Positions 1 through 64,000 of a stretch of 64,000 bases of DNA are shown here, piece after piece. Both the position numbers and the translations under genes were made by a program. How positions within the stretch are numbered: the first letter of the stretch is position 1; the number at the start of each line of letters is the position of its first letter. The notes below the pieces were generated by a model. The model was not told the DNA's origin and ran no database searches. It saw nothing but the letters and a program-made list of their open reading frames with translations. This DNA is from Reclinomonas americana ATCC 50394 (Eukaryota), in contig PS015296.1 of NCBI GenBank assembly GCA_048213135.1, positions 73,073-137,072 of the forward strand, read 5' to 3'.

Positions 1-88
1 TCGTCGTCGTAGTGTGTGTGTGTGTGTGTGTCTCGTCCCTTCCCGTTCCGTCCGTCTCTTCTTCTTCTCTCTCTCTTCTCCTCTACCT

Positions 89-135
<47 letters not shown>

Positions 136-262
136 GTGTGTGTATGTGCTTGCCTTTTCTTTCGCTCATTCTTTCTCCTCTCCTTGCCCTTCTTTCTCTC
201 TCACTCTCTCCCCCTTCACCCTTTTCCTCTCACTCTCCCTCCCTCCCTCTCCCTCCACGCAC

Positions 263-700
263 CTGCATGAACGGCTGCTTCATACGATTGACACGCGGAA
301 CTGCACCAGGAGAAATGCGATTGACGAGATCACACAGCACCCTGAGTGAAATGCGAGTGTGAGCATTTGTGTACACGCACTGCTGCATCAGTGTGCTGGA
401 CGCAACAAGCCATCCTTCAAGTGCTCCTCAAACGACGAGGTGAAACGCTGTCCAGTCACCGCCTCAATCCACGCCTGTGCATCACGCTCGCCCTCATCTC
501 CGCGCTTCGCCTGCTGCTTGCCGTACAGCTCGCGGTCAACTCCGTAAATGGGAACGCCTGTGTGTGTGCGTGAGAAGAAGACGAAGAGAAGAGATGGACA
601 TCAGTGACCATCACGAACACACAAACACACACACTCGTTTAAGAGACTGTGACAAACCATCGGGGCGTTTCTCCGCGTCCTCGTAATTCCGGTAAGCCAT
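263..700 (-). CDS. Calponin/transgelin-family CH-domain protein, 5' part (3 exons seen; continues beyond window start)
   Basis: Spliced translation MAYRNYEDAEKRPDGVPIYGVDRELYGKQQAKR...AQAWIEAVTGQRFTSSFEEHLKDGLVLCDLVNRISPGAVPRVNRMKQPFMQ. This matches the calponin N-terminus and the CH motifs WIE.VTG and LKDG..LC.L.N...PG. Introns are GT-AG. Confidence 0.85.
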
Positions 701-1724
701 GGCGTTTGTGTGGAGTGTCAGAGAGTGTGTGAGCGACGTCGGCGTGTCCTCTCTGACAATGCGCTTTTTCTTTCTTTCGGCGTCTTTGTGTCTCTGGCGC
801 GCGCGCGCTGACAATAAACAGTCGATGTGGCGAGTGGCGTGCCACGGATGTTGCGCTCCTCTCTGTCTGCGTTTTTCCGAGACCATGTCGACGTTCATTC
901 AACGAAGTCGCTTTGTGATGAACTGATGATCGGCGCCACACCACACCAGCCTTATCCTTCACCCCAGCAGCTAGTGCAAGCATGACTGCCGCTTTGCCTC
1001 ACACGCGAGGCGACCGTCGACGCTTCTTCATTATTCCGTCGACCGGCAATCCATCGATCACTCACTTCTCCCCTACAGCACACTCCGGTGAGTTTATCAC
1101 GACCTCCACACGCACGTCAGGCACAGGCGCCGCACGATTGCGCGTAGAGAGTAGCTTGTTCAGTGGAGTACTCGTGCGTGTGGTGTGCTGTTTGCGGTGT
1201 GCGTTGGGGCGTGGGCGATGCGAGCGTACATGTGCATGTCCAATGCGCGACGCAGCCTCCCCCTCGCCCCCTCTCTCCCTCTCTTCGCACGTGTGTTTTT
1301 GATGCACATACCACGTCTGCGTGCGTGTGTTTTGTGTCTGTGGTCAACTTTGTGTGTTGCGAGAGTGAGAGTGAATCGAAAAGAGTCAGGGTAGGTGCCA
1401 TGGCTCTCACTCTGCACACTCTGCGCGTTCCCTCTCCTCTCTCGCGCTGTGGATTCTCATGTATAGTCGCGCGTGTGTTGCGTTCGTCTCGCACACTTAT
1501 GTCACCCTTGTTTGTGATTGACAGTGACGACAGTGAGTGATGTGATCAGCGTGTGTCGCACTATCCTTCATCGTGCACACGACTCGCGCATGGCAGTGGT
1601 GGTGTCGTTGTTGTTGTCCTCATGGTCTCCATGCGCATTCAAGTGAGAGAGGAGAGAAGAACGAGTGGTTCACGCTGCCATGTTTGACCCGTGCACTCAC
1701 TCTTCCCTTGTTTGCGTGCAGATC

Positions 1725-2316
1725 ATGGGCAAGAACCCTGGCAAGAAGCAAAAGTTGGCTCCGGTGGTGACCCGCGAGTTCACCGTGCACCTGCACAAGC
1801 GCCTGCACAAGACGTGCGTGCCACCCTCGACTCTTGTCATGATGTGAGAGTGAGACTGACCATTCTCGTCTCGTCTCTTCCTACGCGCAGCAACTACCGG
1901 TACAAGGCGACCCGCGCCATCCGCGAGCTCAAGGAGTTTGCGGAGCAGCAGATGGGAACCAGCGACAACCGTGTCGGTGCGCTGACTCTTGTTGTTGTGG
2001 ATATGAATGATGATGACTCTCGTGCTTACTTTGTTTCCGTCGTGCAGACGTGGAGCTCAACCAGGCCATCTGGCGATACGGTGTGCGCCGCGCACCTTTC
2101 CGCATCCGCATTCGTTGCTCACGCAAGAAGAAGGAGGATGAGGTCCGTGTCGCACCGTAGTCTTCGTGTGACTGATGTTTCATGCATCTCACCGTCGTCC
2201 GTGATCAACAGGAGGGCGACGCCGAAGCTGGTCTCTACACCCTCATCTCGTACGTGCCGGTGCAGAAGGGCGAGTTCCACGGCCTGACCACCAAGACTGT
2301 GGACTCGGAGGCATAA
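1725..2316 (+). CDS. RPL31: 60S ribosomal protein eL31 (4 coding exons)
   Basis: MGKNPGKKQKLAPVVTREFTVHLHKRLHKT|NYRYKATRAIRELKEFAEQQMGTSDNRV|DVELNQAIWRYGVRRAPFRIRIRCSRKKKEDE|EGDAEAGLYTLISYVPVQKGEFHGLTTKTVDSEA*. Hallmark L31 motifs are present, with three GT-AG introns and a TAA stop. Confidence 0.97.
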
Positions 2317-2736
2317 GCTCCCTTTGTGTGTGTGTGTCTGTGTGTTGGGTGGCGTGACAGGATCATTGTGTTTTGCGGGTGACATTGGGCCGGTGGTTTC
2401 TTGCTGGAGTATGAAGGGGGAGATCTCTGTCTCTTTCCTCGTTCATCTGCGGCATCACCGCGTCCACAAACGCTTGACAGAGTGAGAATGAATCGCCGTG
2501 TGCGCTCGTCGGGAACATCATTTGTTGTGTGCGAGGAATGCTGTCCAGTTGTCGAAAGAGAGTCGAGTTCCCGATGAGCCAACCTTCACCGATACTCGCG
2601 TCCCCCTTCCTATCTCCTCAACTGGACCACATCCCACAATCCTCACATGTGCACCGGAGAGAGGGTCACAAACGCGGCACGGAATCCGGCATCGACTGTC
2701 GCTCTTGATCGACGAAACTCACCATCGTTCACTCTC

Positions 2737-5343
2737 ATGTCGGCGCCGACACCTCTGCCTCCACCCCCTCCACCCCCTGCCAGTGGTGGTGGCGGTGATG
2801 ACTACTACGACGGGCACCGAGGAGGAGGAGGAGGACGAGGAGGCGGTCGCGCACGAGGAGGAGGAGGCGGACGCGCTCGCGGCGAAAGAGGAGGAGGAGG
2901 AGGAGGAGGATATCGCGGTCGCGGTGGGCGCGGAGGCCGTCCATGGCTGGTGGCCGCAGTGCCCGAGTTCGACACACCACCACCACCTGCGCCACCACCA
3001 CCGACAGCAACGGAAACAGCAGCAGCCGATGGAGGCGAGGGAAGCGCGCGAAAACCGCGTGAGCCCTCACGATGCCCGCAGTGCCCCGAGACCTTTGCAA
3101 CTCCACGCCAACTCACCGCGCACCAGCGCGACACTGGCCACGGTGTGTGCCCGCACTGTCAGCGCAAGTTCAAGCAGTACTTTCGCCTGCAGAAACACAT
3201 CAAGTTGGACCACACGGGTGATGGTGGTGAGTGCATTGTTGGTCACAATGTGGCGTGTGGCTAATGTGTGTGCTGAGCAGGCCCAGGTGCAGGCGCAGGC
3301 GATGAAGGCGCGCCACCTGCGGTGCAGGCGCGACCTAATCGACGCGAGCGACAGGGGAGGCGTGAGGTGATGATGGTGCCCGCGGATCCACAAGGCGAAG
3401 TGGTGGTCCGCGAGATGCGGGAACGTGCACCGCGTCGGCCTCCGCGAGTGGTCCGTGTGGATCGTGTGCCGTCGGCTAGAGGGCAGCGCCAGCCAGCCAT
3501 GATACCGGTGGGCGGTGGCGGTGGCGCATCGGTGAGTCTATTTTGCAGCTGTGTATCGGTTGGTACTCACTGTTGCGCATCGACAGGCCGACTCACAAGC
3601 GACTGCGCGGTTTGCGTGCACGCCGGAGGAGGTGGAGGCGGAGATTGTCGCGTACCGATCACGGCCTGGTGCGGCGCCGCTGGGGAGCAGCGTGCAGCAG
3701 GTGTTGGACAGCACGGTGGAGAGATTGTTGCGGGAGCGGCGGCAGATTGCGGAGGCGGCGGAGCGGCTGCGCGTGTTCATCTCCGAGTTCATGGAGCCCA
3801 CTGTTGCCGATGCACTGGGAGACGCCGGTGCCACAGTGCATGTGTTTGGCTCGGCGGGATCGGGCTTGTGGCTGCGCGGTGGTTCCAGCGATGTCGACAT
3901 TTGTGTGGAGGTGCCCGGATGCACGTCGAAAAAGAAGCAGATTGCCGTGCGTCTCGTTGGCTATCGCCCATGCCTGTTGTATTTTGCCACCGCTCACTCA
4001 CGCGACGGCGTGTGTCGCAGGCGCTCAAGGCACTCCGCACACAAGTGCGCAAGAACATCAAGGCGTGGTACAGCTATCGGTCGTTGCGTCGCTTTCACGT
4101 CAGCCATGCAATCACCCCTTATTCTCTCACCCCCCATCGGCGCAGATTCGTCGACATTGAGTTGGTGGCGCACGCGCGAGTGCCGATCATCAAGTTCAAG
4201 CATCCGACCGGCTTCGAGTGCGACATTTGTATCAACAACATGGCGGCCGTGCGCAACACGATGCTCTTGCGGCAGTACACAGAGGTGAGTTCACTTCTTC
4301 TTTTTGTCAGCAGCACTCGCCCTGGCTCACTCTCTGCCCGGGTACACAGGTGCACGGGCTGGTGCACGATCTGATTGTGGTGATCAAGAGCTGGGCCAAG
4401 GCGCGCGGAATCAACTGCCCGCGCGAACAGACACTCTCCTCGTACTGTCTGTCGTTGATGGCGGTATCGTTTTTGCAGCACGCCGGACTGCTGGGCGTCA
4501 TACCATGCGAGACCATGAGCTCGGCCGACGGCGAAGAGTTTGTGGATCTCGACGATGAGATTCAGTTGGGCGTCGGAGCAGCAGCAGTCGACGATGGCGA
4601 AGTGGAGCACGTGACGGCAGCATTGCAGGTTTTGCGAGTGGTGGACGAGTTGGGCGACGGTGATGACGATGATGACGAGGAGGAGGACGACGACGACGAT
4701 GTTGTTGATGACGAGGATGACCATGATGCGGGTGACGACGATGATGACGACGATCGGGAGTACGCGGCGAGTGGTGAGTCTCTGCATACTTTTGTGATGA
4801 AAAGAAAGTATGGAGATGTTAATGGCCATGTTCAGCTTCTGCTGCCAGCGCCTCGACGAGAACAACATCATCAACAACAACCACGGCCTCCGCCGCCGCA
4901 GCGTCGAGCTCTGCGACCGTGCATCGCATCCAAACCGAGCACGTCACCATTGGTGGTCTCGTCACTCGCTTCTTTGACTTTTTCGAGTTTGACGCACGAG
5001 CGGCTGCCGAGAGACCAGCGGGCTCGGTGTTTTGCGTGCCCACCGACGTCATGTGCGTGCGTCTCGGCTCCATTCGCTCCAAGCGCGAGGTGTGGCGCAA
5101 CATTCGGCGAGAGTTGCGTGCCCTTCGCTCCTCGTGTATGTGCTTGCGTGGTTGCTCATCACGAGGCTGTGCAGTGCGGACCGTCACTTTATCAGTGTGC
5201 AAGACCCCGTGACACCCGTCGTCGACAACGGCCGTCACGTGGATCGGCGCGCGCTCGAGGTCATTGCTGCCGAGTTCCGACGCGCGCAGCGAATCCTCCG
5301 TGAGACCGGCGACATGCAGCTGCTTTGCTCTACACGCATGTAG
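2737..5343 (+). CDS. Non-canonical poly(A)/terminal uridylyl transferase (Cid1/TUT/Trf4 family) with N-terminal RGG tract and two C2H2 zinc fingers; multi-exon
   Basis: Catalytic motifs VHVFGSAGSGLWLRGGSSDVDIC, ARVPIIKF..GFECDICINN..AVRNTMLL and IKSWAKARGIN...TLSSYCLSLMAVSFLQ. PAP-associated region ISVQDPVTPVVDNGRHV...EFRRAQRIL. Zinc fingers CPQC..H....H and CPHC..HIKLDH. Confidence 0.88.
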
Positions 5344-5475
5344 AATGACACCCCCTCTCCGTAGCACATGAATCAATTACAGTGCACCTGCCGTGCTGCT
5401 GCTGCTGACGATGCTTTGCGAGTTTTTTAATTGTTGCTCTCTTCCTGCGACATAATCCATCATCACGGCGCGTGT

Positions 5476-8400
5476 TCAGCGGAACAAGCGCAGCAAGGCG
5501 TTCAGTTCGTCCAGGATGAGTTCCACAGTCGGGCGCTGGTTGCGGTCGAGGCTCACGCAGCTGCATCGTGCACGAACGGGGTCAGTCAGTGTGAGAGAGA
5601 ACAGACAGCAGATGTTCATGCGCACCTGGAACCCATGCGGAAAAATCTCGTCGCCACCTCGGCAGGCCACGGACCGGCCTGCTGGTCCGCCCACGTCATG
5701 GGGTTGAAACTGGGGCCCTCCGTGTCGATCAACCTTGTGAGGACGGCACGAGCCTTCATGCCGGACAGCAACTGCAAAAAGATGACGCCCATGGCGTACA
5801 CGTCGTTTTCGACGCGGAACTTGCCGCTGCGCAGCGCCAGCGGGTCGAGATACTCGAGCGTGCCGGCAACCGTGCCCGTGCCGTGTGTCTGCGCCCGCTG
5901 AGTGTGAGCAGGACGCACACACGCAGAGGCAGAGGCAGAGTGGCGATTACCTTGGAGTCGTCGAATATCCGCGCAATGCCAAAATCACCGAGACGGGGAC
6001 GACGATGCTCGTCCATCAACACATTGGACGGCTTCAAGTCGCGATGGACAATGTTGTGCTGCACACACACAAGACACACCAAAGTGAACAACGGAAGACA
6101 GGCGCGAATGGTGCGGCGTGGTGCGCCAACTCAACTTGATGCAAGAACAAGACACCCTCCGTGACACCGTGCGCAATGCTGATGCGCTCGTACGCCGTCA
6201 GTGGCGCCACGCCAGGCGGGGTCTCCAGCAACACCTTTTCCAGATCGTGCTTGCTGCACATCATCGCAATACATGAGCAACAGGTGTCACAGGCACGGAG
6301 ACAAGCACATGCGCGAATGCACGCACCTCATTGCCTCGTACACAATGCACCGCCGACCACTGGCATCGGTGGAGAAGCCCAGCATCATCACCAAGCCCGG
6401 ATGTCTGAGCAGTCCAAGAGTGTTCATCTGTAGCACGCGCGTGTCAGTCACACAGGCGTCTGTGCGTAATACGCACACGCTCTTGGACGCAACTTCGTTC
6501 TGGAACGACGACTCGGCCCACGGCGCGTCCGAGTCAATGACCTTGATGGCCACATTCCGACTGTCGAGTTGGCACAAGTACACGGAGCCCTGACCGCCAG
6601 AGCCGACCACCAGCGACTGGTCAAAGTTTCTATCGCGCAATGTGATGATGAGTCTCGCCACCACGAGACACCGCCCATGCGCTACTGCAGCAGCACCACG
6701 CACCTTGTGGCTCGCTCAATCTCGGCCCACATGTACTGCACCACACGTCGGCTGTAGTTCTCGACTGCAGCATTTCCACAAAAGAAAAGTGAGAAAGCAT
6801 TCGACGGAGAAAAAACACTTCAACGGAGCAATCACTTACCCTCGGCCTGCAGTCGCACAACCTCACCCTCGGCGGCATCACCACGACGACGCTCCGCCAC
6901 CAGCTGCCGATTCAGGTCGGCCACCTGCGCTTCGAGTCGCTGAGCTGCCGCCTCCGCTGTGCGCAGCGCTGCCTGCAGACGATTAATGGTCTCCCGGTTC
7001 GCCTCGTCCAGTCGAAGGCGTTCGTCCGACTGCCGCAGGCGTTCGTCGTCCTGGCGAATGCGCTCCTCGAGTGTGCGTTCCTTTCTCTCCGCCAGCCGCA
7101 CACGGTCCAGTGCCTGATCCCGTGCGGCCTCTGCCTGTCGCGCACGCTCTTCGGCCTCTCGCAAAGCCGTGGCACTCGCACCGCCGCCACCACCGCCGCC
7201 ACCATGAGCCTCCAAATCACGCAGTCTTTCCTCTGCTCTCCGCCTCGCCGCGTCCTGCGAGCGTGCCATGCCCTCGGCCTCTCGCCGCGCGGCCTCCTGA
7301 TTGCGCAGACGACTCTCCGCATCTTGCAACTGCGCACGAAGCGCGGCCAGTTGTTGATCTCGCTCAAAAACGTTGCTGTCCGATCCCGACGCTGCTGCTG
7401 GCGATTGAGCTGCAGGTGGTGGGGCGACTACCATTGGCTGCGCACCGGCCGGTGCCGGTCGCGGTTGCAAGCCGGCCACGATTGCTCCTTGCGCCGCCCT
7501 AATCGATTGTGGCGGTGGTGCCACCACCACTGGTACCCGCTGTGCCTGCTGCGGCTGCGGCGGCGGCGGCTGCTGCTGGTGCTGTTGCTGAGGCGGCAGT
7601 GCGGCGACAACCGGATACCGCGCAGCGGAAGCGCTTGAGTTTGGAACTGGTGAGCTGGACTCTGCAGCACGCAGACCTGCATAAAATCGACGGTGAGTGC
7701 AAATGTACTGTGCGTGTGAGAGAGCATATTGAACAAGCGAACCCGTGTTCCACACACGAATGGTCTTGTCGTCCGAAGCCGTCACCAGGCGACCGAGAGA
7801 GGCAAAGGCCACCGACGACACTGTGCACGAATAAGTGTGAGCAAAAAACAGAGGAGCAAAATAAGAGCCTGGATGAGCACCACATACCGCGCCCCGTATG
7901 ACCCTCGACAATGGTGACCATGTCGCCCGTCAGCGTGTCGTAGACGCGGGCCGTCATACCCGCGGCCGCCGCCACAAACGCTCCATGACAGAGCGCCACC
8001 GACGACACCATCTGCGTGGAGACGCGCACCAGCCGCTCCTCCCTGCCCGTCTGCAGCGACCACATGCGCAGAGTGTGATCCGACGAGCCACTGACGACCA
8101 GATCGGCCGACACCGCCACCGACTGAATCCACGACGAGTGGCCGGCCAGCGTCTGCACCAGATCACCCGTGGCCAAGTTCCACACGCGAATGGCGCAATC
8201 GGCCGACCCGGAAACCACTTGCGAATTGTCGGGAGTCACCGCCACCGTCATGACCGAGTCGGCGTGGCCCTTCAACGAGCGCACAAACGCGCCCGTGGCA
8301 AAGTTCCACACGCCCAGCGAGCGGTCAATCGACGCCGAGACCACCAGCAGGGTCTCGCCCGCCACTCCATCCTCCGCATCGGCCGCCAGCAACTCCGCCT

Positions 8401-8782
8401 CGTCACTGGCCTCCGACTCGAGCTGACTCACATCGGCGACCGAGTGCGACGTCGCCACCGCCTTGACTGTCGACGTATGCGCGCCTGCGCCAGCGGCATT
8501 GCTCCAGTCGACGTCGCCACGCTGCACATCCCACCGCCGCACACTGCAGTCCTCCGATCCGCTAAACAAGTAGCGCCCCGATGTGGAGAAGGCCACGCAG
8601 TAAACGGCACGAGAATGCCCGCGCAGGGTGTGTAAAAGGCGACCCGACGGCAACTCCCACACGCGAATCGTGCCGTCTTGAATGGCGGCCGCCACTCGTC
8701 GACCATTGGCCGAACACGCAACTTGCCACACGCGAGTGCCGACTCCACCGAGGTCCAGACGTTGCAGCTCTTCTGCTTGCAT
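5476..8782 (-). CDS. WD40-repeat + coiled-coil + RLK/Pelle(IRAK)-type Ser/Thr kinase fusion protein; multi-exon
   Basis: About 7 WD repeats (GH...VWE/RWD/VWN), a P/Q-rich linker and an R/E/A coiled coil. In-frame GT-AG junctions then lead to YMWAEIERATRNFDQSLVVGSGGQGSVY, VAIK, CIVYEAM, HRDLKPSNVL, DFG, GTLEYLDP, DVYAMGVIFLQLLSG and AGPWPAEVA...QRPTVE. Confidence 0.85.
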
Positions 8783-9087
8783 CTCTCTGTGTGAGAGAGA
8801 CACACAGAGAGTGTGTGAGTGAGTGTGAGTAGAATGCGGCGGACGATAACACACACTGACGCAAACCTTGTTGTGCACTTTGTGTCTTGCTCTCTCTCTC
8901 ACACACACACGCTCGCACACGTGCAAAGAGGGAGATGGGTGGACACGCGCGCTTCACGTGCGTCCGCGCGTGGGTTAGGTTTAGTTTTGTTTGCGTGTTC
9001 ATTGATCCATCATTCCGTCGTTCAATTCATATTACAAATGTGTTGAGCGCTCCGACCTGCCTTCTCTCTCTCTTTCTCCGGTGGGTC

Positions 9088-11627
9088 TCATTCTGAGGAG
9101 CGCCAGTTGCCACCGCCGAGCATTGAGGTGGTGAGTCGTCCGTTGGTGGGGTGTTGTGCAGCAGCAGCGGCTGACGGACCATTGCCGGTGGGCGTCGATG
9201 ATGCGGAGGAACCGGAGCGGTGTGTCCGCAGAGCGGCGGCTGTGCGCTCTTGCATGCTGCACACGGAAAGAGACAACATGTAAGTCTCTCTCTCTCTCTC
9301 TCTCTCTCCTCTTCTTACACACACTCGCTTCCTCGTACCTCAGCGAGCCGGGTATGAGCGTTGGTGCGCTGGAGCGGCGATCGTGGCTACCGGCGGCTGA
9401 GGTCGGCTGTGAGGGCGCCAGCAGACCGCGTGACTCGAGGTTCTTGCGCAGGATCTTTTGCGTCAGCTCCGTGTCGGTGACCACGTCGGTGGCCACCATG
9501 TCGACCTCGCGTGCACTAATGTCGCTAGTGAAGCGCGAGTGTGTGGTCTGCCGCCGCAGTTGCTTGAGGTCGCCCTCCGCCTGCGACGCGTGCTCCTTCA
9601 GGCGCTTGTTCTCCGCCAGCAAGTGGTCCAACATGCGCATCAGATCCATCTTCTCTTGTGGCGGTCGGCTTGCGCCGCTGCCGTTGCCGCTGTCGCTAGA
9701 GCCGCCCTTCAAAAACTTTTGTGCCAGTCTCAACGACTCCAGCTCCTCGTCCTTTTCGCGCAGCTGGCGCCGCAATTGGCCCACCTCCGACGCCAATGCC
9801 GCTCGTGCAGCCTCGTCCTCCGCCAACTGCATGGAAGGGGGAGGGGTCAACAACAGCGTTTTCAGAAACGAGACTCTGAGAGCGTAAAGCAACTCACCCT
9901 CCGTGCGTACAGGCTGCTTTCCGAGGCAATCTCATTAACCGTCGTCTCCTGAATGCGCAGCTCTGTGTTGGCTCTTGACAGCGAAGCCTCCGCATCGTTG
10001 GCTCGGCTCTCGGCGTCCGCCAGCTTCTGTTGCATCTCGTGCAGCTTGCGATCGTACAGCTCCTGCAGCTGCGCCAGTTCCTCACGCAACTGCGAGCGCT
10101 CCTTGCGCAAGCTCGCCTCCGCATCCCGCAACACCGCCGAACCCATGGTCCTGCAAGTCACCTTGTGTTCAGCGCGACACGCACACACACACAGCACTCC
10201 ATCGGTTCTCACGCCGCAACTGTCTGTTCTGCGTGCGATCCAACTCGCTGCGCAGCTGCGTGTTCTCCTCCTTCAGTCGGCGCCGGATGATATCCATTGT
10301 CTCCAACTTGGCGTCAATCACCATGCGCAGCAGTGCCACACTCTTTTCCACGCGCGCCGTGTTGACGCTCAGACCGCTGTCCATCGCCGCACTCACAATC
10401 GGCAAGTCGGAGCGCGTCTGCACTTGACCGGAAAACGACGGCAGGATTTCTGTGTGTGTGTGTGCGTGCATGGTAAGACTCCTCTGTTCCCACTTCGCTC
10501 TCACATGTGTGTGTGCGACGACGCAACGTCGTTGGAACGACTCGACCTCGTCGGCCAATCGTGCCAGCAATGCCGACGATGCCGAGGCCGACCTCTCCAC
10601 CGTCACGTCCTTGTCGGTGCGCGCCGAGTTCATCGACTGCACCTGGTTCAGCGACGACTCCAGATCGGCCACATGCAAGCGCAGCCGCGACACCTCGTCG
10701 CGCAGCGAGTCGACCTCGCGAGTCTTGCTCGCCAGCTCCTCCGCCTTGACGCCCTCCCGAATGTCGCGCGCCTTCTCCAAAAACGTGGATCGCGACAGCT
10801 TCAGCCGATCCAACTCCTTGCGCAACTCCCGATCGTGCTGCGTCAGCGATCCCAGCTGCGCCTTCAACAGCTCGTTCTCATTCTTCAACGACTGCACCAG
10901 CACCTCCGAGGCCGGCGACGCTCCACCCAGCGTCGACAGCATTGTCGGATGCGCACGACCCATTGACGACGCTGCACGAGGCGACGACGGCAACGCAAAT
11001 CGCAGCCCACTGGCCGTGCCCATCCCATTCCCACTAGCACTCTGCGGAGTCGCACCGCCACCACCCATCAATCGCGAGGAGGCCGGTGGAGAAGACGACC
11101 CATCGCCCAGCAACTAACATGATGACGATGGTGAGATCGATGTGCTGCACACACAAAGAGGACGAGAGATGCACGACGCAACATCGCGTCGATCGTACGC
11201 TCCACTGCCGCCACTCGTCTCACGCTCTGCACGAGGGGGAAAAAGTCGCTCAGGAAAACAACAGAGGCCATTTCACCGACGAGGCATGGCCTTGCACGCC
11301 ACGCACTCGTTCTCTCCATCTCCCTCTCTGCCTCTCTATGCATGCACACACGCCACTGCACACACACACACACAACCACGCACACTCTCTCTCGTCCCTG
11401 TCTCCGCGCCTCTCTCGCATATGCACTCACCAGCTTCCGCGACAAACATTCTCTCCTTCAATGAGCGATACTTCTCCAGCAACTCGGCGTTCTCCAAGCG
11501 CTCCAGCACACTCTCAGCCACGTCAAGAACCTTAACAGACCGAATATGAGTCAAGACACTTCCTCCGGCACGCGTTTTTTCACAATGAAACAAGCACCTG
11601 CATTGCACTCGGTTCCGCTGTCGCCAT
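9088..11627 (-). CDS. Uncharacterised long coiled-coil protein; multi-exon
   Basis: Heptad-rich exons (LKNENELLKAQLGSLTQHDRELRKELDRLK; LREELAQLQELYDRKLHEMQQKLADAE; LLAENKRLKEH) joined by GT-AG introns. The inferred start MATAEPSAMQ is head-to-head with CEP78. Some internal exon boundaries are uncertain. Confidence 0.6.
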
Positions 11628-11804
11628 ATACAAATGCACTCACACTCTCAATGCACTGCACTCCTCCCTCTGCAGAGTCCAACAACAATCGCTCAACGTG
11701 AAAGTGCTTTTGGGTTTTGCGTGACAAACACGACCAGCGAGCCGCGCATGCAATCTGTCCGCATTGTCCGTGCTGGACCGTTACGCCTTTGTTGTGTTTT
11801 TTGA

Positions 11805-14491
11805 ATGGCATCGACTCCGTACTCGCATAACAAGGCTGCGGCTGCGGCAACGGCCAGTGTGGCGTCTCCCTCCGGTGGAGGCGGTGTGGCGGTATCCCGC
11901 GGTCCGCGTGGATCGACGGCCGACTTGTCGCTGATTGGGGTGCCGGTGAGTTCGTGGCAGCGGCGGTATGAGCGGACGTGTGCGCGGATGAAGGTCAAGC
12001 CGGTGGATGCGGTGTTGATGGCGCTGCGAGGGCAGTCGATGTCGACGTCGGCGGCGTCGGATTTGCGGATTGATGCGACGGCGATCAAGGTCGAGCAGTG
12101 GGGACCGCTGAATGCGTCGTTGAAGCGCACGACGACGTTGCGACGTGTGCGTGTATATCTCGATCCGGATTACTTGGAGGATGGTGAGACACAGAGAGAG
12201 AGAGAGAGAGACTATTCATCATTGCCTTTCACACCATGCCCATCATTATTTTTGTGTACGATGGCCCAGCCGCTGAGGCGGAGCAGAGAGCAAAGGACAA
12301 GGCTGCGCGAGTGCAGGGCTCCAGCAACGCGCTTGGTGAGACCTCCGTCGACGAGGAGACAGACATGCCTCTTATTTTGATGCCCGATATCCTCCCCGTC
12401 TTTTTCCGAAGAGCCAACAACACACTCATGCTCTGTGTCTCTGTGTGTCTGCGTGCAGCGACGACCGGTCCATCGTGTAATCGCAAGTTTACCGGCGTGC
12501 ACAACGATACCGTCAATCAGAAGATGTGGAGGTGAGAGGCGGTCGGATGGACTTGGGAAAAAACATGCGTGACTGACGATGGCTATGGGTGTACGCAGAG
12601 CGCTGGCCGAGAGCATGTATGCCAGCGAGGTGCTGCAGTCAATCGAGGTGGTCGACATTCCGATCACGTCGCCCACTTGCGCCGAGTACATGTGCAAGGT
12701 GTGTATAATACATTCGAAAGTGTTGACCAACAAAGTCGCTCACACTCGTCGCTGCACAGGGCCTCATGCACACATCGTGCCTGCAGGCGCTGAGTCTGCA
12801 CGGCAGCCGTCTCGGTGATCCATCCGTTCGACGTTGCGCACCGGCTTCCTTATCTGCACAATCGTGGCACCGTGTTCACACTTTCCTCTCTATCTCTCTC
12901 TCTCGTTCAGTCATGTGTGCGGCTCTGCGCGACAATCACAGTGTGCGAATGCTGGATCTGTCGCAGTGCGCGCTGACAGATGTCGCTGCGGCGGCGCTGG
13001 CCGAACTACTGAAGCACCAGTCCACCACGCGAGACACCACCGCCTGGGAGGACACGCTGCGCGGTCGCCACATGACGAACAGACCCATTGGTGTGGAGCA
13101 GGTGGACCTGAGTGACAACAAGATCACCGACGTTGGCGCGTTCAACCTGAGTCGAGCACTGGCACAAGATCGGTGGCTCGAGGCGATAAGCCTGCGCGCC
13201 AATCGCATCGGGAACAAGGGCATCAAGGCGCTGGTGCTGATGCTCGTCGAGAACACGGGAATTCAGTTTATGAATTTCGGCGACAACCCCGGCGTCGATG
13301 GTGCGTGCTCCACTGTGAAAAAAAAAACACAACTCATCACGCCCTGTGGCCAACACACATGTGTGCTACGCAGTGTTGCAAGACGGCGTGGCCAACTCGC
13401 AAGGCATCTTCTCCATGTTCTCGAAAAACAATTGGTACTTTGTCGGCCCTGCCCTGTGCAAGAACGCCGATCCACTGCGAGGCGCTCCGCGCAATCTCGA
13501 CGGTCGCGGTGACGCCGGCTCGGCGGTGGGTACACCGGCCATGTCGGCCCTCGGCGCTGGTTCCAATGTTCGTGGCAGTCAGTTTGGCGGTGGTGGGCGG
13601 TGGAGTGGCCACGCGCAACAGCCATCGCAGTCGACTGGAATCTCGGCGGCAGAGGGCAGTCGTGCCGACGTCGCAGCACAGCAGTGGGAGCAAATGTACG
13701 AGGAGGAGCGGAGGCGGAATGTGGCGCTGGAGGAGAGGTTACGACAGCTGGTACGGGAGCGCGACGAGGCAATCCAACAGGCGGCCACCGTCGCCACGTC
13801 GGCCGCCGCTGCAACCGCCGCAGCCGCGGCAACGGCGGCAGCGGCGACAGCGGCGACAGCGGCGGCAACGGCGGCGTCCGGTGAGCCGGCTGGTGCGATG
13901 CCTCTGAGCGCGCCTTCGGCGCCCGCCCACCCGCAGTTGGGTGGAGGTGGCGGTGAGGAGCAGCGGCTCGACGTGTTGGATCGCCTGTTTGAGCTGGCGT
14001 GTGCCGGCGGCGAGTCACCCATGAGCGAGGAACACGAGGAGCACGTGGTGGGCCTGCTGGAGCGCTGCCTGCGTCGCTTCGCCGAGATCACCGAGATTGT
14101 CGAGCATCGCAAGATGCTCACGGAGCGCGCCACCGCCTCGGCGTACTTTGGCGGCACACACGTCGAGGTGGCACCGCAGCATGTGTTTGAGGCCCGCCAC
14201 CAGGCACATCCACACGCCCAGCAGCGGTACCCGGTCAATGCTGGATTCGACAACTCGGACTTCGGCATGTCGTCCATGGCCGAGCGGCGACCGCGCTCCT
14301 CGTCAGCACCACGCGGCGGTCGCTCCACCACCGCGCAACAGCGACCACTCTCGGCCGGATCGTCGAGCCGACCACCACTGCCGCGAGCTGGTGCGGCCGA
14401 GGACATGGCGGCCGTCGCCGCTGCATCAGGTGCCAGTGTTGACATGCTCTCGCAGATGGTGTATTCGCGTCTGCACAATTTGTGGACCTGA
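11805..14491 (+). CDS. CEP78: Centrosomal protein CEP78-like (RNI-type LRR N-terminus, coiled-coil C-terminus); multi-exon
   Basis: The N-terminus RYERTCARMKVKPVDAV...RIDATAIKVEQWGPLNASLK and the LRR block LDLSQCALTD..AAALAELLKHQ...AWEDTLR...DLSDNKITDVGA...LAQDRWLEAISLRANRIGNKG resemble the CEP78 family as I recall it. Confidence 0.8.
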
Positions 14492-14616
14492 GAGAATGAA
14501 GGACAGTGTTTCGATATCTGTACATTTCCGAATTCGGTCGGGTGGGGATATGGCGGCCGTCAAGTGCCAGCGTCGACATGCTCTCGCAGATGGTGTATTC
14601 GCCTGCATAACCTGTG
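14401..14616 (+). repeat. Degenerate direct duplication of the last ~85 nt of the CEP78 CDS into the downstream region
   Basis: 14401-14485 ggacatggcggccgtc...gacatgctctcgcagatggtgtattcgc...tgtgg is repeated with deletions at about 14547-14616. Confidence 0.85.
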
Positions 14617-14738
14617 GGGGGAAGGAAGTTGTTTTGTATTTCCGACGCGGTTTTCTTGACCGTTAACAGCCTTGTTTTCACGCATTGTACGAGAGAGTGC
14701 TCACTCTCACATTTTCTCCCCGCCCCTCTTCGCGGAGT

Positions 14739-14778
<40 letters not shown>

Positions 14779-14816
14779 TTGGTCTGTGCACACTGCGCAA
14801 TACCCCCCCCCCCCAC

Positions 14817-17800
14817 ATGCATTCGTCTCCACCACAACAGGTTCGTAATGCGGTTGATCCAATGCAAACACCTCTTCCTCTCTCTCCCTCGTCCACTCTC
14901 CGTCTGGCTATCGCCCTGACACCACTCTGTCAACAACAGGAGCACCATGGGAGGGCCGGCGGCAGTGCCAGGAGACGCAGTGTGCCATTTTCGCCCACAC
15001 ACAGTCCCACCGTGTCGATGACGCACGAGGCAACAGCAGACGCACATCCGCCTCTCTTTCAAGCACGACCAGGATCTGGCGTCGCTGAGAATGCTGTGGC
15101 TGGTGGTGTGAACGACGATCAGCCGCGACACGATCCATGTGTGGCGGCGTTTGGTGGGTGCGACAATGATCGGGTGGAGTCTGTGGGATCGCCCTCTTCC
15201 TCCTCCTCGTCGTCGTCCTCTTCGGCGGCCTCGTCGCCCACGCCACCGCACAGTAAGGTCGGCAGGGTGTTTAGCTTGGACAGCGACACGGCAGTGCCAG
15301 CCGAGACGATGAGTGCTCTGGCGAGCGTGCGATTGTCGAGTCGACGACCTGTGTTGCAGCCGCTTCCGGTGGCGCCCACGATCATCGGCACCAGTGGAAG
15401 CAGTGTCGGAGGCGGCGGTGGCAGCGGTGGCCTATCGTCGGGCGACAAGGGAGGCACACAACACAGGACGCGAAGAAGAACGCGAGTGGTGGTGATTGGC
15501 GACCCAGAGTCCACCGAGCAGCTGGCGCAGGAACGGCGACGGCTGGGCGTCGGTGAGCGGAAACCCATGTCGGGTAACGACTATCGCACAGCGTGCTACA
15601 CGCTGCTGAATTTTGTACCAAAGAACTGTTGCGTGGCTTGGAGAGTCCCCTCCTTGTCAGCCTTCGCTTCTCACAGCGTGATGCACATAGTGTGGCTTCA
15701 ATCCATCAAGCCAGCAAATATCTATTTTTTGTTTACGATTGGTGAGTGCGATTGTTGTTGTCATGGACGTGCGTGTGTTCTTGCTGTCATGTATCCCTCC
15801 ATCATTGTCGCGGTCACATCGTTCTCTTTCTTCTTCACCGCTTTTCCGTTCATTTTCATGTTGCTGACCGAGACTCTCTGTTCCACAACGCGCTCACAGC
15901 ATTAATGGTACGTCTGCTCGAAGGTGTGTCGTCCACTTGCACACTCGGGTGAACTCACTTGGTGCTTGCAGTGTATTCCGGCGGTGGCACCCTTTGGACC
16001 CCTGTCGGCGGCCATTGTTGCGTGACGCATACAATGTGAGGATGGATGATGGTTCATTGTACTCATCGCCGTCGAACAGAGCTTGGCCTTTGTATATGCG
16101 GTGGCTGCCACCAAGGACGCAACTGTCGATTGGGTGGGCGCGTGGCGTGCCCCCTTGATTATTTACCGTAACTCATTGTCACCCTCTTGCAGGCGCGCCA
16201 CAAAGTTGATCGAGCGGTCAACAATCGGGCGGTGGAGGTGTACAACAGAGATCCCGTAACTGGTGAGGGCGAGAGAGAGAGAGAAGGAAGCAGTGCTCAG
16301 CCCGAATGTCGCCTTCCATATCCTGATCCGTTGGCAACAGAGCGTGGCGAATGGGTGGCCAACACCTGGTCAAACCTCCGTGTGGGTGACATTGTTCGGG
16401 TGAAATGCGATGAACCGGTGCCCGCCGACATGCTGCTGCTGGCGTCGTCCGAGCCCGGCGGTTGCTGCTTTATCGACACCATGACACTGGATGGGGAGAC
16501 CAATTTGAAAACCAAGGATGGTTTCCAGCAAACTCGCGCACTCTGTGTGGAGGACGTGTGCCGTGTCGCCGGTTTTGTGGAGGTTTGTAGGCGCAAGGGG
16601 AAGGAAGGGAGAGGAAGGGAGAGAAGGGAGAGGAGGGAAGAAGAAAGGGGGAGGAGAGACTGCTACACAGAGAGGGATGCAGAGAGAGTGAGTACGAGAG
16701 AAGGAGGGATGCAGGAAGAGCGAGAGAGAGAGACAGCAGGGAGACAAGGCATAGAGAGATAGGTAAGCACTGACGAGAGAGAAGGAATGCAAAGAGAGAG
16801 ATAAACAATGAGAGAGAGTGCGAGACAAGGAGGGATGCAGGGAGCGAGCAAGGGAGAGGCAAAGATAGGCAAGAGAGAAAGAGAGGCAGGGAGGCAAAGA
16901 GAGAAGGGAGGCAAGGAGAGAAGAGAGGGAGAGGAGAGACTCTAGACAGAGAGAGATGCAGAGTGAGCGAGAGAGGAGCACGGACAGAGGAGGGAGAGGG
17001 AGAGCGAAGAGCGTGGAGGAGAGACTGCTAGACAGAGAGGGATACAGAGAGAGAGGAGTGGCTACCAGGCTGGGAAAGATGCAAAAGGGGAGAGAAAGAG
17101 AAGCAGATAGAGCGAAGGAATGCATAGAGAGTGAAAGAGGCACGCAGGGAAGAGTGAGAAGAGGAGCGACCGCCAGACAGGGGAGATGAGAGAGAGGCAA
17201 GGTAAGCGAGGACACTGCCAGGCAGGGAATGTTGCACAGAGAGAGAGAGAGAGAGAGGAGGAGGAGAGAAACGCGATGGGCTCGATTGTGGCGATCACTG
17301 AACGTGCGTGTGTAGTGCGACGTGCCGAATCTCGACCTTGACAAGTGGGATGGAGTGTATCACACCGAGTGGCCGCCATTACCGGGACGCACCGGCGTCA
17401 GTGTCAGTATTGCCAACATGGCACTCAGAGTTGCGTGCGTGTGGGGCTCGGGTAACGAGGCTCCGTATCGTTATTCACAACCGTGCACATTCCACATTGC
17501 AGGAGTGCGTGCTGCGCAACACCGAGTGGATCATCGGTTTGGTGGTCTACGCTGGACGCGACGCTAAGCTGGCCATGCAAAACGGAAGTGCGCAGACGAG
17601 AGCCAAGGTTTTTCGGGCACCGTTCGTTACCGCGTGTCCGCTGTGCGATATTCACTGTCCGCTTGTAGCTCGGCAAGTCGGATCGCCGACTCAACTACAT
17701 TGTGCTGTTCTCTGTCGGCGTCCTCTTCGTGATGTGTGCCATCTGCGGCGGCGGTCTGATCAATTTTAACGTGCGTCCGCACTGCGAATTCGTCCGTCTA

Positions 17801-20800
17801 TGTGTCAGCAGTGCATGTGACTCGCTGCGTACTCGCAACAGGCACAACACAGCACCTCGTGGTACCTGTCACTGGGTTCAGCGAGCTCTGGACTCGACAT
17901 TTTGATTGCCTTTCTCTCCTACGTGACCTCGTTCAACGCGATCGTGTCGATTGCCCTGTACATTACGCTCGACATTATTCGCATCTATCATGCCAAGGTA
18001 CATGCATCTGTCCACCATGCGCGCATCCTGTGCCTCCTACTGACTGTCTTCCGACTCATTTCTTGCAGTTCATCGAGTGGGATCACCAAATGTACTCGCC
18101 GGCAACCGATACGCCAGCCGTGGCTCGCACTGCACACTTGTGCGACGAACTCGGTCGAGTGGACTACATCTTCACCGACAAGACGGGAACGCTGACGCAG
18201 AATCGAATGGATTTTATGAAATGCAGCATTGCCGGCGAGTCGTACGGATGCGGCCTCACAGAGGTCTCGTATCTGTCAATCGCATGGCAACAACAGTCGT
18301 TGTTCTCTCGTGCTGACACCCCACCACCACAGATTGGCAAGGCTCTGCTGCAACGGCGTGGTCTGCCAGTTCCACCGGATCCGGTGGTGCCCGAAGGCCT
18401 CGAGTTGGAAGAAGTTGAGCATTGAGATGTGCGCACGCTCTTTTTTTGTTCATCCCTTCTCAGCATGGTACTGGCACGCAGGGGTTCAATTTTCGTGACG
18501 ACAGGCTGCTGGCCGCGTTTTGGAGATTACAGCCCAACGCAGATGCTATTGAGCACTTTTTCTACATGCTGGCCCTCTGCAACTCGGTGCTGGTGCGCAT
18601 GAACATGGAGAATCCAGGAGGTGTGGCGATCTCCGTTAATGCACGAATCACTTGTGTAAGTCACTGACGCTGTTTGAGCAGAGTTTGAGTATTCGGGTCC
18701 CAATCCAGACGAGGTGGCGCTGGTGGTGGCCGCTCGCAAGTTTGGCTTTGTGCTCATGGAAGCCGACGATGTGTGAGTCCAGGCTTGAGGGTCTGCGATG
18801 TTTCTCCCCCCTCTATCCTTCTGAGTCTCCTGCTTCCGGCTCCGCAGTGCCAAGGACGTGCAACGGCTCGACATGGACGCAACGCAGTCATTCCAGGTGC
18901 TCAACATGTTCCCATTCACCTCGCAACGCAAGCGCATGTCCATTGTCGTGCGACATCCCGACTCTGGTGTGTAACTGGCCACGACGCTCTACGCAAACGA
19001 TACAATCACTCACTCATTCACTTAATGCAGGTCAAGTGATCGTGTACTGCAAGGGCGCAGACGACATGATCATGAGTCGTCTGAATGGCGACAGTCGGTG
19101 GCGGCCGGAGACGCAGGAGCACATTGACGTGCGTTTTCCCTTGTCGTCGAGAAATTTGGTGCGCCGTCTTCCTCATAATTGTACACGCAGACATTTGCGC
19201 ACGAGGGTCTGCGCACATTGTGCTTTGCGATGCGCGTGCTGACGGAGACCGAGTACGCCGTGTGGCGCATCCGCTTCGATGTGGCGAACACCGCGCTCAA
19301 CAACCGCGCCGCCAAGGTTTGCGACGCGACGATTTGTGAGAGGCGATGGTGGCGGGAGTGACTGAGTATGCGCGCACAGGTGGAGGCCATGGCGGACGAG
19401 CTGGAGCGCAACTTGACGCTGGTGGGCGCCAGTGCCATTGAGGACCGACTGCAGGAGGACGTGTCACAGACGATCGCCAACTTGCGCAGAGCCGAAATCA
19501 AGATCTGGATGCTCACCGGGTAACGCGACCTCGAATCACTGCCGTGAGTAGATTCACAAGGGCACTCAAACAACATGCACGCACAGAGACAAGTGGGACA
19601 CGGCAATCAACATTGGGCACGCGTGCGCGCTGCTGTCGGATGACATGTACATGGCCACGATCCGCGGTGACATGACTCCCGCGGGGAACCTGTTGCGTTA
19701 ATCTCTCGTGGCCGTGAAGGGATTTTTCTCTTCTCACGAGAGTGTGCTTGCCAGTTTCGCTGCCAGTGACTCCTTTATCAAGCTCGGCGTGCGCGAGGAG
19801 CTGGAAGAGGAGCTGGCAAACACGAAAAAGCTGGCGAGTACACTCACTACAGCGGTAGTCTCCCTTCCACCAGGTTGCTGACAGCGGAAACAGGGACACG
19901 GAAAAGAGTACTGCGTCATCATTGAGGGCAGCGCGTTAAAGCACGCGCTGGAGCCCGGCTTGCGATCGCTGCTGCGTGAGTTGAGCATGAATTCAAGTGC
20001 AGTCATCTGCTGCCGCGTGTCGCCCGATCAAAAGGCCGCCGTCGTGGCCCTGCTTAACGACGTGCCCAAGCGACGCCGCCGCGACAAGAAGCGAATGCGA
20101 AGAAAGAGTGCGTTGAGCCAACTGTCGAGCTTCTCCAGCGACGAAGAGGAGGACGACGATGATGGTGACAATGACGACGACGGAAGTGAGGATGGCGCCG
20201 TCCACAAGCGCGGCCATTCGAGGGTATGCTATCCGGGGGAAGGCTCTCTTCTCTTCACGTTTCTCCCCTTCCCGTCCCTTCTGTTCCCTCCTCCCTTCCA
20301 CGTCTCTCCTTTCTCATCACTTGTGCTCTCCCCTTCTCTCTTCTCCTCTCACTGCTTGTGTCACAGGCTGCATCGTCGCCCGCCACTGTCGCTCGCGTAA
20401 GCACTGCCCTGGCCAAGCTGCGCGAGGCGCGTCTGTTGTCGCGAGTGGCATTGAGCCGTGATGCGCGCGACGTGAGGCGAATCGACATTGAGCAGTACGA
20501 CATGGAGGGTGCGGGGAGAGAGTCGCATCTCCACGGTGCACTCATGTCACCGGGAACGGCGTCGCTCGGGCAGGTGAAGCAGATTCAGCAGATTGTGCCT
20601 GCGCCTCCACCACCACCGCCACCACCATCACAGGCACCAGCATCATCGCGGGTGTCCGACCGCAAGTCGAGCAGTGGTTCCACTCTCGAAGACATGCAGC
20701 TGCCGGAGCCGCCGAAAAAGTCCCTTCTCGACAGCTGGCTCGGGTGCAGCAGGCGCTCGCGCAAGGCTCCCGAGGCTGAACAGCGAAGGCGATTTGTCAC

Positions 20801-23800
20801 ACTTGGTGAGTGCGACAAGGAAATGCTGCGAAGCGTCGAGAATACTTACTTGGTGTGCTTGCTGTAGCCATTGGCGACGGGGCAAATGACGTGAAGATGA
20901 TCAAGGTAACTGTGGTCGGAGACAGGGGAGGGGTGAGTGTGTGTGGTGACATGGTTGACTTACATCGCCATCGCCATCTCACAGCAAGCGGATGTGGGTG
21001 TCGGTATTTCGGGTGTGGAGGGCATGCAAGCGGCAATGGTGAGTAGTGAGTGAGGGGGAAGGGACAGGCGAGGGAAGGGGTGCAGAGAAGCAGAGCAGTG
21101 AAGGGGTGTAGTGAATAGGTGTAGTGAATAGGTGTAGTGAATGAGTGCAGCGACAGGCGAGAGGCGTACAGTGAGGGAATGTAATGAACGAGCGTAGCGT
21201 GGGAGAGTGTGAAGGAGTGCAGAGAGGGAGTGCAGTGTGGAGTGCAGAGAGGAAAAGTGGTGAAGAAGCACACTGACGGAAGGTGCGAAGGAGTAAAGAT
21301 GAAGTGCAGTGAAGAATGTAGTGTGGAGTGCAGAGAAGGAGTTCAGCAAATGGCGAGAGAAGGAGGGTGTGAAGGAGAACATAAGACATGAAGTGAAGGT
21401 GTGAAGTGTGGGGTGCAGAGAGGACGTGTGGTGAACAAGCGCAGAGAAGGAGTTCAGCGCACAAGCGAAATAAGGAAGATGTGAAAGAGAAATGAAGGCA
21501 TGAAGTGAGGGTGTGAAGAGTGGGGTGCAGAGAGAACGTGTTGCAAAGAAGCTCAATACGGAGTTTAGCAATGGGCGAGAGGTGGAAGGACGGAGTTGGA
21601 GAAGAAGTGCAGTGAAGGAGTGAAGTGTAGGAGTACGGTGGGCTCAGTGCAGTGGAAGAGTGTAGTGGAAGAGTGCAGTGGAAGAGTGCAGTGGAAGAGT
21701 GGAGTGGAAGAGTGCAGTGGATGAGTGCAGTTAGTGAGTGCGTGAATTGCGGTGCATAAGTGCAGTGGAGCCTGGATAAGAGTGTAGAGAATGCGTGAAG
21801 TGAAGGAGGAGAGGGAGAAAGTTCAGTCAACGAGTGCCAGCGAACGAGTGCATACTTTCGTGCTTGTTGCCAGACAGTGCACTCACACTCCGCCTGCTTC
21901 TGTGGCGATGCAGACTGCGGACTTTTCCATTGGCCAGTTTCGGTACTTGGAGCGGTGAGTCGGCACCCTCCAGATCTCTTTGTTCCTTTGTAATATTCAC
22001 GCCTTGGTTCACCAGTTTGCTGCTGGTGCACGGGCGGCTCAGCTACCAGCGCATCGCCAAGAGTATCTTCTACATCACGTTCAAGAACTACCTGTACACC
22101 TTCATCAACGTGTTTGTGCTGTTTTACTCGGGATTTACGGCAACGGTGAGGCTGTGAATAGTATCAGCTTGCCGCTGTGTCACTGTATCTTAACACCTCG
22201 TGTAACAGCCGTTCTACGATCCGTGGCTCATGTCGGTCTATCACACACTGTTTGGCACGGTGCCGGTGGTGTGCATCGCCGTGTTCGATCGCGACGTGTA
22301 CGACTCAACCGTCAGTAATCACGCTCAGAAGCTGTACTGCGAGGGGCAGCGCGACGAACATGTTGCGTGGGTAGCGCGTGACTGCTTGGAGGAGTGGATC
22401 TAATTCTGCCTCTCTTCCACACAGTTCTCGTGGATCAACGCCATTGGCTGGTTTGCCGACTGCATCTGGCAGAGTCTGGTGTACTTTTTCCTGCCCTTTT
22501 TATTAACGGATCAGCTGTGGGCACACGGTGGAGCCACGCAAGGTGACTGTGACATGCGATGTAAAAGCACACTTGTGTATGCGTCGCTCATCCCCTTTCC
22601 GCACAGATGTCTACGCGGTGGCCGACATTATCTTCCTCGTCGCCGGCATTGGCATCAACTTGCGCGCAGGCCTCACACTGCGAAGGTGGACAAGGGTTGC
22701 GCACTGGTCCATCTGGGCGTCCATTGTCGGCACCGTGGTGTGGACATTTGTGCACAATGCGCTCCCGTACAGCGTGCTGCAGTGGTTGGGCAGCCAGCGG
22801 GCGTACCTCACCATCTATCAGCTGGCACCCAATCCAGGCTTCTGGCTCCTCTTGGTGCTGACGCTCGTCACGGCGTTGGGTCCGAGCTTTTTGTGGCGAT
22901 AGTTGCGATGGATGATGTCACGAGGAGAGAAGCAATCTTTATGTGCTTCTCACACATTGCGTGTGCGCTCACAGCATGGAGATGCGCGTGCTGCGGCCGC
23001 AGCCGTACTGGGTGTCGCTGATGGACATGGAACGGTGCGGGTTGATTCGCCGACTGACCAAACAGCGGGCACGCTGGTTCGAGGCGCGCCAGCAGCCGGC
23101 GGTGCAGCGCACGCACACAGTTGCGATTGGGAGTTGTCTGTCGGTTGTTTGTACTGTGTTGCTTGTGTTCTGACTGTCTGCTGGCAGTGGCGTCGTCGGT
23201 ACACGCTTGTGGATGCATCGGAAAAGTTGAGTGGAAAGAGGGGGAAGAGAGGAAGGGGCGCCTGCACCGTACTGACTGTCTCCCATCACCGCAGCTGGCA
23301 GCACGTGGCCCACGACGTCATGCGCAAACTCAGTGTCATTGATGCCTTCCGCAATCAACTGGATCAGCGTCGCACGGCACTGAACATCGCGTTGCCGTCG
23401 CTGCAGAGCTGCTTCACCAGCAGCTCTATTGCAGAAAGCACGACGCCCACCATGCAACAACGTGTGTCGCCTCCGGTGAGCACCAACACCTCACCGCGGC
23501 TCGTCTTTGGGCCCACGGCGAGTGCCAACACGGCGGATGCGGTGGTCTCGTGGACACCGTCGCCGTCAGTGCGACAGAACCGTGCGCTCTTTGATCATTT
23601 GCCGTCGCCGCCGCCGCTGCCCCACACGCCGCGCTTGCGTTCCATGTTTGGCCACTTGCCGATGCGTGCCGGTGGTGGCATGCAACTGGCGACGACGCCC
23701 TCTGGTGCGGCGACAGCAGGTGCCGCGGGCGACGGTGGTGTCAACGAGGCCGTGCAGCGTCTGCTGGTGCTTCGTGGACGACGGCCGACTCTCCCCAACG

Positions 23801-24120
23801 CGGTCTCCAGTCCGTGTGTTGCGGATAGAGGAGCACCGGTGTCGTCGACTGTGGCGGTGGAGGTGGTGGCGGGGTCGGCGGCGACGGCGGTGGCGGCGAG
23901 ACCAGGCAGTGGTGGTGGAAACGGTGGTACGAATGCGAGAGCAACCACGCTTGGTCATCTGCCGGCGTTTCCGGCTGGTGGGAATGGACGAGCGGCGGCG
24001 GCGGCAAGGCGAGACGAACAAGACGACGCGGCGTCGACGGCTTCGACGGTGGTCAGGGGAAGCACAGTGGGTGCCGCGAGTAGACTGGGGTCGCAGGCGC
24101 AGCTGCCGAGTCAACCGTGA
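14817..24120 (+). CDS. P4-type ATPase (phospholipid flippase); >25 exons
   Basis: Motifs Y..LNFVPKN, VGDIV.V...[115 protein letters not shown] and [10 protein letters not shown], followed by C-terminal TM exons. Confidence 0.95.
16584..17315 (+). repeat. Purine-rich (GA)n low-complexity expansion filling a flippase intron
   Basis: About 730 nt of AG/GAG/GGGA runs between the donor GTTTGT and the acceptor tgtgtag. Confidence 0.8.
21039..21913 (+). repeat. GAGTG/AGTGGAAG-type low-complexity repeat filling a flippase intron
   Basis: Degenerate gtgaag/gagtgcagtggaa tandem units between GTGAGT and gatgcag. Confidence 0.75.
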
Positions 24121-24702
24121 AGATGGGGATTCGAGATTAATAATGAATAGCGATATGAAACAAATGCAGGGTACGTACGGCGTCTGGCAACAACAACAGT
24201 ACTAATCCAAACAGCAAAACAGGTGTTGAGTGCAGCAGCGTGTACATGTTCTCCGAAACTGATTGAACGGGAAATCGAAACTGGGAAGACGATCTGCGCC
24301 TGCCGTCGAGGCACGCTCAGCGAAGCTTATTGGAACGCAGAAGTACTTGGAAGTGCGTTCGAAATACCGGATTCGGAAGCGATTTCGATTTTGTAATCGG
24401 TTTCTTGGTCAGAGCTCGATCCTTCTTTCGGTCATACTCGAATGCGCCGCACTTAGCACCAGTCCAGCTTGCGTATCCCACTCCGCGTGCGCTTTGCCGC
24501 ACGCAGATCGAATTTCAATTCCATGATTCGAATTCATCGGATCAATTGACGACAACTTCGATCTTTACTTTACAGAACGACGACTCACTGCTCTCAAAGC
24601 CGCATATTTCTATACCTGCTCCATTACATGCACCACTCTGTACGCGGCCCTGCAAATCGAAAATCACAAGACGAGGCTTCTTCGAGTTGTCCTTTCCAGA
24701 TC

Positions 24703-24726
24703 TTGGCGGGAAATTTCGCGCGCAAA
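24703..24726. promoter_or_regulatory. Pair of adjacent E2F-like sites upstream of the Shulin start
   Basis: TTGGCGGGAAA (reverse complement TTTCCCGCCAA) directly followed by TTTCGCGCGCAAA. Both fit the TTTSSCGC consensus and lie about 115-135 nt before the ATG. Confidence 0.4.
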
Positions 24727-24839
24727 TCAACATCCAACCTCAGAGCTCACTCAAGAGCGCCACCACCGACACCTTCTAACACACGCTCACCGAGAGCACG
24801 CGAGAGACACCGAGAGACAACGAGAAAGACAACATCATC

Positions 24840-25054
24840 ATGTTCTCTCTGCTCTCCGGCAACAGCGACACGATTCTGTCGCCCACTTCGGCCGCCTCCT
24901 CCGCCTCGTCTTCCACCGACGAGTCCGGCGTCAAATACACCGGCTCTGATGCACACGCTCGTCTGCGCGCCACGCAAGCTCTGCTTGAGCATGCCAAGCT
25001 CGACGGCTTGCTTCTCATTGGAGGTGCGCAGATGCTCTTCTTGCGTCACTCACT

Positions 25055-25135
<81 letters not shown>

Positions 25136-28100
25136 NNNNNNNNNNNNNNNNNNNNNNNNNNNNNNNNNNNNNNNNNNNNNNNNNNNNNNNNNNNNNNNNN
25201 NNNNNNNNNNNNNNNNNNNNNNNNNNNNNNNNNNNNNNNNNNNNNNNNNNNNNNNNNNNNNNNNNNNNNNNNNNNNNNNNNNNNNNNNNNNNNNNNNNNN
25301 NNNNNNNNNNNNNNNNNNNNNNNNNNNNNNNNNNNNNNNNNNNNNNNNNNNNNNNNNNNNNNNNNNNNNNNNNNNNNNNNNNNNNNNNNNNNNNNNNNNN
25401 NNNNNNNNNNNNNNNNNNNNNNNNNNNNNNNNNNNNNNNNNNNNNNNNNNNNNNNNNNNNNNNNNNNNNNNNNNNNNNNNNNNNNNCCCACACACGCATG
25501 TACGCGCATGCACTCTCCACCCACTTGTCTCTATCATCTCGCACCTTCTCATCTTGCGTCATTCACCCTTCTCTGTGTTCTCTCTCACACATGCACACTC
25601 TTACTCTCACTCATTCACTATCCATCCACTTGTCTGTCATCCCACACTCACCCTTCTCTCCCCCTTCTCATCCCCCTCTCTCCCCCTCTCTTTTTCTCTC
25701 CCCTCTGCCCAGGCGTCGACTCCAACTTCTCCAGCGAGAGTGCCCGCGCGCTCCTCTACGTCCTCTTTGGCCGCACCGGCGAGGGCGTAATGTCAAACGC
25801 ACAGCTTCCGGGTGGCGAGTACGCCGAGGACACCATTCTGCTCATCACACAGCGCGGTGTACGGTACGCCCTCACCCTCTCTCTTCCCCGCCCTCTCTCT
25901 CCTTCCCACTCACACACACCCCACAGCGTGTTCTGTCACGAAAAGGGACTCACTCACTTCCGCTCCGTGCTGCACTCGTGGGGAGCGCTGGTTCTCGACG
26001 TCTACTGCTTGCCGGAGGCCGATCAGCGCGATGCCGATGAGCTGGAAGAGTTCAAGATTCGCGCCTTTGTGGACATGATGAAGGGCGTGCAGCGAGTCGG
26101 CATCCCGCTCAAGCCCAAGCGGGCGGCCGGATCGGAGGTGGAGGACCTTCGCCACGAGGATGTGTTTGAGGTGGAGCTGTGGCCCATTATCAAGGCGTAT
26201 GCGCTGGAAGGTTTGGTGGTGTTGAGTGGGAGTCACCTCTCTCGGTTTTTTATTTCTCACAATTATGTTGGCGACAGAGTTTGGCAGTGGTCACGGTTTC
26301 TTCACCATGCAGCACGCGGTGGTGAACGTGACGCAGTCGATGCGGGCTGTGTATGCGACGTTTGACTCGCGCGATCTCAACATTCTTAACGACGGCAGTG
26401 TGCGAATGCTGAGGTGTGTGTGAAGGGCAGGGAAGGGGATTGAGTGATGGTGTGTGTTTCTTCATCTCTCTCTTCCCTCTCCCATCTCGTTCCTCGTCTC
26501 CCCGCGTCTCGTTCCTCGGTTGCCTCCCGTCTCGTTCCCTCGTTCCTCGTCTCTCGTCTCGTTCCTCGTCTCCCTCCCGTCTCTCGTGCCTCGCCTCTCC
26601 CGTCTCGTTCCTCCTCGCCTCTCCCGTCTCGTCCCTCCTCGCCTCTCCTGTCTCGTTCCTCCTCGCCTCTCCCGTCTCGTTCCTCCTCGCCTCTCCCGTC
26701 TTGTGTCTCGTCTTCCTCCCGTCTCGTTCCTCGTCTTCCTCCCGTCTCGTTCCTCGTCTTCCTCCCGTCTCGTTCCTCGTCTTCCTCCCGTCTCGTTCCT
26801 CGTCTTCCTCCCGTCTCGTTCCTCGTCTTCCTCCCGTCTCGTTCCTCGTCTCCCCCCCGTCTCGTTCCTCGTCTCCCTCCCGTCTCGTTCCTCGTCTCCC
26901 TCTCGCCTCGTGCCTCGTCTTTCTGCCGTCTCGTTCCTCGTCTCCCTCTCGCCTCGTGCCTCGTCTTTCTGCCGTCTCGTTCCTCGTCTCCCTGCCGTCT
27001 CGTTCCTCGTCTCCCTGCCGTCTCGTTCCTCGTCTCCCTGCCGTCTCGTTCCTCGTCTCCCTGCCGTCTCGTGCCTCGTCTTTCTGNNNNNNNNNNNNNN
27101 NNNNNNNNNNNNNNNNNNNNNNNNNNNNNNNNNNNNNNNNNNNNNNNNNNNNNNNNNNNNNNNNNNNNNNNNNNNNNNNNNNNNNNNNNNNNNNNNNNNN
27201 NNNNNTCTCGTCTCGTTCCTCGTCTCCCTCTCGTCTCGTTCCTCGTCTCCCTCTCGTCTCGTTCCTCGTCTCCCTCTCGTCTCGTTCCTCGTCTCCCTCT
27301 CGTCTCGTTCCTCGTCTCCCTCCCATCCTCTCTTCCCCCTCCCATCCTCTCATCCTCTTTCCACCCTTCTCTCCCCCCTTCTCTTCCCCACACCCTTCCC
27401 CTTCTCTTCCCTCCCTTCCCCCCTCTTTCCCCTCCTTCCGTTCCTCCAGGGAGCACTACGAGCTCTTCCTGCGACGCATGGACGCTCTGGGCGCCGACGG
27501 CCGACGTGATCTCTCCGAGGTGGCCATGGCCGAGGACCTACAGAGCTTTTACGAGTACGGCGCGCTCCGCAGGTGTGTTTTTTATTTTTCGCGTGCAGAG
27601 TTCATTTCATTCGCTCACATCTGTGTAGCGGCGGGTGGGGCGACGGCTGGCACCCGACATGCCTCTTTGGTGCCGCGACACCGACTCGCCTGCCATCCGA
27701 ATCCAAGACGTGGAACGATGCATTTGGTGAGTGGGAGGGCGCGGGAGGCACCGCTTGTCGAGCGAGAGCCATGTGTGTGGTGACGACATGCTTGCGCAGG
27801 ATACGGCAAGCGTGAGCCGCCGATTGTCACCGTGCGCGGTGTCGACGGTCGCCAACCAATCATGTTCTGCCGCACCTTGTTTGCCGGCACCGGCCATTTG
27901 TCGCGTGATTCGTACACCGAGATCGAGAGGCTAGTGGTGGACGAGGCCGAGGAGCGCATGTTTGAGGAGTACTCGACCAAGACACTGCGGTACGTCACTT
28001 TCCCTTCATAGCCCTCTCGCCTTCTCCCTTTCTCAAATCTATCTCACGCAGCATTCTGGAGGCGGTCTACACGCGAATCGTCAACGTGGTGCGCACCAGT

Positions 28101-30194
28101 GGAGCGGAGCTGGCCGACATGGCGCAGCGATCTGCGTTCACCAACAAGCACGTGCGCATGGTGGAGTTGGAGACACGACTGCGCGACATGGCACTGGCTG
28201 CACTGGCCTCCATCCCCACTCGCAGCGACCATGCCGCCTGTGCGGCACTGCGTGGTCACGACTGGAGGTGAGCAACACGCCCACTTGTGAATCATTTTCT
28301 TTCAGCGTCTTGACCACGGAGCGCAGCAATTCCGTGGAGGTGCGCGTGGAGCGTGTCAAGGGCGCCGTCGATGCCGTGCACCCGGCTACCTCCTCGCCAC
28401 TGCTCTACATCGAGCTGGCCGTGCACGCCGTGCCGGGATGTGTCGATGCCGATGGCGATGCATGCGTCCGCTACGGAGACACCCTGGCGATGCTGCAGTG
28501 GAGTGACGCGATGATTCGACAACTTTCGGCGCGGCGACGCGCCGAGTCTCACGTCTACAACCTCACTGGCACCTTCCCCACCTTTGTGTGGTGGCGTCGC
28601 GATGGACCCGAGGCGCTGGTGCGTGCCACATTTTTTCTTCTCAGTGATTTCATCGCTTCTGACGTGTAGCGGTGCAGGCCGAGCGCAACGTTCGAAACTC
28701 ATTCGAGCGCATCGCTCGCGGTGTGGGCGGCTCCCACGACACACTCGGCCAGCTGGTGCTCGGTACGGGTGATGTGATATGAGTTGTATGGCCTTTCCTC
28801 TCTCTCACACGTACCTCACCAGATCCGGTGGAGGGCCGCGTGGAGATTGCCGTGTCGTGTGAACATTTCCCGCACGACAGCGTACTCTCGCGTGGCCACG
28901 TGCAGTTCTTTGCCGCTGGTCTGGTCATTGAAGATCCGCGACTGGGCACACAGGTGCTGGACTTTGCACCGTCGCGCAGCCATCACGAGATGAGCTCGTA
29001 CTTTGGCTCCTCTGGCGTCAGCGACCAGAAGACTGTGCGCGCCATCACGGTCACCAATCACACCACGGTGAGTAGGCACACCCTCATTGCGAGTCTTCAA
29101 TCTTTGGCTGAAACCGTCACCACTCTGTGGCCGCAGGAGTCGGGCGTGGAGTGCACGCTGCTCATTCTGGAGCTGGACGAGTCGTCACCGGTGGGCTTCT
29201 TCGATGGACCTCTGCGGTGCCTCGGCCCGGCTCCGGTGCTTTTCCTCTGCATCCGCGCGCGCACCTCCACCTCGATCGCCGTCATGCGCGACGTGCTGCC
29301 GCAATGGAAGCAACTGGCACTTGATGAGGTCTCTCCATGTGTGTGTGTTCGTCGCCGCTGCATCCTGCTGCTGCTGGCTCAATGCTTCTCCGCACAGGGC
29401 ATCTCGTACAGCAATCAGTCCGAGATCCCGGCCTCGATCACTCTGCCGTCATTCGCGTTGACGGGTGTCCTTCAGCAGCGCACATACCCTCTGCCGGAGC
29501 CTTTCATCCACAACTATCGCGTCTGCGAGGCCACACAGTACTTGACGGCGCTGGATGGAGAGTCGCGATTGCCGTGAGTTTCTTCGTCTCTCTCTCTCTC
29601 TCTCGCCTCTCTCTCTCGTCTCTACGTACTACTCGTCCGTACGTCGTACGTACGCACGCGACGCCTCGTTCGTNNNNNNNNNNNNNNNNNNNNNNNNNNN
29701 NNNNNNNNNNNNNNNNNNNNNNNNNNNNNNNNNNNNNNNNNNNNNNNNNNNNNNNNNNNNNNNNNNNNNNNNNNNNNNNNNNNNNNNNNNNNNNNNNNNN
29801 NNNNNNNNNNNNNNNNNNNNNNNNNNNNNNNNNNNNNNNNNNNNNNNNNNNNNNNNNNNNNNNNNNNNNNNNNNNNNNNNNNNNNNNNNNNNNNNNNNNN
29901 NNNNNNNNNNNNNNNNNNNNNNNNNNNNNNNNNNNNNNNNNNNNNNNNNNNNNNNNNNNNNNNNNNNNNNNNNNNNNNNNNNNNNNNNNNNNNNNNNNNN
30001 NNNNNNNNNNNNNNNNNNNNNNNNNNNNNNNNNNNNNNNNNNNNNNNNNNNNNNNNNNNNNNNNNNNNNNNNNNNNNNNNNNNNNNNNNNNNNNACGTCC
30101 GTACCGTACGTCGTCGTCGGTGTCGGTCGGTCGCCGTTCGGTTCGTTCGTTACGTCGTCGTACGTCGTCGTGTCGGTCGGTACGTACGTCGCGC

Positions 30195-30263
<69 letters not shown>

Positions 30264-32541
30264 CCAAGCCGTCGCTGTGACAATCTTTATTCCTCACTCT
30301 GGCGGTGGGCGCAGGAGGAATTCCGACCCGTGGACGATCTTCCCGAGTACATTAGTTCGGCGGTGGAGACGCTGACAAGGACATTCACTCCCGGCACGCA
30401 AATTCAGGTTCCGCTTCCCGCTGCAACAGTGCCTTGTATACCGGAAGCTCATCGTGCACACTCTCTTTGTTTTGGTTCTTCTAACAGAGATGTCTGTGCC
30501 TCGTACTTCCGGCGTCGATGAGTGCACCAGCGGCCGCCATTCGCCTCGAGCAGGCGTGCGGCACGATTTCGCGTCATTTCCGACCAAGTGCACCTGGGTG
30601 AGTTTGGCGATTGGGTGGCAGGAGCATGCGTAGTTGCTGACAACATCGACCACGACAGACTCAGCCGCGTGGCACTCCGTCTGGCTGCGGTGGTGGCCTG
30701 TGTGGCGACAACCACGTTTGCGGAAACAGGGGTTGTGCCTGCTTGCCCGCCGTCCTTGCGACACGGCGACCTGCCGCACTTGCCAGTCGCGCAGCAGAGT
30801 GCACTTTACAGTGCCGCCGGTTTCACCACGCACATTGTCGGCGACGACGCACGTGGAACAATCAAGGTTTGTGTGTGTGCGTGTTGTCTGCCTGTGTGGC
30901 ACAGTTGGCGCCCGACGCGAGAGGCGTAGTCCTTATCGTACGTCACTGCGTAGGATGCTGTGGCCGAAGAGATGCTGCAGCAGCTGCGCTCCGCCAACCC
31001 ACTGGCCAAGGTGTTCACCAATGTGCGACGGATGGACACGGACGACTTCCTCACCATTGTACGCGACTCGTCGTCGTCGCCGGGCAAGCCCGTGTGCTGC
31101 TACTACTCGTCAGCACTGCTGTATGCACGGTTCGTGCCGTGTGGGCGTGGAGGAGATGCCGTTTGCACGCTCACACGTATGCACTCGTTTGCAGAGCACT
31201 TTATTCGCCGTGGACGCTGCTGCAGTCGGCGGTGGATGTGGAGTCTGCGGTAGACAAGTGTTGCGTTGTGGTCTTCTTTCTTTCCACACCGCTCCTTCTT
31301 GGTCCCCGTTTCCTTTTTGTTCTTCTAGCATGTCTAGCATCCTCCTCGTTTCTCCTCCTCTCTGTCGATCTCCACCTTTTTGTCCGTCTCTGTCTCCAAT
31401 CTGTCGCTCCCTCTTTCTTTCCCCTTGTCTCTATCACCCCCTCACCGTTTTCCACAGTGTACAGCCGCGACGACTTGCAATCCAGCTTCCTGGTCAACGT
31501 GTCCGGTGCGTTTGACCGGCAGCGTCTGGAATCGGCATTGTCGACTCTCTTTGCTGGTCTGTAACTGACTGTTGTGGTGGCGAAGCAATCAAATTGTGTG
31601 GCGACTGACCTGATTGTCTGGTGTAACAGGCACGACTTATCTTCATGTCCGCGGCCACGTGGCATTGCAGGAACGTGACACGTACTCGCGCCAGCTGCTC
31701 GACTCCAATCGTCTGCGCACACACTTTATGCCCATTCGGTGCGCATTTGTTTCCTGTCATTTCTCTCTCTCTCTCTCTCCCTCCCCCTCCGTCCCTCCCT
31801 CCCTTCCTCCCTTTCTCCCTCCTCCCTCTCTCTCCTAATCTCCCTCCCTCCCTCCCTCCCTCCCTCCCTCCCTCCCTCCCTCCCTCTCTTTCTCCCTTTC
31901 TCCCTTCCCCCCTCCCTCCCCCCTCCCTCCCTCCCTCCTTCCCTCCCCCCCTATCTCCCCCTCCCACCATCCCTCCCTCACTCACACACATCCTTGACTG
32001 CACGCAGCGACGGCATGGGCTATCGCATCCCGCTGCGTGATGCAGTTGACGAGCGCGGTCTGCGTATCTCCACCTCACTCGTGTTCTACGGACCCCTGCG
32101 TACACTCGGTGACCAGCAATTCAAAGAAAAGGCCACGGCAGCCATCAAGGGCGCTGTGCTGGAGGTGTGTTCTGTTGCCACATGAAGAAGAAGTTCTTAT
32201 CTCGAGAAAAACTGAAAGTGTAATCTCTGGCAGGCCTTCCAGTTCCGCACGTCCATCACCGAGGAGTCTCTGACGCAGACACATCTGGACCAAATCCGTC
32301 AGCGACACATTCACGATGAGTTGCCGTCGGGCTGGATGTTCACCGGCGCCCAGTATGTGACGGCGGGCGGTGCCACCTCCAGATATCATCCTCGTTTCGT
32401 GTTTGTCGTCACCATCAACAACAGTCCTCACGGTGTCTGACTCTCGCGCACGCAGAAATGCAAGAGTTCATTCGTCAGTACGTGGAGGATGAGAACGCCA
32501 AGGCCGCGGCGCACAACGCCAGCATTCCCGACATTGACTGA
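24840..32541 (+). CDS. DNAAF9: Shulin / DNAAF9 (C20orf194-like) outer dynein arm packaging factor; multi-exon, spans assembly gaps in introns
   Basis: N-terminal LDGLLLIGGVDS...LLYVLFG...EDTILLI...EEFKIRAFVDMMKGVQRVGIP...FEVELWPIIKAYALE..G.GFFTMQH...LSEVAMAEDLQSFYEYG. C-terminal LPSGWMFTGAQYV...YHPQMQEFIRQYVEDEN. Both ends match C20orf194 as I recall it. Confidence 0.88.
26480..27322 (+). repeat. Intronic minisatellite, ~23-bp unit CCCGTCTCGTTCCTCGTCTTCCT
   Basis: Many tandem near-identical units on both sides of an N gap, within a Shulin intron. Confidence 0.9.
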
Positions 32542-32659
32542 GGTTTCTCTCTTGATTGCTTTCTCGCTCGCAGTTGTTTCATGAGTCCGCGTACAATGCA
32601 TAAGAAAAGTCACGTGTTGCAGAAACGAGAGAGACCCTGTTATTAATTAGTGTTCAGGT

Positions 32660-34822
32660 TCATGTGTTCCACTGGTAGAGCCATGCAGCTAGCACCACAG
32701 CGGCGGCGCTGGCGACCAAGCCAAACAGGCGCCTCTTCTTCGCCGGAGGCAGTCGGCGCTCAATATCTAGCCTGCCGGACCACGGCACGCCAGCGGCAGC
32801 TTGAATCATGTCGGCCGACAGATTCGGGTTTTGGAGCAGCTCGCAGGAGAGCAGTCTTGGACACTGCTGCAGCGTCTCCGCGATGAGTGGTGCACTGGCG
32901 TCGGTAAAATCACAGCCTGCATCAACGCGGTAATCGTGAGAGGGTGCTGCTACCATTCCTCACTGGTGGACAACGCAACTCGTCAACGACAAGTGTGTGA
33001 GGGGTCGACGTGCCACTCGGGCATTCTCTCGCACACCGCGCAGCAGAAGCTCAGCTGTGCATGTAAGTAAGCCCCTTGGGCAAGTCAAAGGGCTCGAAGT
33101 GGAGACAAAATAGCGTACCACCAGCGTCGCCAATCCCAGCCAACACGGACGAATTGTACATGTACCACAGCGGAGAGGATAATGAGAGCGATTGCAGTGT
33201 GCACTCGGGGCGCGCAAGGTACTCGGTCAGTGGTCGGCATACATCAGGTTCGACACTGGCGCACACCACCAGCTTGCGTAATGGGTGACAGCCAGCGGTC
33301 AGCGCATCCACCATCATCGCCATGTTGTCGCCCGTGCAGCGCAGTGCGTTCATTGGCATTTCGGGATGCCAACACGCTTCCTCCTCTATCTTGAGGGAGG
33401 TCAGACATGAACCGGAGCCGAGAGCTTGACAGAACTTGTGCCAGCGAGGTTGACTCTCCCACAGCTGGGTGCGGATCACTGCGTGGAGTATGTTTGTGAT
33501 ACGGAGGAGGGCAAGAGAGCCTATGCACACTTTCGAGCGACGCAACTTTTGAGCGACAGCTTCTCCAGGTTGGGGCACGTGTCGAGGAGCTGGCTAATGA
33601 CATCCAACTGTGGAGTCGGGTCTGTACGCGATAATGATATGTGTCAGCCAGAGACGAGGTCATGCATGAAGACCGACAAGCAACTCACGGTCCTCCAGGC
33701 TGACTTGCAGACGGCGTAGATGCGGCATGCCGACTGCAGCGGCTCCGCGCAGTAGCACATACTTGCAGCCTCCGTACAGTCGCAGGCACTCGAGCTGCTG
33801 GTGTCGTTCGAGAGCTCGCACCACCCACGGCATATCCCGACCGCGATTAACGTTGAATAGTTCCTCGTCTTCCCACAACACATCTGCGAGGCGTCAGTCA
33901 GTTTACCACTCCCAAGAAACGGCAGGGAGTGCAGGTCGTCGCCACCACGTACATCTCAGTTCGAGCACACGCAGCGTCGTGCTGGCCTCCATCAGGAACG
34001 GGTGAATGAGGTTCTCGTACGTGTAACCATTCATCCCTTCATCGTCCTCGAACCACGACAATCGCACAGTGTGCAGCATCGGCAACGAAGCAATCGCCCG
34101 CAGCAGCTCCTGCGCACAGACCGGCGTCTCCGCCATGAACGAGTCGACCTCGACCGTGCGCAGCCGTGGTGTCAACTCGGGCGACATGAGCCGGAAGAAC
34201 TGCGCCGCTTCTACCTCCGTGTCGGCCTCGACGAATGTGTTGGAACTGGCCGTCAACATGGTGAGTGAGGTGTGTGTGAGAAAAGGGCGAGAGAGAGAGA
34301 GAAAGAGAACCGCAACAGACAGATGGAATCCAAACGCGCCAATAGCGCCCTGACTGCCTCGTCGTTCACATCCACCGCCTGCAGTTCCTGCGGGCAGTAA
34401 TTCGTGTCGACTGCGTTCTCATGAGAGAGAGCGAGTGAGCGACAGAGGAAGTGTGCGTGTGCGTGTGCGTGTGTAAGAGAGAACAGGCAAGGCGCACACT
34501 CGATCGCTCGCAGGTTCGGCAGCGCCTTGCCGGCGTGACTGAGATACTTGGTCGAGCGCAGCTTTACGGACGTGATCACTTGCCGTTGCAGCTGCCACCA
34601 CGTCCTGTTGTGTGCGTGAGCGAGAGGAAGGTAATGCACAAAAGGAGTTGTCTCAGCAGAGACCTGCACACGGTGCACTGTCGTCGCCAATCATCTTGAT
34701 CGACAAAGCCGAGAATCACGCGCCACACGCCCTGCGTATCGGGCATCGGCGTTACCATTGTGTAGTGCGAGAGGGCGATCAAGGTGTGACACACGCACCA
34801 GCTCGGGGATCACAGTCTGCAT
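32660..34822 (-). CDS. F-box + RNI-like LRR protein with C-terminal transmembrane tail, tandem copy A
   Basis: Spliced N-terminus MQTVIPEL|GVWRVILGFVDQDDWRRQCTVCR|TWWQLQ is F-box-like. LRR units LPNLRAIE, LPMLHTVRLS, TLRVLEL, MPHLRRL, CPNLEKL, HPLRKL. Tail KKRRLFGLVASAAAVVLAAWLYQWNT*. Confidence 0.75.
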
Positions 34823-34959
34823 GCTCATCGCAGCGATCGAAAAGTGATTTTGGATCGACTGTCGCTGCGCTAGCGATGTCGACGTCGAGTTGTCTCTCTT
34901 TCTCTCGACGTCGTTCATGCTCCAAAGCTGCAACAGCGATCCCAAAATTATATTAATGT

Positions 34960-37127
34960 TCAGGTTCCTGCATTCCACTGGTAGAGACATGCAGCCAGTA
35001 CGACAGCGGCGGCGCTGACGACCAAGCCAAACAAGCGCCTCTTCTTGGAATTTGGCAGCGGACGATCGATCTCCAGCCTGCCGGACCACGGCACGCCATT
35101 GGCTGGTTGTATCTTCGCGGCCGACAGTTTCGGGTTCAGGAGCAGGTTGCACAGGAGCAGACTTGGGCACTGCTGCAGCGTCTCGGCGATCAGTGGTGCA
35201 CTGGCGTCGGTGAAGCCGCAGTCTGCGTCATTCATGGCCATGAGAAGAGTGTGCTGCACACGATCCGCACTCGACAACGCAACTCGGCAACGACAAGTGC
35301 CGCAGAGGTCGACAAGCCACTCGTGCGTTCTCTCGCACACCGCGCAGCAAAAGCTCAGCTGCGCGCATCAATCGGTAAAGGTGTTGGGCAACGCGGAGCG
35401 CTAAAAGACAACGCATACGCACCACCAGTGTCGCCAATCTCCAAGAGCGCGGCCGTACTGTACACGTAATACTTTCGTGGCGAGGACAACGAAAGCGTTT
35501 GCAGTGTGCACTCGGGGCGCGCAAGGTACTCGGCCAGCGGCCGACATACGTCAGGTTCGACACTGGCGCACACCACCAGCTTGCGTAGCGGGTGACGGCC
35601 AGCAGTTAGTGCATCCACCAGCATCGCCATGTTCTCGCCCGTGCAGCAGAGTGCTTCCATCGAGCTTTGTGCGCCCCACCATCCTTGCTCCTCGATCGTG
35701 AGGGAGGTCAGACATGAGCCCGAGTTGAGAGCTCGACAGAATTTCTGCCAGCGAGGTTGACTCTCCCACAGCTGCGGCCGAGTTACTGTTTCTATACCGT
35801 ATGACAATCGCGACAAGCGCTTGTCGCAGCATCAGGCGCACGCAACTAGTGACCGACACCTTCTCCAGCTCAGGGCACACATCGATGAGCTGGCTTACGG
35901 CATCCAACTGCGGGGTCGAGCCTGCAATGATTGTGCAGGTCACCAACAACGCAGTCAAGCATGAAGACCGACAATCGCACGCACCGTCCTCCAGAGTGAC
36001 GTGCAGACGGCGGAGATGTGGCATGCCGACTGCAGCGGCACCACATAGTAGGGGCAGCTTGCGTGTTCCGCGCACACGCAGGCACTCAAGCTGCTGGTGT
36101 CGTTCGAGAGCCCGCGCCGCCAACCGCTGCTCCCGATCAATGTCGAACACTTCCTCGCTTTCCCACAGCATAGCTGCGCGCAAAGCGACAGCACCGAGGT
36201 GAAAAACTCTCCACCGCCACGACCAAGGAGATCGAGAGTGCACCACTCACATTGTAGGTCGAGCACGCGCAGCGTCGTACTGGCTTGCATCAGGAACGGG
36301 TGCATGAGATTCTCGTACGTGTAGCCGAGCATCCCTCCGTCGTCGTCGAACCACGACAATCGCACAGTGTGCAGCATCGGCAGCGACGCAATCGCTCTCA
36401 GCAACTCCTGTGCGCTCGTGGGGGTCTCCGCCAGGAACTGGTCGACCTCGACCGTGCGCTGCCGTGGCGTCAACTCGGGCGACATGAGCCGGAAGAATTT
36501 TGTCACCACCATCTCTGAGTCAGTCTCGACGTACATGTTGTAGCTGGCCGTCAACACGGTGAATGGGATGAGAGAGAGAGAGAGAGAGGGAAAGGACGGA
36601 AAGGAGACTGCAAGTGGTGAAGCACGCAACAGGCGGATGAAATCCAATCGCGCCAAGAGTGCCCTGACGGCCTCGTCGTTCACATCCACCGACAACAGAG
36701 GCTCGGGGTCGAGAGTATCCTGGAGCCCCACAGCGTCGACTGTGAACGCGAAAGTGAGCAAGTGAGCGACAGTGTGAGAGAGAACAGGCAAGGCGCACAC
36801 TCGATCGCTCGCAAGTTCGGCAGTGCACTGGCAATCTGACAGAGATGCTTGGTTGAGTGCACCTTGACACGGGTGATCGCCTGCCGCTGCAGCTGCCACC
36901 ACGTTCTGTGTGCACACAATGCGTGAGCGAGAGCAACTCGATGCACATAAGCAGTTGTCTCAGAAGAGACCTGCACACGGTGCATTGTCGTCGCCAATCA
37001 TCTTGATCGACAAAGCCGAGGATCACGCGCCACACGCCCTGTGCGTTTCGCATCGGCGTTACCATTGTGTAGAACGCGGAGTAGCGATCACATGTGCACA
37101 CACCAATTCGGGGATCGCGGTCTGCAT
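34960..37127 (-). CDS. F-box + RNI-like LRR protein with C-terminal transmembrane tail, tandem copy B
   Basis: Same exon layout as copy A: MQTAIPEL|GVWRVILGFVDQDDW... Tail KKRRLFGLVVSAAAVVLAACLYQWNAGT*. Confidence 0.75.
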
Positions 37128-37201
37128 TTGCGTCGACGATTAGATTGTGTTTTTTGAATCGACAGTCGATATCGATGTCGACGAGGTCCGACGAGCAGTC
37201 T

Positions 37202-37236
<35 letters not shown>

Positions 37237-37326
37237 NNNNNNNNNNNNNNNNNNNNNNNNNNNNGTGTTTCTCTTTATCGTTCAGCAAAAACGGCGTTCC
37301 CGAATTATTTTAATGCCCGGGGTTCA

Positions 37327-39526
37327 TCATGCATACCACTGGTAGAGACATGCAGCCACCACCACGGCGGCGGCGCTGGCGACCAGACCAACCAGGCGCC
37401 TCCTCTTGGCCGGTATGAAGGGACGCTCAATCCTCAGCTTGCCGGACCACGGCACGCCTCCGCCTGCGGCAAGTTCAATCTTGTCGACCGACAGCTTCGA
37501 GTTTTGGAGTAGATCGCAAGAGAGCAGTCTGGGGCACTGGTGCAGCGTCTCGGCGATCAGCGGTGCACTGGCGTCGGTGAAACCGCAGTCTGTGTGTCAT
37601 TTCACGGACGACGTGAGGACTGGAGTGCCTCTCACAACACGTGCATACACGTCGTTCCTCGCTCAACCACGCAACTCGACAACGACAAGTGCTGCAGAGG
37701 TTGACGAGACACTCGCGCATTCTCTTGCACACCACGCAGCAGAAGCTCAGCTGTGCACGATATTCAGATCTCCGGCGAAACGCAGCGTTCGAAGACAACA
37801 CAGACGAACCACCAGTGTCGCCAATCTGCAACAGCGCGGCCAAGTTGTACATGTACAGCGGTGGCGAGGTCACGGAGAGCGATTGCAGTGTGCGCTCGGG
37901 ACGAGCAATGTACTCGGCCAGCGGTCGACTGGCGTCAGGCTCAATATTTGCGCACACCACCAGCTTCCGCAGTGGATGACATCTAGCCGTCAGTGCACCC
38001 GTCAACATCGCCATGCTGTCGCCCGTGCAGCCGAGTGGTGGCGCTTCCGTCGCACCGATTGCGCCCCACCAACCTTTCTCCTCTATCTTGAGGGAGGCGA
38101 GACACGAGCCCGAACTGAGAGCTTGACAAAACTTCTGCCAACGAGGTTGGCTCTCCCACAGTTGCGGCCGAGTCACTGCGTCGAGTGTGCGTGTGACGAC
38201 CAGTTCTTGCGGAAGCGAGCAGCGTGCATACACAGCGACGCAACTCTCGAGCGACAGCTTCTCCAGCTTGGGGCACACAGCAACGAGTCTACTTACGACT
38301 TCCAACTGCGGAGTCGAGTCTGCATGCGCTCGATGGTTGTCAATCACCGATCGGTGGTGCGACTGACGCGAAGATGATCATCGGCAGAAACGCACCATTC
38401 TCCAAACTTACTTGCAGACGGCGGAGATGCGGCATACCGACTGTAGCAGCACCGAAAAGTAGGGGCAGCTTGCGTGTTCCGTACAGCCGCAGGCACTCAA
38501 GCTGCTGGTGTCGTTCGAGAGCCCGCGCCGCCAGGCGCTGCTCCCGATCACTGTCAAAGAATACTTCTTCGTTGTCGCACAGTACATCTGCACGCGAAGC
38601 GACAGCGCCGAGATGAAACTCTCTCCTCCCATCACCATACAGTCACCACCACTCACGTTGCAGGTCGAGCACACGCAGCGTCGTGCTGGTTTGCATAAGG
38701 AACGGGTGAATGAGGTTCTCGTATGTGTAGCCGAGATTCCCTTCGTCGTCGTCGAACCACGACAACCGCACAGTGTGCAGCATCGGCAGCGACGCAATTG
38801 CCCGCAGCAGCTCCTGCGTACTGGTGGGGGTCTCGGGCGTGAACTGATCGACCTCGACCGTGCGCAGCCGTGGTGTCAACTCGGGCGACATGAGCCGGAA
38901 GAACTGCGCCACTGCCACCTCCGTGTCGGCCTCGACGTATGTGTTCGAGCTGGCCGTCGGTGTGGTGAGCGAGATGGGAGAGCAGAAAAGAAAGGGGCAT
39001 CGATCGCAACATGCGGATGAAATCCAAACGCGCCAGCAGCGCCCTGACGGCCTCGTCGGTCACATCCACCGACAACTGCTGCTCGGGTTCATGCGCCTCG
39101 TGGAGACGCAGAGCGTCGACTGTGAACGTGAGACTGAGTAATGGGCGATAGAGCAAGTGCGTGTGTGCGGGAACAGGCAAGGCGCACACTCGATCGCTCG
39201 CAGGTTTGGCAGCGCTCTGGCGATCCGGCTGAGATTCTTGGCCGAGTGCTGCTTGACACGTGTGATCGCCTGTCGTTGCAGCTGCCACCACGTTCTGTGT
39301 TCACACAATGCGTGAGCGGGAGCAACTCGATGCACCAAGAAGCGATGAATGTTATCTCTGCAGAGACCTGCACACGGTGCATTGTTGTCGCCAATCATCT
39401 TGATCGACAAAGCCGAGGATCACACGCCATACGCCCTGTGTGTTTTGCATCGGTGTTATCGCTTTGTGGAGCGCGGAGGAGCGATCAGATGCGTGCACAC
39501 ACCAACTCGGGGATCGCGTTGTGCAT
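37327..39526 (-). CDS. F-box + RNI-like LRR protein with C-terminal transmembrane tail, tandem copy C
   Basis: Same layout: MHNAIPEL|GVWRVILGFVDQDDWRQQCTVCR... Tail KRRRLVGLVASAAAVVVAACLYQWYA*. Confidence 0.72.
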
Positions 39527-39710
39527 TTGCTCGACGCGTGGTCGACGACACTGGTGATTCGTTTGGTGAAGCTATTCTTAGCAATCGTCAATGCGTGAGT
39601 CGCCACGTCGATATCGATCCGTACACACCAAATCCTTTTTCATAAACAAACAACAACAACAGCCACAAGAGCTGCATAAAAAAAGTAGCCCACCCTCTCG
39701 CTGTCGCTCT

Positions 39711-42700
39711 CTACACTCGGCTGCACAGCGCGGCCACACCACGCAGCGTCCAGTGATCCGGTGATTCGTCGGTGCGCAGCGTAACATCAAAGACGTAGTT
39801 GAGAGCGGTACGGCGCGGCAGACGGTAGCACGGGCACACGTACAGGCCCTGCATCGAGCCCGGCGGCGTGTTGACGGCCGTGACGTGCACCACTGGCAAC
39901 TCGCTGAAGAGCACCTGCACAATTGGAACAGCGGAGTTGAGCAAGAGAAATCATCAACACACGCACATGCACACAGTTCGGCAGGTGCGAGTTACCTTCG
40001 GCTGACTTTCCTCGAGCCTGCCGAGATTGCGATTCCATGCGGCGCCCTCCAAAAACAGACCATAAATGTACACACCATCGTCCGGAGCCGCGGACACACG
40101 TTCCAAGCCGTGTTTCAGCACCTGCACGCAATCAAAGAAATGTCAGCGCCATTGTCGTCGTTCCACCACGACCCCTGATCGCACGCAACGTCTGTCTTGA
40201 CGACGACGGCATCGAGAGCCCATCCCGAGTTCTTGCGTGTGGTCATTTGCTTGACTGCGGTGAGGAAACCTTGAGGATTGAAGAAGCCGGTGAGCCAGAA
40301 GGCCGACGGCTCGCCCTCCTCCAGCCACTTGCTGTACTGGCGACTGCGGCCGAGCACGTCGGAGAACCAGTAGCCGAGTGTCGGTGAGTCCCACGACACC
40401 TTGAGCCACTTGACCGGCACTCTTGCGTCGTACAGCGAGTTCAACGCATTCTGCAAATCTTGCGACATGATAATCGTGCCGGCAATGGCCAGCTTCAGAT
40501 CCTCCAGCGTCTTCTTGACCAGGCTCAGCACAATCTGAATTCGATCAATCTCCTGCGACAGGAAAATGTTCATCGGCGTCCAGCCACCGCGGCTCTCCAA
40601 CTGAACAACAACAAATAAAAGGGCAGTCAGCACACCGTCGTCCCTCCCATGCACGGAGCAAGACAAATGAGACGCAACAGTGCGACGGATTTCTGGCTTG
40701 CTGTAGTTTGGTGGGCACTTGGTCTGCAGATCGTCGGCGACTCGCAGCACTGCGACGAGAGAGGTGAGCCGAGAAGAAAGAAAACAACAACGTCCATGAA
40801 CAAAAAAACAGCAACGTACCGACAGTCTCACGGCTTTCGCCACCCGCACCAGCGCTGTCCTTTGGCTGCACGTCCATAATGGTGCCGAGAATGGTCTTGG
40901 CCTGCGGGAGCAAAGTGAGACTCTTGATGTACTCACACCCAGGTTCAACCAAAAATCAACAACAACAACGCAACAATGGAGGCATTAAAGGCCAATTCGG
41001 CGTTCGGGTGGAGACCCATCACCTCGGGTGTCTCCACAATGGGCAAGTTGCGAATGTGCTCCAAGTAGGCGGCAGCATTCGGCAAATCCGGCACGTTGTA
41101 GGTGCCGTAGAAGCGGAACGTATCCTGCGACGCAGCACGCACGTCAGCGCCGGAACAGCAACCAAGGATTAAAAGAAGTTGCGCAACATTGAACATGTCA
41201 GCCGTCAGCCACAGTGAGCCGTACGTGTTGAGCAGACGCTTGTCAAAGTCGTCGGTGATACGGCCTCCGTACTGCGAGCGACAGGTCAGCTACACACGCG
41301 CTACACACGACAGCGTGGCGACAAAAAATCGCCCTGCTCACCTGCACTTCACAAATCATGTACTGCACCGTCGTCCACGACACGCCCTTCTTCGGATCGA
41401 TCTGATACAAGTGGCTGCACACACAGAGGTAAGTTCCACCGTCCACGTGGCATCATTGCGTTCAGCCAGCCGCACGCAACTTGTTCAAGAACATCTCCGA
41501 CGCCACCAAGTCGGTCTGGTTGAACTCGTACTGAATGCACCAGCCGAGCGGACCGAACTTCTTGCGCTCAATGACTGTGCTGTGCAGGAAGCTACAGTCG
41601 AACACAAAACACACCACACATGAGATGACAATGAGCACCGCAATGACAACACACATGATTTCTCAACGCACCACAACGTGAACAGCATCGGTCGCCACTG
41701 CGGCTTATCGCACAGATCAAAGATGTTGTCGGTGGCAATCCAATCGTACGAGCGCGTCAGGCCGGCACGAATGCCTAGAGAGGGTGAGTGAGTGAGTGAA
41801 TGAGTGGTAGTCCAGCGCACACAGCAACGGGAGGTACCTTGCGGCGGCTCATTGGTCAACTTGATGCCCATTTGCAGCAAGTTGATCGGGAAGCGAGGTG
41901 TGGTCTGCGCGCACAACAACACACATCAATACAAGGCGAGGATGGACGGCCCCCTCAAAAAAACAGCAAGGGAGGCGACGCACATCGCAAGTGATCCAGA
42001 TGCGCATGTCGGGATTGACATCGGAGTCGTTCAACGACATGAGTTGCTCCTCCAGCTGGCCCAGGTAGCGGATACCCAAGTGGCAGTTTTGCAGCAGCAC
42101 CTGCACACGCCATTTTTGTGTCAGTCCACGCATGTACGCGCACAAGCTCTCGAAATACACTATTTTGTACGCACCCATCCGCCGTCTGCAATGGCCTGCG
42201 ACACGAACCTACACAACACGCACATGAGCAGCACGAATGTGACACAACAACCGGTAGAGCGCGGCGCAACTCTCGAGCAATGACTTCCTGGCCTTGACCC
42301 ATGGACACCATGTTGAGACGGATCTTGCGTTTCTGCGCCAGCTTCTCAATCGTCGAACTCGGGTCGGATCTGCGAAGAAGAACACCGAGCAGGTGTCAGC
42401 TCGGTCCAGATTGACACCACGAATCGACACAACTCACCCCATGGAGAGCAGACAAATGACTGGAATGTTCCACGAGGTCTCCTCCTCAAAGAGCTGCTCA
42501 AAGCTCGGCGAAATCGTGTCGACGAAACTACAACGACACGCGGGGAATGAGTGACACTATAGAGTGATGTACGAACTAGGCTTCTCTTTCTGCAAATGCT
42601 CACCGAGCACCCAGCGACTCCATGACGTACTGAGTCGCACACTGCGTCGTGCGATCCTCACGCCACGCGCGCACCAACAGCAGCTTCTTGAACGTGTCCA

Positions 42701-45700
42701 GTCGCTGCAACAATGCCCGCTCACTTGGTAAGTACCACTACCCACCACCAGCAGCAGCAATGTCACCAAATGACGCAACGTCGCTGTAGCCGTCAGGCAC
42801 AGGCTCATTCTCCGGCTGCTCCGAGTCGTACCACGCCTTCCAACCGACCTCATTGATGGCCAGCTGATCCAACAACGGCGAGAACACCGGCAACTCGGTC
42901 GTCAGTGCAATCAAGTTCAGCCACGCGCCGTCGGGAATCCACGAGAACATCTTCTTGCGCACGCCGTTCGGGTCGAGGGCACCGCCTGCGCAAAACAAAG
43001 ACACAAGTGAGTGGCGCGATTGAACTGAGCTGGGCTGTGCTTCTTCCTTCGTGCCACGAACCGCCACGCAGCAGGTTGCGGAACTCGGAGGCGTTGACAC
43101 GACCGGCGTTGACGTCGAGCTTCAGCGCCAGCAGCAGGCGGTACATGGGCTTGTGCACCTCGTACAGACCGCGCTGGATGAACTTGTACACGTGGAAAGT
43201 GGCGTAGTTGATGACGTTCTTGATGCGTTCACCCTGCGCGATTCGACCCGGGTCAGTAAAAAACAGCACGCAAAGAGAAACAACAGTCCACGCACCGTCA
43301 TGTCCGCACGTGCGGCGTGGTCGATCGAGTAGATGAAGAGACCCAGGAACTGGGCGAGCGACGTCGAGTACATGCAGTTGACCAGCGACAGCTCGGTGAT
43401 GACAAAGTACAGAATGGAGCCACGGTTGGCCACCGGACGGAATTCCTCTCGTGCCAACGTGATGCTCTCCTCCGTCTTTTGCGCAATGGCGAGCTTCTCG
43501 TCGGCCTCCTTGGCGGTGATCTTGGTTTGAGCAAGCATGCGAATCAGGCCGTCGTCATCGACCAGGTTGCCGGTGGTGTTGGCCAGTCTTTGCAACAGGT
43601 CGTTCTGCGCGCGCATTTCCGTCAGCATCCATGGAGAGAGACAGGGATGGGAATTGGGTATGAGAGGAAGACAGAGAGAGAGTGTGTGTAGACAGAGAAA
43701 TACACACAAACAGAGCGGCGAGACACCCACACGCAGTCACACACAAATACACACACAGAATTCCCCCCGCTACAAACCTCGCACTTGGAGATCTTCTTCT
43801 TGTTCTCAGTGATTTCCTCCATCAGCTTCTTACGCTCCTCTTCCAGCTCGCTCTTCTCCTTCAGAATCACAATGCCGAGCAGCTGGTCCTCGAGACCTGC
43901 GAGGAGGAAAGACAGATCGAGTGAGTTCACAAACAATATCACCAATCAAGCAATCCAACAAGCAACGCACCCTTCAGCGTCACAGTGAAATCGATAATCG
44001 ACACCTTGGCGTAGGTTTCGGGCGTAAAGTTCGGGTTCGGCAGCTTGGTCGTGAGGAACAGGTTGAAACCGTCCGACACATCCAACTCCTTGTCGCCGAG
44101 CTTGACCTTGAAGCCACGCGAGCCAGACTTGACAAACTGCTTCTCCAGCACAGGATCGAGCACAGGGTCGAGCTCCTCGCCGACATCCTCAATCAGCAGC
44201 GGATGGCCCAACTGCAGAGGCGGACAGGAGTCAAAAAAACTCGTCCTTCTCTTCCAATCCCTCCAACACAAACACACACCTGCAAGGCATCTTCCAAATG
44301 CTGGCGGAAAGCACGGTGATTGAGCGTTGTCGTCACCAACTCGGCCTTCTCGCCACGCTTCCTCAGCCAGTTCTTGCCTTGTCCTTGCGGATCAATGAGC
44401 AGCGGGTAGCGAGTCGATGTCGTCACAATGATGCCATTCTGAATCGACAAATCGTCTGTCGGCAGCTCCTCCAGATTCCACTCGCCAATCGTGGCCTCGT
44501 CGGCGAGGAAGCGCGTGAGGTTGATGTCTCGCGAGTACGGAATCTGCTTCTGCGTCAACGACGGAATCCAGTACTGCGTGAGCAGCGTGTCACGGAATTC
44601 CTGATTGAAGGGGCCCGAGTAGGAGAGGAAACCGCAGGCCAACGCCACATCGCCAGTGAGGCGACGAATGCGATCGTCGAACTCCTTGCTCTGCTGCGTC
44701 CAGCGCACACGCTCGCCCTCCAGACCGGAGATGAGTGCCTCGGCGGCCGCCAAACGGCGCTTCGTCATGTCGGCATCCTGCGCGACAAAGACACGCAAGA
44801 GATGAGCATTCATGTACACACACGTGACGATGACACCAAGGGAGGCTCCGGACGCACCTCCTCCAGTCGCTGCTTCTCCATCATGGCGCGGTCAAAGTTG
44901 GCCTGCATAATGTCCAGCTCGCGCTGCTTCTCGTCGAGCTCTGCCTGCGCAGCACGCAGCTCGCGCATGGCAATGTCGAGCGACGCCTGCGCCTCCATCA
45001 GACGCATCTTCTTGGGCGCGACAAACTTGGCCACCTGCACCACACGTTCAGTCAGTCAAAAATCGAAGAAAGAAAAAACACACACACGAGTGGCTGCGTG
45101 CACACACACACCTCATGATACATGACCATGGCCTTGGTCCACGTGCAGAGACCGCCGACGGAACCAGAAGCCTTCTTGGCCATCTCCAGGGTGTAATCCT
45201 CGGGCGCAAAGTACGGCTCCAGCAGCTCGCACGTTTCGTCGTTGATACCGTCACGCGGGAAGGTGAGCAGCGAGTTCAAGAACGACGAGCGTCCCATACA
45301 CAACACCGACTGATCCCACGACGGGTCGAACACGTCGCTGCGTTGTGGTTGTGCTGGATCCGGCGCAGCCGCTCGCACCGGCTCCTGCATGAGGATGAGC
45401 ACGGCATCCATGAGACGCTTGATGAGCTGCGGCGGCTTGCCCAGCGCCTTCAGATTGGTGATATCCTTGGCTGAGATGGACGACAACGCCTCCTCGGCAG
45501 CCTCCAGAGCCGGGCGCGCGGCCTCGAGATCATTCTCGGCCTCACGCGCCTGTGCCTCAATGACCGAGGCCTTGGCTTCGAGTTCCACCTTGACCGACTC
45601 GACCTCGTTCTTCTTCTTCTCGGCCACTGTTCGCGACGCCGTGATTTCCTTGAGCATTTCAGCACTGCGCGCCTGCGCCAACGCCAGCTCCTTCTCCTTG

Positions 45701-48700
45701 TCGACAAGTTTCACCTGGTAGAGGGGAAAGAAGGTCAGGTCAGCACCGTGTGTGCGCGTGAAAAGAGACTCTCCGTACCTTCATCTCGGCGACTTGCACA
45801 CCAGCGTCCTTGAGCTTCTGCAGACCGCCCTTGATGCGATCGGCCAGCTCCTTAATGCCAAAGTGCTTCTCCTGATACACCTTCTTGTAGTTGTCGATGA
45901 ACGACAAGTACGACTTGGGCGTGACGTAGGTGCGGCGGCGGTACTTGGCAAAGTACACATTGGTCAAATTGTTGACCTCCTCGTGCACTCCGCAAATGTG
46001 CTCGATCAAATGCTGGTGCGTGGCCGCATCGGCGACAATCTCAAAGTCGCTGAGGAAGCGGTCGGCCACAGCGTGCAGCGCATTGCGCGGCCACGGGGTG
46101 AACCAATCAATGGTGCACCCGGACACAAGACCCGGGAACTTGCGTGAACGCACGCGGAACTTTTCACCGACCTGTGCGGGAGGGAGAGGGAGAGGGAGAG
46201 GGAGAGGGAGAGGGAGAGGGAGAGGGAGGTGAGTATAATAAGGGAGGAAAACACACAATACGCACTACAGCAAGACTCTCTCTCTCCTCTCTCTCTCTGT
46301 CTTCCCACACGCTTTCTGTCTCACTTTCCCACACGCTCTCTCTGTCTCACTTTCCCCCACGCTCTCGCTCTCTCGTACACACAAACATGCGTACGCAACA
46401 GGCGAGAAGCACAGCACGACGTGCAGGCGAGCACGCACGCGCTGGATAAAGAACTTGTACAGGTTCTCCGGCGTGTCCTCAAAGTAGCGATCTTGCTTCT
46501 TTGCAATCACACGCAGCTCCTCCATCAGCTGCTCCAGTTCGTCCTTCGGGAACAGACCGGGAATTTCACCAGAGCACAAAATCATGTTGATGTACTCGAG
46601 GAAGCCTGTCGGGAAGCAATGGAATCAGTCGCACAGCAATAATGTGGAACTCAAGAAGCAGGAATCGCTTGCCCAACCTTCCTCCTTGATCTCATTGTCC
46701 GTAAAGATAAACACCATCGGCGAGCTGACGGCGGCGTTGCGGTACAGCGCCTTCAGGTCGTCCATAAAGTTGTTCATGCCATAGCCCTTGACCAGTTGGA
46801 CCTGTCATCATCACACCAGCAGGATTAGCACCAACAGCAAGCAACGACAACGAAGACGGAATAAAGACAACATTGTCGCACCTGGTACGGCTCACAGTTG
46901 GCAATAAATGCCGCCAAGCGAGTCAGCGACTGCTTGCCGGAACCACCGACACCGACCAGCAACGCGTTGCCGCCCGGCATGGTCACGATACGCGAAATGC
47001 GCATCAAGTGATGCATGGCGAACTCGAAGAGCACCAGATGCATCTGCGAGCGACGGTACTTTTCGTTGTACAAGCCTGCACCACATCGGCATCGTCAGCT
47101 ACAACCGAGCAAACACACACACTCCTCAACAAACACACAAACCAATGTAGTAGTCGAGGCGATCGTTGAGGTGCTGGTACGACTTGATGGGCTCGTAAAA
47201 GTACTCAATGGGCTCGTTCTCGTCGGCCGGTGGCGGGTACTCGTCGTCGTCGCGCAGGAAATTGACAAAGTAGCGTGGGTTCATGGCCACCTCGGCCAGT
47301 GCGTCACCCATTTCGCTGGCCACCACCGTGCGCGTCGTGTCCGTGAACCACTGCACGTCTTCCGCCGAAATGAACTTGTCCGGCAGCACACGGTCGCACT
47401 CGTGCTTCCACAGGCACAGCACCACGTCGGCGTCGTTGAGAGCCTTGGGCACGGCGCGGAGCAGGCCTTGGAAGATGCGACTCAAGTCACGCAAGTTGAA
47501 AATATAGTGGAACTTGGCCGGTGTCGGCAGCATCTTGACCTTGGTCTTCTCCCACAACAGGCGCGTCATGCGCGGGAAGTGGCTGGCGCGCTCCACCACG
47601 GCCGCCGAGAAGCCGCGCTCCTTGCAGAAGTGACCGCAGCAGATCTTGCCGTAAATGGCCTCCACCGAGGTGGTCGAAGGCAGAGTGACGTTGAAGACGG
47701 CAAAGTGGCGCTTGAGACGCGACGGAATGTCGTTCTTGCCACCACCAGGCTGATTCATGGCCGCCACGTACTTGCAGTCCTGAATGACCAGGCGCTCGCC
47801 GGGCTTGTCCAAATTGTAAATCTCACCGTCCTCCACCAGCTGGCGGGTGAGCTCGTTTGTCACTTGGTCACCCCACTCGTTGATCTCGGGCATGTTGATG
47901 TCGTCGATAAAGATGATCATCGTGGTGCCGACTGGCGGACCGTACTTGTTCTGCAGGCGCTTCTCGACGGAAGACTCGAGCGTGCGTTGCAAAATGTAGG
48001 GCGTGGTGGCACTGGAGAATGACATGGCCTTGTTCTTGACCTGCGTGCAAGAATGTCAGTAATGGGAAACGGAGAAGAGAAGAGAAGGGAGGGAGAAAAG
48101 GAAAGACAACCGAGGAAGAAGAGAGAGGAAGGCAGTGCAAGACAAAGAAAGAGGGAAAGAGGAGGGGGAGGAGAGAGGGAAAGAATGTGTGTGCGCGCGT
48201 GCGAGTATTTGACAAACCTTGTCCGGAGGCATCTTGAGAATGTACTGCTGGAGTGTTACAGTCTTGGCCGTACCGCTTTCTCCAATGAGAAGCACCGGCA
48301 GCGACTGCTTGACAATGTTGTTGACGAGGAAGTCGCAGCGCACATTGTCGACAGTGGGCACCAAAATCGACGCAAACGGCGGCGTCTTGTCCTTCGGGTA
48401 CTCCCACTGCGGCACACGCTCGCGCCAGTGCTGCCACTCGCCACTCTCCGGGTTCACCATGTACTCGTACACCTGCGTGAGTGGCACGTGAGAAATCAAG
48501 ATACGATGCAAGCGACAAGCGCAATAACCACACACACACACGAACCGATTCGCCGGTGGCGGCATCGGGGACGGTGAGGCCACCCGTATCGCGCAGCCAG
48601 TTGTGGACCTTGAGGCGGTCGGGCAACTCGAGCACGCCGCCCAGACTCCAAATGAAGGCAAACACAAAGTAGCGCTCAATGACGGTGGGGTTGAGGGCTT

Positions 48701-51700
48701 CGGGGCGCTGCTGCTTTGGTGGCAGCAAACCATTCAGCAGCTTCAGCGCCGTGCTGACCAGACACACGTCGTAAATCGACATCTTGCCATCGCACTGTGC
48801 GCGATAGAACTCCAGGAAGCCGCCGACGTTCTTGAGGAAGAGACGCCGCAACACTTCCGCGTCCTCTTGCGGACGGTGCAGGTGATCCGAGTCGGGGTCG
48901 TTCTCGGCCACGACCTTCACCCACGCCTCCACCACCGGCTCCCAGCCGAGCGCGCTCGGTCCCATGTACACCATACCCATGCGCGACACCGTGGCCGGCG
49001 ACGCGTTATCCAGGTTGCCCACCTCAAACAACAGCTTGAGCGTGGCAGGCATGCCTACACGCACGCACGCACAACGAAGGGGGGTGAGAGGGATGAGAGG
49101 GTTGCACTCACAGAAGAGGAAAGCAACAAACCGATGCGATCGCCATTGGCGAGGGTCAGTGTCTTGGTGTCGTCGAGCACCGTGTTGAGATTCTCAATCC
49201 ACACGGCATCGACAGGGCCGTCGAGAATGATCCAGCTGTGGCCGACCTTGCTTTCGCAACCCTTGCGCCACAGCGACGAGAAGATACCGTCGGTCCAGTC
49301 GTTGGTGGCCGCATCGAGGCGACCAAACATCTGGGTGGCGGTGATGGCCTTCGGGTTCATGCGGCGCACCGAAATCGGCACCTCCGTCTCCGACAGTGCC
49401 TTGGCCAGCACATCGAACAGTGTGCTCTTGCCGGCACCACTGGGTCCCATGAGGCACAGGCCGTGGCGCACACGCCACTGCTCGAACATTTGCACAATCT
49501 TCAGGTTCCAGCCCGGATGGTTGATGAGCTTGAGGTTCCCTGCGTACTTAGCAATGGCGGCCTGCAGCTCTCCATACTCTTGGCGCTCCACCTGCAATCG
49601 ACAGCGAGGTTAAATGAGTACGAAAGAATGAGTGGTGGTGCTGGTGGCGGAGCGACGCAACGATAATGCCCGGGAACAGATCCTCAATGAGCGAGTAGAA
49701 CAGCGGCTCGTCCTCCTCGACCAGCTTCGAGATGTTCATGTCACGCAGCACACGCATGAGAATCATGGTCTCGGAGTGCGTCGGGTTCTCACGCTTGGTG
49801 GCGCCGGCGGTACGGAGCACCGACAGAATGTTGCGCAAGCCGAAATCGTAGTGAGTCTGCTTCGACAGCTGCTCCTCGCACAGGCGGTAGAGGATGAAGA
49901 ACTTCTTGGAGAGGCGCGCATTGTCCTGGAAACCGGAGGCGGCCAGACGCACACGCATGATAATCTGACGATCGGGGACGACCACAGCAATCGTGCTGCA
50001 GGCAAAAAACGGAAGGGTCAGGAAAAATATCACGCACGAGAAGTGCCGGTGAGTCAATGAACAAGGTCCGTACCGGAAAAGCGCCTTCATGTTCTCCGGC
50101 AGCTCGGTACGACCGGCGTAACCGGGGTTCATGGTGATGAACAGACTGCTGCCCTTGTCCAGCGGGATGACAGAGCCGTCGGTGAAGCGGAACTTGTCAG
50201 CCTTTTCGCTGTGGTACGAAGCATGGATCTTGGTGAGGAGGGCGGAAGAAAGTGTGGGTGGTGGGCGGTAGCCGACAACTCACCGGTGGGCCTGGAAGAA
50301 GCACTGAATTTGCGCAGCGACGACACTGAGCACTTCCAGTTCGACACGGTTGACCTCGTCGAAACCGCACCAGCATCCACTTTGAGCAATGCCCTGTGCA
50401 GCAGATGAAGGGAGAGAGAGAGAGAGAGAGGAGGAGGAGGGAGAGCAGAGCGGAAAGCAAAGACAGAGGAGAGAGAGACTGAGTATCAAAACGAGAAAGT
50501 GTCGTCAAGTGACAAGCGTGATTACCTTGAAGAGCTTGCCCATGGCACGGAAATCCATTTGATCGGAGCAGTTGATGGTGATAAAGTACTTGCCCACTGT
50601 ACGACCCATATCCTGCAGAGCACACACGTGCAGCCGTTTAGCGAAAAAATACAAGCGGCCTTGGGTGGAGTGTGTCTCTCACCTTGGTTGTCTCGGTCTT
50701 GCCCGTTCCGGCGGGACCGGCTGGCGCACCACCAAAGTACATGCCCATGGCTTGAGCGCAGGAAATGTAGATACGATCTGCGTCGGACAAGTGCGTTAGC
50801 CACACCGCAACAAAAAAGGCACTAATTGGCTGCTCTCCACCCCACACGCGTACCAGTGAGCGGCGTAATCACAAGACGCTCCGTGCAACCGAGATACTCG
50901 AAGCAATACTCAAAGTCGACATCGGTGACAGAGATGCGGCACACATCCTCCTCGAACTTCCAGTAGAAGCGCGTCTGCTTCAGCCACTCAAAGTCGTTTG
51001 CCGCCTTGATGCGCTTCTTGACCATGTAGGCGAAGATATCCACCTGTGCAAAGGAGCACAGTCGTAAGCATCACTTACTACAAATAAAATATGGAATCAC
51101 AAGCAAGCAAGCAAACCTGATGAATGTGAATGGTGATGAGCGTCTCGACCTTGGTACGATCGGCACGCGACAAGTCGAGTGTCGTCATGTCGATGAGACC
51201 GGCGAGCAGGTCGTAGAACTTGCGGTTGGCCGTGTTCATGGCACCACGCTCCGCGCGAGCGCGCTCCAGCGCACTCTCCGCATCGAGCGTCCACAGCAGC
51301 TGCAGACCGAGCAGCGCCACCTGAGCCGGATACATGTTGACGAATTCCTGCAGCTTCTCCTTGCTGGCCGACTCGAGCATCTCGCCGACACGGGCGGCCA
51401 TGTCGCGACTGACATCCTTCATGGCCGTCTGCATGGCCACAACGAAGCGGTTGAGCCAGTCCTCAATGTTGCCCTCGGCAATGCACGTCTCCTACAACGC
51501 ACCAACCGACAATCAGCAACAGAAAGAAGTGTGGATAAGGGAAAGGAGGCTTTGTGTCACGCAACGCTGAGTGGAATGTGCTCCTTCTCGGCCGAGAAGA
51601 GACCCTTGATGTGCGTGCGCTTGACCTTGTCGAACTCGGCCAAGTACACACTGGAGGTGATGGAGAGCAAGTGGCTCTGAATGGTGTGCGGATCGGAGCC

Positions 51701-54700
51701 CTGACCGAGAATCTCGAGCAGCTGCGCATCCGACACAAAGTAGAAGCGCGGGAAGACGCCACGCTTGGCCTCCAGGTAGCCGGCCAGCGACTTTTGGCAA
51801 AACTCCAACGACTCGAGCAGCGTCTCGAGAAGCTCCTTCAGCGCCGGGTCGCTGGTCTGCTTGACCATGTTGGGGTTGTCGAGCACACCGGCCATGATCT
51901 TGCACCAGTTCTTGTCGATACCGGCAAAGCGCTTGGCCTCGGTGGGCAGCTGGCGGGCGATATCGCCACCAGAGAACACGGCCTCCAGGTAGATCCACAG
52001 CGACTGCGTGCGCAGCCACAATTCGATGACTTCCTGCGCCATGGATAGGCGCTGCACCCACTTCTGGATCTGCGCACGGAACGGCGCGTTGTACTTGTTG
52101 GAGAGCAGCGAACCGAGCGCCATCTGGGCGTCTTCGATGTTGGTCATCAACTCGCTGGTCGCCGACGGCATCAGCAACAGCGGGCCGCGGTTCTTGAACT
52201 CGTCCAGCTGCAGGTTGATGAGCGCCCACTCTTCCTCGATCTTGTTGATCTTCTCCTCGATATCGGCCTCACGCACGGCAGCGTTGCAGATTTCCTCCAC
52301 ATCGTCGGTGAAGCGATACAGCTTGGCCTCGACAATGTTGCGCACGCGGAAGTCGGTCATGGTGGGGCTCAGTTCGTAGCCCGACAGTTTCGACACGGAT
52401 TCCCAGTGACGTGCCTGAATGCGGTCGCTGGCCAGGCCAGTGAGCAGCGGCAGCGTCTCCAGGAAGTCGTTGATGGTCTGCTTGAGCTCCGTGTAGGCCT
52501 CCCAGTTGCTGAGGAGGGAAGAGGGTGAGAAGAGGGTGAGACAAAGGCAATGCAAACGGAGGGGAAGGGAGGGGAAGGGAAATATGGGAAGGGAAAGGAG
52601 GGGAAGGGAGGGGAAAATGGGACAGGGAGGTGAAGGGAATGGGAAGGGAGGGGAAAGAGCGGAAAGACATCAAAGGAGAGAGAAAGTTGAGAGTTCAACG
52701 AGGAGAGAGAGAATGAGAATGAGAAAAACAGAAAACACAAACGAACAGAACAGAAAATGAGAGCAGGTTGAGAGATTAACAAGTAAATGAAGCGAGATAT
52801 AAAAAGGAGTGAAATAGCAAGAGAGCGAGAAAGGATCAAGGACACATACAGATAGAAAAGAGAAGACATAATGCGACCCGCTACGAAACTGAAGCTGGCG
52901 GGGCAGGCGACGGCAGAGCGTCTGGAACGTGTTGAGCTTGTCGGCCATGTCTTGCACCTTGACGTCAGTCCACAGTACCTCCTCGTAGCCGGTGATGGTG
53001 ACGAGCACGTTGGTGTAGAGGTTGTAGAGCTTGCCGAGCAGGTCGAGCTCCTGGTCCAAAAAGTCCAGCTCTGGGTACGTGGTCTGCGGCAGGTTGAACA
53101 GCTGCTCACCCATCTCGTAGATCTCGCGCTTGCGCTTGCGATCCTGGTACAGACGCTCAAAGTTCTTGAGCTTCTCCACAGCCACACGCGGCTTGATGCC
53201 GGGCTGATTCGGACCCTTGTCATCGTACTCGGCCTTCAGGCGCGCGACATCTTCGACAAAGGTCTTGACGTCGCTCTCCAGCGCCTTCTTGTAGCGCGGA
53301 GCAATCTGTCGTCACCCCAGCACCGCATTGAGTCAAACCAAAAAAAGGAGGGACAAGAAGGTAAAAAGGGACGCAACATTCGACACGTGCGCCATGGTGA
53401 GACGCGACTCGTGCACCAAGTCCTTCCACTTCTTGCGGATCTTCTCCACCTCCTCCAGCTCTTCCTGCGGCACGTCGACCTTGTACTTGAGCAGAATCTG
53501 GTAGGCCTCCTCAATCGGGATCATCTTCATCTCCATGATGCTCTCCTTCTCGCGCAGCACGCCAAGGACGCTCATGAGGGCGTTGATGTCGGCCAGATCC
53601 TCCAGCTGGTCGCGCTTCATCAGCTTGCTCATCGTCTCGTCCATGTAGGTGAGGTACTTGTCGAGCTTGCCCTTGCCCTTCTGGTTGAGGGCGCTGCCGT
53701 ACTCGGTCTTCCAGGCGGCGGCCTCACGCATAAGGGCCAACTTCAGCGGCTTGATGTCGAGGCAGAGAGTGCCGATGATGTGGGCCGGCGGCAGCGCCGA
53801 CACTCGCTCAAATAGCAAGTGGTACTTCTTGACGGCCATCTCAAAGTCGTTGAGGCCGGGCTTGGAGCCCAGGAACTCAGCCATGGTCTCCTTGCGGTTG
53901 ACACGCCACAGCTCCTGATATTGGTTCAGGTCTTCCAGATACTTGAGCACCTGCGCAAGGGGGAGGGAGGAGAAGCGAGAGAGGGACAATGTCATGAGTC
54001 GTTCATCTCGGACGTTCAGGAAGGGATTCTTCGCCGAGGTAGATGGACCATGACTGTTGATTTGGCACTCGCCGTCAACCATCCCGACCGCCACCGAAGA
54101 ATTCAAGACGGGCAGGAGTAGACGCATACGGGCGGTGCCAAGGAGGGAGAGGGTGAAGGGAAAGGGAGGGAAAGGGAAAGGGAGGGGAAGGGAAGGGAAA
54201 GGGCAAGGGAGGGGAAGGGAGGGGAATGGGAGGGACTGAGGAAGAGTGAGGAAAGCAGAGCGAAAGAGGGTGTGACAGAGGGATGCGAAGAATGACAAGT
54301 TGGATGGACAAAAATGAGAGGTCAAGGGGGAAAGAGTGCAACAGAAGGGAGAGAGAAAAAGTCAGAGAAAGAGGGGACGAAGAAGAGAGACAGCGGAGGG
54401 AGGGAAACAGGGACAGACACATGCAAAAACTGAGAGATGTGAAGGAAACAGGGAGTGAACAGAGAAAGAGAGGAAATGACAAGAGAGAAGAGATCTCTGT
54501 GTCCTCCACCCGCGCCCCCCACCCTCCCAACACTCAACTGTCTTGGAAAGCACGGCAGCGGAGCCAGTCAGCTGCAGGAACGTCTTGATGATCTGACGGT
54601 TGCGGCCGAGCTCAAAGTACGCGTTGCGCAGGCCCTCCAGCGCCTCCGGCGTCTGCTGCTGCGGTCGCTTCTGGCCCCAATACAAAATGTACTTGGTGGC

Positions 54701-57700
54701 CTCCAGCATGATACGCGCAGTCTTGTTGATGCATCGCTGCACCTCCTCCAGGGACGGGTCGATCACAATGTCGGGCACTTGCAGGTGCACCTCGGCCTTG
54801 AAGACGGGCATCGACAGCGACAGGAAGCCGAACGACTTGTACGAGATGCGCGACTTGAGGCTCTGCGCACTGCGGCGCAGCGAGTCGATGCAGGAATCGA
54901 CGGCGACCTTTTGGTAGTGCGACACAATTGCCGCGCAGTCCAGGCGCACCTCCTGCACCTCCTCTGCCGCGTACTGGTGGGTCAGCAGCGCCACCAGATC
55001 GTTGGCCGCCGACTCCATTTCGGCGCTCTTCAAGTCGATCGTCTTGGCGGCCTTGATCGATGTCTCCGACTGCAGCTCGATGAAGTCGCTGATGGAGAGC
55101 GTCTCCGGGTGGTTCAACTCGACAAACAGCGTGTTGCCGATGCACCGCGCATTGGCCTCCAGGCGGTTCGCCACAATGTCGTTGGACTGTGAGGAGACAA
55201 GGGTAAGCTAAGGTGCGAAGGAAATGAGCAGAAGGAAATCGTTCTGCAGACCTTGCTGACGAGCTCCTCCAGGCGGCTGATGGCGCGGACGCATTGCGTC
55301 GTGTAACCGTCAATGTTCAGCGAGGACCATGTGAGGGAGATGAGGCCCTGTGGGGGAGGAGTGTGAGAAGGAGAAGCGAGAGGGAAAAAGGAGAAGGGAG
55401 GAGGAGAGGGAGAGAGGAGAGGAAGGGGAAGGGGAAGGGGAAGGNNNNNNNNNNNNNNNNNNNNNNNNNNNNNNNNNNNNNNNNNNNNNNNNNNNNNNNN
55501 NNNNNNNNNNNNNNNNNNNNNNNNNNNNNNNNNNNNNNNNNNNNNNNNNNNNNNNNNNNNNNNNNNNNNNNNNNNNNNNNNNNNNNNNNNNNNNNNNNNN
55601 NNNNNNNNNNAGAGAGAGAGAGAGAGAGAGAGAACAGGGCGGACTTGCAGCCAGCTCAAACGCAACTGGGGCAATCACTTCGTCCACACGAGCAATCATG
55701 TTGCGAAGCAGACTGGCGTACACAGGCTGGACCATGCTGACCACGCGATCGTACTCGCTGATCATGTAGTTGAGGCTCGACGAGTATTTCTGCAAGCAAG
55801 TCAGACTCTTCCTCCTGCTCTTCCCTCCCAATCCATCCCACCCACAACGCACCTTGATCTTGCTCTTCTGCAGGTACACGGTGTGCGCCGACTCGGGGAT
55901 CTCCAGACCCATGTCGTCGAGCAGCTTGATCTCGCGAATCAGTTGCAGGATTTGCAAGTCAAAGTTGACCAGGTACTTGTTGGTGGAGGGGTCGCGGACC
56001 ATCAGCGTGGCCAGGAGGCCATCCCGCGCAGCCGCCACCGCCTCGCACCAGCCGTTGTACCACACCTCCTCGAACTGCACGAGGGCGCGGGCCACGGTGT
56101 TGTAGGCCTTGACAATGCGGCGGCTCTCGACGAGCTTCACAATGTAGGTGTTCTGGAAGTGGAGCATCGGGCCCTCCAGCTTGCGCAGCATCTGGCGCGC
56201 CCACGCAATGCTGCCGGCCACCGGCGGGTAGTTGCGCGGGAAAGGCGGGTGTGTCTTGAGGCGCTCGTACGACTTTTTGAAGTCCTCAATCACCTGTCCG
56301 TACTTGTGCCACAGGTGCAGGTGCTTCTCCTCCAGCGTGCGCTGCACAGCAGAGTGAGGGAGAGAGGGAGCGGGAGAACAAGAGCAGCAGGGCACAACTC
56401 ACATTCAGCGTCTCGCGATCAAAGGCCGCCTTGAATTGCTTCCACAGGTGCAGCGACGGCTCAATCTTCATGTTGTCGGTAAAGGCATGTGAAATAAAGG
56501 CGATGCAGTCATTCTCCAGCTCGAGAATCGACAGGTTGAAGGTGGCGTAGTCGGTCTCGAATTCCTGCTTGCGCGGGTCGAGGAAGTCGTACTTTTTCTT
56601 GCGGAATTCGCTCACGATGCGGCGGTACTGATGAGGAGAAGGGTGAGACATGGTAGAAGGGAAGGGGAGGGGGAGGGGAAAGGGGAAAGGGAGGGGAGAA
56701 GGGGGAGGGCAAAGGGGGGAGGGGAGGGGAAAGGAGAAGAGGAGGTAAGACGAGAAAGGAGAAGGGAGAAGGAGAAAGGGAAAAGAGATGAGATGGGGAG
56801 GAAAACACAGAAGGGAGAATGGAAGTAAGGAACAAACAAACAAACAAAGAGAGAGAGAATGAAAGGAAGAAAAAGAGAAAGAAAGAAGACGAGACAAGTG
56901 TCGATGAAACAAGGGACTTTGCCGCTCACCTGATCAACCAGCGGCTGCATGCCCTCGATCACACTCTCCTCAATGCCAGCGAATTGCTTGAGGGTGGTGA
57001 ACAGGTCGATCAGCTTCTGGAGACGGCGGCAAAACACGTCAAACTTGCCAAAGATGGCGGCCTCGGAGCAGTCAAACTGCTTGCCCGACGGGTTCTGCTG
57101 CAGCTCGTACTTGGTCTGCCGGTACTGCGACTGGTACTGATCGTACAGGTCGATGCAGTGGTGGCACTTCTCAATCAGCTTCACCGGATCCTGCTCCCAG
57201 ATCGACGTCTCATGACCGCGAGCGCCGCCCAGGCCGCTGGCCGTGGTGCGCATCGGCTCGTAGACGGTGAGGATGTAGCCCTTGCAGCAGGCAATCATCT
57301 GGTTGGTGATCTTGACAAACAGTGCCGTCAGGCGCTCCGAGGTGTTGTAGTAGCGCGAGATCGAGTGGATCATGCGGATGGCGTTGAGGAGGCCAGGGAG
57401 ACCGGCGGACACTAAAATGGGGGAAGGGTGAAAAGGGGATGTAAGGGCGAGGGATGAGAGAAGCGAAGAAGAAGAGAAAAGTAAGAGTACGCGCACACAG
57501 AGAGACAGGATGGAAGAGAGCACAAACAGCAAAGAGACAACGCACACAACAGGGGGCACTCAGATGTTCGGAGCGTTGCGCATCCAACACGTAGTGATCC
57601 AGGGCACACACATGCACACTGATTCTTTCCACATACTCCACACTACGCCCTCCACCTTCCCGCACGCACCTTGCGCTGGATCGTTGCGGTACAGGGGCTC

Positions 57701-59875
57701 GCTGAACTTCTCCAGTGTGTCGAGGTACTTGACATTGTCCTTGGCCTCGTTGGCTGCGTCAGTCAGCTGCTTGTCGAGCTCCATCCACTTTTTGAGGTAG
57801 CGCGACTTGGCATTCATCAGCAGCGACAGCACCATCTGCACGGAAGCACAGTGAGCATGCATGTGCCCACATCACCCACACCAACTATCTGTCCTCTCTC
57901 TCTCTGCATACCTTGACGGGCCGGCTCTTGAGCTGCTCGACCACGCCGTTGAACTTGGCCATGCGCGCCTTCCAGTATTCCAGCTCGGCGCGTGGGCCCG
58001 CATTGTCGGGCTCCGAACGCACGGCGGTGCCCTCGGCAAACGCCACCTGCAACTGCTTCTTCCACTCCTGCAGAATGGCCTCGTAGCGCTCGACCGTCGT
58101 CGGGTTCTTGGCGGCCTGGGCCAGTGCCGTCGGCGTGTCGTCCAGCATCTCGTCCGGTCGCAGCTTGCGCAACTGCACGCCAGCGGCCACGGCCTGGGAG
58201 GCCTCGCCGAGGGTGGACACGAAGCGCTCCAGCGACTCCATGAACGAGAGGATCTCGCCAATCTGCGCCGGGCCGTCCTCCTGCGTCAGCTCGCCCCAGT
58301 TGCTCTGGTTGCGCAGTGCCGGCACCATAACCTGTGCGGCGATCAAGAGTGATGAGCGAACACACACACACACACACGAGAGGGGTGACGAGTAGGAGGG
58401 CTGGCAAACCTCGGTGAGGCGCTTGCGCAGCTCATTGAGCACGTCCTTCTCCACGACGCCAAACAGCAGCTCGGCGTCCATGTTTTGTGCCGACAGCGCA
58501 CGGGTGCCGGCGCGCAAAAAGTACACACCCACCGCCGTGCCACGCAGCGGCAGTGCCTGATCGCCAGTGGCCACACCGAAACGGTGACCCTGTCGCGACA
58601 CACCAATGTACCGCTCGCCGAGCACGACGGGTGGTGGTGCAGAGCCGCTGGCGCCATTGGCGCGCGGTGAGTCACCACTCGAGTCCGAGTCGTCGCTGTT
58701 CTCCGCAAAGTCGCCCATGGAGCCTGGAGGGGAGGGGAGAGGAGAGGAGAGGGAGAGGAGAGGGAAAGGGTGAGCAAGTTGATACGGAGGCGAAGAAACG
58801 GGTCATGGACAGGAGTCGACCACACAACAACCACATACATTCTCACTCCCGCAACAAGCCTCCAGTCTAACGCACTCCTCTGCTCTTTGGCGACTCTAGC
58901 AGCAGCACCAAGAAGTCTCCATTCATACTCACTTCTCTCTGCCCAACACTCGCATCTCAACGCCCTCCATGCTTGAGACGCAGCCACACTTCCCCATCTT
59001 CTTCTCTGCCCATACTCTCCCCACGCACTCCACTCTCTCCTTCTCGCACCACGCACCAGCGGCCGCTAATACGCTCAACGCCCACTCTATACTCTCCGTC
59101 TCCAACGCCGCCACATCACAATCACAGCACCTTCAGCCCAGTCCACCCTCCAACGACCCACGAGCTGCCGCCTCTGCCACCACCAACTACACACCGTTCT
59201 CCACCACTCACAGCCTTTGCCGCAGCCACAAACTCACTGCTCTCTGTTCTCTCACCGACCAGCCGCCATCACAATTCCACCTCAAACTCACTTCCCGCAC
59301 TCACAACACCCACTCTACTCCGTCTCCTACCGCCTCAGCTGCCACCAACTCACGACTCCATCCCTCCTCCCATTCTACCCCCCTTCTCCCAACACCCACC
59401 AGCCACCGCCACATCATAAAGCCCACCGCAAACTCACTCACAACACCCATTCTCCTCCCCATCTACCCCCCTTCTCCTCCCCTTATCATGCCACTCACCC
59501 GCCGCCCGCAAAACATCTCAACACCCACTCTCCTACCGCCTCTGCTGCCACCAACTCACTACTCCCATTCTCCTCCCCGTCTACCCCCCTTCTCCTCCCC
59601 TTATCATGCCACTCACCCGCCGCCGCCTTTGCCGCCGCCGCCGCCGCCGACGCCGACGCCGTCGACGCAGAGCCGCCACTGCCTTCATCTCCCTCCGCCG
59701 ACGCCTCGCCATAATAGACCACAAATAGCCTCCTCAGCGCCGTGTCGGCGACAAAGTGCTTGATGGCGTCGGCCGCCGCATCGTGTCGCGTAAAGAAATC
59801 ATCAACGGCGGCGCGCGGGCACCGAAAGAACTCGGTGATTTTCGACAGGAACCATGTCACTCGAGGGTCCGCCAT
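39711..59875 (-). CDS. DNAH5: Axonemal outer-arm dynein heavy chain, gamma/DNAH5-DNAH8 class; complete, many exons
   Basis: DHC_N1 [33 protein letters not shown] and [20 protein letters not shown]. Linker [26 protein letters not shown]1 [12 protein letters not shown]...NCSDQMD; P2 GPSGAGKS; P3 [10 protein letters not shown]4 [14 protein letters not shown]. Stalk/MTBD present. C-terminus [18 protein letters not shown]5 versus DNAH8 cannot be distinguished outside vertebrates. Confidence 0.95.
53987..54141 (-). ncRNA. Candidate intronic box H/ACA RNA (hairpin-H-hairpin-ACA) in a dynein intron
   Basis: On the sense strand: hairpin 1 TTGGCAC-CGCC-CGT...ACG-GCG-A-GTGCCAA with an inner TCCTG-CCGTC-TTGAA/TTCGG-GGCGG-CGGGA stem; ANANNA box AAATCA; hairpin 2 GTCATG-GTC-CATCT...AGATG-GAC-CATG; then ACA plus 3 nt. 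It is a complex island within an otherwise CT-rich intron. Confidence 0.55.
59081..59624 (-). repeat. Degenerate tandem repeat in dynein intron 1, including a ~60-nt duplicate of the exon1/intron1 junction
   Basis: 59446-59506 and 59564-59624 share cccattctcctcccc.tctacccccc.tctcctccccttatcatgccactcacccgccgcc. Related units occur near 59081, 59306 and 59521. Confidence 0.8.
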
Positions 59876-60323
59876 GATACTAAGAGAGAGACACACACAC
59901 GCAAACACACACACGCGCGTGAAAGTGAGACAGAGAGCGGGTGATCGTTGGCGCGCAAAACACACACAAAAAAAGTCTCATTTTCGCACTGTCTGTTACA
60001 CACACGCACACGCACACGCACGCACACGAGGAGACGCACACACACACGCGCGTGTGCGTGCGAGATGACACAACACAAACACACGCGCGCGCGCCATGTT
60101 GCAAGAAACGCACGTACCACTGTGTAAACCCTGCGCAAATGTGCCGCGCTCACTCTGCTTCTTGCACACACACACACGCGCGCGTGCTTGTTGTGTGTCT
60201 GTGTGTGTGAGAGTGTGCGTGTGCTCTGAGGCAGCGAGTTGGTTGTTGTTTTCGTTGTGGCGTTGTAGGTTGCGTGGCTCGCACTGTCCCGCACTGTCCC
60301 GCGTTTTGATCTCTCACACAAAC

Positions 60324-63013
60324 ATGGCGGCGTCGGCATCACGCGCATGGTAATGTGCTCTCTGAGTGGGCGAGAGTGCAGAGGAGTGCAGAGAGAGAGG
60401 GGAAAAAGTGTGTGAGTTGTGCGTGAGTTTGACATGTGACATGTCTCAGTTTAGACACTCTCTCTTCTTCTCTGTCTGTGTGTGCGTGTGTGTGTGTGTC
60501 TCTCTTGTGCTCTTCAAGTGTCTGTCTCACTCGCATATGCACTTGCTCTTGCATTTGCATGCGAATGAGTGAGTCTGATGAGAGAGAAGAGAGAGAGAAG
60601 AGAGAGAGAGGGAGAGTGTTTGAGTGTGAGTGTGAGTGTGAGTGTGTGTGTGTGAGAGAGCGTGTGTGCCTGTGTCTATCTTCTCACTCACTTGTGCACT
60701 CTCTTTCATTTGTACTTTCTCTTGAGAGTGTGATTGCAAGAGTGTGTGTGTGAGAGAGAGAAAGAGAGCAGAAGGGAGTGAGGCCCACACAAGGGGAGAG
60801 ACAGGCAGATGCACACACATGCAATCTCTTCACTTCTCTCTCTCACTCACTTTTGCTCTCTTCTTGAAGGGCGGACTCTGATCTTGGAGAGGATGACTTT
60901 GGTGTGGAGCGATTTGCGACTGGGCCGGATGAGAACGGCATCAAGACGATTACGGAAGTGCGGTACACGAAGACGGGCGAGAGAGTCAAGGTTGGTGGCT
61001 GGGGGACAAGGAGGGAGGAGAGGGAGACTGAGTCGAGATTCTTGCGCTTGAATGCTCACAAGCAGCGTATGCACTGAGGAATCATAGTTGTCTTGATTGA
61101 GCAGTGATTGTTTGCGCGTTGTGTGCGTGTGCAAATGCCTGTGAGCTGTAACGTTGACTCTGATGTGTGTCGTCGTGCATGCACTGAGGAATCGTAGTCG
61201 TGTCTAGATTGTGTGTTGCTCGTCAAGCACCCACGATCAGAGAGGCTGTGTGTCAATCTTGATTGGAATCACCATTGTTCTGCTTGGGCGTCTTGCATTG
61301 CCGTCGAGTGCAGCAGAGTCACTCTGAGCTCGTATGCTGAGACAAGTCTTTTCCTTCACGCCATGCTGAACAGCGCTGAGCTCGCACGACGAGCAACTCT
61401 TGTCGCTGTTCTTGGCTCGTTTTTTGTGTGTTCTTTCGTAGTCGTCCTTGGTTTGCACAGAATATCTCGGCGTGATGCGTCGCAGTAATACCTCCTTGCA
61501 CGTCTCGCATGTTTTCGCTCCGCATTGCAATCTTGTCTCCCCTTCCCCTCCCTTGCCCCTTATCCCCCCCTTCCCCCTCCCTTCCCCCAGCACGTTCAAA
61601 CCTTCCGCGTGTCCTCCCGCGTGAAGCGCGTGAAGAAGAGCGTGGTGGAGCGACGAGACATGCGCAAGTTTGGCCTGCAAGACAACTCGGTGGAGGGACC
61701 CGAGGAGCGCATCACCGAGGTGACCGATCCGATTCCGTTCGCGCTCACCACCCGCAAGAAGCTGGAGGCCAAGAAGGAGGAGCCGGATCTCATCAAGAGA
61801 ATCAAGGACTTTGCCGCACAGTCAGGTTTCCAGCAGAGGTCGTGGCGCGACAAGGCCAATGCGGTGGCGGCGGAGGAGGCTGCGGCGGCGGCGGTGGAGG
61901 GCAGCGGGCGCTACGTGCCACCCAGCATGCGTGGTCTGGCGTCGGGAGAGGCACCAAAAGGTTTATTATTTTCTGCGCTTTTCATGTTCAGATGTCTTGT
62001 TCTCACTCCCCGTCAAACCGCAGACATTGCCAAGATCCGCATCACCAACTTGCCCGACATTGAGGAGGACGAGCTGCGCCACCTGTTCGGCTCTGTCGGC
62101 AGCATCAGTCGCGCGTTCATTGCCCGCGATCGCGACACTGGCGAGCCACGTGGCTACGCCTTTGTCACCTACTACTCACGAGACGAGGCACAAAAGGCGA
62201 TTGACAAGTTTGATCGGTATCCGCTGTACAATCTCATTCTGCACGTCGAGTGGACAACAAAGTTGCGGAGGGGGAAAGGGTGGTACCTGACGGGTCTCTC
62301 TGCTTGTCATCCTCTGTGCGTCGCTCTCTATCGCTCATCGCCCGTCTGCCTCTCACTCTCTCTCTCTCTCTCTCACTCTCTCTCTCTCTCCACCTGCTTG
62401 TTGCTATCCCTCGCCTTCTGTTCGCCGCTTGCGTTCGTTCGTCTCCTGCGCATCGCTCTCCGTGCATGTTTTCTGTCGGTCGCTCGTTCCTTGTCCGTCG
62501 CTCGTCGCCAATTGTTTTCCGTGTCTCACTCTTTCTCATTCGGCTCCTATGTGTCATCTGCCGCTCTCTCCCGCAAATCTAATCCACCTCTTCGTTCCTC
62601 TCCATCCTTCTCTTACTCTCTCTCTCTCTCTCTCTCCTCCTGCGTGTCGCTGTCGCTCGCCTTCTGTTCGTCGCTCGCTTCGCTGGTCGCCAGCGCGTCG
62701 CTCTTTACTCATCTCCGGTGCGTTTCTCTCGGTGCTCGTTCCCTGTCGGTCGTCTTGTTCGTCGCCTGCTGTTGCTCGTCTCCCGTCAGGCTTCCCTCGC
62801 GTCACGTGCATGTCATCTGCGCGCTCTCCGTCTATCTTTTCCACCTCTTCATTCCTCTCCATCCTTCTCTCTATTTCGCTCTACACTTGCCTGTCGCTAT
62901 CACTCGTCCAGTCTCCCTTGACCCTTCCGCCTATCCTCTCCCTTCATTTGTCACTCCCCTTTTCCCTCCCATTCCCGATTCTCATCCTCTTCTCTGTTCC
63001 CGCGCGCAGCTAA
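60324..63013 (+). CDS. EIF3G: Eukaryotic translation initiation factor 3 subunit G (5 exons)
   Basis: MAASASRAW|ADSD...GPDENGIKTITEVRYTKTGERVK|...VVERRDMRKFG...GRYVPPSMRG...KIRITNLPDIEEDELRHLFGSVGSISRAFIARDRDTGEPRGYAFVTYYSRDEAQKAIDKFDRYPLYNLILHVEW (RRM). The last coding exon is C-TAA at 63010-63013. Confidence 0.93.
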
Positions 63014-63172
63014 AGGTGAACGGAGTGGCATTAAAAAAGGAAAGCAGGAGAGCCTACGACGTGTGCGTGCATGCGTGGAATACCGTGAATACACAACCAC
63101 GAGTGGGCTTGTTTGTTTTTCAAGGCCTATACATTTGGGGGTTGTTTTTTCACAAATGGCTGAAAGAGCGCA

Positions 63173-64000
63173 TCATGAGCGCTCCCACATTTGGCGGCGG
63201 CGCCACGGATGAGCCAGTTGCGGTGAGAATTTGCGCTCCAGAGGGACCTCGGAGGCCGCCCGAGACAATCGCTCGCCACACTCCGACGCCGTAAACTTGC
63301 GATCGCCAGCACGCTGCTGCCGATTGACGGCCTCGGCCACCTTGGTCATGTTAAAGAGGTTGGTGCGGGCGGCCGAACGCAGCGTGGCCACCAGGTCGTC
63401 GGTCCACTCGGGTTCGCGAAGTGGCTCGAACAGCAACTCGTGGACCCTGAAAAAAATGCGGCAAATGAGCGCGAGATACGGGAGAGAAAAACAAGATATG
63501 ATTCCAACCTGACAGGCGAGCGCGACACCGGCAGCTTGGTGAGCACCGAGGCGGTCTCGTCGTCCTCGTTGTCGGCAAGGACGACTGGCGGCGCACTGCC
63601 ACGACCCTTCAGCACCGCATCGTCGACCACCGTGTCCGAAAGTCGCTCCGCTTCCACACTCTCCACGTCCTCGCCCTCTGGGAGCACCAGGCTGTGCTTG
63701 TCGTCTGCGTCGTCGTCGACCACCGCAACGACAGTGGGCACGGGCGCAGCCTGTGACTCCTCGACACGGCTTTTGCCTCTCGTGTCCGCCTTCTCCTTGC
63801 TGTCGTCGTCCTCGGCGCTGCCTTCCGAACCCCGATCCTCCTCCTCCTCCTCCTCCTCTTCTTCATCATCAATGGCCTCGATGGGAACACGCCGTGTGGC
63901 CAGCGCCGTGGGCTGAGCGACGGCAGTCGAGCCACTGGCAGCGCCTGCGATTGCCGTTCCGCGGTTTCCCCATCTGCGTGGCACAACTGTCAGTTGTCGC
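63173..64000 (-). CDS. 3' part of an uncharacterised acidic protein (starts beyond window end)
   Basis: An acidic exon (IDDEEEEEEEEEDRG...), a GT-AG intron near 63448-63508, and a final exon HELLFEPLREPEWTDDLVATLRSAARTNLFNMTKVAEAV...*. Confidence 0.5.

Follow-up and report, generated by a model that had tools for sequence, protein, structure and literature searches.

Does the window, that is, the whole 64,000-nucleotide stretch of Reclinomonas americana DNA analyzed here, use a second class of 5' splice site beside the ordinary GTGCGT/GTGAGT type, and if so, how might that class be read? We called S-class those 5' splice sites that start with GTTGCG, GTTGAG or GTTTCG. The first-pass annotation had listed 37 of them, and on inspection all 37 carry the motif at the first G listed (32 GTTGCG, 3 GTTGAG, 2 GTTTCG) and all 37 have A, C or T at -1, never G, as had been claimed. 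Six extra sites were found beyond that list (5113 and 23226 on the plus strand; 10220, 33546, 35846 and 38244 on the minus strand), so that GTTGCG makes up 37/43 of the class. The proposal that this is a major class agrees with one gene parse, in which 39/173 introns are S-class, with 4 more sites missed by that parse; the share of the window's introns is about 20-25%, or about one in four or five. The sample is this one 64-kb window, with about 37 independent S-class sites after removal of paralogues, and within it the observation is confirmed from the sequence.

The class emerges from gene parsing without any donor model beyond GT. GTTGCG was the top donor hexamer (23/251 predicted introns) in a parse scoring any GT equally, with A9 C6 T8 G0 at -1 of those 23, and accounted for 26/164 introns in a parse with a learned donor table blind to exon bases. 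When chance frequency was examined, GTTGCGT occurred 35 times on both strands vs 14.0 expected from a third-order Markov chain (2.5-fold), and 27 of the 35 heptamers in the window are donors.

In the first part of the window (a slash marks the cut), the calponin-homology gene has an S-class intron at 342..406 on the minus strand (T/GTTGCGTC ... CAG; motif and GT-AG check), across which the DG-LV-LC spacing matches what we take to be the CH-domain motif. Gene parses and the GT-AG check support 4083..4145 (plus, C/GTTGCGTC, annotated in the first pass as TUTase), 6059..6135 (minus, A/GTTGAGTT, kinase), the added 10151..10220 (minus, A/GTTGCGGC), 10450..10527 (minus, C/GTTGCGTC, previously annotated coiled-coil), 12833..12910 (plus, C/GTTGCGCA, CEP78-like LRR gene) and the added 5113..5174 (plus, A/GTTGCGTG). 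The second kinase intron, 6428..6493 (minus, A/GTTGCGTC; motif check, 173-intron parse, GT-AG check), was replaced in the unforced parse by a GTGCGT 17 nt downstream; the S-class site is favoured by what we presume to be the kinase motif spacing.

The flippase gene, on the plus strand, has S-class introns at 15628..15690 (T/GTTGCGTG ... TAG; best of 36 alternatives, 430 vs 379, with a slid cut 30 lower), 16017..16079 (T/GTTGCGTG; homology rank 1, 360 vs 324), 17430..17502 (A/GTTGCGTG; gene parses, tied at 502 with a GC start and acceptor both 3 nt downstream), 18414..18481 (A/GTTGAGCA; donor best of 64 alternatives, 409 vs 360, the acceptor being uncertain, with a CAG further upstream, near +50, as another candidate), 19692..19766 (T/GTTGCGTT; gene parses and homology rank 1, by a small margin in a poorly conserved stretch), 22362..22424 (T/GTTGCGTG; homology rank 1, 306 vs 266, the GT-AG reading keeping a conserved F) and 22902..22974 (A/GTTGCGAT; homology, a slid cut giving a stop codon). 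Gene parses and the GT-AG check support 23120..23187 (plus, A/GTTGCGAT, assigned to the flippase in the first pass and outside homologue coverage) and the added 23226..23294 (plus, A/GTTGAGTG).

Further along, motif check, 173-intron parse and GT-AG check support 31260..31328 (T/GTTGCGTT ... TAG) and 32394..32455 (C/GTTTCGTG), both on the plus strand in what had been annotated as Shulin. The tandem F-box copies, on the minus strand, contribute three paralogue groups: group A at 32917..32979 (A/GTTGCGTT), 35223..35283 (A/GTTGCGTT) and 37590..37675 (A/GTTGCGTG), each by paralogy, parse and GT-AG check; group B at 34246..34316 (T/GTTGCGGT; parse, paralogy, GT-AG check), 36544..36630 (T/GTTGCGTG) and 38950..39010 (T/GTTGCGAT), the last two by parses and paralogy; and group C, all added sites, at 33479..33546 (A/GTTGCGTC; parses, paralogy), 35786..35846 (A/GTTGCGTG; paralogy, which also sets the acceptor, and GT-AG check) and 38176..38244 (A/GTTGCGTC; any-GT parse, paralogy, GT-AG check). 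GTTGCG is invariant in these 3 x 3 paralogous introns, whose interiors have indels and little identity; by this comparison the motif is under selection.

The dynein gene, on the minus strand, has homology rank 1 sites at 40122..40189 (C/GTTGCGTG; 158 vs 156), 40902..40974 (T/GTTGCGTT; 224 vs 209), 41125..41187 (T/GTTGCGCA), 42209..42270 (A/GTTGCGCC), 42705..42779 (C/GTTGCGTC; slid cut 14 lower), 46172..46399 (T/GTTGCGTA; 228 nt, LCFSP/VGEKF, 1018 vs 963), 49592..49661 (C/GTTGCGTC; 750 vs 719), 51492..51565 (C/GTTGCGTG; residues 149/150 of P0001 abut here) and 53306..53377 (T/GTTGCGTC), and a 381-nt intron at 52509..52889 (A/GTTTCGTA) that beats the parse's donor 521 vs 460 and is the best of 294 alternatives. 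Gene parses support 40601..40678 (T/GTTGCGTC), outside informative homology, and 41415..41480 (A/GTTGCGTG), which is unconfirmed by homology since it ranks 8 there, exon-skipping alternatives being higher. Candidates are 54430..54538 (A/GTTGAGTG; parse, motif and GT-AG check in a poorly conserved stretch, with a rival in-frame donor 15 nt upstream), the donor at 55660..55666 (A/GTTGCGT; motif, previously annotated as dynein, its intron entering the N gap 55445-55610), both on the minus strand, and, at the 3' end of eIF3g on the plus strand, the CT-rich 748-nt 62262..63009 (A/GTTGCGGA), suggested only by an otherwise endless reading frame and weakly anchored: once it is excised, a single codon and a stop are left. 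The automatic parse was wrong at several places, e.g. 18404/18468, 6476 and 52877.

These introns are, as judged from their ends, frames and homologues, real major-type GT-AG introns with the cut at GT. GT-to-AG holds in 40/40 sites with an assigned acceptor, a YTNAY branch-like motif is found in 36/41 S-class vs 92/117 ordinary introns and a CAG 3' end in 34/39 vs 104/117, the median length is 71 nt vs 73 nt (most S-class lengths being 61-87 nt), and in-frame read-through is impossible in 30/41. When all GT/GC-AG alternatives were ranked against dynein and flippase homologues, the GT cut came first at 14/15 homology-informative sites, and in a wider alternative scan of 11 sites it was top in 6 and tied in 1.

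The class is linked with the exon-end base. Among donors with non-G at -1, 39/81 are S-class vs 0/75 among those with G; altogether S-class follows G in 0/43, a depletion that is partly background because only 7/57 GTTGCG copies not called donors are preceded by G. From codon-position composition, G at -1 was expected in 12.5/39 and observed in 0 (P = 1.8e-7), or expected in 10.8/33 with the F-box paralogues left out (P = 1.5e-6). The suggested enrichment of G at +6 after a non-G exon end was also found among window donors: G at +5 occurs with 57 G and 29 H at -1, and G only at +6 with 4 G and 44 H (Fisher P = 1.7e-11). In the any-GT parse, GTT-starting donors with G at +5 (GTTTGT, GTTCGT, GTTTGC) follow G in 11/12. 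Phase 0 S-class sites have A or T at -1 in 12/16, against an A+T content of 21% for third codon positions (P = 7e-6). Two other donors lie after G and weigh against the reading preferred below: the homology-supported G/GTCTCGT at 18264, with G at +6, and GTTACG at 13738, an unvalidated prediction of the gene parse.

The first-pass annotation had described the motif as the usual one with one extra T, and this description stood in part. Downstream positions are displaced by one base, T being at +7 in 77% and G at +9 in 44% of S-class sites, and T at +6 in 53% and G at +8 in 44% of ordinary donors; however, the class is much narrower than a displaced copy, with G+4 in 95%, G+6 in 100% and C+5 in 91%, vs C+4 in 42% of ordinary donors. 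The layout is that of the commonest ordinary donor, G/GUGCGU, displaced by one base in the intron direction: the slot of the exon-end G is filled by the first G of the intron and that of G+1 by a U, with UGCGU behind them in matching order. The exon side stays in the normal register, position -3 agreeing better with the unshifted profile (log-likelihood -39.6 vs -48.7 shifted).

The sequence thus shows a discrete second 5' splice-site class, (W or C)/GUUGCG(U) with rare GUUGAG and GUUUCG forms, in its intron status, cut position, frequency, link with the -1 base and conservation among paralogues. With moderate confidence, we presume that it is read one nucleotide out of register with cleavage still at GU; this offset, and the identity of the RNA or protein involved, are what we infer here. 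The machinery that recognizes the 5' splice site, U1 at first and probably U6 afterwards, would read S-class sites one nucleotide out of register, the catalytic core and the U5/exon contact would keep cleavage at GU in the normal register, and the class would be used where the exon has no G at -1 and be selected against where G is available. The earlier proposal of a shifted register as a mainstream code offsetting the missing G is favoured by the large class, the non-G link and the +1 displacement, but it sits poorly with the unshifted exon -3, the weak standard-U1 pairing and the A/T bias at -1.

Indeed, with the standard U1 5' end, S-class sites have a predicted pairing of only -0.6 to -1.6 kcal/mol, and ordinary donors with non-G at -1 pair more strongly (-2.2 to -2.7 kcal/mol). 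Pairing would strengthen with G at -1 (-4.4) or A at +5 (-5.1), which is the reverse of the base preferences at S-class sites, and GUUGCGU forms a weaker predicted duplex than GUUGAGU, the rarer form. Neither a shifted nor a bulged register with standard U1 predicts the near-absolute G+4, C+5 and G+6, the A/U preference at -1 or the ban on G there; nor does pairing to U1 U10 predict the A/T preference in phase 0. A dedicated reader, rather than standard U1 slipping one base, deserves a modest minority weight; it could be a protein that binds this sequence specifically, or a variant U1 (or another snRNA) that complements GUUGCGU in the stretch binding the 5' splice site. The motif is far more rigid at +4 to +7 than ordinary donors, C+5 is demanded though unable to pair with standard U1, the predicted standard-U1 duplexes have almost no stability and order the variants wrongly, and the bases found at -1 (A/U more often than C, and no G) are unlike those predicted from U1 U10 or C9 pairing. 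However, no snRNA gene was found within the 64-kb window, few known RNA stretches are as conserved as the U1 5' end, and weak standard-U1 pairing is not special to S-class, as ordinary GUGCGU donors likewise pair poorly.

It is very improbable that the cut lies three bases further in (GTT/GCGT), giving GC-AG introns and exons ending in GTT. Such a cut is in frame at every site and, with the acceptor likewise shifted by 3, ties in homology at 17430, but at all other sites tested the GT cut has the higher score (485 vs 466, 1018 vs 963, 252 vs 226, 430 vs 379, 360 vs 324), would require 40-odd exons to have the same three end bases, and leaves a poor GC donor context. An origin from recently spread mobile introns (introner-like elements) with a common 5' end, suggested by the uniform start motif and the narrow range of most lengths, is similarly hard to credit: in an all-against-all comparison of interiors, 8 of 9 matching pairs were inside the tandem F-box array and the ninth was an 18-nt match of two ordinary introns, and S-class lengths are like those of ordinary introns.

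A cut one base further in (HG/TTGCG...AGN/), with introns starting TT, has next to no standing. It would restore G at -1 and leaves the product unchanged if the following exon has G as its first base (9/22 tested), but 29/39 downstream exons start with non-G, in agreement with the first-pass claim that the cut cannot slide. Sliding the cut would create a stop codon at 22902 and lowers the homology score at 15628, 22362 and 42779; of 12 sites with a residue change, homology is lower at 8/12 and slightly higher at 4/12. Moreover, the unshifted profile describes exon -3 better, the 3' ends keep their CAG in register, and a non-G first intron base disagrees with the known chemistry of the spliceosome. 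Gene-modelling artefact or chance can practically be dismissed, for although the automatic parse errs and some listed sites are weakly anchored, the motif appears without a donor model, exceeds the Markov expectation with most copies at intron starts, is pinned down by homologues in two large genes unrelated to each other and is conserved across paralogues.

Among the closest known systems is the +1 shifted U1 register, which Roca and Krainer reportedly described in 2009 for atypical 5' splice sites in human. Like S-class, it has GU plus an extra base, consensus G/U at +6/+7, a non-G exon end and cleavage at GU; it concerns a handful of sites, whereas S-class takes about 20-25% of the window's introns, and its motif is GUUAAGU, whereas GUUGCGU pairs poorly with standard U1. 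Unlike the human register, S-class excludes G at -1 and leaves exon -3 unshifted. A bulge +2/+3 register of U1 pairing is said to have been described by Roca et al. in 2012, and it shares with S-class one extra U directly after GU, the remainder being in step with the consensus. Rare human sites are proven to use U1 in a shifted or a +2/+3 bulged register, 68 human sites are predicted for the bulge +2/+3 register, and out of 201,541 sites in human, 1.5% are covered by validated noncanonical registers (Tan et al. 2016, PMC4856993). In a bulged register U1 C9 still faces -1, where G should be of help, but S-class sites have none (0/43).

Parker et al. in 2022 reportedly distinguished anticorrelated 5' splice-site classes, exon-strong AG//GU vs intron-strong //GURAG, tied to U5/U6 contacts. 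As in S-class, a weak exon end goes with a strong, rigid intron motif; however, those classes share one register, whereas S-class is displaced by one base and its -1 split is all-or-none. A related paper is PMC10581693. Further, Ostreococcus has rigid GTGCG(T/C) donors and ACTGAC branch sites, and a GTTGCG class is not reported in the accessible part of that article (Irimia and Roy 2008, PMC2483917). Its grammar resembles the ordinary class here, with GTGCGT commonest, CTGAC/CTCAC branch-like motifs and short introns, but the genome here is intron-rich, its dynein gene having no fewer than 52 introns. Noncanonical 5' splice-site registers were already known, and here such a variant appears to be used at unusually high frequency.

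Inspection of the window confirmed that all 37 donors listed in the first-pass annotation as an unusual class of 5' splice site bear the motif on the strand assigned to them (GTTGCG 32, GTTGAG 3, GTTTCG 2), and that the last exon base (-1, with +1 the first intron base) is always A, C or T. A Viterbi gene parser, built for independence from the gene models of that annotation and blind to the exon bases at the donor, combined codon log-odds from dynein tblastn segments with an acceptor matrix and a length term. GTTGCG was already the top intron start when GT was the sole donor requirement. With trained acceptor and length terms and no donor model, it opened 23 of 251 predicted introns (-1 = A9 C6 T8 G0), and the same parse returned 16 GTGCGT introns, 11 of them after G, and 12 GTGAGT introns, 9 of them after G; with a learned table for +3 to +6, GTTGCG opened 26 of 164 introns, and GTTGAG another 2. 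Six class donors were added to those annotated, which brought the total to 43, or 37 without the F-box paralogues (three tandem gene copies with three class introns each). The alternative that these donors occur at chance frequency was not supported: a third-order Markov chain predicts 14.0 copies of GTTGCGT over the two strands, whereas the window contains 35, of which 27 are donors. Of the other eight, two lie in coding exons, one in another intron (11182, minus) and one at a paralogous donor that was later accepted (35846, minus), while the last four are intergenic, UTR or antisense. Among these four is tag|GTTGCGTGG, at 60269 (+) and some 55 nt ahead of the eIF3g start codon, with no AG ahead of that codon. 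The two exonic copies, at 10090 (minus, in ..RSQLREEL..) and 8722 (minus, in ..WQVACS..), each follow A and are not predicted to be spliced; therefore the heptamer alone is insufficient to make a donor.

The last exon base separates the class from ordinary donors (GTGCGT, GTGAGT and similar, usually with G at +5). G at -1 was found in 75/117 ordinary donors of introns of 50-140 nt and in 0/39 class donors (0/33 without the paralogues; Fisher P = 2.5e-12), and it was likewise absent from all 43 donors of the full class set. Given intron phase and the G composition of codon positions 1, 2 and 3 (35%, 18% and 41.5%), 12.5 class donors would be expected to follow G, and the probability of finding none is 1.8e-7, or 1.5e-6 when the F-box paralogues are left out. 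Counted the other way, 81 donors follow a non-G base and the class supplies 39 of them, while it supplies none of the 75 that follow G. The enrichment of G at +6 behind non-G exon ends, which the annotation had proposed, was also recovered, with 57 G and 29 non-G at -1 among donors with G at +5 compared with 4 and 44 among those with G at +6 only (P = 1.7e-11). The four exceptions are a mis-parse at 18468, G|GTAACG at 19520, a predicted G|GTTACG at 13738 and G|GTCTCGT at 18264. The last, a flippase donor on the plus strand with homology support of 771 vs 694, combines an exon-end G with G at +6 and T at +7, and may represent a distinct type of one-base offset in violation of the non-G rule. 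In the parse without a donor model, donors that start with GTT and carry G at +5 (GTTTGT, GTTCGT, GTTTGC) follow G in 11/12 cases; GTTTGT and GTTTGC donors together are preceded by G in 8/8. Counting against the rule, GTTGCG copies not called as donors have G before them in only 7/57 cases, so the background of G at this position is already low. In phase 0 the class has T7 A5 C4 at -1, whereas A+T makes up only 21% of third codon positions (P = 7e-6); A or U at -1 thus seems to be actively preferred rather than G merely avoided.

The position of the cut was examined by homology, mainly in the dynein and flippase genes. Aligned segments of the metagenome dynein P0001 (each at 45-94% identity) meet residue-to-residue across 51566/51491 and 49659/49597, and both junctions coincide exactly with C|GTTGCG. 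When all in-frame GT/GC-AG alternatives within 30 nt were scored against the best five homologues, 15 of 18 class sites in the two genes had at least one homologue; at 14 of these the listed cut came out on top, and at 41480 it ranked eighth. At 52889 the annotated GTTTCG outscored the donor chosen by the parser (521 vs 460). A wider scan of 11 sites, which admitted every GT/GC within 24 nt and every AG as far as 200-600 nt off, placed the class donor top at 15628, 16017, 18414, 22362, 22902 and 52889 (6/11), with a tie at 17430. It was not top at 19692 and 54538, where the stretches are poorly conserved, nor at 41480 and 40678, where exon-skipping solutions gain from the short flanks used.

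Alternative readings of these introns were also considered. Over 22 sites, a slide of the cut by one base to a TT start yields the same mRNA at 9 and changes no residue at one more (19692); of the 12 residue-changing sites, the slid cut scores slightly higher at 4 and the GT-AG cut higher at 8. The slide scores 30 lower at 15628 and creates a stop codon at 22902, and we rejected it on this stop codon and on the lower homology at the 8 sites; the annotation had likewise argued against a slide, from the many downstream exons that start with a non-G base. A GC-AG reading, cut 3 nt further in and the rival that kept recurring, scored below the class cut at every tested site except for the tie at 17430. 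An introner-like mobile family would be expected to share sequence, and the class introns have no interior similarity between unrelated loci: all-against-all comparison of intron interiors gave 9 matching pairs, of which 8 fall within the F-box array, while the remaining one links two ordinary introns over 18 nt. A U12-type identity is dismissed by the 5' end, which is GTTGCG, GTTGAG or GTTTCG and not the U12-type consensus RTATCCTT. By their ends, branch-like motif, length and collinearity with frame and homologues, the class introns instead qualify in sequence as major (U2-type) GT-AG introns. They start with GT and end with AG at 40/40 sites with an assigned acceptor, and they compare with ordinary introns in 3' CAG (34/39 vs 104/117), branch-point-like YTNAY (36/41 vs 92/117) and median length (71 nt vs 73 nt), though only 30/41 are obligatory by frame or stop.

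The three tandem F-box/LRR-like genes (32660-39400, minus), whose intron positions are conserved, offer a convenient comparison within the window for telling which intron bases selection acts on. Their exons are about 85-95% alike, while the intron interiors have diverged with indels. Each copy has a class donor at each of the three intron positions, and in the alignments exon conservation runs up to the boundary, GTTGCG is invariant, the interior shows indels and little identity, and conservation resumes at CAG. This pattern points to selection on the motif.

The window itself (51-60% GC, five N gaps of 28-421 bases each) is densely packed with genes that have numerous short introns (median about 72 nt). 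Besides the F-box copies, we recognised a ribosomal protein gene, a nucleotidyltransferase-like gene, a coiled-coil/WD40/kinase gene, a CEP78-like LRR gene, a P4-ATPase (flippase), eIF3g and an axonemal dynein heavy chain gene of about 20 kb on the minus strand. In sequence searches, an eIF3g exon had no match, a CEP78-like exon had matches of only 28-39% identity, a dynein exon matched a metagenome protein best, and the Atlas yielded nothing finer than broad taxa. The eIF3g gene (60325-63013, plus) starts well upstream of its annotated class site, with the ATG at 60325, then a GTAATG intron and a second exon at about 60870-60990, and its last intron, 748 nt long and CT-rich, appears to leave only one codon and a stop downstream. 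In the flippase gene, some 750 nt of low-complexity sequence rich in purines (GA/GGA; 16590-17330, plus), in which several frames are open, is probably a single long intron amid introns of 60-80 nt. Long CT-, GT- and CA-rich low-complexity tracts, both intergenic and intronic, occupy 1-260, 59000-59700 and 62300-63000. A 228-nt class intron (46172-46399, minus) consists of a long GA-rich arm and then a CT-rich arm, which can form a hairpin, and it gave sub-threshold Rfam matches to plant miRNA precursors (E 0.001-0.05), far below gathering scores. No snRNA gene was found in the window at the Rfam gathering score, and a search at E up to 0.1 returned only chance-level matches, five of them on this hairpin.

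The annotation had inferred that a shifted or bulged register of U1 pairing serves here as a mainstream splicing code, perhaps through a variant U1 or U6 or a dedicated factor. On the intron side an offset register fits, since behind a non-G exon end the consensus G and U lie one base further in, at +6 and +7: T at +7 is found in 77% and G at +9 in 44% of class donors, compared with T at +6 in 53% and G at +8 in 44% of ordinary ones. The exon side is unshifted, however, and standard U1 pairing does not explain the class. Duplex energies were calculated with ViennaRNA for the standard 11-nt U1 5' end (sequence from PMC4856993), from which the U1 of this host may differ, and they do not favour the class: H|GUUGCGU gave -0.6 to -1.6 kcal/mol with best duplexes of 3-4 bp, H|GUGCGU -2.2 to -2.7 kcal/mol, the never-seen G|GUUGCGU -4.4 kcal/mol and the rare A|GUUGAGU -5.1 kcal/mol. 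Nor can the class be described as the usual motif with one extra T, because it is far narrower, with GTTGCG at 37/43 sites and C at +5 in 91%, compared with C at +4 in 42% of ordinary donors. Ordinary donors themselves prefer this C over A (28%), have GTGCGT as their commonest hexamer and also pair weakly with standard U1.

The displacement fits, but three results are at odds with a simple slip of standard U1, and we retained the offset register as the best-supported outline. Intron G+1 would take the place in U1 pairing that usually belongs to the exon G, and the candidate readers would be standard U1 with help, U6, a variant snRNA or a protein. Such a mechanism is plausible in outline. A stronger proposal, with two parallel 5' splice-site codes, in which standard machinery reads ordinary donors and a dedicated partner incompatible with G at -1 reads a rigid W|GUUGCGU and serves non-G exon ends, appears unlikely to us; the partner could be a protein, for instance, or a second U1-like snRNA with a binding stretch that complements GUUGCGU. 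A pure shift of the whole helix was rejected on the exon positions, since class -3 is better described by the profile of ordinary -3 (-39.6) than by that of ordinary -4 (-48.7), and G at class -1 (0/33) is rarer than G at ordinary -2 (24/117, P = 0.002). A +2/+3 bulge, which leaves -1 opposite U1 C9, predicts a benefit from G, the opposite of what was observed (0/43). The interpretation in the annotation is partly supported: the second donor class is real, major and linked to exon ends other than G, while pairing with standard U1 does not account for the proposed mechanism.

For annotation, gene finders with a single donor matrix will misplace class junctions, as our own parser did at 6493, 18414 and 52889. 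The class would further offer a natural system for how the cleavage site is fixed with recognition and catalysis out of register, for whether snRNAs or U1C/LUC7-type factors have co-evolved, and for the balance between the exon-end G and intron positions, a trade-off that is already known. In the literature library searched, GTTGCG, GUUGCG, GTTGCGT and GUUGCGU turned up in primers, aptamers and miRNAs but in no paper on splicing, figure logos and supplements lying beyond text search, and the accessible part of PMC2396436 makes no mention of U1 5'-end variation. U1 pairing in a shifted or bulged register is established in human genes, where it is known only as a rare exception, and according to PMC4856993 all validated noncanonical registers together account for 1.5% of 201,541 human sites, with 68 sites predicted for the +2/+3 bulge register. 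The class differs from these rare exceptions in its frequency, in its rigid GUUGCGU and in its all-or-none link to the last exon base, the one-base-offset donor being here the single commonest intron start.
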